Source: Pseudobdellovibrionaceae bacterium (GTDB lineage Bacteria > Pseudomonadota > Alphaproteobacteria > Micavibrionales > Micavibrionaceae). Taken from it: DNA of 64,000 nt. The DNA lies in the NCBI GenBank assembly GCA_041674725.1, contig JBAYVC010000009.1, forward strand, positions 7,396-71,395, read 5' to 3'. Shown one piece after another: positions 1 through 64,000 of the stretch (position 1 is its first letter; the number at the start of each line of letters is the position of its first letter). A program made the position numbers and the translations under genes. The notes beneath the pieces are model-generated. The model saw only the letters and a program-made list of their open reading frames with translations, had not been told where the DNA came from and made no database searches.

Positions 1-2751
<2,751 letters not shown>

Positions 2752-2759
2752 TTATCTAA

Positions 2760-2984
2760 CTATGCCACGAGGGTGAAACGGCTTGTTTGCTGGCCATTCA
2801 CATCAACAGTTTCACAAAAGCTGCTGACGCGACGAACCCAAATATCAAAATTCCCGTAAAGGGCCTTATAAACCACAACAGGCTCTTCATCCGCTTCGTT
2901 TGTAGCAAGAGTAACGATTTCATATTCGTTCCCCTTGTAATGACGAAATTTAGCATTTGGTTTCAGTTCAATCACGTCAGCCAT
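2760..2984 (-). CDS. DUF1653-family small protein (74 aa) inserted between rpoB and rpoC
   Basis: The translation FRHYKGNEYEIV...EEPVVVYKALYGNFDIWVRRVSSFCETVDVNG fits the remembered DUF1653 consensus (YRHYKG..Y...E..VVY..LYG..WVRP...F). Its ATG lies 3 nt after the rpoB stop codon and its stop lies 29 nt before the rpoC ATG. It is on the same strand as both. Confidence 0.8.
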   Translation of the reverse strand: MADVIELKPNAKFRHYKGNEYEIVTLATNEADEEPVVVYKALYGNFDIWVRRVSSFCETVDVNGQQTSRFTLVA

Positions 2985-2987
2985 AAT

Positions 2988-5900
2988 TTACTCTTCCGAC
3001 TGGTTCATCTCGACGTTGAGGCACAAGGCTTTGAGTTCCTTGGTCAGAACGTTGAATGACTCTGGAACACCAATTTCGAAATTGTCTTCGCCGCGAACAA
3101 TCGCTTCGTAAACTTTCGAACGTCCAGCCACGTCATCCGACTTGATGGTGAGCAGTTCCTGCAGAGTGTAGGCCGCGCCATACGCTTGCAGCGCCCAAAC
3201 CTCCATCTCTCCGAAACGCTGACCACCAAACTGGGCTTTACCACCCAGAGGCTGCTGCGTCACGAGCGAGTATGGACCGATTGAACGGGCATGAATCTTG
3301 TCATCAACCAAGTGGTGAAGTTTGAGCACATACATATACCCGACAGTCACCGAGCGGTGGAACGGCTCGCCGGTACGACCATCGATCAGGGTAACCTGAC
3401 CGGAGGTACGCAGACCTGCTTGCTCGAGAAGCGCCGTAATATCGGCTTCTTCCGCGCCATCAAAGACCGGCGTTGCCATCGGCACGCCACCGCGGAGGTT
3501 GCCAGCCATCTCAACCATCTGGTCTTCGTTGAGCAGCATGACCTTGTCACTGTACTCGCCCTCACCATAGACAGCTTTCAGTTTGGCTCTGAGTTTTTCA
3601 ACTTCAGCCGCTGCCGGATGTTTCGGGTTCGAGAAGCTATCAACCAGTTCGCCAATTTGCTTGCCGAGTGTCGCTGATGCCCATCCGAGGTGCGTCTCCA
3701 GAATCTGACCGACGTTCATACGCGATGGAACACCCAAGGGGTTCAGCACCACATCAACCGGCGTACCATCTTCAAGGAACGGCATGTCTTCACGCTTCAT
3801 AATACGCGAAACAACCCCTTTGTTTCCGTGACGTCCAGCCATTTTATCACCAGGCTGGATTTTGCGTTTAATCGCAACGAAAACTTTAACCATTTTCATC
3901 ACGCCTGGTGGCAGTTCATCACCACGCTGGAGTTTTTCAACCTTGTCTTCGAAACGCGCTTTGACGTTGTCAACGGCATCATCAAAAGTTTTTCCAACAG
4001 CCTCGATTTCGGACATGACAGTTTCGTCCTCGACCGAAATCTGACGCCACAGACCACGTTTCTCAATCGAGTCAAGGTCAGAGCCGTTGATGGTTGCACC
4101 TTTCTTGATTTCAGACACGCCTTTGGGCACGCTGGCAACCACTTGACCTACCAAGAGTTCTTTCAGACGAGAATAAAAACCGTCCTCAAGAATCTTGCGC
4201 TCATCGTCACGGTCTTTTGCGAGTTGCTCAATTTCAGAGCGTTCAATCGAGAGTGCACGAGAATCCTTGTCGATACCGCGGCGATTAAACACACGCACTT
4301 CAACAATCGTTCCTTGCGTTCCAGGCGGCAGGCGGAGGGATGAATCCTTCACGTCAGCTGCTTTTTCACCAAAGATGGCGCGGAGCAATTTTTCCTCTGG
4401 AGTCATCGGGCTTTCGCCTTTTGGTGTGACCTTACCGACCAAAATATCACCCGGGCCAACTTCCGCACCAATGTGAACGATACCGCTCTCATCAAGGTGT
4501 TTGAGAGCTTCTTCACCGACGTTTGGAATATCACGGGTAATTTCTTCAGGGCCCAGTTTCGTATCTCGTGCCATCACTTCGAATTCTTCGATGTGGATGG
4601 AGGTGAACACGTCATCAGCCACGATACGTTCGGAGAGCAAAATCGAATCTTCGAAGTTGTAACCGTTCCATGGCATAAAGGCCACGAGCACGTTGCGTCC
4701 GAGCGCGAGCTCACCCAGCTGTGTTGATGGACCATCAGCGATGATATCACCAGCTTTCAGAATATCACCCACCTTCACCAGAGGTTTCTGGTTAATGCAG
4801 GTTGATTGGTTCGAGCGCTGGAATTTCATCATTTTATAAATGTCAACGACAGGCTCGTCCGAGCGGAGTTCTTCGGTTGCACGAATAACGATACGTGTCG
4901 CATCCACTTCAACCACAACGCCCCCACGGCGCGCTGCAACGGCAGCACCTGAGTCACGCGCAACAGGCAGTTCCATACCGGTACCTACAAGCGGCGCATC
5001 CGAGCGCAGCAGAGGCACAGCTTGACGCTGCATGTTTGATCCCATCAAGGCACGGTTAGCATCATCATTCTCGAGGAACGGAATGAGCGCCGCGGCCACA
5101 GAGACGATCTGTTTGGGGGACACGTCGATATATTCGATATGCTCGGGAGTTGACATCAAGTTTTCACCGGCCTTACGGCAGGAGATAAGATCATCGACAA
5201 ATTTTCCCTCATTGCTCAATTCGGCGTTGGCCTGCGCAATCGTGTATTTGGCTTCTTCCATGGCCGACATGTAAACAACTTCGTCGGTTACTTTGGCATC
5301 CACGATACGGCGGTACGGGCTTTCGATGAATCCATACTGATTGACGCGCGCAAAAGTCGAGAGCGAGTTGATCAGACCGATGTTCGGGCCTTCCGGCGTT
5401 TCAATCGGGCAGATACGGCCATAGTGTGTCGGGTGCACGTCGCGTACTTCAAAGCCCGCGCGTTCACGGGTTAAACCGCCTGGGCCGAGAGCAGACAAAC
5501 GGCGCTTGTGCGTAATCTCAGAAAGTGGATTGGTTTGATCCATAAACTGTGAGAGCTGCGACGAGCCAAAGAACTCACGTACCGCCGCTTGGGCTGGTTT
5601 GGAGTTGATCAGATCATGCGGCATGTAATTGTCGATATCAACCGAGGACATGCGTTCACGAATAGCACGCTCCATACGGGAGAGCCCGAGGCGCACTTGG
5701 TTTTCCATGAGTTCACCGACCGAGCGAACACGGCGGTTGCCGAGGTTGTCAATATCATCAACTTCGCCGCGGCCATCTTTGAGTTCATGAAGATATTTGA
5801 GGATAGCCAGAATGTCTTCTTTTGCAAGCACACGTAAAGTGTCCGGTGCAGAGAGGTCAAGACGGGCATTCATTTTAACGCGGCCAACAGCCGAGAGATC

Positions 5901-7238
5901 ATAACGCTCGGGATCAAAGAACAGCGAGTGGAACAGGCCTTCGGCTGATTCAACTGTGGGCGGTTCACCCGGACGCATGACGCGGTAGATGTCAATCAAA
6001 GCTTCTTCACGGGTATCGCATTTATCCGCAATCATAGTGGTGCGGATGTAAGGACCCACGTTCATGTGGTCGATGCCCAGAACCGGAATTTGGTTCACGC
6101 CTGCATCTACCAGCTTAGTAATATCATCAGCGGTGAGTTCGTGACCAGCTTCAAACAACACGAGGCCATTCGACATATTCAGAACATCGCTGGCAAGGTA
6201 GGTACCGACCAACTCTTCTTCCTGAATAAGAATGTCCTTAAGACCATCTTCCATGAGCTTTTTAGACAGGCGCGGCGTTACCTTTGTACCGGCATCGGCT
6301 ACAACTTTGCCAGAGGCGGCATCAACAAGATCAGTTACCAATTTAACGCCACGGAAACGCTCAGCATCAAACGGAGTTTTCCAGCCTTTTTTATCGCGGC
6401 TATAGACAATGCTTTTGTAGAAGGTACTGAGAATTTCTTCGTTGCTCATCCCTTGAACGAGCAGCGGATCAATCGGGCGATCCTTGCTTTGGCATTCCAG
6501 AATATATTGTTCGGTTTCAGCGCCATAAAGAGCACGCAGGAATGTTGTTACGGGAAGTTTGCGGCGACGGTCGATACGGACGTTCAAGATATCTTTCGCA
6601 TCGAATTCGAAATCAAGCCATGATCCCCGGTAAGGAATGATACGGGCAGCAAAGAGGTATTTGCCCGATGCATGTGTTTTTCCGCCATCATGATCAAAGA
6701 ACACACCTGGTGAACGGTGCATTTGCGAGACGATCACGCGCTCGGTTCCGTTCACAATGAACGTTCCGTTGCGAGTCATGAGCGGCATATCGACCATATA
6801 AACATCTTGCTCTTTAATGTCGCGGATCGAGCGAAGACCGGTTTCTTCATCCACATCAAAGACCGACAGACGCAAGGTGACACGCAATGGCGCCGCATAG
6901 GTCATGCCGCGTGCATAGCATTCGTCCGTGTCATATTTGGGTTGTTCGAGTTCGTATTTTACGAAGTCAATCTCGGCTTTGTCCGCAAAGTCCTTGATCG
7001 GGAATACGGAGGTCAGAACTTCCTGCAGACCTTGCATTTTGCGATCTTCGGCAGACACGTGCATTTGCAGGAATTGTTCGTATGAATCTTTTTGAACCTC
7101 AATCAGGTTCGGCATCGCTGCAACTTCACGGATCTTGCCAAAAGAACGGCGGATACGCTTGCGTCCGGTAAAGGTATTCACAATGGCAGCGGGAGAGAGT
7201 ACGGGGGATGCTTTTTTAGCAGAAGCGGTCTTTTTCAT
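2988..7238 (-). CDS. rpoB: DNA-directed RNA polymerase subunit beta
   Basis: A 1416-aa ORF with RpoB hallmarks throughout, for example [64 protein letters not shown] and NMQRQAVPL. It sits directly upstream of rpoC. Confidence 0.98.
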
Positions 7239-7628
7239 TCCTTGGCCCTATCAAAAGTCCCTTATCACCTAAGGGAGTGTTTTAAACTATCGAGGAAACT
7301 CAGTTCTTTCATCCCGTTCACAACGTCAACACGGCGCGCGGCTTGCCGGATGGGTCGTCGTGACAATTCTTGAAAGCTCTGTATTTTTTCCTTGGGTCCG
7401 CAAACAAAAACGATCAGAAAACACTTAATTTTCCGTCGAGTGAGTGGTTTTAGCTAAAGGTACAGGGGTTGTCCAGTTAAAAATGAAAAATATTTTAACT
7501 TTTTAAAAACGTCTATTTCAGAGCAACAGCAGCCCTTGCAGACTCGTGCCGTCCGTATTATTTCCAGATTCTCTGTATTAAAGAATGTAATTGGCACATT
7601 TGTTGCTGACTTCCCATTTATGCAGGCG

Positions 7629-8054
7629 CTAGCCCCAGACAACTTTTGGAATATGAAAAACATCTTCCATGAGGGTTTCGGCAAAGTCATCCGATAAAAG
7701 TTTTAGTTTGCTGACAACCGCCGCCGCGCCGAATTTTTTGGCTTCCTGATGAACCTCGTCAAGCTCCATCCCTGTAACCACGACAACCGGCGCCCCCAGA
7801 TTAAATTTACGAAATTCACGTACTGTCTCCGCGCCCCAACTATCGGGCAAATTCAGATCAAGAAGAACAAGATCAAAATGATTTTTCTGACAGCATGCGA
7901 AGGACTCCTCTATCGTACTTGAAGGCATAATCTTGGTATTCGGCCATTTCTTTTGCATGTGGCGGGTTATAGCCATCAAATCAGCCTCACTATCCTCCAC
8001 AATCAGCACGGAACGCGGATAGAAATCATTATCCAATGTTGTGTTGCCTGCCAT
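7629..8054 (-). CDS. Single-domain response regulator (CheY-like receiver)
   Basis: A 141-aa ORF with an acidic pocket (LIVEDSEAD), a phospho-acceptor context (DLVLLDLNLPD) and no output domain. Confidence 0.8.
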   Translation of the reverse strand: MAGNTTLDNDFYPRSVLIVEDSEADLMAITRHMQKKWPNTKIMPSSTIEESFACCQKNHFDLVLLDLNLPDSWGAETVREFRKFNLGAPVVVVTGMELDEVHQEAKKFGAAAVVSKLKLLSDDFAETLMEDVFHIPKVVWG

Positions 8055-8184
8055 TTTTCTACCCCAGTCAGATTGTAATGACTTTGCTTATCACTCTCAG
8101 TAACCTGTCTCACATTACAGATTTCCTGCTTAGACCGCAACAACCAACAAACTCTTGAGGTTGTACCATCCTGTTGCAGACTTC

Positions 8185-9198
8185 TTAATGCGGGAGACCC
8201 TTGGTTGTAGAATATTCCATATGGATTTCCCGATCAGGGTAAATTTGGCGATGGATCGCATGAGCGGCCTGCGCCCCTTCGGCAAAGCCCGTGAGTATTA
8301 GGCGAATCTTATGTTCGTAGCTTGCCACGTCCCCCACGGCATAAATGCCGGAAATTGTTGTTTTCTGGGTTCCAGCTTCAACTGAAATATGATGCTGGGT
8401 CAGGCCGAGCCCCCACTCCGCAATCGGCCCCAGATCCGTGGAAAGCCCGAAAAAAGGCAATAAAATATCGGCTTTAATGCGTTTTTTGGCCCCTGACGTA
8501 ATATCCGCTACCCCCACATATGTCAGCTGGCCATCTGCCCCTTCCAAACTATCCAGTTGAAAAGGAACAACAAGGTTGCACGCGCCAGAGGCCGCCAAAG
8601 TCTGGAGTTTTTGTACAGAATCAGGCGCGGCGCGGAATTTATCGCGGCGATGCACCACGGATACCTGCGCGGCAATCCCCTGAAGGGCGAGCGCCCAATC
8701 CACAGCGCTATCCCCGCCCCCCGCAATAACCACATGCTTTCCGGCGCATATATCTTTCTGCCGCAAGGCATAAAAAACCGAAGTGCCTTCGTAGTGTTCC
8801 AGCCCTTCGAGCGGGGGGCGCTGCGGCCCAAATGCCCCCGCGCCAGCCGCTATAATAATGGCTTTGGCTGAAATCGTGATCCCTTTGGATGTCACCACCG
8901 TAAAACGTCCGGCTTCGCCGTTTAGTTTTACGACTTTTTGCCCTGTGTGATACACGGGGTTAAAAGGAGCGGCCTGTTTTTCCAGTTGTTCGATCAGGTG
9001 CCCCGCCAAAATAGAGGGCGCCGCAGGGATGTCGTAAATGGGTTTTTCGGGATAAAGGGCGGTGCATTGCCCGCCAATCTGGTCGAGCGCATCAATGGCG
9101 TGGCAGGAAAAACCCATCATGCCGCATTCAAAAATAGCGAACATTCCGGCGGGGCCTGCCCCGATAATTGCAACATCTGTTTCAAACGTATCTGACAT
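8185..9198 (-). CDS. Thioredoxin-reductase-like ferredoxin-NADP(+) reductase
   Basis: The N-terminus has the FAD motif VAIIGAGPAGMFA. The stretch GGQCTALYPEKPIYDIP and a second GGGDSAVDWA dinucleotide motif are typical of TrxR-type FNR. Length is 337 aa. Confidence 0.8.
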   Translation of the reverse strand: MSDTFETDVAIIGAGPAGMFAIFECGMMGFSCHAIDALDQIGGQCTALYPEKPIYDIPAAPSILAGHLIEQLEKQAAPFNPVYHTGQKVVKLNGEAGRFTVVTSKGITISAKAIIIAAGAGAFGPQRPPLEGLEHYEGTSVFYALRQKDICAGKHVVIAGGGDSAVDWALALQGIAAQVSVVHRRDKFRAAPDSVQKLQTLAASGACNLVVPFQLDSLEGADGQLTYVGVADITSGAKKRIKADILLPFFGLSTDLGPIAEWGLGLTQHHISVEAGTQKTTISGIYAVGDVASYEHKIRLILTGFAEGAQAAHAIHRQIYPDREIHMEYSTTKGLPH

Positions 9199-9226
9199 GC
9201 GCTATACATACGCAACTTGATGGGTT

Positions 9227-9664
9227 TTGAAAAGTATGATTGTAACAACCAGCTCCGAGCTTGATACCAGCGCCGCCGCCGCCCGTTTTGCCGCCGAGAT
9301 TCGCCCCCGCGATATTATTTTGTTACAGGGGGATTTAGGGATGGGAAAGTCTGTTTTTGCACGTGCCCTGATCCGCACTTTGTGCGGCAATCCTGATATG
9401 GAAGTTCCAAGCCCAACCTTTACTCTCGTGCAAACTTACGAGAGCGCACGCGGCACGATCTGGCATTTTGACCTCTACCGCCTCAAAGACCCCGAAGAGC
9501 TTTACGAGATCGGCTGGGAGGAGGCTTTAACGGGAGGAATACTTCTTATCGAATGGCCGGAACGTCTTGGCTATCTTACACCCCCTACTCCGGTAACAGT
9601 GCGCCTTGAAAGCGCGGAGACACCCCAGATGCGCCATATTCACATTGAGAGAGTTTCACCATGA
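9227..9664 (+). CDS. tsaE: tRNA t6A37 biosynthesis ATPase TsaE
   Basis: It has a Walker A motif (LQGDLGMGKSVFARALIR), PSPTFTLVQTYE and HFDLYRL. An alternative ATG start is at 9236. Confidence 0.85.
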   Translation: MKSMIVTTSSELDTSAAAARFAAEIRPRDIILLQGDLGMGKSVFARALIRTLCGNPDMEVPSPTFTLVQTYESARGTIWHFDLYRLKDPEELYEIGWEEALTGGILLIEWPERLGYLTPPTPVTVRLESAETPQMRHIHIERVSP

Positions 9665-10365
9665 GTATCAATACGGCCTTTCTGGTTTGCGCTGGCCTTG
9701 GCACCCGCATGAAACCTTTGACGGAGAGCCTACCTAAACCGCTCGTTGTTTTAAATGGCAGGCCCATTCTCGGTTATGTGTTTGACCATTTGCGCAAAAC
9801 CGCTGTGACAAATATCACCGTCAACACACATCATTTGCCGCAGCACCTCAGCTCCTATCTAAAGTCCGTTGATGGGTTTCACATTACGGAATCATATGAG
9901 CCTGTTCTCCTTGAAACGGGTGGCGGTTTGGTCAAGGCGCTCCCTTCACTTGGCACCAAGCCTTTCTTTATGATTAATGGTGATGCTTTCTGGATTGACG
10001 GAAAGTCGGGGTCTACCCTCACGGCGCTTGAGGCACATTATGACCCTGCACGGATGGATATTTTGCTGTGCCTTACGCCTGTGACCCGCATGAAACTCAC
10101 CGCGGGTGTGGGCGATTATGACGTTATGCCTGACGGGCGGCTTGTCCGCAGCCTCATCAAACACGGCACGCATATGTTTACCGGAATTCGTATCCTCAAT
10201 CCTGCGATTATGAGTGGCTTTAGCGCCGATAAATTCTCCTTTCTCAAAAATATGGACGAGGCCGAAAAACAAGGCCGTCTCTACGGGTATGTGATGGAGG
10301 GCGATTGGCACCATATCAGCACCCCCGAGGATCTTGACGCCGTTGCAAAAAGTTTTAAATCTTAG
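9661..10365 (+). CDS. Nucleotidyltransferase family protein (MurU-like sugar-1-phosphate nucleotidylyltransferase)
   Basis: The N-terminus reads AFLVCAGLGTRMKPLTESLPKPLVVLNGRPIL. Its start overlaps the tsaE stop (ATGA). The tsaE neighbourhood is typical for alphaproteobacteria. Confidence 0.7.
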   Translation: MSINTAFLVCAGLGTRMKPLTESLPKPLVVLNGRPILGYVFDHLRKTAVTNITVNTHHLPQHLSSYLKSVDGFHITESYEPVLLETGGGLVKALPSLGTKPFFMINGDAFWIDGKSGSTLTALEAHYDPARMDILLCLTPVTRMKLTAGVGDYDVMPDGRLVRSLIKHGTHMFTGIRILNPAIMSGFSADKFSFLKNMDEAEKQGRLYGYVMEGDWHHISTPEDLDAVAKSFKS

Positions 10366-10389
10366 GAACTTAATTTTCTGGAGGCTTTC

Positions 10390-11817
10390 TTGAAAAAATA
10401 CACTCTGATCGTCCTTGTCAGCTTTGTCGCCCTTATGGCGGCCACGCCCAGTTTTTCCCAATCTTCTGAAAGCGTGGTGCCGCAGACCCGCGAGGACATC
10501 AAAATGTCCTTTGCGCCCATCGTCAAACATGTGGCCCCAAGCGTCATTAATATTTACACCAAGCGCATGGTCACCCGTAACGTCTCCCCCTTTATGAATG
10601 ATCCGTTCTTTTCACAATTTTTCGGGCGCGGCATGGGCCTTCCGCAACAACGCCTTGAAGGCTCGCTCGGGTCGGGTGTTATTGTGGATGCGAGCGGACT
10701 TGCAGTTACCAATGCCCACGTCATTCGGGATGCCCAGGAAATTACCGTGGCCCTGACAGACGGGCGCGAATTTCCGGCGCGTGTCATTTTGCAAGATGAT
10801 GCCAGTGATCTGGCACTTGTTAAAATTGATGCGCCGGATGTGACCTTGCCAGCCGCAACACTCAAGTCCAGCGAGTCCCTCGAAGTGGGTGATCTGGTGC
10901 TGGCCATCGGTAACCCGTTTGGCGTTGGGCAGACTGTAACCAGCGGGATTATCTCGGCCTTGGCGCGCTCGTCCCTTAATATCAATGATATCAATTTCTT
11001 TATTCAAACCGATGCCGCCATCAATCCCGGTAATTCGGGCGGGCCTTTGGTGGCTATGGATGGTAGCGTGATCGGAATCAACTCGGCTATTTATTCACGG
11101 GATGGCGGCGGCTCACTCGGGATCGGCTTTGCCATTCCTTCCGAGATGGTCGTCACCGTTCTCGCCGCCCAAAAATCGGGTCAAGTGTCCAAGAACGGTG
11201 AAATCATTCGTCCGTGGGTTGGCGTCATAGCGCAAGATGTAACCTCGGACATTGCGCAGTCGATGGGTCTTGCTGCACCTAAAGGCGCTCTTCTCTCAAA
11301 CCTCCATGAAGGCTCGCCTGCCCTTGAGGCCGGATTAAAGCAGGGTGATGTTGTGACCGGCGTGAATGATCACGCGGTTGCAGACGCTGCCGAAATGCGG
11401 TTCCGCCTCGCCACTATTCCGATGGGCAGTGAAGCGCGTATTACCTATATGCGTGACGGCAAAACGCAAACGACAGCGCTCAAATCCATTGCGCCGCCTG
11501 ACCTTCCCGCGCGCGAAGCAGAGAAAATCAGCGGAAAAAATCCGCTCTCGGGCGCGACATTGGTGCGGATCAATCCGGCTGTCGAGGTCGAGCTTGGTCT
11601 TAAAAATACCCCGCCCAAAGGTGTGGTGGTTGCCGAGATTGAGCCTAATTCCATTGCCCAGCGCGTTGTCCGCGCCGGTGATGTGGTGCTCGGCATTAAT
11701 GGTGTCAGCATCGCGAGTCCCAAAGACGCGCTGGCGGCTCTTAAGAAACCAACCCCGCAGGGCTTTATCCTCACGCTGCTGAGCAACGGGCAGCAACGCC
11801 AGATTATTATTCGTTAG
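10390..11817 (+). CDS. Periplasmic serine endoprotease, DegP/HtrA (Do) family
   Basis: It has a signal peptide, a trypsin-like catalytic motif (GNSGGPL) with TNAHV and DLALVK, and two PDZ-like C-terminal regions. The start codon is TTG. Confidence 0.9.
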   Translation: MKKYTLIVLVSFVALMAATPSFSQSSESVVPQTREDIKMSFAPIVKHVAPSVINIYTKRMVTRNVSPFMNDPFFSQFFGRGMGLPQQRLEGSLGSGVIVDASGLAVTNAHVIRDAQEITVALTDGREFPARVILQDDASDLALVKIDAPDVTLPAATLKSSESLEVGDLVLAIGNPFGVGQTVTSGIISALARSSLNINDINFFIQTDAAINPGNSGGPLVAMDGSVIGINSAIYSRDGGGSLGIGFAIPSEMVVTVLAAQKSGQVSKNGEIIRPWVGVIAQDVTSDIAQSMGLAAPKGALLSNLHEGSPALEAGLKQGDVVTGVNDHAVADAAEMRFRLATIPMGSEARITYMRDGKTQTTALKSIAPPDLPAREAEKISGKNPLSGATLVRINPAVEVELGLKNTPPKGVVVAEIEPNSIAQRVVRAGDVVLGINGVSIASPKDALAALKKPTPQGFILTLLSNGQQRQIIIR

Positions 11818-12631
11818 TGAGGTAATGCGATTCCAGCCAGCAGCCTTGCCCCAGCGCGATTGAAAATTCATCCGCGAGCGCACCCATGCGCTCAGGAATC
11901 ATGTAGGGCGTGTTAAAAACCACAAGGCCTGCGCCATTCAAGCCGCCCGCAAGGTTGCGCCCGCGCAGCAGGATTTCGCTCATCCATGTGCGGTTCATAC
12001 CCAGCTCTGATGCTGCCATGTGGAGTTTTTCGGATGCGCCGCCTGCCTTGATCGGATACCAGATCATATAGACGCCGGTGCTCCAGCGTTTTTTCCAGTC
12101 CTTCATATTTTTGACCAAGAGATCAAACTCATCCGGTTTTTCAAACGGCGGGTCAATCAAAATAAGTCCGCGCTTTTCAGGAGGAGGAATATGAGAACGG
12201 ATGGATTGGTAGGCATCTTCACAGGTGGCACGCGTATTTTTTATGCGTTTTAAATTCTGTGCCAACTCTTCAAAATCTTCGGGGTGAAGTTCGTTGGCAA
12301 CAAGCCTGTCTTGCCCTCTCAAGAGACGGGCCAGCAAAAGGGGAGACCCTGCGTAGTGCCCCGTGTCCCACTCGGGACGCATCACATCAGCCATATCGCG
12401 CAAATCCTGATGGCGCAGTTGCGCGGCCATAAGCTGACCTATCCCCGCTTCGCTTTCGCGGGTCTTTTGCGCCTGCTCGGAATTGAGATCATAAAGCCCT
12501 ACACCTGCAAAGGCATCTAATACGAAAAATGGCGTGTCTTTTTGCTGCAGGTGCTTTGTTACCATCAGCATCACAAGATGCTTATGGATATCGGCAAAAT
12601 TGCCCGCGTGATAAATGTGACGATAATTCAT
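11807..12631 (-). CDS. rlmJ: 23S rRNA (adenine2030-N6)-methyltransferase
   Basis: The N-terminus MNYRHIYHAGNFADIHKH and the IDPPFE motif fit RlmJ. Length is 274 aa. Confidence 0.85.
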   Translation of the reverse strand: MNYRHIYHAGNFADIHKHLVMLMVTKHLQQKDTPFFVLDAFAGVGLYDLNSEQAQKTRESEAGIGQLMAAQLRHQDLRDMADVMRPEWDTGHYAGSPLLLARLLRGQDRLVANELHPEDFEELAQNLKRIKNTRATCEDAYQSIRSHIPPPEKRGLILIDPPFEKPDEFDLLVKNMKDWKKRWSTGVYMIWYPIKAGGASEKLHMAASELGMNRTWMSEILLRGRNLAGGLNGAGLVVFNTPYMIPERMGALADEFSIALGQGCWLESHYLTNE

Positions 12632-12671
12632 GCCTGATTTTTAACCCATTTTATGCTAGGATGGAAACATC

Positions 12672-12980
12672 ATGTTCAAATGGATCAAATCTTTTTTTTC
12701 ACGCAAAACACCCCCTTCTCCTGACGCTCAGGTTGCATCCGTTCCCGCTCGTCCCACGCGGGAGGAGTTGATCCGTGATATGCTGCGCAACAGGGAGAGC
12801 GCCCGCGAAGCTCTCGGAGCCGAGCGGCTCGAGATGATTACCAAATTGATCCAGCAAAAAGAGGCCGAGCAGGAAGTTTCCCCCGCCGCGCAAGCCCGCA
12901 AAATTCTGGCCAAAATGGAACAAGACAAGGTCGCGATCTTTATGCGCGATCTTAAAGATAATCCGCCGACAACCCATTAA
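12672..12980 (+). CDS. Hypothetical protein (102 aa, charged and helical)
   Basis: An ORF with no competing frame in an otherwise empty gap. I recognise no family. Confidence 0.4.
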   Translation: MFKWIKSFFSRKTPPSPDAQVASVPARPTREELIRDMLRNRESAREALGAERLEMITKLIQQKEAEQEVSPAAQARKILAKMEQDKVAIFMRDLKDNPPTTH

Positions 12981-13009
12981 AAATATTTTCCCGCGAAAGG
13001 ACATTCTTC

Positions 13010-14794
13010 ATGCCCGTTTATAAAGCCCCCTTAGAGAATATGCGCTTTGTGCTTCATGATGTCCTGAATGCTGGACAATTGTCCGAGCTTTCGGGTTATG
13101 AGCAGGCCTCTCCCGATATGATTGATAATATCCTCTCGGAAGCTGCCAAGATTTGCGAGGAAGTTCTCTTTCCGCTCAACCAATCGGGAGATGCCGAAGG
13201 GTGCCATTTTACAGAGGGCGCGGTCACAACGCCCCACGGCTTTAAAGAAGCTTATGAAACCTATACACAAGGCGGGTGGACGGCTTTGTCGGCCGAACCC
13301 GAGTTTGGCGGGATGGGGATGCCACATCTACTTAACTTTGCGGTGATGGAGATGATCTGCGCCGCCAACATGTCCTTCGGCATGTATCCGGGTTTGTCCG
13401 AGGGCGCTTACCGTGCCCTCCTCCATCACGGCGCGCAAAACCTCAAGGAACTTTATCTGCCTAAACTTGTGAGCGGGGAATGGTCAGGCACCATGTGTTT
13501 GACCGAACCACATTGCGGGACTGACCTTGGCCTGATCCGCACCAAAGCCCTGCCGCAAAATGATGGCAGTTATAACATCACCGGCACCAAGATTTTTATC
13601 TCGGCGGGCGAGCATGATCTGACCAGCAATATTATTCACTTGGTTCTTGCCAAACTGCCCGATGCACCGGAAGGGGCCAAAGGGATTTCCCTGTTTGTCG
13701 TACCCAAGTTTCTGGTGGATGACGGCGCGCCGAACCATGTGTCGTGCGGCTCGATCGAACATAAAATGGGGATCAAGGCGTCGGCGACGTGCGTCATGAA
13801 TTTTGAAAATTCAAAAGGCTGGCTGGTGGGCGAGCCGCATAAAGGTCTCAAGGCCATGTTCACCATGATGAATGCAGCGCGCCTTGGGGTTTCCATGCAG
13901 GGTCTTGGCGTTGCCGAGATTGCATGGCAGAACGGCCTTGCTTATGCACGTGAACGCCTCCAGATGCGGGCGCTTGACGGGGTGAAAGCTCCCGATAAAC
14001 CCGCTGACCCTATTATCGTCCACCCCGATGTCCGGCGGATGCTTCTTACCTCCAAAGCCTTTTGTGAAGGAGCGCGGGCTCTCTCCTACTGGATTGGCCT
14101 TCACCTTGATCTGGCGGAAAAACATCCTGATCCGGTCACGCGTCAGAATGCCGATGACCTTGTCGCGCTCCTCACGCCTGTTCTTAAAGCCTATCAAACG
14201 GATATGGGATTTGAGGTTGCCAACCATGCCATTCAAATTCACGGCGGGCATGGCTATATCCGCGAATACGGAGTCGAGCAATATGCGCGGGATGCCCGTA
14301 TCGCGATGATTTATGAAGGCACCAACGGCATTCAGGCCCTTGACCTTGTCGGGCGCAAAATGAGCCAGAATTACGGGCGGCTCTTGCGGCAATTTTTCCA
14401 TCCGGTACTGGACTTTATTGAAACGCATCAGGAAACGGACAGCATGGCGCCTTACGTATTTCCCCTTGCCAAAGCCTTTGCCAAGCTCCAGCAAGCCTGT
14501 ATCCAGATCGCCATGAAGGGCCTTAAAAACCCGAATGAAGCGGGCGCAGCGTCCACCGATTATCTCCGTATGTTTGCCCTCGTGGCTATGGCCTATATGT
14601 GGGCGCGGATGGCCTTAGTCGCACAACAAAAACTGGCCGAAGGCGGTGGAAATAAAGAATTTTACGAGGCAAAACTCAAAACCGCGCGGTTTTATATGGA
14701 GAAAATGCTGCCTGAGCTTGAGAGCCGCTTCCGGATGGTGACAGCGGGTGCCGACACACTCATGGAGATGAATGAAAGCGAGTTTGCGGCATGA
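13010..14794 (+). CDS. Acyl-CoA dehydrogenase (long form with C-terminal extension)
   Basis: A 594-aa ORF with MCLTEPHCGTDLG, the GISLFVVPK loop and YEGTNGIQALDLVGRK, typical of large FadE-type ACADs. Confidence 0.85.
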   Translation: MPVYKAPLENMRFVLHDVLNAGQLSELSGYEQASPDMIDNILSEAAKICEEVLFPLNQSGDAEGCHFTEGAVTTPHGFKEAYETYTQGGWTALSAEPEFGGMGMPHLLNFAVMEMICAANMSFGMYPGLSEGAYRALLHHGAQNLKELYLPKLVSGEWSGTMCLTEPHCGTDLGLIRTKALPQNDGSYNITGTKIFISAGEHDLTSNIIHLVLAKLPDAPEGAKGISLFVVPKFLVDDGAPNHVSCGSIEHKMGIKASATCVMNFENSKGWLVGEPHKGLKAMFTMMNAARLGVSMQGLGVAEIAWQNGLAYARERLQMRALDGVKAPDKPADPIIVHPDVRRMLLTSKAFCEGARALSYWIGLHLDLAEKHPDPVTRQNADDLVALLTPVLKAYQTDMGFEVANHAIQIHGGHGYIREYGVEQYARDARIAMIYEGTNGIQALDLVGRKMSQNYGRLLRQFFHPVLDFIETHQETDSMAPYVFPLAKAFAKLQQACIQIAMKGLKNPNEAGAASTDYLRMFALVAMAYMWARMALVAQQKLAEGGGNKEFYEAKLKTARFYMEKMLPELESRFRMVTAGADTLMEMNESEFAA

Positions 14795-15093
14795 CGTTAG
14801 AAGACATCGTTTCTAAAATCCGTCAAAAGGCCACCTATGACACGGGCTTTCGCGCACGGGTGTTATTTGATTTCGGCGACGAGGGCTGCGTGTTTTTCGA
14901 TGCAACGCAGTCTCCGGCTGAAATCATTACCGAAGAACGCGAAGCCGATGTAACCTTGAGTACATCCCTTGATAATTTCGGCAAAATTCTCGAGGGGCAA
15001 CTTGACCCCAATATGGCGTTTATGATGGGCAAACTCAAAGTACGCGGGTCTATGGGAAAAGCGCTTAAGCTCAATGCTTTTCTTGAGGGGTAA
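14791..15093 (+). CDS. SCP2 sterol-binding domain protein
   Basis: The C-terminus reads NMAFMMGKLKVRGSMGKALKLNAFL. Its start overlaps the stop of the preceding ACAD gene, which suggests an operon. Confidence 0.75.
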   Translation: MTLEDIVSKIRQKATYDTGFRARVLFDFGDEGCVFFDATQSPAEIITEEREADVTLSTSLDNFGKILEGQLDPNMAFMMGKLKVRGSMGKALKLNAFLEG

Positions 15094-15574
15094 CCTCGGC
15101 CTTAGGCGTACTCTTGGATTGTGGGCGGATAGGGAGCCCAGTCTTTTCTAGTTCTTTGTCTATCAGTCCAAAAATTTGCCACGGGGCCGACTGTGTATAA
15201 ACTGTAAATACTTTTGCTGCATCTTGACCTAATTTTGATTGGCAACCTTGTTTTTTAAGTGCTGCTCTAGCTTCATCACCAAGTTTTTTACCAACATCCA
15301 GCATATGAGTTTGCAATTTTTCCTCAGGAACATCAGGATGTACCATCTGCATAATTTCGGCATAGCGTGCAGCAACTGTTTGCATATTTCCCATGAAGTT
15401 GAGGTTCTGACTTTTGAACGTTTTTCCTTCATTGCAAACACTATCATAGGCTATGGCTGCATTGAGAGTCTTAAACATTTTCAACATGACTATTTCTCGT
15501 GGGTCTATAGATTTTGAGCAACAGCACAGCAATCCAGTCACTGCAAAAATCACAACCCATCTTGATGTTTTCAC
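15071..15574 (-). CDS. Hypothetical lipoprotein
   Basis: It has a signal peptide followed by Cys residues (FAVTGLLCCCSK). It lies in an AT-richer stretch. I recognise no family. Confidence 0.5.
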   Translation of the reverse strand: MKTSRWVVIFAVTGLLCCCSKSIDPREIVMLKMFKTLNAAIAYDSVCNEGKTFKSQNLNFMGNMQTVAARYAEIMQMVHPDVPEEKLQTHMLDVGKKLGDEARAALKKQGCQSKLGQDAAKVFTVYTQSAPWQIFGLIDKELEKTGLPIRPQSKSTPKAEVTPQEKH

Positions 15575-15785
15575 GATAATCCCTCATATGCAAAGCTCAA
15601 TAGGCCATGCCCGATGCTGCCACAATGGGTGAATGTGCACAACTGTATTTGAAACATATTACTTTATTCTCGAGGGGTAATGACTTTAGTGGGGCCGTCC
15701 TTTACATATCTTTGTAAGCAGGCCCCTTTTGCGTTTTAGTTCCTTGTGCTATCTCATGTTGAGATAGCTTTTTTGTAGGTACAAC

Positions 15786-17099
15786 TTGGACTTCCTGAGA
15801 TTATTTGTAACCGGACTTTTGCTCTCCTTTATCGGCTGCGGTTTTATCTGCAACCATGCTTTATGCGCAACGTCTGTTCCCCTTACCGTTAACTTGTCCA
15901 AATCGGTGACAGTTGACACAAGCGGCGGAACACCCCGTATTGCGATTAATGTCGGCGGGACAACGCGTTACGCCACTTACACGTCGGGTTCGGGAACAAC
16001 AACGCTCACGTTTACGTACGACATGATTTCGGGGGATGTTGACCTTGATGGTGTTACGCTGATTTCACCCATCGACGCCAATGGCGGGACTCTTCGCGAT
16101 AGCAGCGGCAATGATGCCAATCTCAATTTCACGATTCCCGATACATCGGGTGTCATTATCAACGGCGCAGTACCAAGCGGCTACAGCGCCACCTTTGCCG
16201 ATGACACCGTCACCAACACGAACCGCACAGCTCTTTCCTTTACCATGACCAGTCCCAAACTTAACCGCACGTACAATTATAGCATCACCAGTTCAGGGGG
16301 CGGTGCCCCCCTTACCGGTAGCGGCACGCTGTCGGCGTCACCCCAAACCATCAGCGGGATCAATGTCACGGGCCTGCCGGATGGCATTCTTACACTCTCC
16401 CTCACGTTGACCGACAGTCTGGGGGGCATTGGGACAGCCTCCACCGATACGATTCCGATGGCTGTTTTGGGCGCAAGCCTCGCGGGCCACTGGACGTTTG
16501 ACGCGAATGATATTTCGGGTGTCACAGCGCTCGACCGCTCAGGGAACAGTTACAATGGGACACTCACCAATGGGCCTGTAACGGCCACAGGTATCACGGG
16601 GAATTCACTCGATTTTGACGGGACCGACGACTATGTCCCACTTGCGATCAGCGCAACAATTTCAGCTCCCTACACTATCTCCTTATGGGCCCAAACTGAT
16701 CGGGCGGTGGGTTTGAGCGGCATCGCTGGATCACGTCATGGAGGTGAGCATAGTTTTGATGTCAAATTTAGTGGAGGGACGCTGGTTCACGGCGATATCG
16801 GAAACGGATCAAGCTGGATTGATATTTCTGCCGATGCATCTTTCGCTTATGTAACAGCCACGTGGTACCATCTTGTTTATGTGGTCACCACAACAGGCTA
16901 TAACCTCTATATCAATGGCTCGCTTGCCACCTCCGAAGCTTTTGCGGCCTCAACTCCTTTACTTGTTGATGGCACGCACACACTTCGTATTGGGAATAGT
17001 TCGAGCGGTGAATTACATGATGGGAAAATCGATGATGTGCGCATCTATAACACGTCCCTGACCCCTGCGCAGATTACAACCTTGTACAATACACGCTAA
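15786..17099 (+). CDS. Secreted LamG / concanavalin-A-like lectin domain protein
   Basis: It has a signal peptide. The C-terminal half shows LamG hallmarks (NSLDFDGTDDYV ... WYHLVYV ... LYINGSL ... GKIDDVRIYNTSLTPAQI). Confidence 0.7.
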   Translation: MDFLRLFVTGLLLSFIGCGFICNHALCATSVPLTVNLSKSVTVDTSGGTPRIAINVGGTTRYATYTSGSGTTTLTFTYDMISGDVDLDGVTLISPIDANGGTLRDSSGNDANLNFTIPDTSGVIINGAVPSGYSATFADDTVTNTNRTALSFTMTSPKLNRTYNYSITSSGGGAPLTGSGTLSASPQTISGINVTGLPDGILTLSLTLTDSLGGIGTASTDTIPMAVLGASLAGHWTFDANDISGVTALDRSGNSYNGTLTNGPVTATGITGNSLDFDGTDDYVPLAISATISAPYTISLWAQTDRAVGLSGIAGSRHGGEHSFDVKFSGGTLVHGDIGNGSSWIDISADASFAYVTATWYHLVYVVTTTGYNLYINGSLATSEAFAASTPLLVDGTHTLRIGNSSSGELHDGKIDDVRIYNTSLTPAQITTLYNTR

Positions 17100-17140
17100 G
17101 CCATCTTTCTTTTCTGGGAAATTTCTATAAAGTCTTTTCT

Positions 17141-17698
17141 ATGAATTTACTGCTGCGCGTCCTCTATGTTTTTGTGTCCAGTTTTTTTCGTGCGAAAATA
17201 ACGGATATTTTGGCGCCCGCCCGCGTGACACTCTGCGTGCTGCCCAATGATCTTGATTTCAACATGCATATGAATAACGGGCGGTATTTGACCCATATGG
17301 ATCTGGGACGGCTTGACCTGATTTTGCGCTCGGGGCTTCTTAAAATTATGATCCGGCAAAAAAGCGTGCCCATTTTGGCTTCATGCAAGATGCGTTACCG
17401 CCTCTCGCTTGATCCGTTTCAGACTTATATTCTGCAGACGCAAATTCTGGGCTGGGATGAAAAATGGTTTTATATCGAGCAGCGTTTTCTGATGGGTTCC
17501 GGCCCCCATCAGGGCGAGGTTGCTGCTATCGGCCTTGTCAAAGGGTGCTTTTATGACACGCCGCGTAAAGCCACCGTTCCCAGCGCGGATGTTCTAAGTG
17601 CGATTGGTTACACGGCCCCCAGCCCGACCTTGCCGCCGCATATTCTTGACTGGCAAAAGGCCGAAGAAACCCTTAAAGGAGTGACACGCCATGCCTGA
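17141..17698 (+). CDS. Hotdog-fold acyl-CoA thioesterase family protein
   Basis: It has DLDFNMHMNNGRYLTHMDLGR and is about 185 aa, typical of the thioesterase-like superfamily. Confidence 0.6.
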   Translation: MNLLLRVLYVFVSSFFRAKITDILAPARVTLCVLPNDLDFNMHMNNGRYLTHMDLGRLDLILRSGLLKIMIRQKSVPILASCKMRYRLSLDPFQTYILQTQILGWDEKWFYIEQRFLMGSGPHQGEVAAIGLVKGCFYDTPRKATVPSADVLSAIGYTAPSPTLPPHILDWQKAEETLKGVTRHA

Positions 17699-18530
17699 AA
17701 TTTTTACAACGCCCGCGGAGCTGCGCACCTATGCGGCCCACCTGAAGACGACCGGAAAAACATTGGGGTTTGTCCCTACCATGGGCGCGCTCCATGAGGG
17801 GCATCTTACCTTGGTACGCCGCGCTTTGTCCGTGTGCGACCACTGTATCGTCAGCATCTTTGTCAACCCCAAGCAATTTGCTCCCCACGAAGATTTTGAA
17901 CGTTACCCACGCACCCTCGAAACGGATACGGCGCTTCTGGAAAGCGCCGGTGCCAATGCCATTTTTGCACCCTCAACGGACGTGATGTATCCATCCGGCT
18001 TTCAAACTACAGTGACGGTGGGTGATGTTGCAAAGCCGCTTGAAGGCGAGTTCCGGCCCCATTTTTTTGCGGGGGTTGCCACAGTGGTCACGCGGCTTTT
18101 ATTGCTTGTAGGGGCTGACAAAGCCTTCTTTGGCGAGAAAGATTACCAGCAACTCCAAGTTATCAAAGCCTTGCAGCGTGACCTTGCGCTTCCCACCGAG
18201 ATTATCGGCGTGCCGACAGTGCGCGAGCCAAGCGGCCTTGCTCTTTCATCGCGCAATGCATATCTCACGCCTACTCAAAAAGAACAGGCCCTGCTTTTGA
18301 ACCGGACACTTTTTGCCATGGCGGGGGACGTGCCCACGGGGAAACCCATTGCCCAGATTGAAGAAGATGCGGGGAATGCTCTTCTCGCGGGCGGATTTGA
18401 TAAAGTGGATTATATGAGCGTGCGTGATGCGGATACGCTTCTTGCGCCGACATCTGCCACACAATCCTTGCGCATTCTTGGCGCGGCGTGGATTGGCGGC
18501 ACACGCCTGATTGATAATATTCCTGCTTAA
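17691..18530 (+). CDS. panC: Pantoate-beta-alanine ligase
   Basis: It has GFVPTMGALHEGHLTLVRRA, VSIFVNPKQF and GEKDYQQL. Confidence 0.92.
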   Translation: MPEIFTTPAELRTYAAHLKTTGKTLGFVPTMGALHEGHLTLVRRALSVCDHCIVSIFVNPKQFAPHEDFERYPRTLETDTALLESAGANAIFAPSTDVMYPSGFQTTVTVGDVAKPLEGEFRPHFFAGVATVVTRLLLLVGADKAFFGEKDYQQLQVIKALQRDLALPTEIIGVPTVREPSGLALSSRNAYLTPTQKEQALLLNRTLFAMAGDVPTGKPIAQIEEDAGNALLAGGFDKVDYMSVRDADTLLAPTSATQSLRILGAAWIGGTRLIDNIPA

Positions 18531-19144
18531 TCGAGGCCCTGCAGTTCAAGGATACGTATTTTCATGTCGTCCGCCGTATCTTTGGTTTTAAAGATGGCGA
18601 GCGTTTGGCCGTCAGGTTTCTGGTAATAGATAAAGGACGAATGATCCATCGTATAGCTATCCCCTTCCGGCACTTTCTGGGCATAAACCTTGAATGATTT
18701 TTTGGCGGCATCGACTTGTTCCATGCTGCCAGTCAGTCCGATCATATTTGGTAGAAAAAGCGCAACGTAGTCCTTGAGCACTTCAGGCGTGTCACGTTCG
18801 GGATCGACGGTAATAAAAATCGGCTGGATTTTTGCCTGAAGATCTTTCGGCAGCGCCGTATAGGCACTGGCCACTTTCTGAAGCTCGGTCGGACAAATGG
18901 CCGGACATGACGCAAACCCGAAATAAATCAGGCGGTATTTATCCGCATAAGTTTTTTCGGTAACATCTTTTCCATCTTGATCGACCAGATCAAAATGCTG
19001 CCCAAGCTTCGGAGCATTGATATATTCCGTTACACCACCGTTTTTCTGCTCCAGAAATGATGAGGTGAAGGCGACAAGGCCTGCCAAAGCAAGGCCGATT
19101 AAAATGATAAAAAAGATGCGCGCAGAACGGTTTTGAGCTTTCAT
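18527..19144 (-). CDS. SCO1/SenC family copper chaperone
   Basis: It has an N-terminal TM helix, the CPAICPTEL (CxxxC) motif and a downstream conserved His (MDHSS). Confidence 0.85.
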   Translation of the reverse strand: MKAQNRSARIFFIILIGLALAGLVAFTSSFLEQKNGGVTEYINAPKLGQHFDLVDQDGKDVTEKTYADKYRLIYFGFASCPAICPTELQKVASAYTALPKDLQAKIQPIFITVDPERDTPEVLKDYVALFLPNMIGLTGSMEQVDAAKKSFKVYAQKVPEGDSYTMDHSSFIYYQKPDGQTLAIFKTKDTADDMKIRILELQGLD

Positions 19145-19165
19145 GCGCGCAGCTTAGACAATTTT

Positions 19166-19954
19166 CTAGAGGACGTCCAGCATTTCGGCCACCAGCGGGT
19201 GGCGGACAATATCTTCGGATTTAAGCCGGATCACGGCAATATCAGGCACGCTTTCGAGTCTGTTCGCAATATCAGCAAGGCCCGACATGCCATCCAAAAG
19301 GTCGCTTTGGTCGGGATCACCCGTCACGACCATGGTCGAGTGCCACCCGAGGCGCGAAAGCAACATTTTAAGCTGGGCATAGGTACAGTTCTGCGCCTCA
19401 TCAATCACCACAAAGGCGTTGTTGAGGGTGCGTCCGCGCATAAAACCAACGGGAGCAATCTCGATCGTGCCCTCTTCCAAGAGTTGGCGTACGCGCTTGC
19501 CGCCCAAACGGTCACCGAGTGCGTCATAGAGCGGGCGCAGGTAAGGAGCCATTTTTTCGTGCATATCACCTGGCAAAAACCCAAGGCTTTCGCCAGCTTC
19601 CATCGCAGGGCGCGAAAGAATGATTTTCTCGATCTTGCCTTCTTCTAAAGCTTCAACCGCTGCCGAGATGGCCAGATAAGTTTTACCCGTTCCGGCAGGG
19701 CCCATGGCCATGGTCAAATTATGCGAAGCGATAGCTTCCATCAATTCACGCTGCCCATCAGAGCGCGGTTTGATTTTGCGCATATAAGCCTTATCGCGGT
19801 TATTGTCGATTTCGCTTTCAAGCGGGTGCCAGTCGAGATCGTCAAAGACGGTGTGCACCACATTTCCCTTATTATGAACCTTGGCGCGTGCAATATGATC
19901 TTTGCGAGGCTTGCCTGTTTTGGTCATGTTTTTCGACATGGTGGTTCCTTTCAC
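19166..19954 (-). CDS. phoH: PhoH-family ATPase (YbeZ-like)
   Basis: It has a Walker A motif (GPAGTGKTYLA), FVVIDEAQN and VVTGDPDQSDL. Confidence 0.9.
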   Translation of the reverse strand: MKGTTMSKNMTKTGKPRKDHIARAKVHNKGNVVHTVFDDLDWHPLESEIDNNRDKAYMRKIKPRSDGQRELMEAIASHNLTMAMGPAGTGKTYLAISAAVEALEEGKIEKIILSRPAMEAGESLGFLPGDMHEKMAPYLRPLYDALGDRLGGKRVRQLLEEGTIEIAPVGFMRGRTLNNAFVVIDEAQNCTYAQLKMLLSRLGWHSTMVVTGDPDQSDLLDGMSGLADIANRLESVPDIAVIRLKSEDIVRHPLVAEMLDVL

Positions 19955-20241
19955 GGGAGGTTAAGTCAGAGGATGGGATCCGTATAACAGTGTAAAGCGC
20001 ATCAACACACCACGCGCCACGTAGCGGCGGCGCAGGGCCATTGAACCAAATTTGAGTGTCGAGAGGGAATGCCGGCGAAGCGGAGGATCGCCTGAGGGAG
20101 GAAATATCTTGAGCAGTAAGTCGTGAACCAATATGACCCCGAAGCGGGTAAGAGGGAGATGACTAGACTTGTATTAACCTACATCTGAATCGTATCTGAT
20201 TCGCAGCGCAAAAACTACAAAGTTCTTTGATACTTCCTCGA

Positions 20242-21045
20242 TTATGTTTTTTGAAAGACAAAACCCGCAAAGCGCGGAATGTCACCTGAGCACGGCGTGT
20301 GATTTTTGTAATCACCGAAAGAAACAACACCGCGCGGCACTTCAACCATACTGCGCAATGATAACCCTGCCATCGCAAAGGCATTGAGAATGTCTGCGAC
20401 AGGTTTGTGATGATAAGCGGCTTTCTTGGCAAAGCCTTTTTCGCCATTCATAATTTCAAGCGTGTAGTTATTTGGCGCACGGTCAAAATAACCTTCGTGG
20501 CCCGCAAATTTCCGGTTGGGTTCACCTTTAATCTGCGCCGTCAAATCTTCCGCCAGTGCATTGGCCGGATGGTTGGTGAATACAAGAGCCAATCCCTTGT
20601 CCTTCAGCACATCGCGGATTGCCGAACAATAAGCTTGAAAATGTGGATGCGGAATTTCCTCAACCACAAAGACAGACGTTGCCACATCAAAATCCACACC
20701 GGTGTGCGCGACAGGCAGGGGTTCAGTTGCCTTAGTGTGCACGAACTTAACATTCGGGGTATTCAACCCCTCGCGTGCCGACTCAATGACCGCCTTACCG
20801 GGATCAATTCCAACCAGTTCCGCAAAGGCTGCGGCATGAAAATGGCGGATCAAATTGCCGTTGCCACAGCCAATATCAATCAGGCGCTTGCCCTGCGGAT
20901 TTCCAATATGGCTTGCAATCCATGGAAAAACAAACTGGCCGCGTATGGGCGCATGACGCATATCAAGGCCATATGTTGCGTTCCACGCCTCTACAAATTC
21001 GGGATCGTCCCACGCTGTTAATGCTTGCGGCATCTTGCTCTCCAT
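20242..21045 (-). CDS. Class I SAM-dependent methyltransferase
   Basis: Motif I reads LIDIGCGNGNL. The fold-typical spacing is present. The substrate is unknown. Confidence 0.7.
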   Translation of the reverse strand: MESKMPQALTAWDDPEFVEAWNATYGLDMRHAPIRGQFVFPWIASHIGNPQGKRLIDIGCGNGNLIRHFHAAAFAELVGIDPGKAVIESAREGLNTPNVKFVHTKATEPLPVAHTGVDFDVATSVFVVEEIPHPHFQAYCSAIRDVLKDKGLALVFTNHPANALAEDLTAQIKGEPNRKFAGHEGYFDRAPNNYTLEIMNGEKGFAKKAAYHHKPVADILNAFAMAGLSLRSMVEVPRGVVSFGDYKNHTPCSGDIPRFAGFVFQKT

Positions 21046-21085
21046 CCTATGAAGGGAGCACCTTACAAAACAATTCTACATTATG

Positions 21086-22114
21086 TCAATATTTATGACG
21101 GGAAGCGGCCTTCAGCAAGGCTTGGAGCATTTGTAGCTCGGTCGTGCGGTGGCCCGCATAATGCACCATCGTGAGCTGGGCGTGGGGATGCGCCTGCGCC
21201 ACGTCATAGGCCGTTGTCGGCGGACAAACCACATCAAAGCGCCCCTGAATAAGGTGAAAATCCTTGATACTGCCGAGCGCTTTTTTGGTGGCGTTTGACG
21301 CGTACCATTTTGCGGGCAACGGATGCTCTTTCATAAAGAAAATTTCAAGCGCACCCAGCGCAATCATGTCACGCTGTTCCCGTTTTTTCTCGGCGGCACT
21401 TTGCTTGGGTTTGGTTTCTTTTTGTTTGTCAGGCGATTCAAAATGCACGGCTACGTCTTCAAAACGGCCTTGCGCTTCAGCAATTTTGAGCGCAAATCTT
21501 TTATCTTTGTTCGTGATGGCCTTGTACAAATATCCCAAGCGGTCAAAGCGTTTGACGGAAGATGGAAGCTGCTTTAACAACTCCGCTTCAGCTTCGGGAA
21601 AGAATAATCCCATGCGGTTTATGTACCAGTCAATCTCATCCGGCGTATGCATCCAGATGCCGCCAATGGTCAAAGACAGGGCGGCCTTCGGATAATGCGC
21701 CGCGTAGTAGGCGCCAAGGCAACTGCCCCATGAATAGCCAAACACATGCCATGCGGGAATGCCTAAATATTCCCTGATCTTTTCAAAATCGTCTGCCAGT
21801 TTATCGGGCGTGTTGTGACGCAAAGCCTTTTTTGGATCATCGGCAAAATGCGGCGTGGATAAACCACAGCCGCGTTGATCGACTGCAATGATGCGAAAGA
21901 AAGACGGGTCATGCAGACGTGTATAACGCGATCCTGCTTCAATGCCGCCGCCCGGCCCGCCATGCACCAACAGAACGGCAGGGCCATTTGGATTTCCCAT
22001 CTGCTGGTAATAAAGCGCATGCCCATCGCCCACATCCAGATGCCCTGAGTCATAGGGTTTGGATTTCGGGAACATCAGATCTTCGGCGGTAATGCTGTCT
22101 TTGATGGCGATCAT
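21086..22114 (-). CDS. pip: Proline iminopeptidase (alpha/beta hydrolase)
   Basis: It has LLVHGGPGGG, a nucleophile elbow (GYSWGS) and a length of about 340 aa. Confidence 0.75.
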   Translation of the reverse strand: MIAIKDSITAEDLMFPKSKPYDSGHLDVGDGHALYYQQMGNPNGPAVLLVHGGPGGGIEAGSRYTRLHDPSFFRIIAVDQRGCGLSTPHFADDPKKALRHNTPDKLADDFEKIREYLGIPAWHVFGYSWGSCLGAYYAAHYPKAALSLTIGGIWMHTPDEIDWYINRMGLFFPEAEAELLKQLPSSVKRFDRLGYLYKAITNKDKRFALKIAEAQGRFEDVAVHFESPDKQKETKPKQSAAEKKREQRDMIALGALEIFFMKEHPLPAKWYASNATKKALGSIKDFHLIQGRFDVVCPPTTAYDVAQAHPHAQLTMVHYAGHRTTELQMLQALLKAASRHKY

Positions 22115-22909
22115 TTAGACCGCCACAAGCGCTTTGATCGCCGGATGCGGCACATAATCCAAGAGTTCAAAATCTTCAAATTTGAAATCGAAGATATTGG
22201 TGACATGCGGATTGAGGTGCATCTCGGGAAGCTTTCGTGGCTCACGCGAAAGCTGCAACTCCACCTGCTCCATATGATTGGAATAGATATGCGCATCACC
22301 CAGCGTGTGCACAAAGTCGCCAGCTTTCAGGCCACAGACCTGCGCGACCATCAAGGTCAAAAGTGCGTAGGACGCAATATTGAACGGAACGCCGAGGAAA
22401 ATATCGGCGCTACGTTGATAAAGCTGGCACGAGAGTTTGCCGTCCGCCACATAGAACTGGAAGAAGCAGTGACAGGGCGGGAGCGCCATTTTGCCAATCT
22501 CGCCCACGTTCCATGCCGAGACGATCAAACGGCGGCTGTCGGGGTTGGTTTTGATGTCGTGAATAACATTAGAGAGCTGGTCAATATGACGCCCGTCAGC
22601 CGTCGGCCATGACCGCCACTGATGGCCATAGACGGGGCCGAGATCCCCTTGTGCGTCGGCCCATTCATCCCAGATGGACACGCCATTTTCCTTCAGATAC
22701 CCGATATTGGTATCTCCTTTGATGAACCAGAGCAGTTCATGAATGATCGATTTGGTATGAACTTTTTTGGTTGTGAGAAGCGGAAAACCATCTTCGAGGT
22801 TAAAGCGCATCTGGTGCCCAAAGACCGAGATTGTACCCGTGCCTGTGCGATCTTCTTTGGGAGTGCCGTTCGCCAGTACATGGCGCAGTAAATCCTGATA
22901 TTGTTTCAT
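22115..22909 (-). CDS. thyA: Thymidylate synthase
   Basis: It reads [31 protein letters not shown] ... [13 protein letters not shown] placed the start at the internal ATG at 22909, which gives the canonical 264 aa. The track ORF extends further upstream, to 23026. Confidence 0.93.
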
Positions 22910-23099
22910 GGGGCCCCTCTTTTCGCTTTCAACGTCCATAAGTATAGGGCAAAGGTGCCGGAAAATGTAGCTTTGGCCATTCCTTTTCCACATCTCTTCG
23001 TTTTTAAATTTTGGGGAGATGCGCAAAAAAACCTTGCTTTTTCTATGTGAACACCATTAACATAAGGATATATTTATATATCACTATTGAGGTTCCTTT

Positions 23100-23600
23100 A
23101 TGAGGCTTCCTTTCAAACAAGCGGCTGATGGTGGTTTTTCTGTACCCACGCCCCAATTGACCTTCGTGTCCGACACAGAGGGAACGCTCTCGCTGCGTGG
23201 CCTGAAAATCAATGACCCTCTCCTTGAATTTTTAAGTGATGCCGCCAAAGACGGGCACCGCGTCATTATTACCAGCCGCCGCTTTATCGGTAATAGTGTC
23301 CAGCAAATCCTTGAGCTTACCGCTCTTAGAAACCCTCATGTCGAGCCTTCCTTGTTTGAATATTGCGAAAAAGGCCACCTTGCCGCACTTCTGGGTGAGG
23401 ACGGGGCTGATTACGTGTTTGACGACGATCCGGTTAGTTATGTCGCCCACGGGATTCATGTCCGCACCAACCCCGACACCGGCGAACTTTCCATGCCGCT
23501 GGGCACGCTTCGCTCACTTTCAGGCGTTGCTGAATCGGTCGAGGCGCCAAACATCCCAGAGGCTGATCCCGCCGCAGTCGCAACACAATCCCCACGCTAG
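23100..23600 (+). CDS. Hypothetical protein (166 aa)
   Basis: An ORF with a plausible start after an AT-rich promoter region. I recognise no family. Confidence 0.4.
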   Translation: MRLPFKQAADGGFSVPTPQLTFVSDTEGTLSLRGLKINDPLLEFLSDAAKDGHRVIITSRRFIGNSVQQILELTALRNPHVEPSLFEYCEKGHLAALLGEDGADYVFDDDPVSYVAHGIHVRTNPDTGELSMPLGTLRSLSGVAESVEAPNIPEADPAAVATQSPR

Positions 23601-23649
23601 AGCGCGATTCTCTTTGATTCTCGCACCTGTCTGCCCTATAATCAATTTG

Positions 23650-24009
23650 TCGGGGTAACCCGACTATGATGCTAAACGCTCTATGGAATAGGCGTTGTGG
23701 ACCCGGGGGCAGTGCCCGGCGGCTCCACCATATGGAACTTCTCAAAAGGTTTTATGTGATGGGGCCGAAACAGGATCGACACGCGTAGTAAAGATAAAGT
23801 CTGCATTCGTTGGAGGTACGGTCGATATCCGTCCAAGGCACAATAATTGCCAATGATAACGTACAGACCGTAGCAGCTAACGACAACGTTTTCGTTGCCG
23901 TTGGTGAAAAAATCGCTGCTTAATTGCACTGATGAAGCTACATAATCCCTGAGGCTTCGGCTGAGGGTGGGGCGCGGGGCGGCCTAGCAACAGAACTGCC
24001 CCATTTTTT
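23650..24009 (+). ncRNA. ssrA: Two-piece (circularly permuted) tmRNA gene
   Basis: The acceptor piece ends CCGGG-GGCAGTG-CCCGG CGGCTCC ACCA (CCA at 23728-23730). The coding piece starts GGGGCCGAAACAGGATCGAC at 23761. GGGGCCG pairs with CGGCTCC, giving the G3:U70 alanine identity pair. A tag frame at 23849-23923 begins GCC AAT GAT AAC (ANDN) and ends IAA-TAA. A UUCG hairpin and a weak stem plus T-run lie near 23976-24009. The outer boundaries are approximate. Confidence 0.8.
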
Positions 24010-24111
24010 ATGGCATATTGTGGGGTTTAGCCCCCAAAACGTGGGTTGACCTTGCCAAATTCTTCCCTGCCGTTTATACCTGATTCTCGTAGTTAACCTC
24101 TGCCCCGAATT

Positions 24112-24621
24112 ATGTGTCCCATGAAGATTGATGATAATGCCCTCCGCTACGACAAAATGGTTGAATTCGCTTTGCGCGGAGTCGTGCGGCAAGCCGTGTC
24201 CGAAGTTCAAAAACGCGGGCTTCCGGGCGACCACCATTTTTACATCACCTTTATGACCGATTTCCCGGGCGTTGCCATCCCTGACTATTTGCGCGAGCGT
24301 TACCCCGGTGAGATGACTATCGTCCTTCAGTACCAATTCGAAGATTTGAGCGTGGATGAAGACAAGATCGGCATTACGCTCTCCTTTAATAACGTGCCGG
24401 AACGTCTGATTATCCCGATTGCGGCGATTACTATTTTTGCCGATCCTTCCGTCAATTTTGCCCTGCAATTCCAGCCGCTGGGCGAAATGATGGATCATGA
24501 CGAACTTGAATCACTCGTGGCCGATGATCCGGATGATGATGGATCAACACCAAGCGGCAAATCCAAGCCCAAGGCCGAGAGCGGCGAAGTCATCTCACTC
24601 GATAAATTCCGTAAAAAATAA
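24112..24621 (+). CDS. sspB: ClpXP adaptor SspB (alphaproteobacterial type)
   Basis: ALRGVVRQAV...LPGDHHFYITFMTDFPGVAIPDYLRERYPGEMTIVLQYQFEDL...FADPSVNFALQF closely parallels Caulobacter SspB-alpha. The tail is acidic and disordered, ending in a basic ClpX-binding-like C-terminus (LDKFRKK). Confidence 0.8.
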   Translation: MCPMKIDDNALRYDKMVEFALRGVVRQAVSEVQKRGLPGDHHFYITFMTDFPGVAIPDYLRERYPGEMTIVLQYQFEDLSVDEDKIGITLSFNNVPERLIIPIAAITIFADPSVNFALQFQPLGEMMDHDELESLVADDPDDDGSTPSGKSKPKAESGEVISLDKFRKK

Positions 24622-24662
24622 TGGACTTTTGGGCGTAAAGCCGCTTTATATGGCGCCTTCAC

Positions 24663-26036
24663 ATGAATGAGGTCGTCATGAAAAAGCCTGAGCTTTTGGC
24701 TCCCGCAGGGTCACTTAAATCCATGCAACATGCCTTTGCCTATGGGGCGGATGCCGTTTATGCCGGACAGCCGCGTTACTCCTTGCGCGTGCGCAATAAC
24801 AGTTTCAAGAAAGACAACAATCTGGCCGAGGGGATTTCCCTCGCCCACGCGCAGGGTAAAAAATTCTATGTCGCGGCCAATTTGTTCCCGCATAATCCCA
24901 AGATCAAAACATTTTTGGATGATATGGAAGAGGTTATCGCAGGTCAGCCCGATGCCCTGATTATGGCCGACCCGGGCCTGATCATGATGGTACGCGAAAA
25001 ATGGCCGGACATGCCCATTCACCTCTCTGTCCAGATGAATACCGTCAATTATGCTGCGGTCAAATTCTGGCAGAAGATTGGCCTCACCCGTATCATCTTG
25101 TCGCGCGAACTTTCGCTCGATGAAATTGCCATGACCCGTCAGGAATGCCCCGACATGGAACTGGAAGTTTTTGTACACGGCGCGTTGTGCATTGCCTATT
25201 CAGGGCGGTGTCTTCTTTCCGGCTATTTTACGCACCGCGATTCCAACCAAGGCGCGTGCACCAATTCCTGCCGCTGGAAATATAAAACGTCTCAGGCCCA
25301 CGAAACCGAAAGCGGCGATATATTGCCTCAGGACGCCTTGCACGAGCCGCCGCTCTTTTCCGGTTGCGGTTCGCAAGAGCGTCACCCCCTTGCTGATGCC
25401 CTATATTTTCTGGAGGAAGAGCAGCGCCCGGGTGATCTCATGCCTGTGTTTGAAGATGAACACGGCACCTATATCATGAACTCGAAAGACCTGCGCGCGA
25501 TTGAACATGTGCATCGCCTTGTCGAGATCGGCGTGGATTGTTTGAAGATTGAAGGGCGTACCAAATCGCATTATTACGCGGCGCGCACCTCGCAGGCCTA
25601 CCGCCAAGCCATCGATCAGGCAATCGCCGGAAAGCCGCTTGACCCAACGCTCATTGGCGTTCTTGAAAACCTTGCGCACCGCGGTTACACGGATGGATTT
25701 TTACAGCGTCACCACAGCGCGGAGCACCAGAACTATATGTCAGGGGCTTCGCAAACCCACCGTCAGGAATTTGTCGGCGAGATGCTGGCGCACGAGGGGG
25801 ACTGGCTCACCATCGATGTGAAAAATAAGTTTTCAGTCGGTGACCGGCTTGAACTTATTCTGCCATCGGGCGCGAATAAAATCGTGACGCTGGACACTCT
25901 TCAGGATGCACACGGGACCTCCATTAGCACAGCGGCGGGGAACGGGCATATCGTGCGCATTCCTGCGTATGGGATTGAGGCGCCTTTTGTTCTGGTCAGT
26001 CGTTTTCTGGATAGGGCGCAGCAACAAGCCGCCTAA
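24663..26036 (+). CDS. Peptidase U32 family protein (YegQ/TrhP-like)
   Basis: The N-terminus reads KPELLAPAGSLKSMQHAFAYGADAVYAG. It has the E-x-F-x-HGA-C motif (EVFVHGALCIAYSGRCLLS) and is about 457 aa. Confidence 0.85.
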   Translation: MNEVVMKKPELLAPAGSLKSMQHAFAYGADAVYAGQPRYSLRVRNNSFKKDNNLAEGISLAHAQGKKFYVAANLFPHNPKIKTFLDDMEEVIAGQPDALIMADPGLIMMVREKWPDMPIHLSVQMNTVNYAAVKFWQKIGLTRIILSRELSLDEIAMTRQECPDMELEVFVHGALCIAYSGRCLLSGYFTHRDSNQGACTNSCRWKYKTSQAHETESGDILPQDALHEPPLFSGCGSQERHPLADALYFLEEEQRPGDLMPVFEDEHGTYIMNSKDLRAIEHVHRLVEIGVDCLKIEGRTKSHYYAARTSQAYRQAIDQAIAGKPLDPTLIGVLENLAHRGYTDGFLQRHHSAEHQNYMSGASQTHRQEFVGEMLAHEGDWLTIDVKNKFSVGDRLELILPSGANKIVTLDTLQDAHGTSISTAAGNGHIVRIPAYGIEAPFVLVSRFLDRAQQQAA

Positions 26037-26064
26037 CAACCCCACAAAAAGAAACAGGCCCAAA

Positions 26065-26110
26065 AAGAAACAGGCCTTGAGTTGCTCAAAGCCTGTCTTT
26101 CTTCTGGGGG
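26065..26110 (+). terminator. Long imperfect hairpin downstream of the U32 gene (candidate terminator)
   Basis: AAGAAACAGGCCTTGAG-TTG-CTCAAAGCCTGTCTTTCTT, followed by a T-rich run. It is preceded by a direct duplication of AAAAAGAAACAGGCC. Confidence 0.45.
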
Positions 26111-26406
26111 GGAGAAAGCTCGTAAATTCTTTTTTTAATGCTCCGATTTTATTGAACACACCCTACGCGGAGGAGCCTTTGGCTGAAGCAGCTTAGGCTT
26201 TATTGTACCGTCGTTTGTCCAGTTGCTTGGAGTTGTGTTTTTTATAACTCTAACTTCGGACTATGTCAACCAAAAATTTTGAAAAAGATAAGTTTTGTTT
26301 ATGTTTTTTCTTATACAGCGCTATTTTATTGAATCTGAATAGAAAAATAAATCCATCCACACGATCCATCCATATGCGAAAACCCAGTTCCTTTTGCTGA
26401 TTTTCA

Positions 26407-26450
26407 TGGATTCCCTTGGAATTTCTTTCAGAAATTCAGGGAATGACGGG
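26407..26450. repeat. Palindromic hairpin repeat, copy 1 (GGATTCCC...GGGAATGAC type)
   Basis: TGGATTCCCT-TG-GAATTTCT-TTC-AGAAATTC-AGGGAATGACGGG. It has two stacked stems of 7 and 8 bp. Confidence 0.8.
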
Positions 26451-26780
26451 AATGAGGCATGATGGAGTGGAGCCAAAGCGGTTGCCCCACACAGCACTTC
26501 CGGGGCCAGCGGGCCGGTGCAAGGTTCCTCCATAGAGGGCAAATGAGCCGATATCTGGCCTTCTCCCGCTTTCAACAACCGGAACACTCCGGCGCGGGGA
26601 AAGGGATATGCTTTATGCCTTTCTTTGTTTTCCTTAAAAAACAAAAACAGGCGCGGGCGCCCGCAGGCGCTGATTTGTTGCGGCACTTTTCCAGCCGCAG
26701 GATACGTATCAGGGACGACCCTATCAGACGCAGAACAGAATGTAAAGGAATTTGTTCCTAATTTTACAAGAAAAACGCGA

Positions 26781-26848
26781 TGGATTCCCCTAGAATTGGC
26801 GCTGCCAATTCGGGGAATGACAAGTGAGGGATGAGGGGAATGACGGGG
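26781..26848. repeat. Palindromic hairpin repeat, copy 2, plus a partial third GGGGAATGACGGGG tail
   Basis: TGGATTCCCC-TA-GAATTGGC-GCT-GCCAATTC-GGGGAATGAC. The architecture matches copy 1, with compensatory base changes in both stems. Confidence 0.8.
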
Positions 26849-26895
26849 CATGGGGAAAATGTACTGGAATAACGGTAGCGTTCGTCCAGAGCCAG

Positions 26896-27831
26896 TTAGG
26901 CAGGCGCGTGCGCCGAATTGGGTTCATCACCTTGGGGGGTATGGAGGCGTGTTTCTTTGTAAGTTGAAATACCATTAAAAGCAAAACGCAGTTTGATCGC
27001 AGTTTGGGCGACGGGCTGCATTTTCACCATATCGCCGTTCAGGCCAACCTCCACCGTTCCTGTGCCGAAATCACCGTCACGGTTGCTTTGCGCCATGGAG
27101 AAAGCGACATAAGCTCTATTGAGTTTTGCCTCAATCCTATCCCATAAATTTCCACTGGAACACCGCCGAATATTTGCGAGTGACACATCCTTACTCGCTG
27201 CATTTGCAAAACGCTCTTGGTGCGTATGACATATAACTTTGAAAAATTCTTGATCAAAAATGGACACTGGCTTAAGTCCCAGCGCATAGCCGCGTAGCAT
27301 GAAGTGTGTATCTTCTGTTCCCCATCCTTTAAAGCGGTTTTCGTTATAGCCTCCCAAATTAAAGAAGGAGTCACGTGTCATAGCTATACGTCCATAGAAA
27401 CCGCGCTCTTCAAGAGGTTTTTCTTTTACTCTCTGAAAAGCAGGATGAACGATCACACCCCTATCATCCTCAAAAATATCTGCGAGAAAATTTGCAAATC
27501 TTGGCCCCGTAAAATTATCGGCATCGACATTGCACAGCACATCGCCCGATCCCAAACGGTGGGCCATGTTTTTAGCGTGTGCGTGATGGAAAAATTCAGG
27601 CTCGCGCGTTTTGGCATACACCAATGTTCCGGTCGTCATATGATGCACCATCTCGGGATCATTCTTGATCCACTCTTCAAGACCATCTTTGGAATTGTAA
27701 TCAAGCACGACAAATTCGACCTGCGGATCGTCCGAACCCGCGCGCGGCAGATTGTCCCGTATATTTTGCGGGAGCGTCTCTTTCAAATGGTGCAAACGCC
27801 CCATGCAGGTGGTGCAGAACGAGATTTTCAT
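26896..27831 (-). CDS. GT-A fold glycosyltransferase (family 2-like)
   Basis: It has FVVLDYNSKDGL, a DxD-like motif (NVDADNF) and GGYNENRFKGWGTEDTHF, typical of galactosyltransferase-like GT-A enzymes. Confidence 0.7.
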   Translation of the reverse strand: MKISFCTTCMGRLHHLKETLPQNIRDNLPRAGSDDPQVEFVVLDYNSKDGLEEWIKNDPEMVHHMTTGTLVYAKTREPEFFHHAHAKNMAHRLGSGDVLCNVDADNFTGPRFANFLADIFEDDRGVIVHPAFQRVKEKPLEERGFYGRIAMTRDSFFNLGGYNENRFKGWGTEDTHFMLRGYALGLKPVSIFDQEFFKVICHTHQERFANAASKDVSLANIRRCSSGNLWDRIEAKLNRAYVAFSMAQSNRDGDFGTGTVEVGLNGDMVKMQPVAQTAIKLRFAFNGISTYKETRLHTPQGDEPNSAHAPA

Positions 27832-27885
27832 GGGAGTTAATGTATATTATGACAATATTATCTGTCAAACTTTTTTGCATCCTTC

Positions 27886-28878
27886 TTGCAGTTTAACCTC
27901 CCAATGCTTAATCTGCCCGCCATGTCGCCTTTATCCCCGTCCCCGTTATGGTCACCCTTGGTTGACCCTACCCATGAACCCCGCCCCCTGAGCATCACGC
28001 GCGGGGAATGGTTCGACGGCGCGCGCGGTCACCGCAAAATTGCCTATAAGGTCTATGCCCCCGCCGATGCACTTGAGGGCGAAAAATTCCCCGTGATTAT
28101 CTGGTCGCATGGCCTTGGCGGGAGCCGTGACGGGGCCGGTTTTATCTCCCGTTTTGTGGCGGCGCACGGTTTTGTCATCATCCATATCCAGCACCCAGGC
28201 ACCGACTCCACCTTGTGGGAAGGCAAGCCTGGCCACCCGTGGGATGTCATTCGCGCCACTCCTATTCCCAAAAGCGCCACGTTGCAGCGGCTCAAAGATG
28301 TGCCCTTTGCTCTCTCCCAGCTTGCCACGCTTGACGTCGCCCCGCATATGGATATGACGCGTCTTGGCATGTCGGGGCATTCTTTTGGCGGCATGACCAC
28401 GCAGGTGATGGCCGGACAAAAACGGGGACATGGAAAGCGTCAATATTCGCTGTATGAGCCCCGTTTTAAAGCCGGAATCGTCTATAGTGCAGGGCCTGTC
28501 CTTCACAAAAAAGGGCAATCGCCCGAAGATTTTTACGGCGGGATTAAAATCCCTCTTCTCATTATGACCGGAACGGATGACGACTCACCACTCGAGAATT
28601 TCGGGTATGAGCAGCGCCTTGAGGTCTTCACCCATTCCGGTGGGCCCGAGCAGCATTTGCTGGTTTTGGAAGACGGCGACCACATGGTCTATAACGGCTC
28701 ACGCGGGAAGCTCGAAGCCAATCCCAAGCGCGAAACCCACGAGACAATTATCAAAATTCTCTCACTCGCCTTCTGGGAAGCTTACCTGAGGGACAATAAA
28801 AAAGCGCATGCATGGCTGACATCCGATCAGGTGCGCACTTGGCTTTTGGACGAAGGCTCCTATACTTACAGACCATGA
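27886..28878 (+). CDS. Alpha/beta hydrolase (PAF-acetylhydrolase / dienelactone-hydrolase-like)
   Basis: It has PVIIWSHGLGGSRDG and a nucleophile elbow (GHSFGG). The true start may be slightly downstream. Confidence 0.65.
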   Translation: MQFNLPMLNLPAMSPLSPSPLWSPLVDPTHEPRPLSITRGEWFDGARGHRKIAYKVYAPADALEGEKFPVIIWSHGLGGSRDGAGFISRFVAAHGFVIIHIQHPGTDSTLWEGKPGHPWDVIRATPIPKSATLQRLKDVPFALSQLATLDVAPHMDMTRLGMSGHSFGGMTTQVMAGQKRGHGKRQYSLYEPRFKAGIVYSAGPVLHKKGQSPEDFYGGIKIPLLIMTGTDDDSPLENFGYEQRLEVFTHSGGPEQHLLVLEDGDHMVYNGSRGKLEANPKRETHETIIKILSLAFWEAYLRDNKKAHAWLTSDQVRTWLLDEGSYTYRP

Positions 28879-29804
28879 CAGACGCCATCCATATTCAAAA
28901 TCTCACCAAAACTTATGCCGCTACCGGCAAATCTTCCGCCAAAACCGCTTTGCGTGATGTTTCGCTCACTATCCCTGCGGGTTCGATTTATGGCCTGCTC
29001 GGGCCGAACGGGGCAGGAAAATCAACTCTGATCAACATCCTTGCAGGACTTGTCCTTAAAACATCCGGTTCTGTATCCATCTGGGGCACCGATATTGATG
29101 AAAATCCGCGCCAGAGCCGCGCCAATATCGGCATTGTGCCACAGGAGCTTAATTTCGACCCGTTTTTCTCGCCCAAACGCCTGCTTGATTTGCAAGCAGG
29201 GCTTTATGGTGTTCCGGCAGCCGAGCGCAAATCAATGGCGCTTCTCACCATGCTGGGGCTTGCCGATAAGGCCAATGCCTATACACGTTCGCTGTCGGGC
29301 GGGATGCGGCGGCGCTTGATGGTGGCCAAAGCGATGGTACATTCCCCGCCTATTTTGGTGCTTGATGAACCTACTGCGGGCGTTGATGTCGATCTGCGCA
29401 ATCAGTTGTGGGAGAATGTGCGCGCCCTCAACAAGCAAGGTGTCACCATATTGCTGACCACCCATTATCTTCAGGAAGCCGAGGAGCTGTGCGACCGGAT
29501 TGCGATCATCAATCATGGCCGGATTATTGCGGATGAGCCTACTGAAACGTTATTGGCCCGTATGGAAGGAAAAGATATTCGTTTCACGCTCACGTCCCCT
29601 TTGTCCACCATTCCGGACACGCTTTCAGCGTTTCATCCGGTGATCGAAGATCCCCATACTCTTACCGTTCATTATAACCCACGGGAAACCGATGCCGGAA
29701 TTATTATTGGATGCCTCCAAGACGCTGGGATTGCGTTTACCGATATTGTTACCAGTACCCCGCGTCTTGAAGATATTTTTCTGCGCCTCACGCAAGCCGC
29801 CTGA
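28875..29804 (+). CDS. ABC transporter ATP-binding protein (ABC-2 type)
   Basis: I placed the start at ATG 28875, which overlaps the upstream stop (ATGA). It has Walker A (GPNGAGKST), the signature LSGGMRRR and Walker B (ILVLDEP). No ABC-2 permease follows. Confidence 0.88.
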   Translation: MTDAIHIQNLTKTYAATGKSSAKTALRDVSLTIPAGSIYGLLGPNGAGKSTLINILAGLVLKTSGSVSIWGTDIDENPRQSRANIGIVPQELNFDPFFSPKRLLDLQAGLYGVPAAERKSMALLTMLGLADKANAYTRSLSGGMRRRLMVAKAMVHSPPILVLDEPTAGVDVDLRNQLWENVRALNKQGVTILLTTHYLQEAEELCDRIAIINHGRIIADEPTETLLARMEGKDIRFTLTSPLSTIPDTLSAFHPVIEDPHTLTVHYNPRETDAGIIIGCLQDAGIAFTDIVTSTPRLEDIFLRLTQAA

Positions 29805-29895
29805 ACTGTTTTTGTAACGGCTGGACGCCTTTCCGATTCGCAGGTATGCTGCGGAAAGTTGATACCCTTGTTCTTTTTACTTTCCGAAGGTTTCT

Positions 29896-30765
29896 ATGAT
29901 CTGGTTTTTATGGGCCGTCCTTGGCAGCGTGTTTGCGGCAGCCCTTTCCGAAAGCAACCGTATTTTGCGGTTCGACGCCCAGATCCTCAATGCGTGGCGC
30001 GCAACGTTTGGTGCCGTTCTGCTCGCTCTTGCCATTCCCTATATGCAATGGCCCACGGACAGGTTTTTCTACATTGTGGCCGGACTGGACGGCATTGTGG
30101 CCGGAATCGGGATGGTGTTTTTCTTTATTCTCTCGGCCCGCAAGACAGGCCGCGTATCGAGCATGATCCTGCCCATGGCGGCCATTAGCGCTTATCTCAC
30201 ATGGTGGATGATGCACCCCGAACTGCGGCCTGAACTGGTTGACAATCCATTTCAGGTGCTTGTCGCTTGTGTCTCGATGACGATTGTGTGTGTGGCCATG
30301 CAGCTTTTGCGTGAGAATGATGCCTCGCTCGAGAGTTTTCTAATCGTTCTGCCAGTCGGTATCTCCTTCGGTATTATCGATTCCCTGACCAAGGGTGTTT
30401 TTCTGGAGCATGACCTGATCGGGATGGCGCTGTCTTATAGCTTTGTGGCGATGTGTTGCTGCGCTTTGACGTCGTGGCTTGCGGTGATTCCCGAACCGCT
30501 GGGCGGACGGCGTAATAAAATTGTCGATCCTAAAATGTTCACAGGGGCTTTCTGGTGCGCCTTTTTTACCGTCGGGATTACGGTTGCCGAAGTGATGGCC
30601 CTGCGGATTGCCCCTAACCCCGCGCTTCCCGGCATTTTGATGGTTCTGACGCCCCTGTGGCTTTTTGGTTTTAACTTTTTGCGCAAAGTCGAGGATGATG
30701 TGTCGCTTACCGCCAGCATCCTTATTCTGGTTGGCGCTGTCGGACTTTTACTATCAACATTTTGA
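29896..30765 (+). CDS. Polytopic membrane protein (about 10 TM, DMT-like?)
   Basis: A hydrophobic 289-aa ORF with repeated TM segments. The family is not recognised with confidence. Confidence 0.5.
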   Translation: MIWFLWAVLGSVFAAALSESNRILRFDAQILNAWRATFGAVLLALAIPYMQWPTDRFFYIVAGLDGIVAGIGMVFFFILSARKTGRVSSMILPMAAISAYLTWWMMHPELRPELVDNPFQVLVACVSMTIVCVAMQLLRENDASLESFLIVLPVGISFGIIDSLTKGVFLEHDLIGMALSYSFVAMCCCALTSWLAVIPEPLGGRRNKIVDPKMFTGAFWCAFFTVGITVAEVMALRIAPNPALPGILMVLTPLWLFGFNFLRKVEDDVSLTASILILVGAVGLLLSTF

Positions 30766-30770
30766 TTTAA

Positions 30771-31172
30771 TTATGTTTCTTGGTCGAGCGCCCGCACCAG
30801 AACGTCCTGCATGTCGCTGGTTGTGCGGATCACTTGCGCATTGGCCTTATAGGCCTGCTCGGCGAGTTTGGTATTCACCAGTTCCTCGTCCAGATTGACG
30901 TTAGGCGCGTTCACCAGCCCGTCTTCATTGGCAAAGGGCGAATCCGGCTGAAAACTCGGGACAAAGGGCGGCTCACGGGTTAACGTGACAGTCTGCACCC
31001 CGCCGCCGCCTACGGATTTAGCAAGGGTTGTCTGGGCCGCGTAAGCCTGATTAGGACTATTGGGGTCTAGCGACCCTACGGAACTGGCATTAACTATATT
31101 TTCCGTAGCAACAGCCAGCTTGCGCGAAGCTGCCGTTAATCCTGAAACGGCTGTCGAAATTGGGTTTATCAT
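30771..31172 (-). CDS. Flagellar basal-body rod protein FlgC-like (orphan)
   Basis: The N-terminal rod motif reads AVSGLTAASRKLAVATENIVNASS. The C-terminal rod motif reads NEDGLVNAPNVNLDEELVNTKLAEQAYKANAQVI. Length is 133 aa, similar to FlgC. No other flagellar genes are adjacent. Confidence 0.6.
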   Translation of the reverse strand: MINPISTAVSGLTAASRKLAVATENIVNASSVGSLDPNSPNQAYAAQTTLAKSVGGGGVQTVTLTREPPFVPSFQPDSPFANEDGLVNAPNVNLDEELVNTKLAEQAYKANAQVIRTTSDMQDVLVRALDQET

Positions 31173-31218
31173 TTTCTTAATATATCATACACTCGGTTAA
31201 GATTTCTTTACGGATGGT

Positions 31219-31707
31219 ATGATGACACGCACAATTCTCACTTCTTTTGCTCTGGTTTTGCTCCTTTCCCCTGCTGTGGCGCATGCCGAAGACAGTTTCT
31301 GGGATTTTACATGGCTTACGGGACATTCGCGTCCGGCCAATGATTTCCAGCCTTATTACGATAACGGCACGGAGCCGCATGCCGGTCAATGGAAAACCCA
31401 ACTCTCCGAGGAAAACTGGAAGCCGCAGGACTGGATCGATCATAATGGCGGCGATTCCCTGCTGCTGGTGCGCAAATTTCTCAATGCTGGCGTTATCACC
31501 CGCAGCTACAGCGAAGGGAATGTCCCTGTGCTGGATGTCGGCCCGCGCTTTTACCACCTGTCCGGCCTTGATAAACGCCGTGTGGTCATGACGCTGGATT
31601 ACATCTACAAAGTGACGGATAAAAAACCTGGGGTGATTTACCTCAAGGATGCTTCCACCAATGCCGTTATCGGAACCTATACGCGCGACGGTTTAACGCT
31701 CGAGTAA
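31219..31707 (+). CDS. Hypothetical secreted protein
   Basis: It has a signal peptide ending AVAHA-ED. I recognise no family. Confidence 0.45.
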   Translation: MMTRTILTSFALVLLLSPAVAHAEDSFWDFTWLTGHSRPANDFQPYYDNGTEPHAGQWKTQLSEENWKPQDWIDHNGGDSLLLVRKFLNAGVITRSYSEGNVPVLDVGPRFYHLSGLDKRRVVMTLDYIYKVTDKKPGVIYLKDASTNAVIGTYTRDGLTLE

Positions 31708-31721
31708 ATCACGCGCGAATA

Positions 31722-32651
31722 TCAAGGTGCGGCATCACTCACCTGAGCGGGCACTTTCTTGGATTCCCACCAGATGATCCCGAGGTTACTGGCAATCACA
31801 AGGCTGGCGCCAATCATGACGGCCAGATCCGGTGCATCATCCCAGATCAGCCATCCCAACAGGATAGCCCAGATAAGGGCCGTATAGTTAAGGGGCGAGA
31901 GAACCGAGGCTTCAACCAGTTTGAAAGCATTGGTGCGCGCGATTTGAACGCCCACTGCCGCAATGGCTGTACCGCCGAGCATGCCCATATCCTCAAGACG
32001 CGGCATGTGTCCTTTATAAAGGACATAGAGTCCCCCCGCGCATGTTCCGGCCAGAAAAAAATAGAACACAGTTGTAAAGGCGTTTTCCGTCTTGCCCATG
32101 CTGCGCAACAAGACGGGGACGATGGAGGTGACCATCATGGCCAGAAAAGCAACACCCGTCCCCACGAGATTAAACCCGGGGCCAGCGGGGTTTGACGCGA
32201 TCAGGGAGCCCAGCAACCCGCACGAAACCGCTGCCCAGCGCATTGGTGTTATTTTTTCATGCAAGATAAAGGATGAAAGAATTGTCACCACTATACCCGA
32301 GGTCAGTAATATGGTTGTCACGTGGGCCATCGGCATCAGGGAATAAGCCCAAAAAACAAGCGAGACTGAAATATTACCGACAACCGAGCGCCCGATATGC
32401 GCCATGGGCCTGTCAGTTTTCAAAAGATCATAGCGGCCTGTGGCCACCAACCATGCACATAGCAGAGCCAGAGCCAAAATGCAGCGGTAGAAAACAATCT
32501 CGATGGGGTCATAGCTTTCGGAAGCCAGTTTCGAAAAACTGTTCATGCACTGTACCATGAATACGGAGAAAGCCATCAAGGCGCACCCATATACCAGCGT
32601 CGTTCCTTTGAGGCGCGTTGAGAATGTTTTAAGGGCGTGGAGGGGCGACAC
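31722..32651 (-). CDS. DMT superfamily (EamA-like) transporter
   Basis: A 309-aa ORF with about 10 TM segments and the two-EamA-repeat architecture. Confidence 0.7.
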   Translation of the reverse strand: MSPLHALKTFSTRLKGTTLVYGCALMAFSVFMVQCMNSFSKLASESYDPIEIVFYRCILALALLCAWLVATGRYDLLKTDRPMAHIGRSVVGNISVSLVFWAYSLMPMAHVTTILLTSGIVVTILSSFILHEKITPMRWAAVSCGLLGSLIASNPAGPGFNLVGTGVAFLAMMVTSIVPVLLRSMGKTENAFTTVFYFFLAGTCAGGLYVLYKGHMPRLEDMGMLGGTAIAAVGVQIARTNAFKLVEASVLSPLNYTALIWAILLGWLIWDDAPDLAVMIGASLVIASNLGIIWWESKKVPAQVSDAAP

Positions 32652-32747
32652 GGAAAACTCTGGTTTTTTGGTTGAATTTTTAAGCGGTTATACTATCTCT
32701 CTCATGAGTATTCCATTTATCCCGTTTTTAGCAAGTCTGGTGATTTT

Positions 32748-33821
32748 GTGCCTTCCCTTTTTGATCCTGTTACCTTTGGTTCCCTCTACCTTCCCAACCG
32801 CATTATCATGGCGCCCCTGACGCGGGGACGGGCCGGGCCATCGCGTATTCCCAACGACCTGATGGCGGAGTATTACGCACAGCGCGCCAGTGCGGGCCTC
32901 ATCATTTCCGAGGCTACGGCCATTTCGCGCATGGGGTATGGCTGGTACGGGGCGCCTGCCCTTTATACCGACGCCCATCTTCAGGGCTGGAAAAATGTGA
33001 CCCATGCCGTTCACGCGGCCGGAGGGCGCATTGTGCTGCAACTTTGGCATATGGGACGCGTCAGCCATCCCGATGTTCTGGATGGGGACACGCCCCTTGC
33101 CCCTTCGGCCATTCGCGCCCAAAGCGGGCAAGCCAGCACCCCCACGGGACGGAAAGATTTCGTAACACCCCGCGCCATGACCCTTGATGAAATTACCACA
33201 ACGATTGATGATTACGCCCGCGGCGCGCGGATGGCGATCGAAGCCGGATTTGACGGCGTTGAAATTCACGGCGCCCACGGCTACCTGATTGATCAATTTA
33301 TCCGTGATGGATCCAACCACCGTCACGATGACTATGGCGGTTCTCTGGAGAACCGTTTGCGCTTTCCTCTGGCCGTTGTCGCGGCAGTTGTTGCCGCCAT
33401 CGGGGCAGATAAGACCGGCATTCGTATCTCCCCCACGCAAGCCCATAATGATATGCATGATTCTGATCCCCGTACGACTTTTGGCACATTGGTTGCGCGG
33501 CTTCATGACTTTAACCTCGCTTTTCTTCATATCCGCGAGGATGTCCCCACCACCAAAGACGCAGAAAGCGGTTATCTGACCCCTTATCTGCGCACCCTTT
33601 ATAAGGGGCCTGTCATGGTGAATGGCGGCTATTCGCGCGATTTAGCGCTTGAGGCTGTCGCGAGCGGCATGGCCGATGCCGTTGCTTTCGGGCGACCCTT
33701 TATCTCCAACCCCGATCTTGTGCAGCGCCTTAAAGATAACGTCCCCCTCGCCCTGCCCGATACCGCCACCATGTATGGTGGCAGCCGAGAAGGTTATACC
33801 GATTATCCGGTAGCGGCCTGA
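32748..33821 (+). CDS. Old Yellow Enzyme family alkene reductase (N-ethylmaleimide reductase-like)
   Basis: It has LPNRIIMAPLTRGRA, GVEIHGAHGYLIDQF and RISP...FGRPFISNPDL. Confidence 0.88.
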   Translation: MPSLFDPVTFGSLYLPNRIIMAPLTRGRAGPSRIPNDLMAEYYAQRASAGLIISEATAISRMGYGWYGAPALYTDAHLQGWKNVTHAVHAAGGRIVLQLWHMGRVSHPDVLDGDTPLAPSAIRAQSGQASTPTGRKDFVTPRAMTLDEITTTIDDYARGARMAIEAGFDGVEIHGAHGYLIDQFIRDGSNHRHDDYGGSLENRLRFPLAVVAAVVAAIGADKTGIRISPTQAHNDMHDSDPRTTFGTLVARLHDFNLAFLHIREDVPTTKDAESGYLTPYLRTLYKGPVMVNGGYSRDLALEAVASGMADAVAFGRPFISNPDLVQRLKDNVPLALPDTATMYGGSREGYTDYPVAA

Positions 33822-33879
33822 TTCGGGTCTTTTATCAAAAAAGTTTGCGCTTTGGGCCATTTTATTATTACATAATCCC

Positions 33880-34809
33880 ATGAAGGGTGTGAGTATTATT
33901 ATGGCCTGCTTCAATGCAGAGCGTTATGTTGTCGAAGCTGCCTGCTCGGTGCGCGCAGGTGCGCGGGCTTTTTCTTCCTCATTTCCCTACGAACTCATTA
34001 TCGTGGATGACGGGTCACGTGATGGCACAGGGCGCGCCCTTGACCAAATTGAATCCCTTGAAGACCCCCATATCCGCGTTGTGCGCTTACCTGAAAATAA
34101 GGGGCAGTCCCATGCCCGCAACCTCGCCATTGGCATGGCTCGTTACGACCATATTATGGCGCTTGATGCTGATGACAAACTTGGTCCTGATTATGCCGGT
34201 TATGCCCAGCGCGCTGTCCATATTCTTGCCCAGCATGATGAGCTTTTCAGTGTCTATTGTCATACGCGGGCATTTGGCGCACGGGAAGGAACCTGCATTC
34301 TTCCGGCTTTCTCGGAAGCTGGCCTTCCCTTGCGTAATACCATTCCCGTCCATGGTGTTTTTCGTAAAGGTGAGGCGATGGAGATTGGCGCCTACCGTGA
34401 AGACCTTCGTTTTTGCGAGGACTGGGAGCTCTGGCTGGCCCTCTCATCGGAGAGGCTTACACAAGGACGCGCCCGCCACGCCTACGAAGTCCCTGAGACA
34501 CACTATTTTTACCGCCAACACCTCACGGGAGCCAATGTTTCGGAGGCCAACAAGATTCCGCGCAAGCAACTTTATACGGCTCTTACAGAGCGTACCGTCC
34601 CCTTGTATGAGGCCATTTGCCATACCTCCGACCCCCACGACCTGTGCACCCTTTATGAAGCCAGCCGCCCAAGCTTGTGTGCAAAATTTCTGGCTGTTGC
34701 CCGCTTTGGTCCCATGGAAACGTCCCATTTTATTGCAAATCAGGTCAAAAAAGTTCTCGCAAATCCCCTGACGGTCTTCTCTTCTGAAAATAATAGGGTT
34801 CCATCCTAA
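33880..34809 (+). CDS. Glycosyltransferase family 2
   Basis: It has VSIIMACFNAERYV, IVDDGSRDGT and ALDADD. Confidence 0.8.
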   Translation: MKGVSIIMACFNAERYVVEAACSVRAGARAFSSSFPYELIIVDDGSRDGTGRALDQIESLEDPHIRVVRLPENKGQSHARNLAIGMARYDHIMALDADDKLGPDYAGYAQRAVHILAQHDELFSVYCHTRAFGAREGTCILPAFSEAGLPLRNTIPVHGVFRKGEAMEIGAYREDLRFCEDWELWLALSSERLTQGRARHAYEVPETHYFYRQHLTGANVSEANKIPRKQLYTALTERTVPLYEAICHTSDPHDLCTLYEASRPSLCAKFLAVARFGPMETSHFIANQVKKVLANPLTVFSSENNRVPS

Positions 34810-34926
34810 ATCTTTTTCAATCTATACGCTGTATCCTTTTAGGATTAGAATCGGGTCACGTTAGCTGTCTGACAGCTTATCTGTTTATGGCCTTACGTTA
34901 AAAAATGATCCTGGGAGCATTGTTCT

Positions 34927-36624
34927 ATGAAGTGGTTTGCCAACTTAAGTCTTTTCCGCAAAATCCTGCTGGTCAGTATCGTCATGCTGATGAGCGCCAT
35001 CACATGGGGATCGTTTAACGCCTACATGGCTTATTTTGTTATGAAAGCGGACACTGAAGAGCGCAACAAGTTTCTGGTTGAGTCTGTTTACACCATGATC
35101 ACAGGCCTTAATCAGGAAGTGCTGAGCGGCCATATCAGCAAAGACGATGCACAAAAATATGCGATCGAGGCGCTGCGCAAATCCCGTTATGAGGGAAACA
35201 GCCAGTATTTCTGGATCAACAACACGGATGGTCAAGCCGTGATGCACCCCATCTTTCCCGAGATGGAAAGTCAGGATATTTCAAAAACAAAAAAGAATGT
35301 CCATGACCTGTTTAAAGCTTTTGCCAAAGCCCTCGAAACCAAACCGGAAGGCACAAACTATTACTATGATTGGCCCAAACCCGGGGCGGACAAAAATATT
35401 CTTTATCCAAAATCATCCTATATCATGCTGATGAAAGACTGGGGATGGATTATCGGGACAGGGGTCTATATCGACGTTCTTCAGGACAAGGCTCTCACCA
35501 TTTTTTATTATGAGTCAGGATTCGTTCTGATTTTTGCCCTGATCCTCCTGATTGGAACCATTGTCGCCAATAAAACCCTCTCCCAGCCTTTGCTCCAGCT
35601 CGCCAAAAATATGAAAGAGCTGGCAGGCGGGAACCTTACCGTGGATGTTCCCTATAAACATCGCGGGGATGAAGTGGGCATGATTGCGCAGGCCTTTTCT
35701 ATTTTCAAGGATAACGCTATCGAAAAATCAGGGCTTGAACGCCGTCAGAGCGAACTTCAGCAACAGGCCGAAGCCGAGAAAAAGAAAACCATGCACGACC
35801 TTGCCGATAGTTTTGAGCAAAGAACATCGGGCATCATTTTATCGCTCGCGGCGTCCTCGCGTCAACTCAGCGATTCAGCGCAGATGATGAAAGAGACATC
35901 GGCAGAAAACGTCATCACATCGCGCGGCGTGGCCCAATCGATTGACGTCGCTAACCAGAACGTCCAGACTGTGGCGGCTGCGTCCGAGGAACTCGCGGCC
36001 TCCAGTCAGGAAATTGCCCGCCAGATCGCCGGTGTTGCCCAACGTTCCAGCCGTTCGTCGGAAGAGGCGGCGCAGACCAGCAGCGAGATTGTTCATCTCA
36101 ATACCCTTGCTGATTCCATCGGTGATGTGGTGGCCGCGATTAAAGGCATTGCCGAGCAAACCAATTTGCTGGCCCTTAACGCGACCATTGAAGCCGCGCG
36201 CGCGGGAGAGGCCGGAAAAGGGTTTGCGGTGGTCGCCGATGAGGTCAAAAAACTTGCCAGTGAAACGGCCAGCAAGACTACCGAGATTGACGAGCGCGTG
36301 ATCCGCATCCAGCAAGCTATCCGCACCACAGTTGAAGCGGTCGAACGGATCTTGACCGATGTTCGGGATATTGACCAATCGACAGCGACTGTGGCTCACG
36401 CCGTTGACCAGCAAAACCTCGCTACCGCCGAGATTGGCCGCAATGTGGCTGAAGCCTCGAACGGTACACAAAGCGTGGCTTACAGCATTACCGAGGTGCT
36501 GCAAAAATCCGAAGACACCGGAAAATCCGCTGAAACCGTTTTGCATGAAGCGAGCGAACTGGCTAACATTTCGGATTCACTCCAGCGTGAACTGAGTGAT
36601 TTTTTAAGGTCTATTCGCGGTTAG
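34927..36624 (+). CDS. Methyl-accepting chemotaxis protein with a single-Cache-type sensor
   Basis: It has an N-terminal TM helix, a Cache-like [15 protein letters not shown] motif, a second TM helix, a HAMP domain and the conserved signalling hairpin [37 protein letters not shown]. Confidence 0.9.
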
Positions 36625-36633
36625 GAACCCCAG

Positions 36634-36663
36634 AAAAAATCCCCTCAGTCGAGGGGATTTTTA
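36634..36663. terminator. Bidirectional rho-independent terminator between the MCP gene and ilvC
   Basis: AAAAAATCCCCTC-AGTC-GAGGGGATTTTT. The 8-bp stem is flanked by an A-run and a T-run. Confidence 0.8.
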
Positions 36664-36665
36664 TT

Positions 36666-38271
<1,606 letters not shown>

Positions 38272-38288
38272 GTTGTTTCCCCGCGTTG

Positions 38289-40136
38289 TTAGACCAATGT
38301 TTTATCGAACTTTTCGGCGTCTGCCGCAAGGATCATTTCATTATGCGCCTTGCCGCTCGGGATCATCGGGAAGCAGTTTTCCTTAGGATCAACGCAGACA
38401 TCGACAATGGTCACACGGTCGGTTTTCATCATCTCGGCAATCACTTTATCAAGCTCTTGCGGGGTTTGTGCCCGCATGCCAATACCACCATACGCCTCGG
38501 CCAATTTTACGAAATCAGGAAGCGATTCGGTATAGGAACTGGAGTAACGCTCGCCGTGCAGTAATTCCTGCCACTGCTTAACCATGCCCATCCACTGGTT
38601 ATTGAGGATAAAGATTTTAACGGGCAATTTGAACTGAACAGCCGTCGACATTTCCTGAATATTCATCAGGATCGACGCATCACCCGCAACATCCACCACC
38701 AAGGCATCAGGGTGCGCAATTTGCGTACCAATCGCCGCCGGAAATCCGTAACCCATTGTCCCCAAACCACCCGAAGTCATCCAGTGGTTGGGCCGGTCGA
38801 ATTTGAGGAACTGCGCGGCCCACATTTGATGCTGGCCGACTTCGGTTGTAATAAAGCTTTCGCGTTTATCCTTATCGATGGCGGCTTGCAGTTTTTGCAA
38901 AGCGTATTGCGGCTTAATAATGGTATCTGAATTCCGGTAGGAGAGACATTTGACAGCGCGCCAGCCTTCAATCTCTTTCCACCATGATTTCATAGCGCCT
39001 TCATGAGCCTTATATTTCTTTTTCTTCCAGACGGCGATCATGGCGCGCAGGGCTTCGGTGCAATCTGCAACGATTCCGATATCCACGCGCACGTTCTTGT
39101 TGATCGAACTTGCATCAATATCGACATGGATTTTCTTGGAGTTTGGCGCAAACATATCAAGGCGGCCTGTCACGCGGTCATCAAAACGCGCGCCGATATT
39201 AATCATCACATCGCAATCATGCATCGCCCAGTTAGCCTCGAACGTGCCATGCATGCCAAGCATGCCCAGATGCTGCGGATCACGCATCGGGTAAGCGCCG
39301 AGGCCCATCAGGGTTGACGTACAAGGAAAGCCCGTCATGCGGACAAAGTCGGTGAGCAGGCGCGCGGCCTCGGTTCCGGCATTGACAACGCCGCCTCCGG
39401 TATAGAAAACAGGCTTCTTGGCATTCGCCATCAGCTCGACCGCGGCTTCAATTTTCGACATATCGGGCATGGTGCGCGGCTGGTAACGGGTGAGATCAGT
39501 CTCCGGCAATGGTGTATAACGACCCGGTGCAAACTGAACATCCTTTGGCAGATCAATCACCACTGGCCCCGGACGGCCAGATTTAGCCACATGAAACGCT
39601 TCGTGAATAGTGCTCGAGAGTTTGTTCACATCGCGCACCAGATAATTTTGTTTGGTGCATTGGCGGGTAATACCAGTCGTATCAGCTTCTTGGAACGCAT
39701 CGGTGCCAATCAGGAAGGTGGGGACTTGCCCCGTGATACACACAACCGGAATGGAATCAAGCAAGGCATCGGTCAGACCCGTCACCGCATTGGTCGCGCC
39801 GGGGCCGGAGGTCACAAGAGCGCAGCCCACTTTGCCTGTTGAACGTGCATAGCCTTCGGCAGCATGGAGGGCCGCCTGTTCATGGCGTACCAAAATATGG
39901 CGGATTTTCTTTTGCTGGAACAGGGCATCATAAATCGGGAGAACCGCGCCGCCCGGGTAACCGAAAATCGTGTCTACGCCGTTATCGACCAAGGCTTGAA
40001 TGACAATCTCCGCACCGGTAAGCGTTTTTTTATCAAAGACCATCGTCGCCACATTTTCTTTTTTAACGACTTTTTTGGGCGCAGGGGTCTTAACCAACTT
40101 GATCTTGGGCTTGGTGGTGGATTTAGGCGGTGCCAT
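38289..40136 (-). CDS. ilvI: Acetolactate synthase large subunit, with a Lys/Pro-rich N-terminal extension
   Basis: It is a ThDP enzyme (GYPGGAVLPIYDAL and GLGTMGYGFPAAIG...GDASILMNIQEMST). The ATG at 40136 has an AAGAGGA RBS and sits directly after the attenuator hairpin. This supports the extended start (MAPPKSTTKPKIKLVKTPAPKKVVKK...). Confidence 0.93.
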   Translation of the reverse strand: MAPPKSTTKPKIKLVKTPAPKKVVKKENVATMVFDKKTLTGAEIVIQALVDNGVDTIFGYPGGAVLPIYDALFQQKKIRHILVRHEQAALHAAEGYARSTGKVGCALVTSGPGATNAVTGLTDALLDSIPVVCITGQVPTFLIGTDAFQEADTTGITRQCTKQNYLVRDVNKLSSTIHEAFHVAKSGRPGPVVIDLPKDVQFAPGRYTPLPETDLTRYQPRTMPDMSKIEAAVELMANAKKPVFYTGGGVVNAGTEAARLLTDFVRMTGFPCTSTLMGLGAYPMRDPQHLGMLGMHGTFEANWAMHDCDVMINIGARFDDRVTGRLDMFAPNSKKIHVDIDASSINKNVRVDIGIVADCTEALRAMIAVWKKKKYKAHEGAMKSWWKEIEGWRAVKCLSYRNSDTIIKPQYALQKLQAAIDKDKRESFITTEVGQHQMWAAQFLKFDRPNHWMTSGGLGTMGYGFPAAIGTQIAHPDALVVDVAGDASILMNIQEMSTAVQFKLPVKIFILNNQWMGMVKQWQELLHGERYSSSYTESLPDFVKLAEAYGGIGMRAQTPQELDKVIAEMMKTDRVTIVDVCVDPKENCFPMIPSGKAHNEMILAADAEKFDKTLV

Positions 40137-40155
40137 GTTGTCCTCTTTTGCTTAA

Positions 40156-40183
40156 CAAAAAGCCCCGTTCTTGCGAGCGGGGC
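40156..40183 (-). terminator. ilv attenuator terminator hairpin
   Basis: The minus-strand RNA reads GCCCCG-CUCGCAAGAA-CGGGGC-UUUUUGUU and ends 20 nt before the ilvI ATG. Its left arm overlaps an alternative 10-11 bp pairing (GGCGUUGCGGG with CCGCAACGCC, 40180-40231). Confidence 0.75.
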
Positions 40184-40209
40184 GTTGCGGTTTGGTATTT
40201 ATGCCGAAT

Positions 40210-40323
40210 TTAGGCCAACACCCGCAACGCCATGCTTAGAAGAAGCACGACGACCACAGACACGAGAATAACGGCGTTATTCTGCGGGTTTGAGGCATAA
40301 AGTTGCGTTGGCTGGTTCGACAT
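40210..40323 (-). CDS. ilv operon leader peptide (37 aa, Val/Leu/Ile-rich)
   Basis: The minus-strand ORF encodes MSNQPTQLYASNPQNNAVILVSVVVVLLLSMALRVLA and ends 27 nt before the terminator stem. It is too short for the ORF track, so I read it manually. Confidence 0.7.
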   Translation of the reverse strand: MSNQPTQLYASNPQNNAVILVSVVVVLLLSMALRVLA

Positions 40324-40366
40324 GGGCCTATTGTTACGCATAAATTAAGTGCTGTGCAACAATAAT

Positions 40367-40714
40367 TTAGCGGGGGCCGTGTTTTTGTGATGGAATTTTT
40401 GTTTTATCCAAAATTTCGAGGCCTTCCTGAACCAGAGGCTCCACCTTCTCACGTAAATTTACACTGAGTTTAAAAAGCGCCAGAATTTCGGCAATGTCCT
40501 GCTGGGCGAGAGTCGCTTTTCCATCTAAAAAATTACTGACTTCCTTTTTATGCCATTTGTGATCAGGCACGGCTTCTTTAATCAAAAGCCCCAGTTTTTC
40601 AAGAGAATAGTTTTTGGCGCCGCCATTATCATAGACATATTTCAAGTTCACCCGCGCGGCTTCCACGAGGCGCTGGCGATCCGAAAATTCTTCGATGAGC
40701 GTAAAAGTGACCAT
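40367..40714 (-). CDS. Hypothetical protein (115 aa)
   Basis: A clean ORF between rimO and the ilv leader. I recognise no family. Confidence 0.45.
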   Translation of the reverse strand: MVTFTLIEEFSDRQRLVEAARVNLKYVYDNGGAKNYSLEKLGLLIKEAVPDHKWHKKEVSNFLDGKATLAQQDIAEILALFKLSVNLREKVEPLVQEGLEILDKTKIPSQKHGPR

Positions 40715-40741
40715 GGGATCAGATTATATTATTTGCATAAT

Positions 40742-42088
40742 TTAGGCAAGTTCGGTCGGAACACCGTACAGGTCGTAATCGTCGGCGTCTTCAACCTTGA
40801 TTTTGATCACATCGCCGAGCTTCACACTCTCCGGCACATCCCGCAAGAAAACAGTGCCGTCAATTTCGGGGGCATCGGCTTTAGAGCGCGCATCGGCTCC
40901 ACCTTCGCCGTCCAATTCATCAATCATCACGTCAATTGTCTTGCCGATTTTTGCTTGTGATTTAGCTTCACTGATCTGGCGCTGAATTTCCATGAAGCGT
41001 TCCCAGCGTTCTTGTTTGACGTCTTCGGGAACGTGACCTTCAATTTCGCGCGAGGGAGCGCCGTCAACATTTTCGTATTTGAAGCATCCGGCGCGGTCAA
41101 TCTGGGCTTCCTGCATCCACTCCAAAAGATATTCGAAATCGTCCTCTGTTTCACCGGGGAAGCCCACGATAAAAGTCGAACGCAGGGTAATGTCAGGGCA
41201 AATCTCGCGCCATTTTTTAATGCGCTCCAATGTCTTTTCCTGATTGCCCGGGCGCTTCATGGCCTTTAGAACCTTGGGGCTCGCGTGCTGGAACGGAATA
41301 TCGAGATAGGGCAAAATTTTACCCTCAGCCATCAGGGGAATAGCCTCGTCCACATGCGGGTACGGGTACACGTAATGAAGACGCACCCACACGCCCATAT
41401 CACCCAGCGCATCACACAAATCTAAAAATTTTGTTTTGCGCTTGCTGCCCTTCCACGGGTATTCGGCATATTTGGTGTCGATGCCGTAGGCACTGGTATC
41501 TTGCGAAATAACAAGAAGTTCTTTGACGCCCGCGCTCACCAGTTTTTCAGCCTCAAAAAGCACATGATGAATGGGGCGCGAGACAAGATCGCCACGGAGT
41601 TTCGGGATAATACAAAAAGTGCAGCGGTTGTTGCAGCCTTCGGAGATTTTGAGATACGCATAATGACGCGGGGTCAGTTTCAATCCGCCTTCGGGAATCA
41701 GATCCATAAATGGGTCCGGCACGGGGGGCGCCGCGTCATGCACCGCGCCCACAACCTCTTCATACTGATGCGGGCCTGTGACCGCCATGATGTTGGGATA
41801 TTTGGAGGTAATTTGTTCAGGCTCGGCGCCCATACAGCCTGTCACAATCACGCGTCCATTTTCTTTCATGGCTTGACCGATCGCGGCAAGCGATTCTTCT
41901 TTGGCACTATCCAAAAAGCCGCAAGTGTTCACAATCACCACATCGGCATCCTGATGCGTGCCGGTAAATTGGTACCCTTCGGAGCGGAGCTGCGTCATAA
42001 TGCGCTCGGAATCGACGAGTGCTTTGGGGCATCCTAGAGACACAACGCCGACTTTCGGCACAGTAAGTTTTTTTGCGGTTTCAGACAT
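40742..42088 (-). CDS. rimO: Ribosomal protein S12 methylthiotransferase
   Basis: It has [16 protein letters not shown], a radical-SAM motif ([11 protein letters not shown]) and a TRAM-like C-terminus. I placed the start at ATG 42088. Confidence 0.9.
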
Positions 42089-42239
42089 GGGGGCGGTTAT
42101 ACCTAGGAACTTCAGAAAAAGCAAAGTTTTTGCACTGCACGGCTACCCTCTCAACAAAACGGCTTTTTAGGAGTAGCATTTGATTCGTGGTCATCTTTTA
42201 AAAGTTAAAAATAACAATGATGATCCAGAACAGGGATTT

Positions 42240-42671
42240 ATGAACGAGCTTACCTTCAGGCCTTCCAGTTTTCATGATTTATCCATATTTCAGCAAATGG
42301 TGCAGGGCACGGAGCTGAGCTGTATGTCCTTCAACACGCACGGGAAAAACTTTTATAGCGCCGAACATCACCGCAATCCCGTAGGGTTTATTGCGGGACA
42401 TAAAGGATATGGCGATGAAAGCCATGTCCTGACGATTGATGGGCTTTACCTGTATTCCGCCTATCATACGGATGAAAACCGCGACTCTATGCTCGCCCAT
42501 TTCGCGCGGGATATGCAGTCTAAACTTGGCGTCACGCATATCCGTACGGACTTTTTGAGCGCGCCTGAGGCGATCAATGTGCAAAATCTTAAACTTGTTC
42601 ACTCGGTGCCCGATGTGCCCTTGGAAGAGGCTGCCACACCCTCTTATGTGTACGAATTGCACGCTGCCTAA
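42240..42671 (+). CDS. Hypothetical protein (possibly a divergent GNAT fold)
   Basis: A 143-aa ORF starting from ATG 42240. Its size and position ahead of three GNAT genes are suggestive. I saw no clear acetyl-CoA motif. Confidence 0.35.
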   Translation: MNELTFRPSSFHDLSIFQQMVQGTELSCMSFNTHGKNFYSAEHHRNPVGFIAGHKGYGDESHVLTIDGLYLYSAYHTDENRDSMLAHFARDMQSKLGVTHIRTDFLSAPEAINVQNLKLVHSVPDVPLEEAATPSYVYELHAA

Positions 42672-42981
42672 AAATTTCTGTTGCCAAGCAGCATAATTTT
42701 ATGTTTTCATTTTGAAATGATATTTCAACTCACCACCACCCGACTTACCTGCCCTGCCATGACTCCGGTCATGCGCTGGACCCCGGCCTCCATGGAGACC
42801 GGTAAGGGTCATGCATGCCTTAATCAGGGCATTTATGGCTTTAAACCAGGCATCTCGGGCTAGGCAGGAAGAACTGTCAGCCCCCAACCGGAGAGGCTGA
42901 CAGACACAAAAAACCCCACAAAAGTTTTATGAATGTCCGCCACCTCTCCAAATGAAAATTTGAAGAAAGGAGAGGCACATC

Positions 42982-43449
42982 ATGGTTGCCATACGTATAA
43001 GGCCGGTCAGAAGCGGGGACTGGTCACAATTTGAAAAGCTGGTGGCGGGCATTTGCGCCTTCCACGGTGACTCGCATCAACTCACGCGCCTTCAGTTTGA
43101 TGAACTGGCCGCGCGGGAGAATGCGCCTGTCACCGTTCTGGTTGCCGAGACCGAAGACGGTGATTTGGCGGGCTTTGCCGCAGGGTTTGCCATCTATAAT
43201 TTTCATGATGGGCAAACCCTCTTCGAGATTCAAAATCTCTTCGTCGCCGAGCATTACAGGCGTCAGCGTATCGGCGAATCCCTGATGGTTGCCCTGATGC
43301 AGTTTGCCCGTCATCACCACAGAGCTGCCGGTTTCAAGATCGGAGCCCTTAAGTGGAATGATGCGGCGATTGCCTTTTACCGGCAAATGGGGTTTGGCGT
43401 TAACCCCCGCGCGCACGAGACAACACGCCTTTTTAAAAAAACCGCCTAA
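42982..43449 (+). CDS. GNAT family N-acetyltransferase
   Basis: The acetyl-CoA motif region reads LFVAEHYRRQRIGESLM, with AIAFYRQMGF near the C-terminus. Length is 155 aa. Confidence 0.8.
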   Translation: MVAIRIRPVRSGDWSQFEKLVAGICAFHGDSHQLTRLQFDELAARENAPVTVLVAETEDGDLAGFAAGFAIYNFHDGQTLFEIQNLFVAEHYRRQRIGESLMVALMQFARHHHRAAGFKIGALKWNDAAIAFYRQMGFGVNPRAHETTRLFKKTA

Positions 43450-43487
43450 CTCAAAAAACAATAAAGGCGAGATGAACAGGAGAGTAA

Positions 43488-44093
43488 ATGATGCGTATAT
43501 TAGACCCGATCTTGATCGACATTCCCATGCCGATCAGGACACCCCGATTGATAATCCGTAATGTTTTGCCTGGCGATGGCGCGGCCTTGTTCGCGGCAAA
43601 GCGCGAATCATGGGATGATCTGACCCCTTGGATGCCATGGACGCGTGAAGGTATCGGCACCCTAGAGGATACTGAGAAAATCATTCGCCAGAATCACGCA
43701 AAATATATTTTGCGCGAAGATATGATGATGATTGCGCTCACTCCTGATGGCGAGTTCGTTGCGGCAACCGGCCTCCACCGTTTCGACTGGGAGTTCCGCA
43801 GCTTCGAAATCGGTTACTGGGTGCGTAGTTCCCTCCATCATCAAGGCTTTGCCAGTGAAATTGCAGGAGCTCTCACCCGCTTTGCGTTTGGAGCTTTGGC
43901 GGCACGGCGGGTTATGATTTGCGCAGCGACTCCTAACGCAGCCTCACGGCGCGTGATTGAGAAACTTGGGTTTGGCCTTGAAACACTGCGCGCTGCCGAC
44001 TCCCTGCTACCCGATGGTACGGTGACGGGCAGCGCCGAATATGTGCGGTATAACACGGATGGATTGCCTGAACTTGATGTTCACTGGAATTAA
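43488..44093 (+). CDS. GNAT family N-acetyltransferase (RimJ/RimL-like)
   Basis: It has the TPRLIIRNVLPGD N-terminus typical of Acetyltransf_3, FEIGYWVRSSLHHQGFASE and ASRRVIEKLGF. Confidence 0.8.
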   Translation: MMRILDPILIDIPMPIRTPRLIIRNVLPGDGAALFAAKRESWDDLTPWMPWTREGIGTLEDTEKIIRQNHAKYILREDMMMIALTPDGEFVAATGLHRFDWEFRSFEIGYWVRSSLHHQGFASEIAGALTRFAFGALAARRVMICAATPNAASRRVIEKLGFGLETLRAADSLLPDGTVTGSAEYVRYNTDGLPELDVHWN

Positions 44094-44095
44094 GG

Positions 44096-44629
44096 ATGAG
44101 AATGATGAAAGACAATTTTGAATTAAAACGATGGTTTGAAGATGACTGGGCCATTTACCGCGCGGCGCGGCTTGAGGCGCTACGCCTTAATTCCAACGTT
44201 TTCTTACGTTCGGAAGACGAGGAATCCGTCAAACAAGATGAATATTGGCGCGAGCATCTGCGCGATACATACGGATCGGCCATTTTCGGTCTTTATAGCG
44301 GTGATGACGTGATTGGCCTCACGGGGGCTTTTCGCTGGCGCGAGAGTCCTCTTGATACGGTTATACTGGGCATGAGTTACATCCGTCCCGAATATCGCGG
44401 GCGCGGTCTGTCGCGCCTTTTTTATGAGAAGCGCCTCGAATGGGCGTGGGCACAAGGGGGCATTACACGTATTCTCGTCGCGCACCGCGAAGGGAACGAG
44501 GCTTCACGCGCCGCCAACCAGAAATGGGGATTTGCGCCTTATGGATCAGAGATTATTACCTATGGCAACGGCGAGTGTGCTAAAAATTACAAATATGAAT
44601 TGAGGCGCGAACATCATGAGCGAATTTGA
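44096..44629 (+). CDS. GNAT family N-acetyltransferase
   Basis: It has YIRPEYRGRGLSRLF and ASRAANQKWGF. It starts 3 nt after the preceding GNAT gene ends. Confidence 0.75.
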   Translation: MRMMKDNFELKRWFEDDWAIYRAARLEALRLNSNVFLRSEDEESVKQDEYWREHLRDTYGSAIFGLYSGDDVIGLTGAFRWRESPLDTVILGMSYIRPEYRGRGLSRLFYEKRLEWAWAQGGITRILVAHREGNEASRAANQKWGFAPYGSEIITYGNGECAKNYKYELRREHHERI

Positions 44630-45848
44630 CTGCCGTCGGAATATTTTTATCCTTGGACTCTATACGCTGTGCCTGAATGCCGTATTTATCTTGCCGGTTT
44701 TTATGGCCTTTTACCGCGACGAGATGGGGCTGACTTTTCATGACCTTCTCATCGCTGAATCTGTTTTTGCGGCAACACTTATTCTGCTTGATGTACCGTG
44801 CGGTTATTTTGCCGACCGTTTCGGACGCAAAGCCTCTCTTGTCCTTGGAGCCATCTTCTATGCACTTGGTCTTGGTATCTTGTATATTGCCGATGGTCTT
44901 TACGGTGCCATTGCTGCGCAAGCCACGATCGGTATCGGCGTCTCTTTTGCATCAGGAGCAAATTCTGCGATTCTCTATGACACGCTGCTCTCTGCGGGAC
45001 GCGAAAGCGAATTTCGCCGTTTCGAGGGGTTGCGTTTCGCGCTTGGTCTTTATGCCTGCGCCGCGGCCTGTGTGATTGGCGGGTATCTTTATACGCTGGA
45101 TCACTCTGCCCCCATCCTTGTCGAAATCTTTGTTCTAATTTGCGCGCTTGTGGCGGGATTGGCCTTACGCGAGCCGCCACGGCACCAGAAGGCGGCGCAT
45201 CACAACCCGCTCAAGGATATTGCGGAGACGGTGGTTTATACCCTGCGTGGCCATAAGGATATCGGGTTCATTGTTCTCCTTATGGTGTTTATTTTTTCGA
45301 CAACCAAGATCTGTATGTGGTCGCTCCAGCCTTATGCGGCGGCCCTTTCATGGCCGGAAAGCGTCAATGGCTGGGTAATCGCCACCGTGATGCTGCTCGG
45401 CGGCCTGAGCGGTCATTTTGGACATCATCTTTTTCCAAAACTTGATGGGCGCCGTTTATGTTTTGTCTTGCTCGGCGCGCTTACCGTCTTGATTGCTCTT
45501 TCTGGACTCTTGATTACACCGCTCGGGATTGTATTTCTGGGCTGCGAGTCCTTAATCTTCGGGTTCGGCATGCCCCGCATTCAGGAATATTTGAACGCCC
45601 GCGTGGAGAGCCATCGGCGCGCCACGATTCTCTCGACCGCCAATTTTGCGACATCGCTTGGTTTTATTCCGCTGAGTCAAATTATCGGCGTCATGAATGA
45701 TGCGCACGGTATCGGCGCATCGCTTCTTCTTCATGCCGCCATTCTTGCAGGTTTCGGGCTGTTGCTGCGCGTGCTCAGCGCCCGCTCGACTTTTGCCCAG
45801 ATTCCAGAGATAATAGAGGAACCCCTCACGCAAGGTGACCAAACATGA
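44616..45848 (+). CDS. MFS transporter
   Basis: A 410-aa ORF with about 12 TM segments and the MFS loop motif GYFADRFGRK. It overlaps the upstream GNAT gene by 14 nt. Confidence 0.8.
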   Translation: MSEFDCRRNIFILGLYTLCLNAVFILPVFMAFYRDEMGLTFHDLLIAESVFAATLILLDVPCGYFADRFGRKASLVLGAIFYALGLGILYIADGLYGAIAAQATIGIGVSFASGANSAILYDTLLSAGRESEFRRFEGLRFALGLYACAAACVIGGYLYTLDHSAPILVEIFVLICALVAGLALREPPRHQKAAHHNPLKDIAETVVYTLRGHKDIGFIVLLMVFIFSTTKICMWSLQPYAAALSWPESVNGWVIATVMLLGGLSGHFGHHLFPKLDGRRLCFVLLGALTVLIALSGLLITPLGIVFLGCESLIFGFGMPRIQEYLNARVESHRRATILSTANFATSLGFIPLSQIIGVMNDAHGIGASLLLHAAILAGFGLLLRVLSARSTFAQIPEIIEEPLTQGDQT

Positions 45849-47071
45849 CTTCTTTTTCGACCCAGGATTATATCAACCGCGAGAGCACGTATCTGGCAAA
45901 AAATTATAAGCCGCTGCCGGTTGTCCTCAATCGCGGCGAAGGCGTGTGGGTGTGGGATGTCGAGGGACGTAAATATCTTGATTTCCTCTCGGCTTATTCT
46001 GCGGTGAGCGGGGGCCACCATAACAGCCGGATTATTAAAGCGCTTCAGGCGCAACTTGAAAAACTTGATGTGCCGTCGCGCGCGTTTCTCACTGACCGCT
46101 TGGGCGAGTTTGCCGAGAAACTTTGTACGCTCACGGGTATGGATAAAATGCTCCCGATGAACACAGGCGCTGAAGCAGTTGAAACCGCGATCAAGGCGGC
46201 GCGCCGCTGGGGGTACCGCGTCAAGGGGATTGCCAAGGACAAGGCCCGTATTATTGCCTGCGAGGGAAACTTCCACGGGCGCACAACAGCCATTATCGGG
46301 TTTTCATCGGACGATGATTACCGCGCGGATTTCGGCCCTTTTACGGGAGGGTTTGACCTTATTCCTTTTGGTGATACGGACGCCCTTGAAGCCGCCATTA
46401 CTCCCGACACCTGCGCATTTCTGGTGGAGCCGATACAGGCCGAGGTTGGCATTCGCGTGCCACCCGAAGGGTATTTGAAGCGTGCGCAAGAAATTTGCAG
46501 AAAGCATAATGTTCTTTTCATTCTCGATGAAATTCAAACGGGCATGGGACGCACCGGTGCGCATTTTTGTTTCCAGCACGAGATTGATCGGCCCGATGGA
46601 TTGACCCTTGGTAAAGCGCTCGGGGGCGGCATTTATCCGGTGTCGGCCTTCCTTGCCCGCAAGGATGTGATGGATCAATTTAACCCCGGCTCGCATGGCT
46701 CCACCTTTGGCGGCAATCCAGTGGCCGCCGCGATTGGCATTGAAGCGCTCAATCAACTGATTGATGAAAAACTTACCGAAAAATCGCTCACACTTGGCAC
46801 GTATCTCAAAGACCAGCTCCTTGCTGTTCAAAGCCCTCTTATTGTGGAAGTGCGCGGCAAGGGCCTTCTTGTCGGACTTGAAATTGACCCCGCTTATGCG
46901 AGTGCGCGGCAGGTGTGCGAAGCGCTCAAAGAAAAGGGCCTCCTGTGTAAGGAGACCCATGATACGGTTGTTCGTTTCGCCCCGCCCCTTATCATCACCA
47001 AAGATGAAATTGACTGGGCCGTGAGCCAAGTGCGTGATGTGCTCACGCAGCTCGCGCGAAAAACAGCTTAA
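45845..47071 (+). CDS. Class-III PLP aminotransferase, ornithine aminotransferase-like
   Basis: It has YKPLPVVLNRGEGVWVWDVEGRKYLDFLSAYSAV, MNTGAEAVETAIK, DEIQTGMGRTG and GSHGSTFGGNP. It overlaps the MFS gene stop by 4 nt. Confidence 0.8.
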   Translation: MTSFSTQDYINRESTYLAKNYKPLPVVLNRGEGVWVWDVEGRKYLDFLSAYSAVSGGHHNSRIIKALQAQLEKLDVPSRAFLTDRLGEFAEKLCTLTGMDKMLPMNTGAEAVETAIKAARRWGYRVKGIAKDKARIIACEGNFHGRTTAIIGFSSDDDYRADFGPFTGGFDLIPFGDTDALEAAITPDTCAFLVEPIQAEVGIRVPPEGYLKRAQEICRKHNVLFILDEIQTGMGRTGAHFCFQHEIDRPDGLTLGKALGGGIYPVSAFLARKDVMDQFNPGSHGSTFGGNPVAAAIGIEALNQLIDEKLTEKSLTLGTYLKDQLLAVQSPLIVEVRGKGLLVGLEIDPAYASARQVCEALKEKGLLCKETHDTVVRFAPPLIITKDEIDWAVSQVRDVLTQLARKTA

Positions 47072-47559
47072 GCGGCAAGGCGCGCAAGGCAGACGTCGGC
47101 ACCGGAAAGCTCCACTGCGCTGGCGACTGGCTCAACTTGCACATCTTTCACGATTCCGTTTTCAATGGTCATGACAAAACGCTGCGCGCGTGTGCCAAGT
47201 CCTGCGCCCGAAGCATCGAAGGTCAATCCCATCGCGCCGGATAACTCGGCTTTCCAATCCGGCAGCATGGTGACTTTTCCAGTCGCCCCTGCGCTCTCAC
47301 CCCACGCCTTCATCACGAACGGGTCGTTGACCGCGAGGCAGATAATTTCATCAACGCCTTTGGCCTTGATGGCGTCGGCATTGGCCACGTAACCGGGCAA
47401 ATGTTTTTGCGCGCAGGTCGGGGTGTAGGCCCCGGGAACAGCAAAGAGAATGATTTTTTTACCCGCGATATAATCGGCAAAGGCCATATCTTCCATGCCG
47501 TTTGCGCCAAGGCGTTTAAGCGTGATGTTTGGAATTTTATCCCCAATTTGAATAGCCAT
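47068..47559 (-). CDS. Peroxiredoxin (Prx5-type, atypical 2-Cys)
   Basis: It has ILFAVPGAYTPTCAQKHLPGY and is about 160 aa. Confidence 0.85.
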   Translation of the reverse strand: MAIQIGDKIPNITLKRLGANGMEDMAFADYIAGKKIILFAVPGAYTPTCAQKHLPGYVANADAIKAKGVDEIICLAVNDPFVMKAWGESAGATGKVTMLPDWKAELSGAMGLTFDASGAGLGTRAQRFVMTIENGIVKDVQVEPVASAVELSGADVCLARLAA

Positions 47560-47615
47560 GATGTTCTCCTTTCAGGATGTAAGGTACGGCACGTATCATA
47601 CACAGAAAGCGGGCA

Positions 47616-47641
47616 TCAAAAAAGGACTTTTCCAGTCCCTT
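47616..47641 (-). terminator. Rho-independent terminator directly after the repressor gene
   Basis: The minus-strand RNA reads AGGGAC-UGGAAAA-GUCCUU followed by a U-run, starting right at the stop codon. Confidence 0.6.
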
Positions 47642-48144
47642 TAGAAACGCACATGGCTGATGCGGGCAAGCCAGTGAATGTCGGTTGTTTTATAGATGGT
47701 GGTTTCGTTGCCGCCCATCAATGCCGCGCATTCGGCTTCTTTTTCATTCATGCGGATGAAATGATGGAGGGCGATGTTCCCCGCACGCAAGGACACGGCC
47801 ACGCGGTCGCCCTTGCGCAGGGCGGCTTTCCGGTCAACGACCAAGATGTCGCCTTCCTTGACCCATGGCGCATAAAGCGATGTGGTGATGGTAACGGCCA
47901 TTTCTTCCGCGGCATCTGGCGCCATAAGCTCCAGAAAATCCGGCATGGTAATTTGCGCGGCATCAAGCACGCGCGCAATGCTTTCCGTCGAGGGCCAGCG
48001 CGGCTTTCCGTCGACGGCAATGCGCTTGCTGCGGTTAAATGTCGTGGGATCAAGCCCTGCGCGTCGCGCGAGGCCCGAGGTCGAATACCCCGCGCGTACC
48101 GCCAAGCGGTCAATGGCCAACCAAATCGTTTCGTGTGTAAACAT
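47641..48144 (-). CDS. HTH / peptidase-S24-like (CI/LexA-type) repressor
   Basis: The N-terminal HTH reads IWLAIDRLAVRAGYSTSGLARRAGLDPTTFNRSKR. The C-terminus has the S24-like beta fold (WVKEGDILVVDRKAALRKGDRVAV). It is divergent from the phage-like operon. I placed the start at ATG 48144. Confidence 0.75.
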   Translation of the reverse strand: MFTHETIWLAIDRLAVRAGYSTSGLARRAGLDPTTFNRSKRIAVDGKPRWPSTESIARVLDAAQITMPDFLELMAPDAAEEMAVTITTSLYAPWVKEGDILVVDRKAALRKGDRVAVSLRAGNIALHHFIRMNEKEAECAALMGGNETTIYKTTDIHWLARISHVRF

Positions 48145-48245
48145 GGGAGCAGTATAATCTAGGATTAAAGTCTTGCGTAGTAGAATCTGTAGGAAAAAAT
48201 TCATAAATTTTTCTTGACAAGACGGATTTTGGTTGCCATGAATAA

Positions 48246-48260
48246 GAACATAAAGGGAAC
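48246..48260. promoter_or_regulatory. GAAC-N7-GAAC direct repeat (alphaproteobacterial LexA/SOS-box type) in the switch region
   Basis: GAACATAAAGGGAAC lies 51 nt upstream of the first plus-strand phage gene. It is just downstream of a TTGACA -35-like hexamer (48214-48219) and an imperfect inverted repeat GAAAAAATT-CAT-AAATTTTTC (48193-48213). Confidence 0.5.
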
Positions 48261-48310
48261 AATTGTATCTTGATGATCAATGACCCGTTTAACTTCTGGG
48301 GAATTTTTAT

Positions 48311-48715
48311 ATGCGACACGACATACTTACGTACCCGCGCGGTACGGAGACTACCCTTCCATTTTCATCGGCAACCGAGGCGTGGTTCTGGTTTATTCAG
48401 GCCAATCTTGCCCGCCGCGAGGGGGCCCGCATCAGTGCCGGTGTTGGCCCTGTGACACGCCCGTGCGAACCGGTTGATATTCTGGTGGCGCTCGAACGTC
48501 TCTACCGCAACCGCCGCATCCTGATGGATCATATCCGTATCCTCCATTATTACGGGGTGCGCCTCACTCCCCCTGACCCGCGCCGCCCACGTGAAATTCG
48601 CGCACGCATTTTGTGGGATGAAGCCCTCACCCTGCTCGAGGATGTTTTATGCGACAAGCATATTGTCGTGCGTCCGCACTGGAGCGCCCGTATTGCCGGA
48701 GGCTATGATGCCTGA
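48311..48715 (+). CDS. Hypothetical phage-cluster protein (134 aa, possible regulator)
   Basis: It is the first gene of the plus-strand operon. It is Arg-rich and helical. I recognise no family. Confidence 0.5.
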   Translation: MRHDILTYPRGTETTLPFSSATEAWFWFIQANLARREGARISAGVGPVTRPCEPVDILVALERLYRNRRILMDHIRILHYYGVRLTPPDPRRPREIRARILWDEALTLLEDVLCDKHIVVRPHWSARIAGGYDA

Positions 48716-49082
48716 TTATGCCTTGGTTGTGTTTACCGATGATACGGACATCTGGGGGCTGCGGCTTTTGAAGCGCGGGTTCCGGCATTGTTTCGTGCTG
48801 ATCCATGCTGGCGGTTTATGGGTATCGGTTGATCCGCTCGCCCATAAAACCGATGTGTGCGTGGTCACACCCCGAAACGGCGGCGATCTTGAAGATTGGC
48901 TCACACAGGAAGGCTGTACGCTGGTACGTGTTCCGCTTGAAGAGGCCCCCGCGCAGATGCTCTGGCCTGCGCTTCATACCTGCGTGGAGAGCGTCAAACG
49001 TATTCTGGGCCTGCGGCGCTTTTTGATCGTAACGCCGTGGCAGCTTTACCGCTTTCTGGTACGCACCTATCCCCAGCCTTAA
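48705..49082 (+). CDS. Hypothetical phage-cluster protein (125 aa)
   Basis: It starts at an ATG-ATG pair that overlaps the upstream stop. I recognise no family. Confidence 0.45.
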   Translation: MMPDYALVVFTDDTDIWGLRLLKRGFRHCFVLIHAGGLWVSVDPLAHKTDVCVVTPRNGGDLEDWLTQEGCTLVRVPLEEAPAQMLWPALHTCVESVKRILGLRRFLIVTPWQLYRFLVRTYPQP

Positions 49083-49113
49083 TTATAATCACGTCATTCA
49101 AGGAGATTTTATT

Positions 49114-49359
49114 ATGGGTTCCCTCACGTCACGTCCCAAGGTCACGCCAGTGAGCGTTTCTTCCGCTGCCAGCACGTCGGCATCTACGCCTGTCACTGCA
49201 CCAACCGAAGCCGATCCGGCAGAGATTGCCACAACGCGAGCAGAGAATATCCTGCGTAAAAACCGCGGAGTCATCGGTACGGTTCTGACTAGTTTCCGCG
49301 GCCTTCTGGGCGGCGCTGATTCTGCGCAACAGCAACGCAAAACTTTGCTCGGGGAATAG
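49114..49359 (+). CDS. Small phage protein (81 aa)
   Basis: It has an RBS and a MGSLTSR... N-terminus. The C-terminal motif GVIGTVLTSFRGLLG...RKTLLGE resembles small virion-associated proteins of podoviruses. It lies directly upstream of the portal gene. Confidence 0.5.
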   Translation: MGSLTSRPKVTPVSVSSAASTSASTPVTAPTEADPAEIATTRAENILRKNRGVIGTVLTSFRGLLGGADSAQQQRKTLLGE

Positions 49360-49362
49360 ATC

Positions 49363-50796
49363 ATGACCAATAGCACCCCCAATTTTTCACATATTCTCAT
49401 GCGCTTTGCGGCCGCCAAGGCCGCGCGCGCCGAGTGGGAAAGCCTTTGGCAGGATTGTTATGATTACGCCCTCCCGCAGCGCGGGTCGGGGAGTTTTCGC
49501 CGCAGCGAACGGCTTTATGATGCAACTGCCCTTGATGCGGTCGATCAGCTCTCGAGCCTTATTCTCGCGCATGTCGCACCGCCCCTTACGCCATGGTTCG
49601 GCTTTAAGGCGGGAACGGATTTAAACGACGAGCAGGCAGCGAAAATAACGCCTGCTCTTGAAAAAGCCACGCGGATTATGCAAGCGCATTTCGACCAGTC
49701 TAATTTTACGGTCGAGATTCACCAGTGTTTTCTCGATCTGGTTGTTGCCGGAACCGCATCCCTTTCCTTTGAAGAGGCCGAGCCCGGGCGGCTTTCGGCC
49801 TTCCAGTTCCGCGCCCTTCCCCTTGACCATGTCATCCTCGGCGAGAATGAGAGCGGGCGGCTCGATCATGTGTACCGCACCTTGCACCTCACGCCATCCG
49901 CCATTTTGGAGCGGTACGGCGCAAACGAGATGATAGCGGCTTTGCTGGCCAAGAATAACGAGCCGCTTGATATTGCCGAAGCGGTTATTCCCCATACTAC
50001 CGACCACGGTTACACGCTTTACGCTTTTTATAACGACATTCTCTTGGCGGAGCAGCCCCTAAACGCCTCGCCCTATATAAATTTCCGCTGGATGAAATCG
50101 CCGGGTGAAATTTACGGACGCTCTCCGGTGATGAAGACGCTTCCCGATATTAAAACTGCCAACAAAGTGGTGGAGCTGATCCTTAAAAATGCCTCAATTG
50201 CCGTAACCGGAATCTGGCAGGCCGAAGATGATGGCGTCCTTAACCCCGCGACAATTGAACTGGTACCCGGGGCGATTATCCCCAAGGCGATGGGATCAAA
50301 GGGCCTCACGCCGCTCGAGATGCCCGCGCGCTTTGATGTATCACAGTTGGTGCTGGAGAGTTTGCGCGAGCGCATCCGCTCGGCACTTCTTGTTGACCGT
50401 ATCCCATCCGGCAAGGAGCGTCCGCGCACGGCGACCGAAATACTTGAACGCTCGGCGCAGATGGCGCTCCTTCTGGGCGCGACATTCGGGCGTTTGCAGG
50501 TTGAACTGCTCAACCCTCTTATTATGCGCGCTTATAGTATTTTACAGCGGCGTGGCGTCCTGCCTGATCTGCCGCTTGACGGGCGCAGCGTGGCGATTGA
50601 TTACCGCTCGCCTCTCGCGCAGAGCCAATCGATCCATCAGGCCGATGCGATTGCCAGCTGGTTGCAAAGCATGAGCGGCCTTGGCGCGGAGGTCACGCAG
50701 CAGATCGATAAAAGCGCCCTTGCCGCGTACCTCGCCGAAATGCTCGGTATTCCTTCGTTTTTGACCCAACCCACCCAACCTTCAGCAGGAGAATAA
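49363..50796 (+). CDS. Portal (head-to-tail connector) protein, podovirus T7 gp8 type
   Basis: WESLWQDCYDYALPQRG...RLYDATALDAVDQLSSLILAHVAPPLTPWFGFKAG matches the remembered N-terminal signature of the Head-tail_con family. Length is 477 aa and the position fits. Confidence 0.7.
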   Translation: MTNSTPNFSHILMRFAAAKAARAEWESLWQDCYDYALPQRGSGSFRRSERLYDATALDAVDQLSSLILAHVAPPLTPWFGFKAGTDLNDEQAAKITPALEKATRIMQAHFDQSNFTVEIHQCFLDLVVAGTASLSFEEAEPGRLSAFQFRALPLDHVILGENESGRLDHVYRTLHLTPSAILERYGANEMIAALLAKNNEPLDIAEAVIPHTTDHGYTLYAFYNDILLAEQPLNASPYINFRWMKSPGEIYGRSPVMKTLPDIKTANKVVELILKNASIAVTGIWQAEDDGVLNPATIELVPGAIIPKAMGSKGLTPLEMPARFDVSQLVLESLRERIRSALLVDRIPSGKERPRTATEILERSAQMALLLGATFGRLQVELLNPLIMRAYSILQRRGVLPDLPLDGRSVAIDYRSPLAQSQSIHQADAIASWLQSMSGLGAEVTQQIDKSALAAYLAEMLGIPSFLTQPTQPSAGE

Positions 50797-50798
50797 GA

Positions 50799-51527
50799 AT
50801 GACTGATAATCTTTTGAGCGCGACAACTGGCGACAATGACGTCACCACCATGCCCCCCATTCCGGAAAAATTTATCGATAAAGATACGGGCGCTCTGCGC
50901 ACCGAGGCGCTTCTTTCATCTTATCTTGCCCTTGAAAAACATCTGGGGCGCATGGTGCCACTGCCCGAGAATGATGACGACAAGGCCCGTTTTTATAAAA
51001 TACTGGGCCGTCCCGATACGCCCGATCAATATGACATCACCCTTGCCAGCGATGTGATTGAACTTGATCCGGCCCTGAATGAACGCTTGCACCGCAACGG
51101 ATTTACCAATGCGCAGGTACAGGAAATTTACGACCTTGCCGCCGAAAAACTTGTCCCGCTCCTCCTTGAAATGGCTGCCGAGTACCAGTCCGAGCGCGAG
51201 ATTGAACGACTTGAAGCCCATTTTGGCGGCGCGGACGCTTGGCGCGAGATGGCCCGCCAGCTTAAGGATTTCGGCCAAAAAACTCTGCCGCAGGCAGCTT
51301 ATGAAGGTCTTGCCTGCTCTTATGACGGGGTGCTGGCCCTTCACCGCATGATGAGGGCAAATACATCCTCTGTAACAGGTCCGCGTGACGTTACCAGCGC
51401 CAGCGCACCGGATGAGGCATCACTCAAAAAGATGATGCAAAACCCGAAATATTGGCGCGAGCGCGACCCTGCTTTTATCGCCGAAGTATCTGCCGGATTC
51501 GAGCGGATTTTTGGCAACAATTCCTAA
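50799..51527 (+). CDS. Capsid scaffolding / assembly protein
   Basis: It sits after the portal gene, is acidic and helical, and has the PEKFIDKDTG...LLSSYLALEK N-terminus and a NPKYWRERDPAF C-terminus seen in podoviral scaffolds. Confidence 0.55.
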   Translation: MTDNLLSATTGDNDVTTMPPIPEKFIDKDTGALRTEALLSSYLALEKHLGRMVPLPENDDDKARFYKILGRPDTPDQYDITLASDVIELDPALNERLHRNGFTNAQVQEIYDLAAEKLVPLLLEMAAEYQSEREIERLEAHFGGADAWREMARQLKDFGQKTLPQAAYEGLACSYDGVLALHRMMRANTSSVTGPRDVTSASAPDEASLKKMMQNPKYWRERDPAFIAEVSAGFERIFGNNS

Positions 51528-51556
51528 CCTGACGTTCCTCCCTGTCCAAACCTTGT

Positions 51557-51597
51557 CATCCGGTGTGCCTGCTGTGCACGCCGGATGATCTTTTTTG
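51557..51597 (+). terminator. Rho-independent terminator after the scaffold gene
   Basis: CATCCGG-(17 nt)-CCGGATG followed by ATCTTTTTTG. Confidence 0.7.
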
Positions 51598-51613
51598 AAA
51601 CGAGATTCTGATT

Positions 51614-52227
51614 GTGACGACATTCGCTTTATCAGCCCCCCTCACGCGCGACAGCCCTGCGGACGAGATGGATGTGGTCAAGGTCAAGAAGCTGCTGAAC
51701 CGCACCTTACGCTCATGGAGCAATGCGCCAGACCCGGGCGATGACTACCATTGCCGCTGCTGGGCCGAACCGGTGGCGCAGGAGAAAATCGATCAGCTTT
51801 ATGCCGATGCCATCAAGCCTGTTTATCCCGGCGCTGCGCGCGGGACGCCTGCCGTTCCTTGCCCGATCGCTTTATAAACTGGCCACATCTGAACCACGAT
51901 GGGAGGTTAATCCGCCCAAAAGCCAGCTTCAACGCAAGTTTAAACATGCGGGAGTATTCGGCATTAAGGGAAATCAGAATAACGCTAATCTGGAAAAGTT
52001 TCGACAGGCCTTACAGAAACATGTAGATTCGAAAGATACGATTGTTATTAAAGGCACTTATCACAAGGAACAAGTTACGCACTATTTTACCACGTAGCGG
52101 TATTAATGTGATGCGGCGAAAGTCCGATGGTGAGTTTATTTCGGCTTGGAAACCAGGTGAAAAAAAACTGAAGTTTCTTAAAGAACGTGGCAAGTTGGGC
52201 GGAGGAAAAAATGAACCAAAAACATGA
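51614..52227 (+). pseudogene. Frameshifted remnant of a MuF-type polymorphic toxin with a colicin-D-like (BECR-fold) C-terminal domain
   Basis: Three consecutive frames splice into one sensible protein. The parts are ...DDYHCRCWAEPV...DAIKPVYP, then ALRAGRL...QLQRKFKHAGVFGIKGNQNNANLEKFRQALQKHVDSKDTIVIKGTYHKEQVTHYF, then PRSGINVMRRKSDGEFISAWKPGEKKLKFLKERGKLGG. The shifts are near 51836 and 52090. The toxin family call is from memory. Confidence 0.5.
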
Positions 52228-52260
52228 TGTTCGCAGAAGTCTTGTGCAGCGCTTTATAGC

Positions 52261-52383
52261 GCATACAGACCCCCGCTTACGCGGGGGTGACGTGTGAGGG
52301 CGAGAGGTTTATTTTTCACCACAAAGACACTAAGGGCACTAAGACTGGATTGCTGCGTCATTTCACGCCGCGCAATGACGGGG
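52261..52383. repeat. Composite of small palindromic / MITE-like repeats
   Basis: The parts are CCCCCGC-TTAC-GCGGGGG, then TTCACCACAAAGACACTAAGGGCACTAAGA, then CTGGATTGCTGCG...CGCGCAATGACGGGG. The last two modules recur at 57891-58008. Confidence 0.75.
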
Positions 52384-52388
52384 CTGCG

Positions 52389-52787
52389 TTAGGCCTGAGA
52401 ACCCGCAAATTCACGGGTGTTAAAATCGTCGATCACATTTTGGAAGGTCGCGCGCGATTCTTCGTCAAGCGGCAGGAAGCTGTAGGACACATTGTCCTGC
52501 CCTTTGCGGACGACCATGGCTTTCTGGCGGATGCTGACCAACTGGTCACGCAGATGGAATTTCATCTCGACATCCATCTCCTGCCCTAAATTGATGGGAC
52601 GGGCATCGGCATAGACACGCAGACCGCCCGGGCTCCAATCGAGCACGGGGTGGGCTTTGCCATTGATGAACCCGATACATTGGTCACATGTCCGGCGGGG
52701 AAAGGCACGGCGCGAGGCGAAATTATCATTTCCCTCGAACGTGTATGTCTTTTTGATTCCGAATACGGACATTACTGCTTCTATCAT
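52389..52787 (-). CDS. Stand-alone PilZ domain protein (predicted c-di-GMP receptor)
   Basis: It has RRAFPRR (RxxxR) followed by DWSPGG (DxSxxG) at the canonical spacing. It is 132 aa, on the strand opposite the phage operon, with an AT-rich upstream region. Confidence 0.7.
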   Translation of the reverse strand: MIEAVMSVFGIKKTYTFEGNDNFASRRAFPRRTCDQCIGFINGKAHPVLDWSPGGLRVYADARPINLGQEMDVEMKFHLRDQLVSIRQKAMVVRKGQDNVSYSFLPLDEESRATFQNVIDDFNTREFAGSQA

Positions 52788-53084
52788 TAACTTTTGCTCC
52801 TGGTTAAACCTTTGAAAGGCTTATAATTTCACACCCAGGACACCGAATTTTTAGTAACCAACCAGAGGCTAATATATAAGTACCTTTGGTTAAAAGCAAG
52901 GTTTATTTAATATGAAAATTACTTTTCATGTTAGTAACAGGCAGATAACGGCTTTGGGGGCCGCTTTTCCCCCGCCGTCTGCGCCCCTTTTTTTGTGACG
53001 CGTGAAGGCCCTGCGGTACCCTCCCCAGCGGCAACCTGCCCCGTCATGTCTTTCTCATTTTAACTTTTTGAAAGGACTCACACC

Positions 53085-53915
53085 ATGAGTACAAGTATCT
53101 CCACTGCCTTTATCAAGCAGTTTGAACGTGAAGTGCATGAAACCTACCAGCGTCAAGGATCAAAACTGCGCGCGGCGGTGCGCACCATCGGCAATGTCAA
53201 AGGATCATCCGTTGTCTTCCAGAAAATCGGCAAAGGCACCGCATCGACCAAATCCACCCACGGGATGGTGCCAGTGATGAACCTCGCCCATTCCACAGCC
53301 GAATGTCTTTTGCAGGATTATTACGCGGGCGACTGGGTCGATAAACTTGATGAACTCAAAATCCAGCATGACGAGCGGCAAGTGATTGCCAGCGCCGGAG
53401 CCTATGCTTTGGGACGCAAAACCGACGAGCTGATTATCACGGCCCTTGCGGGCGCCACTACCTATACAGTGGCAGATGCCAATACGGGCCTGACCCGCGA
53501 TAAGGTTCTGGCCGCTTTTGAAAAACTGGGGCAGGCCGACGTACCGGATGACGGGCAGCGCTTTGCCGTAGTTGGCTGGAAGCAATGGTCGGAGCTTCTT
53601 AAAATTCAGGAATTTGCCTCGAGCGATTTTGTGGGGCCCGACCAACTTCCCTACAAAGGACTTCAAGCTAAAACATGGCTTGGCACAACATGGATTCCCC
53701 ATTCAGGATTGCCCATTGACGGGAGCGACATTCGTTCATGTTACTGGTTCCACAAAACCGCCGTGGGGCATGCCGCAGGGTCGGATGTGCAAACCGATAT
53801 TACATGGCACGGCGACCGTGCGTCATTTTTTGTCAATAATTTGATGAGCCAAGGCGCCTCACTCATTGATGCGGCGGGGGTTGTCACGCTCTATTGCGAC
53901 GAAACTCCCGACTAG
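53085..53915 (+). CDS. Major capsid protein
   Basis: It has a strong RBS. Its position in the cluster and the AFIKQFEREVHETYQRQGSKLRAAVR N-terminus fit small podoviral capsid proteins. Length is 276 aa. Confidence 0.6.
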   Translation: MSTSISTAFIKQFEREVHETYQRQGSKLRAAVRTIGNVKGSSVVFQKIGKGTASTKSTHGMVPVMNLAHSTAECLLQDYYAGDWVDKLDELKIQHDERQVIASAGAYALGRKTDELIITALAGATTYTVADANTGLTRDKVLAAFEKLGQADVPDDGQRFAVVGWKQWSELLKIQEFASSDFVGPDQLPYKGLQAKTWLGTTWIPHSGLPIDGSDIRSCYWFHKTAVGHAAGSDVQTDITWHGDRASFFVNNLMSQGASLIDAAGVVTLYCDETPD

Positions 53916-53948
53916 GAGTTATCCGACAATTTTTATCTTTCGGGCTGC

Positions 53949-54026
53949 AAACCCTGTCTTCTTGCGCTTCCGCTTTTTACGTACATCCCAGTACGCGCAA
54001 AGACGGTTCTCAGAAGACAGGGTTTT
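53949..54026 (+). terminator. Long stem-loop after the capsid gene (candidate partial terminator)
   Basis: AAACCCTGTCTTCT...AGAAGACAGGGTTT. The arms are 14 bp and enclose an inner CGTAC/GTACG hairpin. TTTCG follows. Confidence 0.45.
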
Positions 54027-54109
54027 CGCCACGAAATCTCTCAATTGTCAGATACTCCTTCTCACTTCATTTTTTCTTTTTTCCATTTTTTATTTTAGGA
54101 GTTTTTATT

Positions 54110-54352
54110 ATGGCTTTTGTTACAAAAGACCTCAGCGTTCTGGCCTATGCCAACAACTTCACCCTGTGGCATTACACCACCATCGACGCATCAGTGGTCA
54201 CCGCCGGATATTTCAATTCCGCCGCCAGTATGCTGCGGGTGAATGATCTGATTATTGTCAATCTCGATACGGATGGCACGCCGTCCACGGTGTTTTATGT
54301 GGTTACCGCCAACACCGGAACGGCCGTTACCCTTGCCGCTTTTACCGCGTGA
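54110..54352 (+). CDS. Small phage structural-module protein (80 aa)
   Basis: It has an AGGAG RBS 8 nt upstream and reads MAFVTKDLSVLAYANNFTLWHYTT.... It lies between the capsid and tail tubular genes. Confidence 0.55.
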   Translation: MAFVTKDLSVLAYANNFTLWHYTTIDASVVTAGYFNSAASMLRVNDLIIVNLDTDGTPSTVFYVVTANTGTAVTLAAFTA

Positions 54353-54419
54353 GCCCCCGCCTTTGACACGCGCGTAGGGGTGGTGCTGACCTTTACGTCA
54401 CACCGTCCGTATCGACCCA

Positions 54420-54477
54420 GGACGCCCCCTTCCCCTGCCGCTTCGGCCTTGGGGGCGTCCGCCCTTTTTATTTTTTA
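54420..54477 (+). terminator. Strong rho-independent terminator inside the structural operon
   Basis: GGACGCCCCC-(21 nt)-GGGGGCGTCC followed by GCCCTTTTTATTTTTT. Confidence 0.8.
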
Positions 54478-54489
54478 CAGGAGATTCTT

Positions 54490-55062
54490 ATGGCCCTTAC
54501 CGATATCGGTTTATGCAGCCGCGCCCTTGTCCAGATCGGTGCGCACCCCATCACATCCTTTACCGATGACACCGCGCAGTCGGAGATTGCGGCGCTCCTT
54601 TATGCGCCCGTGCGTGACTCCTTGCTCTCGGCGTACGCATGGAGTTTTGCCACGGGGCAGGTTAATATCCTGCCGCTCGCCAGCACGCCACTGGCTGATT
54701 ACCCCTATGCGTATGAACTCCCCCTTGATTGCCTGCGCGTGATTTCGGCTGGTGCCACGGGTTCCGGCAGCGGTCTTCCCAGCCGTCTTTACCGCGGGAC
54801 GCTACAATGCGCGGCTCCCGAAGGCATTACCCTTACCTATATCTTCCGCACCGATGAGGCCAGTTTTCCGCCCTATTTCGACATGGCTCTCATCACGCGC
54901 CTTGCCGCCGAGTTTTGCTTACCCCTCACCGAAAACACAGCGCGCGCCACATTTCTGGCAGGAGCTGCCGAGAAAGAATTCGCCCGCGCCCGCCAGATCG
55001 ATGCGCAGCAAGACAGTCCCAATCGCATTACCCGTTTCAGCCTGATTGACGCGCGGGAGTAG
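54490..55062 (+). CDS. Tail tubular protein A (T7 gp11-like adaptor)
   Basis: At 190 aa it is close to gp11 in size. The LCSRALVQIGAHPITSFTDDTAQSEIAALLYAPVRDSLLSAYAWSFA N-terminus matches the remembered gp11-family pattern. Confidence 0.6.
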   Translation: MALTDIGLCSRALVQIGAHPITSFTDDTAQSEIAALLYAPVRDSLLSAYAWSFATGQVNILPLASTPLADYPYAYELPLDCLRVISAGATGSGSGLPSRLYRGTLQCAAPEGITLTYIFRTDEASFPPYFDMALITRLAAEFCLPLTENTARATFLAGAAEKEFARARQIDAQQDSPNRITRFSLIDARE

Positions 55063-56967
55063 ATGATGAGCACAACAACCCTTATCAAAACAAATTTTAC
55101 GGCCGGTGAAGTATCGCCCGATCTTTTAGGGCGGGGCGACCTGCGTGCGTACGAGAATGGCGCTTTATCCCTGCGCAATGTCTTTATTCAGCCCACCGGC
55201 GGGGTCACGCGCCGCGCGGGGCTGCGCTATATCGACACTGCGCTTGGCGCGGGGCGTTTGATTGCGTTTGAGTTTAACACCGAGCAGACCTATCTGCTGG
55301 TTGTCACGCATTTGATGATTTCAGTCTATGCGCAGGGCATTTTAGAGACACAAATTGCCGCACCATGGGCCGAGGCCGATATTGCGCAGCTCGCCTGGAC
55401 ACAAAGCGCCGATACGCTTCTTCTCACTCATCCTGCTTATCCCGCCAAAAAGCTCCTGCGCGATGATGGCAGTATCTGGTCGATTGCCGATTGGGAGTAT
55501 TTTACAGCGGCGAGTGGTCGCCTCCAGCAGCCCATGTACAAGTTTGCACCTGCTGCGACAACCCTGACCCCCAGCGGCACGTCAGGCACCATCACGCTGA
55601 CGGCCTCCAGCAACGTATTTGACCCTCTTCACGCGGGCACGCGGCTGCGTCTTATCAATAAAGAAGTCCAGATTATATCCGTCCTTTCGCCCACGGTGGT
55701 GAGTGCCAGTGTCATTGAAACCCTCACCTCGGCAAGTACCACGGTGGATTGGGAAGAGCAGGCCTTTTCTCCCGTGCGCGGCTACCCCGTTACAGTGGTT
55801 TTTCACCAAGACCGCCTTGTGATCGGCGGGTCGCGCGACCTGCCCAACCGGATGTGGTTTTCGCAATCGGGCGATTTATTCAATTTTGATTTGGGCAGCG
55901 GGCTTGATTCCGAGAGCATCGAATTTGGTATTTTCTCGGATCAGGTCAATGCCATTCGCGGCGTATTTTCAGGGCGGCATTTGCAGGTTTTTACCAGCGG
56001 GGCCGAGTGGATGGTTACGGGCGATCCGCTCACCCCCGCCAATGTCCAGATCAAGCGCCAGACGCGGGTCGGGTCGGCTACAGCGCGCTATATCCCGCCG
56101 CTTGATGTCGATGGGGCAACACTTTTTGTTGCACGTAACGGGCAAGAGCTGCGCGAATTTATTTATACCGATGTCGAGCAGGCGTACCGCTCCACCGACC
56201 TTGCGCTGCTCTCGCACCATATGATCACCACGCCCGTGGATCAGGATTTCGACCAGAGGAAGCGCCTGCTTTACCTTGTGCGCGATAACGGGCAGTTTGC
56301 CACGCTTACCGTGTACCGCGCCGAAGCCGTGGCGGCGTGGACGCTGCACAGCACCGATGGCGACGCCCTCTCGGTCTGCGTGGTGGGAGATGAGGTGTAC
56401 GTCCTCATCCGCCGCGGCAGCGCTGTCTTTATCGAGCTGATTGACGATGGGCTTTATGTCGATGCGGCCCTCGCGGGAAGCAGCGCCACGCCCATCACCG
56501 TATGGGGCGGGCTTGACCATCTTGAGGGACAAAGTGTCACGCTGCTGGCCGATGGCGCAGTGGTGCCGTCCCAGATCGTCATAAGTGGGCAAATTACACT
56601 GACCGATGGCGCGCGCACTTTGCAGGCGGGATTGCCCTTCGCCCATATTATCGAGCCGCTGCCGCCTGCCATTACCGGCCCGATTGGCGGGGCCAGTGCC
56701 GTGCGCCTTGTTGCGCTGACCTTGCGTCTTAACGGTACCGCCGCCGTGCGCGCCGATCTGGGCCGCGGCCTTCAGCCCCTCCCGCTGCGACAGCTCGGGG
56801 AGGATGCTATTCTGGATGCGCCTGCGCCGTTGGTGTCGGGTGACATCCGCATCAAGGCTTTCGGGTGGGCGAGCGACCTTAGCCTACCCTTGTGGCGGAT
56901 CGAGCAAAGCGACCCGTTGCCTTTTACCCTGATCGCCGCCGTGATGCAGGTCACAGCGAACGGATAG
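55063..56967 (+). CDS. Tail tubular protein B (T7 gp12-like nozzle)
   Basis: It has the NFTAGEVSPDLLGRGDLRAYENGALSLRNVFIQPTGGVTRRAG N-terminal pattern. It is 634 aa and follows the gp11-like gene. Confidence 0.6.
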   Translation: MMSTTTLIKTNFTAGEVSPDLLGRGDLRAYENGALSLRNVFIQPTGGVTRRAGLRYIDTALGAGRLIAFEFNTEQTYLLVVTHLMISVYAQGILETQIAAPWAEADIAQLAWTQSADTLLLTHPAYPAKKLLRDDGSIWSIADWEYFTAASGRLQQPMYKFAPAATTLTPSGTSGTITLTASSNVFDPLHAGTRLRLINKEVQIISVLSPTVVSASVIETLTSASTTVDWEEQAFSPVRGYPVTVVFHQDRLVIGGSRDLPNRMWFSQSGDLFNFDLGSGLDSESIEFGIFSDQVNAIRGVFSGRHLQVFTSGAEWMVTGDPLTPANVQIKRQTRVGSATARYIPPLDVDGATLFVARNGQELREFIYTDVEQAYRSTDLALLSHHMITTPVDQDFDQRKRLLYLVRDNGQFATLTVYRAEAVAAWTLHSTDGDALSVCVVGDEVYVLIRRGSAVFIELIDDGLYVDAALAGSSATPITVWGGLDHLEGQSVTLLADGAVVPSQIVISGQITLTDGARTLQAGLPFAHIIEPLPPAITGPIGGASAVRLVALTLRLNGTAAVRADLGRGLQPLPLRQLGEDAILDAPAPLVSGDIRIKAFGWASDLSLPLWRIEQSDPLPFTLIAAVMQVTANG

Positions 56968-56996
56968 GGGTTTTTCACCACAGAAGGAAATTATGC

Positions 56997-57323
56997 ATGG
57001 GTGCTCGAACCTCAAAACTTGATACACTTGCGTATGTAGCATCAGGTCAACAACTCAAGAGAAAAAATATTCTCGTATCGGAAATTGAGCGGGAATATCT
57101 TCCCCCTCTTAAAATGGAAGAACCTAAAATACCAGGGACTAATATCCCTGATCGTGGCGTTCCTGAGGCGTATGTCCCGCCTGAACCTCCCGAGTGGCGT
57201 AAGAATAATATTATCGATCCAATGGAGATAATAGTACCTCCAGTTGATGAGGATATCATGTTACCGTATAGTAAAGACGATCCGAATCTCTTTATGCGGA
57301 CACGAAAAACACGGAGCCTGTAA
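56997..57323 (+). CDS. Hypothetical Pro-rich protein (108 aa), AT-rich insert
   Basis: It has an AAGGA RBS and reads MGARTSKLD...PPEPPEW.... It is visibly AT-richer than the neighbouring tail genes. Confidence 0.45.
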   Translation: MGARTSKLDTLAYVASGQQLKRKNILVSEIEREYLPPLKMEEPKIPGTNIPDRGVPEAYVPPEPPEWRKNNIIDPMEIIVPPVDEDIMLPYSKDDPNLFMRTRKTRSL

Positions 57324-57326
57324 GTT

Positions 57327-57821
57327 ATGCCGACTTTGAAGAAATATATCTTTTTATCTGTTTCTTTGTTGTTTTCTTTTTCAGCGGCCCTGCTTTTGCT
57401 GTGTATTTTTCCGGCACAGGCTTATGATATTCGTCTGCAGTTCGCCCATAATCCAGAGAAAATTTACGCCCACACCTGTGCGGATGATGAGGCGACATGC
57501 GCGGCCTATTTCAGCATTCCCTTTATGTGCGATACCCCCTCGCCCGATAAAAAATTCTGCCGCGGCACAATCGAGGCTGGCGTTATGGTAGAAGATGGCA
57601 CGATGAGCATTGGATTTTTATATGGAGAGGCTAAATTATCCACATCCCCCGTAGGGTGGCAACAATTTGACCAACCTCTGAGGTTTTTGAATGAAATTCC
57701 TCAACCTGTTGATTTATACATCCCCAATCCCATGAACGATGAAGGTTCAGGACTTAAAAAGTCGCTGGTTTTGCTGCCACCCAACGCCTTCCTGACCTCG
57801 GTGATTGTGTCGGTGAAGTAA
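57327..57821 (+). CDS. Hypothetical secreted Cys-containing protein (164 aa), AT-rich insert
   Basis: It has a signal peptide (LLLLCIFPAQA-YD) and several Cys residues. I recognise no family. Confidence 0.45.
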   Translation: MPTLKKYIFLSVSLLFSFSAALLLLCIFPAQAYDIRLQFAHNPEKIYAHTCADDEATCAAYFSIPFMCDTPSPDKKFCRGTIEAGVMVEDGTMSIGFLYGEAKLSTSPVGWQQFDQPLRFLNEIPQPVDLYIPNPMNDEGSGLKKSLVLLPPNAFLTSVIVSVK

Positions 57822-57851
57822 GACTTAAACCACCAGAAAATATCGAACTTT

Positions 57852-58008
57852 ACCATCATTGCGAGCACATGCGCCGCAATCCAGTTCTTATTCACCGCAG
57901 AGAGCACAGAGGTCACAGAGAAATTCACAGAGTTTTTCTCGTTCCGTCATTTTCTGAATTCCGCATGTCTGGATTGCTTCGTCGGCTGAGGCCTCCTCAC
58001 AATGACGG
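57852..58008. repeat. MITE-like element bounded by inverted hairpin repeats
   Basis: The left end is ATCATTGCG-AGCACATGCGC-CGCAATCCAG. The core is TTCACCGCAGAGAGCACAGAGGTCACAGAGAAATTCACAGAG. The right end, in inverted orientation, is CTGGATTGCTTCG...CACAATGACGG. Confidence 0.75.
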
Positions 58009-58053
58009 TATCCTCAAAAATTATACATTCAACACATAATAAGGAGATTATTT

Positions 58054-58515
58054 ATGGGTTCGTTTACTTCAGCGATCGCTCCGGTTTTGCAGGCTGGATC
58101 GGTGCTCACTACTGCGCTGCAATTTGCCAGTCCGCTGCTCAAAGCTTCAGGGTCAGCCAAAGCGGCTGATGCGCAGTACCAAAAAACAGCCGCCGATATT
58201 GCGCTTAAAAAGCAGCAAAACCTCCTCGATTATCAAACGCAGGAGGCCGCGCGGCAGCGCAAACTCCGCGCTGTACTCTCTACATCCCGCGCGGAAAGTG
58301 GGGCCGCAGGCCTTGATTCATCGGCGTCATCTGATGCCGTGCGCGAAAATATGGTGAGCCAGTCGGATATTGAGCGACAAAATAATGATGCAAATTATAG
58401 CTTGAACGAAGCAGCGCTTGACAATTCACTCTCTAGCGCGCGGCGGCAGAATTTACTCAGTAAACAAGAAGCCCGCCAAAACGGTTTGATCGATAGTTTT
58501 TCAAGTGTGTTTTAG
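58054..58515 (+). CDS. Small virion-internal-like protein (153 aa)
   Basis: It has a strong RBS (AAGGAG). It is Ala/Gln/Ser-rich and helical and sits between the tail tube and tailspike genes, where podoviruses encode internal virion proteins. Confidence 0.45.
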   Translation: MGSFTSAIAPVLQAGSVLTTALQFASPLLKASGSAKAADAQYQKTAADIALKKQQNLLDYQTQEAARQRKLRAVLSTSRAESGAAGLDSSASSDAVRENMVSQSDIERQNNDANYSLNEAALDNSLSSARRQNLLSKQEARQNGLIDSFSSVF

Positions 58516-58524
58516 GAGACTCCC

Positions 58525-60552
58525 ATGCCCGAGCATATTAAAATCGCTGATGTTCCGCCGCTTACGCGCATCCTCGCCGATGGCGCCACCACCATTTTTC
58601 CTTTTGCCTTTCCGGTGTTTGCCAGTGAAGATGTGCGCGTGTCATGTAACGGCGCGCCGCAATCATCCGGCTTTACGGTGGAGAATGCCGGATCAAGTTC
58701 CGGCGGTCAGGTAGTGTTTGACAGTGCGCCCGCAAACGGCATTATCGTGACGCTTGAGCGGCGCATGGCTTTTGAACGCCTCACCGACTTTGTCGAAGGC
58801 GGTGATTTTTCGGCCCAAGCTATCAATACCGAGCTTGATTATCTGGTCGCGGCCTTACAACAAGTCAGCCGTGACCAATTCCCCATGCTGCGTTTTAGCG
58901 ATGATGAAAATGCGCCCAGCACCACCGAAATTCCTTCGCGTACGGTGCGGGCAGGAAGAGCGCTCGGCTTTGACGGGGACGGCAACCCCGTGGCCGTGTC
59001 CCTTGCAGGGTCAATGGCAGCGCCCGATTTCACCGCCACCGGCACAGGGGGCATCACCCGCCCGAGCAACGATAAATTATCCGAGCAGGTGAGCGTCAAA
59101 GATTTCGGGGCGGTTGGGGATGGTCTCACCAATGATACACTCGCTTTTCAAAACGCTTTGGCGGCGCATAAATGTGTTTTTGTCCCGAGCGGCACTTATA
59201 TGATTACCGCCACACTTATGCTTGAAAATGGGCAGCGTATTTTCGGCGCGGGCGATTCAAGCGAAATTAAAACACTCTCCACCAGCCTAACCTTGATCCA
59301 TGTGCGGGGAAGTTATAACCAGATTTCCAATTTAAAACTTTTTGGCGGGGGCACGGGGCTGTTGTTTGAAGGGGCAAGCCAGCCGTGTGTGCAAAATGCC
59401 GTGTGCGATGTGTCCATCTGGCAGGCGCAGACGGGCATTACACTCGATGGCGGGACATCAACGTCCGCGCCTGTTTATTGGAATAATTTTGCGCGGGTAC
59501 TGGTAGCGCAGCCTTTTGTCAACGGCATTCACCTGATGCGATCCGGCACGGGTGACACGCCCAACGCCAACCGTTTTGCGCAGTGCCGTGTGTATTCCCT
59601 TGGCGCCACCACATCGGGCCACGGGATTTATATCGAAGAAGGGTCGTTCAATAATTCTTTTACCGACACGGAAGTGAATGTGAACGGCACCGCGCAAGCG
59701 TGCGTACGCGCAGGCGCAGGGTCAAACAAAACCTTGTTTGTCAATTTGTACACCGAGAGTTTTAATGCCGTGCCCAATGTGCGGCTTGATAGCGGATCGA
59801 TTGAAACGGCAATTTATAACCTGCTTTCAGCCAGTGACGGGGCCGCGATTTGGGATTTATCGGGCGGGCAATATAGCTCCTTTAATGCGGGGTACCCGCA
59901 CAAGAACCGCCTGCAAAAAACCACCTGCCTTGATATGACATCCACTTTGCAGCGGTTTGATACGGAGTATATTGATGCAAGCGGTAGCGTGACTTTGGAT
60001 ACCTCCCACTCCATTCATCTGGTATCTAGCTATGGCGGGGCGCTCACTGTCAATCTGCCCGCAGCCAGCAGTGCCAGCGGGTGCCTGATGGTCATAAAAA
60101 AAACCGATACATCAAAAAATATTATCACCGTGGCCGAAAGTGGCGGGGCGGGGCCTGACGGTACGTCCTACTCCCTTGGGGGCGAGAATGATTATGTTGC
60201 GATGATTTCAAACGGGGCGGAATGGTTTGTGATTTCGTCGAACCGCGCCCCGGGCAACACACGATATTATGATGGGTCGGGAATTTACGACATTGATATG
60301 GCGGTGGATGTGTATTTGCTTTCCTCCTTTGGCGGGTCGCTCACGGCGCGGCTGCCGCCTGCCAATGCCGCAAAAGCTGTGGGGCGCATGGTGACCCTTA
60401 AAAAAACCGATGTATCGGGTAACGCCATCACAATCAGCGTTCAAGGCGGCGCAGGGCCTGACCAGTATAACCAGACCCTCGCCAGCCAGTTTCAGGCGAT
60501 CACGCTCGTGTCAGACGGCGGGTCGTGGCATATCCTGTCCCGTTACCCGTAA
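58525..60552 (+). CDS. Tailspike / tail fibre with a pectate-lyase-type beta-helix and a tandemly duplicated C-terminal domain
   Basis: It has an N-terminal podoviral fibre-adaptor-like region. VSVKDFGAVGDGLTNDTLAFQNALAA...VFVPSGTYMI is the Pectate_lyase_3 hallmark. Two repeats of about 90 aa share SS.GG.LT..LP.A...G..V..KKTD.S.N.IT....GGAGPD......W.I.S. Confidence 0.75.
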   Translation: MPEHIKIADVPPLTRILADGATTIFPFAFPVFASEDVRVSCNGAPQSSGFTVENAGSSSGGQVVFDSAPANGIIVTLERRMAFERLTDFVEGGDFSAQAINTELDYLVAALQQVSRDQFPMLRFSDDENAPSTTEIPSRTVRAGRALGFDGDGNPVAVSLAGSMAAPDFTATGTGGITRPSNDKLSEQVSVKDFGAVGDGLTNDTLAFQNALAAHKCVFVPSGTYMITATLMLENGQRIFGAGDSSEIKTLSTSLTLIHVRGSYNQISNLKLFGGGTGLLFEGASQPCVQNAVCDVSIWQAQTGITLDGGTSTSAPVYWNNFARVLVAQPFVNGIHLMRSGTGDTPNANRFAQCRVYSLGATTSGHGIYIEEGSFNNSFTDTEVNVNGTAQACVRAGAGSNKTLFVNLYTESFNAVPNVRLDSGSIETAIYNLLSASDGAAIWDLSGGQYSSFNAGYPHKNRLQKTTCLDMTSTLQRFDTEYIDASGSVTLDTSHSIHLVSSYGGALTVNLPAASSASGCLMVIKKTDTSKNIITVAESGGAGPDGTSYSLGGENDYVAMISNGAEWFVISSNRAPGNTRYYDGSGIYDIDMAVDVYLLSSFGGSLTARLPPANAAKAVGRMVTLKKTDVSGNAITISVQGGAGPDQYNQTLASQFQAITLVSDGGSWHILSRYP

Positions 60553-60581
60553 TTTTCAATTCCCAACATTCCGGAGTTTTT

Positions 60582-60887
60582 ATGACCTCATCATCCCCGC
60601 TCTTGAGTGCGCAGGTGCGCGCGCAAATTGCCGCGTTTTTGCCCCGCGCGCTGGCAAAGGCCGTAGAGTCTTACCGCGCCCATATGGATAAAAGCATCGA
60701 AGACAAAAAATTTTCCGAACATCACAAGGACGCCAAGGTTGCCATCGGCCATATCGAACTGCTTATAAAACTGGCCAAGTGGGCTGAACTTCCTACAGGA
60801 GCGGCATCCCAAGGCCCCGCGCTGGAGATGCTGCTTTTCGAGGCGCAAAAAGAACTTGAACAGGCTGGCGAGGAGGAGGATTCATGA
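60582..60887 (+). CDS. Small protein upstream of TerL (possible small terminase subunit)
   Basis: It has a GGAG RBS, encodes a 101-aa helical protein, and its stop overlaps the TerL start (ATGA). The function is inferred from position only. Confidence 0.4.
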   Translation: MTSSSPLLSAQVRAQIAAFLPRALAKAVESYRAHMDKSIEDKKFSEHHKDAKVAIGHIELLIKLAKWAELPTGAASQGPALEMLLFEAQKELEQAGEEEDS

Positions 60888-62365
60888 CATGCTCGTTTCC
60901 GCTTTTTGTGATTCTGTGGAACAAGATACAAGGGCAGAGCACGCCTGCGGTTCACCTCAAAATCGCGCGGTTTCTGAATATGTCCCGGGAGGAGGCTCAC
61001 CCCCGTGTCCTGTTGATGGCCTTCCGCGCCTGCGGGAAATCGAGCATCACCGGCCTGTATTGCGCGTGGTGTTTATGGCGCGATCCGGCACTTCGTATTC
61101 TGGTGCTCTCGGCTGATCTGGCTCTTGCACGCAAAATGGTGCGAAACGTCAAACGCATTATCGAGAAGCACCCGATGACCTGTCACCTCAAGCCTCCGCA
61201 TCCTGACCAATGGGGGGCTGAACGTTTTACGGTAGTGCGCCCTGCTGAGCTTCGTGACCCTTCCATGCTTGCCAAAGGGGTGACCACCAACCTGACAGGA
61301 ACGCGCGCTGACCTGATTATTTGTGATGATGTCGAGGTGCCGCGTACATCGGATAGTTTGCAAAAGCGCCTTGACCTGCGCGAGAGGCTCCGCGAGCTTG
61401 ATTATATCTTGACCCCCGCAGGCCAGCAAATTTATATCGGCACGCCGCACCATTTTCACAGTATCTATGCGGATAAACCCCGCGCCGAATATGGCGAGGA
61501 AGCTCCGTTTCTGGACGGGTTCAAGCGGCTGGTTATTCCTGTTTTGAGTCATGATGGGGTTAGTGTTTGGCCGGAGCGTTTTACAATGGAGACCATCGAT
61601 TCCATCCGGCGGGCCACCGGCCCGATGCAGTTTCAAAGCCAGATGATGTGTGAACCCGTGAATATGGCCGAGAGCCGGATCAACCCTGACCTGCTTCATT
61701 TTTACGAAGGTGACGCGGTTTACCGCGAAGCAGGCGGGCGCGGGTTTATTCATGTGGGCGATCAGGCGATGGCGTCGGTAGCGGCATGGTGGGACCCTGC
61801 CTTTGGCAGCGCGGGCGGTGACCGCAGTGTTCTGGCTATTCTTTATACGGGAAATGACGGGCGCTACTGGCTGCACCATCTTGCACTCCTCACAAATGTG
61901 CCCCACGCGAGCGAGGATGAAGCCACGCAGCAATGCCGCAAAGTCGCAGCAACTCTTGCGCAGTTTCATGTGCCTTCGGTTGCAATTGAAACCAACGGGA
62001 TCGGCAAATTTCTGCCCGCCATTCTCCGGCGCGAGATTGCGCGGCACGTGGCGAGTGGCGGCGCGCCGTGCGGGGTCAGGGAGGTTACATCACGCCGCCC
62101 CAAAAGTTTGCGCATTCTCGAGGCGTTTGATGCGGTACTGGCCGCGCGAGCGCTTTATGTTCACCGCTCGGTGCTCACCACGCCTTTTGTGACCGAGATG
62201 CGCGACTGGCGGCCCCATGCGCCGTCACAAAAGGATGATTGCCTTGACGCTGTAGCCGGCGCTTTGTCCCTTGCTCCAGTGCGGATGACCCCGCGTGGGG
62301 GAGAGAGTGGCCGATCATGGATTGCGGGAAAACCTCCCCACGGCACAAGCTCTTTCGATATCTGA
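60884..62365 (+). CDS. Terminase large subunit
   Basis: It has a Walker A-like motif (AFRACGKSS), Walker B (DLIICDDVE), the ILVLSADLALARKMV coupling region and a C-terminal RNaseH-like nuclease region. Length is 493 aa. Confidence 0.8.
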   Translation: MTCSFPLFVILWNKIQGQSTPAVHLKIARFLNMSREEAHPRVLLMAFRACGKSSITGLYCAWCLWRDPALRILVLSADLALARKMVRNVKRIIEKHPMTCHLKPPHPDQWGAERFTVVRPAELRDPSMLAKGVTTNLTGTRADLIICDDVEVPRTSDSLQKRLDLRERLRELDYILTPAGQQIYIGTPHHFHSIYADKPRAEYGEEAPFLDGFKRLVIPVLSHDGVSVWPERFTMETIDSIRRATGPMQFQSQMMCEPVNMAESRINPDLLHFYEGDAVYREAGGRGFIHVGDQAMASVAAWWDPAFGSAGGDRSVLAILYTGNDGRYWLHHLALLTNVPHASEDEATQQCRKVAATLAQFHVPSVAIETNGIGKFLPAILRREIARHVASGGAPCGVREVTSRRPKSLRILEAFDAVLAARALYVHRSVLTTPFVTEMRDWRPHAPSQKDDCLDAVAGALSLAPVRMTPRGGESGRSWIAGKPPHGTSSFDI

Positions 62366-62381
62366 TTTATGGAGAACATCT

Positions 62382-62633
62382 ATGCCCAACACACCCCTTG
62401 ACCTGATCGGGTGGTGGATTGCCGTGATTGAAATTCCGGTGATCTCTGCCCTGTTCTGGATGCTGACCCGTCTGCGTGACGAACTTGCCACCCACCGGAT
62501 CGAGGTCGCCAAAAATTATGCGCAGATTTCCGAGATGCGCATTTTAGAAAACCGCCTTACCTCCCACCTGCTGCGCATCGAAGCCAAGCTCGATGTTACC
62601 GCTCTTAAAACCGAAAGGATCCATCATGACTAA
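62382..62633 (+). CDS. Small membrane protein of the lysis cassette (83 aa)
   Basis: It has a GGAGAA RBS, one N-terminal TM helix (LIGWWIAVIEIPVISALFWML) and a coiled C-terminus. It overlaps the endolysin start. Confidence 0.5.
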   Translation: MPNTPLDLIGWWIAVIEIPVISALFWMLTRLRDELATHRIEVAKNYAQISEMRILENRLTSHLLRIEAKLDVTALKTERIHHD

Positions 62634-63111
62634 ACCACCTCAACTCACCCCTGTGCCCTCTGCCGGAACTCCTGCTGCCCGCGATTTCGAAGCCCAGCGC
62701 GAGGTGGATATTCTCGCCCGCACCTTGTGGGGCGAGGCGCGCGGGGAAGGTATCCAAGGTATGGAGGCTGTTGCTTGCGTGATCCTCAACCGCCTTGCTA
62801 TCGCCAAAGCGCACGGGTTTGATTATTGGTGGGGCAATTCGGTGATCCAGATTTGCCAAAAGTCGTACCAGTTTTCATGCTGGAACAAAGACGACCCGAA
62901 TTACCCGCGCCTGCTTGCCGTCGATGCCGCCAGCAATATGCAGTTTGCCACAGCGCTGCGGATTGCGCGGCGGGCTTTGCTCGGGTTTTTAACCGATGCC
63001 ACGGGCGGCGCCACTCATTATCATGCCCGCCATGTCAGCCCCAACTGGATTGCAGGAAGCGCCCCCGTTGCCGCCATCGGACATCATGTGTTTTATAAAT
63101 TGGTGGAGTAG
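62626..63111 (+). CDS. SleB-type cell-wall hydrolase (endolysin)
   Basis: LARTLWGEARGEGIQGMEAVACVILNR...YQFSCWN is the Hydrolase_2 (SleB) signature. Confidence 0.8.
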   Translation: MTKPPQLTPVPSAGTPAARDFEAQREVDILARTLWGEARGEGIQGMEAVACVILNRLAIAKAHGFDYWWGNSVIQICQKSYQFSCWNKDDPNYPRLLAVDAASNMQFATALRIARRALLGFLTDATGGATHYHARHVSPNWIAGSAPVAAIGHHVFYKLVE

Positions 63112-63114
63112 ATC

Positions 63115-63669
63115 ATGCCCATGCCTGTTTTACTGCAAGCCGGACTTCCCGCCCTGATCAAGGGACTCGCCGGAGCCCTTAAAAATGTCAACACCCCCGT
63201 GGCGCAGGGTGCATCAAGCGCCCTCGACGCCTTGTCAGGTTCCTTTGCCACAGGCGAGATGTCCGACACGCAGCTTGCCGAGATCAACCGTCATCTGGAG
63301 AAAATGGAAGAGTTTGAAACAGGCGAGCGCGCAGTGGCCATTCAGCAGATTAACGAATCGCTGCGCACGGAAGTCGCGTCAAACGACCCGTATGTCCGGC
63401 GGATGCGGCCAACCTTCGGATATATCATTGCCCTCACTTGGGCCGCGCAAATGCTCGCCATTGCTTATGTCATTGTGTTCGATACCCAAGAGGCCGCGCT
63501 GGTGATTGAGGCTGTCCAATCACTCAGCACCATCTGGGCGGTGGGCCTCTCTGTTCTGGGGATTTATGTGTATCGCCGTTCCAGCGAGAAACAAAATTTC
63601 ACGAGCGCTCCTGCGCCCTCCCCTAAACCCGTCACTGCGCCTATCCGGCCCCCCCACTACAACCCCTAA
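63115..63669 (+). CDS. 3-TM holin of the gene-transfer-agent-release type
   Basis: It has a Gly/Ala-rich N-terminus, a central helical region, a YVRRMRPTFGYI motif and C-terminal TM helices. This fits the remembered GTA_holin_3TM family layout. Confidence 0.55.
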   Translation: MPMPVLLQAGLPALIKGLAGALKNVNTPVAQGASSALDALSGSFATGEMSDTQLAEINRHLEKMEEFETGERAVAIQQINESLRTEVASNDPYVRRMRPTFGYIIALTWAAQMLAIAYVIVFDTQEAALVIEAVQSLSTIWAVGLSVLGIYVYRRSSEKQNFTSAPAPSPKPVTAPIRPPHYNP

Positions 63670-63774
63670 TGCCAAGGGAAGCCAAGGGCGGATTTTCTGG
63701 AGGCGTGATGTTCAAGCCCTTGTGAAGACCTGCTTTTTGGGGTAACATAAGCTCCTCTTCATACGAGGTTCTTC

Positions 63775-64000
63775 GTGCTCCATCATTTCCGTATTTATGC
63801 CCGCATCTATGCCCTTTGGGGATGCAGTTTTCTGGTATCCCCCGCTTATGCCGAAACCCTCGCGCAGTCCCTTGGCAGCGCCCTTGAGCAAAACCCGTCC
63901 ATTATCCAGTCAATAGCCGCCGAAGAAGGCGCCCATGCGGAGCTGCGCAGCCAGCGGTCGCATTTCTTTCCCGAGATCAGTGCTTCAAGCGCCGCTGGAC
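63775..64000 (+). CDS. TolC-family outer-membrane protein, partial (continues past the window end)
   Basis: The frame opens at a GTG start and stays open to the window end. It has a signal peptide ending SPAYA-ET, followed by LAQSLGSALEQNPSIIQSIAAEEGAHAELRSQRSHFFPEIS, typical of TolC N-termini. Confidence 0.6.
   Translation, partial: MLHHFRIYARIYALWGCSFLVSPAYAETLAQSLGSALEQNPSIIQSIAAEEGAHAELRSQRSHFFPEISASSAAG

Follow-up and report, generated by a model that had tools for sequence, protein, structure and literature searches.

The window analysed here, a 64-kb stretch of DNA, contains a locus of about 16 kb that consists of head, short-tail, and lysis genes. The array is packed tightly, with overlapping stops and starts, and its base composition is near that of the host. 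At the left border, the repressor gene lies 81 bp from the end of a peroxiredoxin gene, beyond which, farther upstream, are genes for an aminotransferase and an MFS transporter, ilv genes, and rpoB. At the right border, the holin gene is followed 106 bp on by a TolC-like OEP gene, with ABC and HlyD genes next to it (a type I secretion operon). These borders agree with the preliminary description, and the repressor, portal, scaffold, capsid, gp11, gp12, spike, TerL, and lysis genes named in it were all found in their places by Pfam, PHROG, and PDB matches. The features are as follows.

47641–48204 (−), repressor: XRE-type HTH at the N-terminus, S24 domain degenerate (weak Pfam matches to Peptidase_S24 and HTH_26)
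48213–48260 (+), predicted promoter/operator of the particle operon: −35 CTTGACA (48213–48219), candidate −10 ATGAAT (48238–48243), LexA-type SOS box GAACATAAAGGGAAC (48246–48260)
48311–48715 (+), g134, conserved small helical protein with which the operon opens (46 of 46 spanned loci)
48708–49082 (+), g124, small alpha/beta protein (46 of 46 spanned loci)
49114–49359 (+), g81, small conserved protein (phrog_831; 43 of 46 loci)
49363–50796 (+), portal, T7 gp8 type (PF12236, E 5.7e-121; phrog_332)
50799–51527 (+), scaffolding protein (PF05396 Phage_T7_Capsid, E 5.5e-12)
51555–51589 (+), terminator-like hairpin 3' of the scaffold gene (14-bp stem, then a T run)
51614–52097 (+), decayed cargo, remnant of a polymorphic toxin whose Colicin_D tRNase domain is truncated (51879–52097)
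52389–52787 (−), PilZ-domain protein (PF07238), on the strand opposite to the array
53085–53915 (+), major capsid protein (PF19821, E 3e-82; median identity 74% across loci)
53920–54054 (no strand), 43-nt inverted repeat just 3' of the capsid stop codon, from a repeat search
54110–54352 (+), g80, small protein with very high conservation (phrog_18004; median identity 69% over 71 loci)
54490–55062 (+), tail tubular protein A, gp11-like adaptor (phrog_394, E 2.7e-44)
55063–56967 (+), tail tubular protein B, gp12-like nozzle (phrog_376, E 1.9e-141)
56997–57821 (+), insertion of g108 and g164 (N-terminus of g164 signal-peptide-like)
58054–58515 (+), gp14-like internal virion protein (PF24072, E 1.8e-6)
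58525–60552 (+), tailspike: N-terminal adaptor domain (phrog_1640), pectate-lyase-like beta-helix, and two C-terminal repeats (PF12708, PF13229)
60582–60887 (+), g101 (phrog_31793, no assigned function; detected in 32 of 46 loci)
60884–62365 (+), TerL, large terminase (phrog_38, E 4.5e-84)
62382–62633 (+), g83, small membrane protein (phrog_29007; 44 of 46 loci)
62626–63111 (+), SleB-type cell-wall hydrolase, the endolysin (PF07486, E 9.5e-19)
63115–63669 (+), holin of the 3-TM GTA type, GTA_holin_3TM (PF11351, E 1.6e-10)

The nearest solved capsid is PDB entry 9eg4 (E 3e-32), and the seven chains deposited for it suggest a T=7 head. If so, a full-size head could hold the whole 16-kb locus, and the inability to package its own genes that defines a GTA may not apply here. 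The gp12-like profile matched the 'Tail Nozzle' 8ck1 (E 2e-81). TerL matched T7 gp19 (4bij, E 2.4e-25) and retains Walker A (CGKSS) and Walker B (LIICDD) motifs, and g101, which occupies the position of T7 gp18, is a possible small terminase. In 44 other loci, the gene between those for gp12 and the spike encodes a protein of about 177 aa, to which the gp14-like protein is homologous (hhalign, 100% probability, E 6e-46). Two small proteins lead the operon. The AF2 model of g134 (pLDDT 82) had no fold match in PDB, and its sequence had no match in Pfam, PHROG, or NCBIfam; its dN/dS was 0.01–0.18. The g124 protein, in which His27/Cys28 and Cys92 are invariant, was modelled with a pLDDT of 92.6; there was no significant match in PDB, and its only structural matches were uncharacterised proteins of uncultured tailed phages (TM 0.85).

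The preliminary description had reported decayed inserted cargo. The toxin remnant is real: its truncated Colicin_D domain matched PF11429 at positions 1–52 of 84 (E 4e-12), and tblastn found relatives of fragments c87 and c124 in only two loci and one locus, respectively. The MITE-like repeats were not confirmed; instead there are the terminator-like hairpin and the 43-nt inverted repeat, which is placed like T7 Tphi and may be an attenuator or terminator. For the low-GC insertion of g108 and g164, no homologue was detected in any of 80 loci and no family was matched; these two genes and the toxin remnant are the only parts specific to this genome. The PilZ gene is not decayed cargo but a core gene found in 67 loci, with a dN/dS of 0.0–0.24. 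Its c-di-GMP-binding motifs (RxxxR...DxSxxG) are retained in 66 of the 67, and the protein is presumed to be a c-di-GMP receptor. In Azospirillum, a GGDEF-EAL gene occupies the PilZ slot.

The divergent HTH/S24 repressor gene is present as claimed, probably starting at the Met at 48144, and its HTH is kept in 40 of 46 spanned loci. Alignment showed that this copy has lost the 'IPVIGYAQAG' cleavage region with its Ala-Gly site, the GDSM serine, and the AKEL lysine, whereas most relatives retain them. It is not the host LexA, since a canonical relative scored 27.6 bits against TIGR00498, for which the cut-off is 111. Facing the particle genes, the motif GAAC-N7-GAAC stands at the promoter position in 45 of 49 Micavibrio-type loci; the operator 17-mer is exact in 30 loci, and the match at the promoter is the only one in the 64-kb window. 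Acetobacteraceae-type relatives have GTTC-N7-GTTC at the same position. The motif GAAC-N7-GAAC is the same as the Caulobacter SOS box (PMC9578287); the main promoter of the element thus carries a conserved LexA box of the alphaproteobacterial kind.

The element is not confined to this genome and belongs to a very large family: a gp12 relative is encoded at 543 places in the genome collection. The full array (repressor, two small unknowns, portal, scaffold, PilZ, capsid, gp11, gp12, gp14, tailspike, TerL, endolysin, and holin) is co-linear in essentially every sufficiently long locus from about 80 species-level Micavibrio-type genomes, mostly MAGs. The same architecture was found in isolates of Azospirillum, Thalassospira, Magnetospirillum, Magnetospira, Caenispirillum, and Acetobacteraceae. 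Housekeeping neighbours recur on both sides (NAD kinase, pyrE, and purC on the left; nhaA and icd on the right), so that position is conserved as well as synteny. The flanks differ between clades, so on a few occasions the locus has changed its place or undergone rearrangement. An in-frame fusion joins the repressor HTH to full-length host pyrE in 11 species; an excising element could not sustain such a fusion. The cluster is fixed in hundreds of Micavibrio-like and Rhodospirillum-like species and is kept intact. In A. brasilense, the portal is interrupted by IS elements, and Magnetospirillum ME-1 lacks the left half of the locus; such decaying copies in some lineages indicate that selection is not universal.

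Where the locus could be fully spanned, all eight major genes were full length in 39 of 46 cases, and dN/dS was about 0.02–0.3 for all 17 genes in eight close pairs, which bears out the purifying selection proposed for the particle genes. Element proteins are conserved as much as, or more than, adjacent housekeeping proteins (median identity of the capsid 75–81%, versus 55–58% for NhaA and NAD kinase). Their divergence is correlated with that of the flanking host proteins (r 0.7–0.84, Mantel p 0.001), as predicted for a domesticated element.

The absence of mobility genes also held. No tRNA and no att repeat or other direct repeat bracketing the locus was found in the window; the window, the recurrent flank clusters, and the scanned cargo ORFs showed neither an integrase nor an att site nor a replication gene. 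An ORF survey of all 82 elements gave no ORF longer than 677 aa, and Pfam was run on the largest cargo representatives. Among complete phage genomes there was no close relative, let alone the near-identical locus that had been named as a counter-indication; the closest match in GenBank phages had 33% identity. A 34-kb viral contig (L159) reached 46%; it represents a true phage relative and, unlike the element, encodes a primase, a helicase-like ATPase, and internal proteins of 556 and 1169 aa.

The preliminary description had proposed a GTA-like domesticated system, and every comparative test that it suggested and that could be run (synteny, position, co-divergence, dN/dS, mobility genes, and phage search) gave the predicted outcome. 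We judge the element to be domesticated rather than a passing prophage. On balance, we read it as the vertically inherited, chromosomally fixed descendant of a temperate podophage, kept by selection as a host-controlled particle machine, a GTA- or PBSX-like 'viriform'; as part of the same reading, the integration genes, replication genes, and large internal core proteins of the ancestor were probably lost.

At rest, host LexA would occupy the GAAC-N7-GAAC box, which overlaps the transcription start, and so close the one main promoter, which precedes g134; most relatives would have a second lock in the HTH-S24 repressor that the element itself encodes. DNA damage (RecA*) would lift both, and the divergent PilZ protein would supply a c-di-GMP input. 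Proheads built from portal, scaffold, and capsid would be filled by TerL, which is of the T7 type and for which g101 may serve as the small subunit. Since the element is unable to excise or replicate, the packaged DNA would have to be mostly host chromosome, presumably taken at random. The short tail would be completed by gp11, gp12, gp14, and the tailspike, and the producer cell lysed by holin, endolysin, and g83. The particles may then attach to a surface polysaccharide conserved within the lineage. As gp15/gp16 equivalents are lacking, DNA would be delivered no farther than the periplasm, and gene transfer would need host functions for uptake; perhaps such a particle delivers no DNA at all.

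The last possibility fits a weapon that is induced by the SOS response and released by lysis, either a killer particle like PBSX or a 'headed bacteriocin', or else a vehicle for polymorphic toxins. It would serve against competitors or, in the case of Micavibrio, against prey. SOS-type control is typical of pyocins and PBSX, and loss of gp15/gp16 suits particles that do not inject DNA. Intact toxins headed by PG_binding_1 fill various cargo slots on the structural strand of other loci, and in L163 the toxin further contains a Mu_F head-morphogenesis domain and a Colicin_E5 domain and is accompanied by an immunity gene. Conservation of the tailspike is strong, with 57–73% identity over its full length among Micavibrio-type loci, whereas in other orders only its N-terminus is conserved. 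We nevertheless consider a killer particle less likely, though a serious rival, because the toxins occur sporadically, vary between loci, and have often decayed, like the one in the window, and because TerL, portal, and scaffold are constrained as strongly as the tail genes, which implies that filling of the heads with DNA matters.

It is quite improbable that the element is a self-transmitting minimal temperate phage that replicates and integrates by host enzymes or by unrecognised small genes such as g134 and g124, hitting the same chromosomal sites repeatedly. The virion and lysis set is complete, the repressor is CI-like and the promoter SOS-linked, g134 and g124 are conserved early-position genes without assigned function, IMG/VR classes hundreds of copies as viral, and the flanks vary by clade. 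Against this, no terminal repeats occur in 80 IMG/VR loci, and att repeats, tRNA, and integrase and replication genes were not found in the elements examined. The pyrE fusion, the co-divergence with the flanks, the housekeeping-level conservation, and the gene content of the true phage relative also speak against it, as does the tailspike, which throughout an order is conserved from end to end, in contrast to the receptor-binding proteins of phages.

A function without complete particles, such as regulated altruistic lysis, protein release via holin and endolysin, or exclusion of related phages, is very doubtful. The lysis cassette and repressor are conserved, and an SOS-triggered lysis module might be selectable alone, but this leaves unexplained the equal constraint on portal, scaffold, capsid, nozzle, spike, and TerL and the co-linear retention of structural genes. 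That the locus is an inert prophage remnant whose decay is merely pending is hardly credible: despite the missing early genes, the degenerate repressor and decayed cargo of this genome, and the damaged copies in A. brasilense and Magnetospirillum ME-1, it is already contradicted by core genes intact in 39 of 46 loci though synonymous sites are saturated, by low dN/dS throughout, and by an exact 17-nt non-coding operator in 30 loci.

The domesticated particle cluster, known here from its genes, is thus a strong candidate for a podovirus-based GTA; we found no paper describing it, and it would be new. Its late-gene layout is of the T7 type without gp15/gp16 equivalents, and it shares an S24 repressor and putative SOS control with ordinary inducible prophages. 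Uptake of DNA in the RcGTA system is carried out by host functions, and the same is proposed for the particles of this element.

We delimited the element, a cluster of head, short-tail and lysis genes of about 16 kb, to window positions 47641-63669 using an ORF map and family searches (Pfam, PHROG and PDB). The podovirus-type head-tail-lysis array between host genes that the preliminary description had read from the sequence was recovered in this way. Its genes are given here in their order along the window, with T7 protein names assigned by likeness.

rep, leftward: gene of an HTH/S24-like repressor
g134 and g124, rightward: two small unknowns at the start of the array
g81, rightward: small protein of phrog_831 (PHROG)
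portal, rightward: T7 gp8-type, PF12236 (E = 6e-121)
scaffold, rightward: T7-type
PilZ, 52389-52787, opposite strand: gene in the slot between scaffold and capsid
capsid, rightward: PF19821, with a PDB match to a solved 289-aa phage capsid
g80, rightward: small protein of phrog_18004 (PHROG)
gp11 and gp12, rightward: tail tubular proteins A and B, phrog_394 and phrog_376
gp14, rightward: gp14-family protein, PF24072
tailspike, rightward: beta-helix protein
g101, rightward: small ORF between tailspike and TerL
TerL, rightward: large terminase, with a PDB match to T7 gp19
g83, rightward: small membrane protein
SleB, rightward: cell-wall hydrolase of the SleB type
holin, rightward: PF11351 (GTA_holin_3TM)

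The rightward genes are tightly packed, and the GC3 of the element is close to that of host genes (0.59 vs 0.56). In PDB, the gp12 profile matched a solved 'tail nozzle'. An inverted repeat of 43 nt lies directly 3' of the capsid gene (53920-54054) and a strong terminator-like hairpin 3' of the scaffold gene (51555-51589), which recalls the terminator after gene 10 of T7. For g134, a homologue alignment and a confident AF2 model were obtained, and Foldseek against PDB gave nothing below E = 1. The model of g124 was very confident and had no significant PDB match; its matches in BFVD were uncharacterised phage proteins only. A similarity of g124 to papain-like peptidases was weak and was judged unreliable.

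Host genes form both borders, as had been proposed. On the left, a peroxiredoxin gene lies 81 bp off, followed by genes for an aminotransferase and an MFS transporter, ilv genes, degP and rpoB. On the right, the window stops 330 bp past the holin gene, and this stretch already codes for a TolC-like signal peptide and first helix; in a second assembly of the same organism, OEP, ABC and HlyD genes and a CHASE2 cyclase gene lie downstream of the element. Ten large ORFs outside the element were ordinary chromosomal genes according to Pfam. A permuted tmRNA gene of the two-piece type (23635-24014; tag peptide ANDNVQTVAANDNVFVAVGEKIAA) lies 24 kb off the element, which fits an alphaproteobacterial host. 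A 167-aa ORF on the reverse strand (15071-15574), with no Pfam match and a GC3 of 0.34 vs 0.56 in its neighbours, adjoins the gene of a Laminin_G_3 protein (15786-17099, forward strand) and may be a small foreign insertion.

Integrase, excisionase and replication genes and att sites are missing from the window locus, no direct repeats bracket the element and the window contains no tRNA gene, in agreement with the preliminary description. Neither the locus nor the 47 kb upstream of it contains the single-subunit RNA polymerase and DNA replication module of T7-like phages (Autographiviridae in the strict sense), which is absent from related loci as well, and the best 80 loci from IMG/VR have no terminal repeats. 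The 381 non-core ORFs of 82 elements fell into 227 clusters. Among their largest representatives, Pfam identified RTX/GH12 proteins, polymorphic toxins headed by PG_binding_1, GNATs and HipA, and no integrase or replication families. The 15 largest recurrent clusters of the flanks were housekeeping- or membrane-like genes, judged from their sequences. The reported lack of the large internal core proteins extends to every element examined: no ORF exceeds 677 aa, the size of the largest non-core protein. Proteins of gp15 or gp16 size are missing, and only the gp14-like protein is present.

The preliminary description had named near-identical loci in complete phage genomes as evidence that would count against a GTA-like system; the closest GenBank phages (Yersinia YeP4-6, pelagiphages and epsilon15-like phages) are no more than about 33% identical in gp12, the closest phage protein found. 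A 34-kb sequence of IMG/VR (3300005670_000020, our L159) has a gp12 that is 46% identical. It encodes a Toprim primase, a helicase-like ATPase, portal, gp11, gp12 and capsid and, after the capsid, proteins of 556 and 1169 aa at the position of internal core proteins. From this gene content, L159 appears to be a true podophage relative of the element and would be a useful outgroup for reconstructing its ancestor.

Relatives of the gp12-like protein number in the thousands. The top 120, from uncultured alphaproteobacteria with contigs reaching 2 Mb, share 63-72% identity with it, and all are about 632 aa long. When one genome was scanned for each species, 543 places encoding a gp12 relative emerged, and the best 80 of these are nearly all in Micavibrio or Micavibrionales-type MAGs, including three complete chromosomes. 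When every window protein was mapped onto these best 80 loci, the whole array was colinear and co-oriented wherever the contig was long enough, running from the leftward rep through g134, g124, g81, portal, scaffold, the opposite-strand PilZ, capsid, g80, gp11, gp12 and gp14 to spike, g101, TerL, g83, SleB and holin. Synteny, which had been suggested as a check, is thus conserved across related genomes. PilZ keeps its place in the array across 67 loci and is therefore a core gene, which rules it out as cargo; only the toxin remnant and the small ORFs g108 and g164 are peculiar to the window element. The gp14 gene is apparently absent from many loci, yet in 44 of them its slot is filled by a 177-aa protein. 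BLASTP gave no alignment of this protein with the window gp14, and profile-profile comparison identified the two as homologous.

A scan of IMG/VR gave 582 relatives, and most of the best 80 (L083-L162) are the same element, often in the form of 12-19-kb 'provirus' calls reaching from rep or g134 to holin. Hundreds of copies of a non-mobile element are listed there as viral genomes or proviruses. One IMG/VR locus (L134, 3300031555_010385) is rearranged, with rep, g134, g124, g101, TerL, g83, SleB and holin preceding portal to gp12. The MAG OFTM66 carries two diverged copies of the whole element (L043 on JAJFGU010000020 and L056 on JAJFGU010000022; gp12 dN 0.08, dS about 1), which points to a true duplication of the element or to a bin that combines two species.

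Capsids of IMG/VR loci derived from isolates, looked up as exact matches, gave as hosts Azospirillum (many species inside one 90% cluster), Magnetospira, Magnetospirillum/Phaeospirillum, Caenispirillum and Thalassospira (many species), and in the Acetobacteraceae Roseicella, Paracraurococcus, Dankookia, Belnapia and Roseomonas. The cultured strain ARL-13 was absent among the named members of the capsid clusters examined. In A. brasilense, Thalassospira and M. aberrantis, annotated contexts revealed the identical architecture, flanked by genes of the host. The element is decaying in some lineages. In A. brasilense (L167-L169), IS elements and transposases stand in place of the repressor gene, g134 and g124, and the portal gene is truncated; in Magnetospirillum sp. 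ME-1 (L173), the locus begins at the capsid gene, directly after aroA, cmk and rpsA.

Housekeeping flanks recur clade by clade over deeply diverged species, which bears out the conserved position that had been suggested as a check. On the left these are purC, NAD kinase and orotate phosphoribosyltransferase genes, and on the right nhaA (23 loci) and isocitrate dehydrogenase genes; the names come from the sequences, with tool annotation only for NAD kinase and the phosphoribosyltransferase. The clade of the window has aminotransferase and peroxiredoxin genes on the left, as do L006-L008 and L164, and a third clade has degP on the left and still nhaA on the right. When portal, capsid, gp12 and TerL were compared in pairs, their identities tracked those of the flanking NAD kinase, NhaA or PurC (r 0.7-0.84, Mantel p = 0.001), and the proteins of the element are no less conserved than these three. 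The dN/dS values were 0.02-0.3 for all 17 genes in eight close pairs, including the repressor gene, g134, g124, PilZ and the lysis genes, and all eight major genes are full length in 39 of the 46 loci that span the element, in line with the intact structural ORFs of the preliminary description. The tailspike is kept over its entire length (57-73%) in Micavibrionales, an uncommon trait among the receptor-binding proteins of phages; outside that order, the N-terminal adaptor domain alone is kept.

In 11 species (L018, L020, L024, L026, L034, L043, L047, L061, L066, L067 and L072), the repressor HTH is joined in frame to a complete pyrE, with the S24 domain deleted. The pyrE part scores 314 bits against the equivalog model, and pyrE is the neighbouring host gene in other loci. 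This junction can have spread only by inheritance, and it would not survive excision. The fusion could act as a repressor that senses a metabolite, as the HTH-PRT protein PurR does, or be mere read-through. These comparisons indicate that the element has been inherited vertically, co-evolving with its host lineage, and support a domesticated, putatively particle-making locus over a prophage that is mobile or dead.

The region between rep and g134 (48213-48260) contains a conserved CTTGACA (-35) and, about 27 nt downstream, GAAC-N7-GAAC (48246-48260), the sole such match within the window. A box of this type, as GAAC-N7-GAAC or GTTC-N7-GTTC, lies at the same place in L003-L083 and L105-L131. 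Of 49 Micavibrio-type loci, 45 carry the box, and 30 loci have the 17-mer AGAACATAAAGGGAACA without a change, although synonymous sites are saturated between many of them. Acetobacteraceae-type relatives have GTTC-N7-GTTC at the equivalent place, and Azospirillum copies have GAAC-N4-GTTC there instead. The GAAC/GTTC-N7 box is the LexA SOS box of Caulobacter (PMC9578287). The CtrA box TTAA-N7-TTAA was absent from all 49 promoter regions. The conserved promoter was missed by a simple promoter scan, since its -10 is non-canonical. Clade-specific palindromes upstream of the -35, for example TCCTAGATATAGGA, are candidate operators of the element's own repressor, and the box itself could be bound by this repressor rather than by host LexA. 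A LexA-like Ala-Gly site, the serine of GDSM and the lysine are kept in most repressors of the relatives; in the window repressor all three are gone, and loss of the serine is under way in its closest relatives. The repressor is not host LexA, given only a weak S24-domain match far below the equivalog cut-off.

The scaffold-capsid slot is occupied in every case by a gene that runs on the opposite strand and differs between lineages. This is PilZ in Micavibrio types, with the RxxxR and DxSxxG motifs kept in 66 of 67 loci, a PRC-barrel protein in Azospirillum, and proteins of 209 and 229 aa in Thalassospira and M. aberrantis (slots at 6700-9580 in L167/L168, 9144-9773 in L171 and 13283-13972 in L175). 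In Azospirillum, a co-oriented PAS-HAMP-GGDEF-EAL gene also sits in the slot. The PilZ motifs and the GGDEF-EAL gene thus point, from two lineages, to a c-di-GMP input to the element.

The decayed toxin of the preliminary description (51614-52097) is real and contains a truncated Colicin_D domain. This position is one of several intergenic slots of the element that serve as cargo hot spots, others being found in L163, L051 (2702-4711) and L031 (4602-6635). The polymorphic toxin cargo has a PG_binding_1 head and variable C-termini; in L163 (7466-8875 and 11900-13303) it includes Colicin_E5 with an immunity gene and a Mu_F domain.

A working model can be drawn from the gene content. Transcription would be triggered by the SOS response and modulated by c-di-GMP, and heads would then be assembled. 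Since the element neither excises nor replicates, the terminase would pack chromosomal DNA into them. The short tail would be completed next, and holin and endolysin would release the particles. With the gp15/gp16 equivalents lost, DNA would reach the periplasm and no further, as in RcGTA, or the particles would inject no DNA. By analogy, recipient functions would probably be needed for uptake past the periplasm. In the deposited entry of the closest solved capsid there are seven chains. This hints at T=7 in the ancestor, and head capacity may then exceed 16 kb.

One possibility is a killer-particle role like that of PBSX, in which the particles inject no DNA; SOS control and the recurrent toxin cargo both give it some support. 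A more far-reaching reading is that of an ancient, independently domesticated podovirus-derived GTA family, which would be the first with short tails, in Micavibrionales and Rhodospirillales sensu lato, alphaproteobacterial lineages without RcGTA. The family would respond to host SOS induction, be tuned by c-di-GMP, and would deliver host DNA, and possibly head-packaged toxins, to the periplasm only, gp15/gp16 having been discarded in domestication. We advance this compound reading tentatively, as one somewhat likelier to fail in some part than to hold in all. We class the element as a putative GTA/viriform on an independently domesticated podoviral chassis.

The view that no such GTA had been described is consistent with our literature search. 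A full-text search combining Micavibrio, podovirus, Azospirillum and Rhodospirillales with GTA or prophage, largely outside subscription journals, found no published description of the cluster, the papers searched contained no podoviral GTA, and the genome paper of M. aeruginosavorus ARL-13 does not mention the cluster. The papers on Azospirillum are confined in this respect to RcGTA-like genes and to a 'phage-related lysozyme' that is conserved. Particles with 10 kb of random DNA from A. lipoferum, credited by their authors to RcGTA-like genes, are reportedly siphovirus-like, and for this reason we keep them apart from the element. The 'phage-related lysozyme' (AZOLI_2690, AZOBR_20012) is reported to be the one phage-like gene in the core genome of Azospirillum and to have a conserved context (PMC3899980). 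It may be the SleB-type endolysin of the element.

A handful of independent phage-to-GTA domestications are known, and a second widespread family in alphaproteobacteria would alter the view of how frequent GTAs are and of which phage body plans can be domesticated. Its hosts, from lineages in which large RcGTA clusters are reportedly missing, include plant-associated Azospirillum, magnetotactic spirilla, marine Thalassospira and predatory Micavibrio, and several carriers are cultivable. A T7-type tail working without gp15/gp16 would pose a mechanistic puzzle. The LexA box, the fixed-slot PilZ or GGDEF-EAL gene and the repressor cleavage domain swapped for pyrE would exemplify domesticated control. 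For virus catalogues, it matters that hundreds of such loci are counted as proviruses.

Among known systems, cf-PICI and tailocins are likewise phage-derived structural gene sets residing in chromosomes. cf-PICI have integrase and replication genes and no tails, and tailocins lack capsid, portal and terminase, whereas the element has full sets of head, tail, terminase and lysis genes and no integrase. BaGTA (Bartonella), VSH-1 (Brachyspira), Dd1 and VTA are domesticated remnants of tailed phages whose particles contain host DNA, but they differ from the element in ancestry and morphology; we know of no podoviral GTA among the independently derived ones. PBSX of Bacillus subtilis is also a fixed chromosomal locus without integration or replication functions. 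It is SOS-inducible and released by lysis, with heads full of host DNA, features that are predicted for the element too. It is, however, a contractile myovirus-like particle of Firmicutes that kills rather than transfers, and its genes are unrelated to those of the element.

T7-like podophages, including integrase-bearing temperate ones, and epsilon15- and Pelagibacter-type phages share with the element homology, late-gene order (portal, scaffold, capsid, gp11, gp12, gp14, fibre or spike, small ORF, TerL) and hairpins after the scaffold and capsid genes. They differ in that the element has no RNA polymerase, DNA polymerase, primase/helicase, integrase or proteins of gp15/gp16 size.

Deep-branching alphaproteobacteria such as Micavibrio and Rhodospirillales are reported to have only small fragments of RcGTA-like clusters (PMC5721377). 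The preliminary description had likened the element to RcGTA (Rhodobacter capsulatus GTA; family Rhodogtaviriformidae) in size and content on a podoviral chassis. The head and tail genes of the element all match T7-type families in Pfam and PHROG, with no homology to those of RcGTA. RcGTA combines an HK97-type capsid and a prohead protease with a siphoviral tail, whereas the element has a T7-type portal and scaffold, a PF19821 capsid, gp11/gp12, gp14 and a tailspike; its lysis genes, unlike those of RcGTA, sit within the cluster, and its promoter has a LexA box and no CtrA box. The two nevertheless share a chromosome-fixed cluster of about 15-16 kb with co-oriented head, tail and packaging genes and without integrase or replication genes, vertical inheritance and purifying selection. 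RcGTA is under c-di-GMP control, and a link to host regulators is a candidate feature of the element too. Both also have a cell-wall hydrolase and a PF11351 holin for release, and PF11351 is the only family that they have in common.
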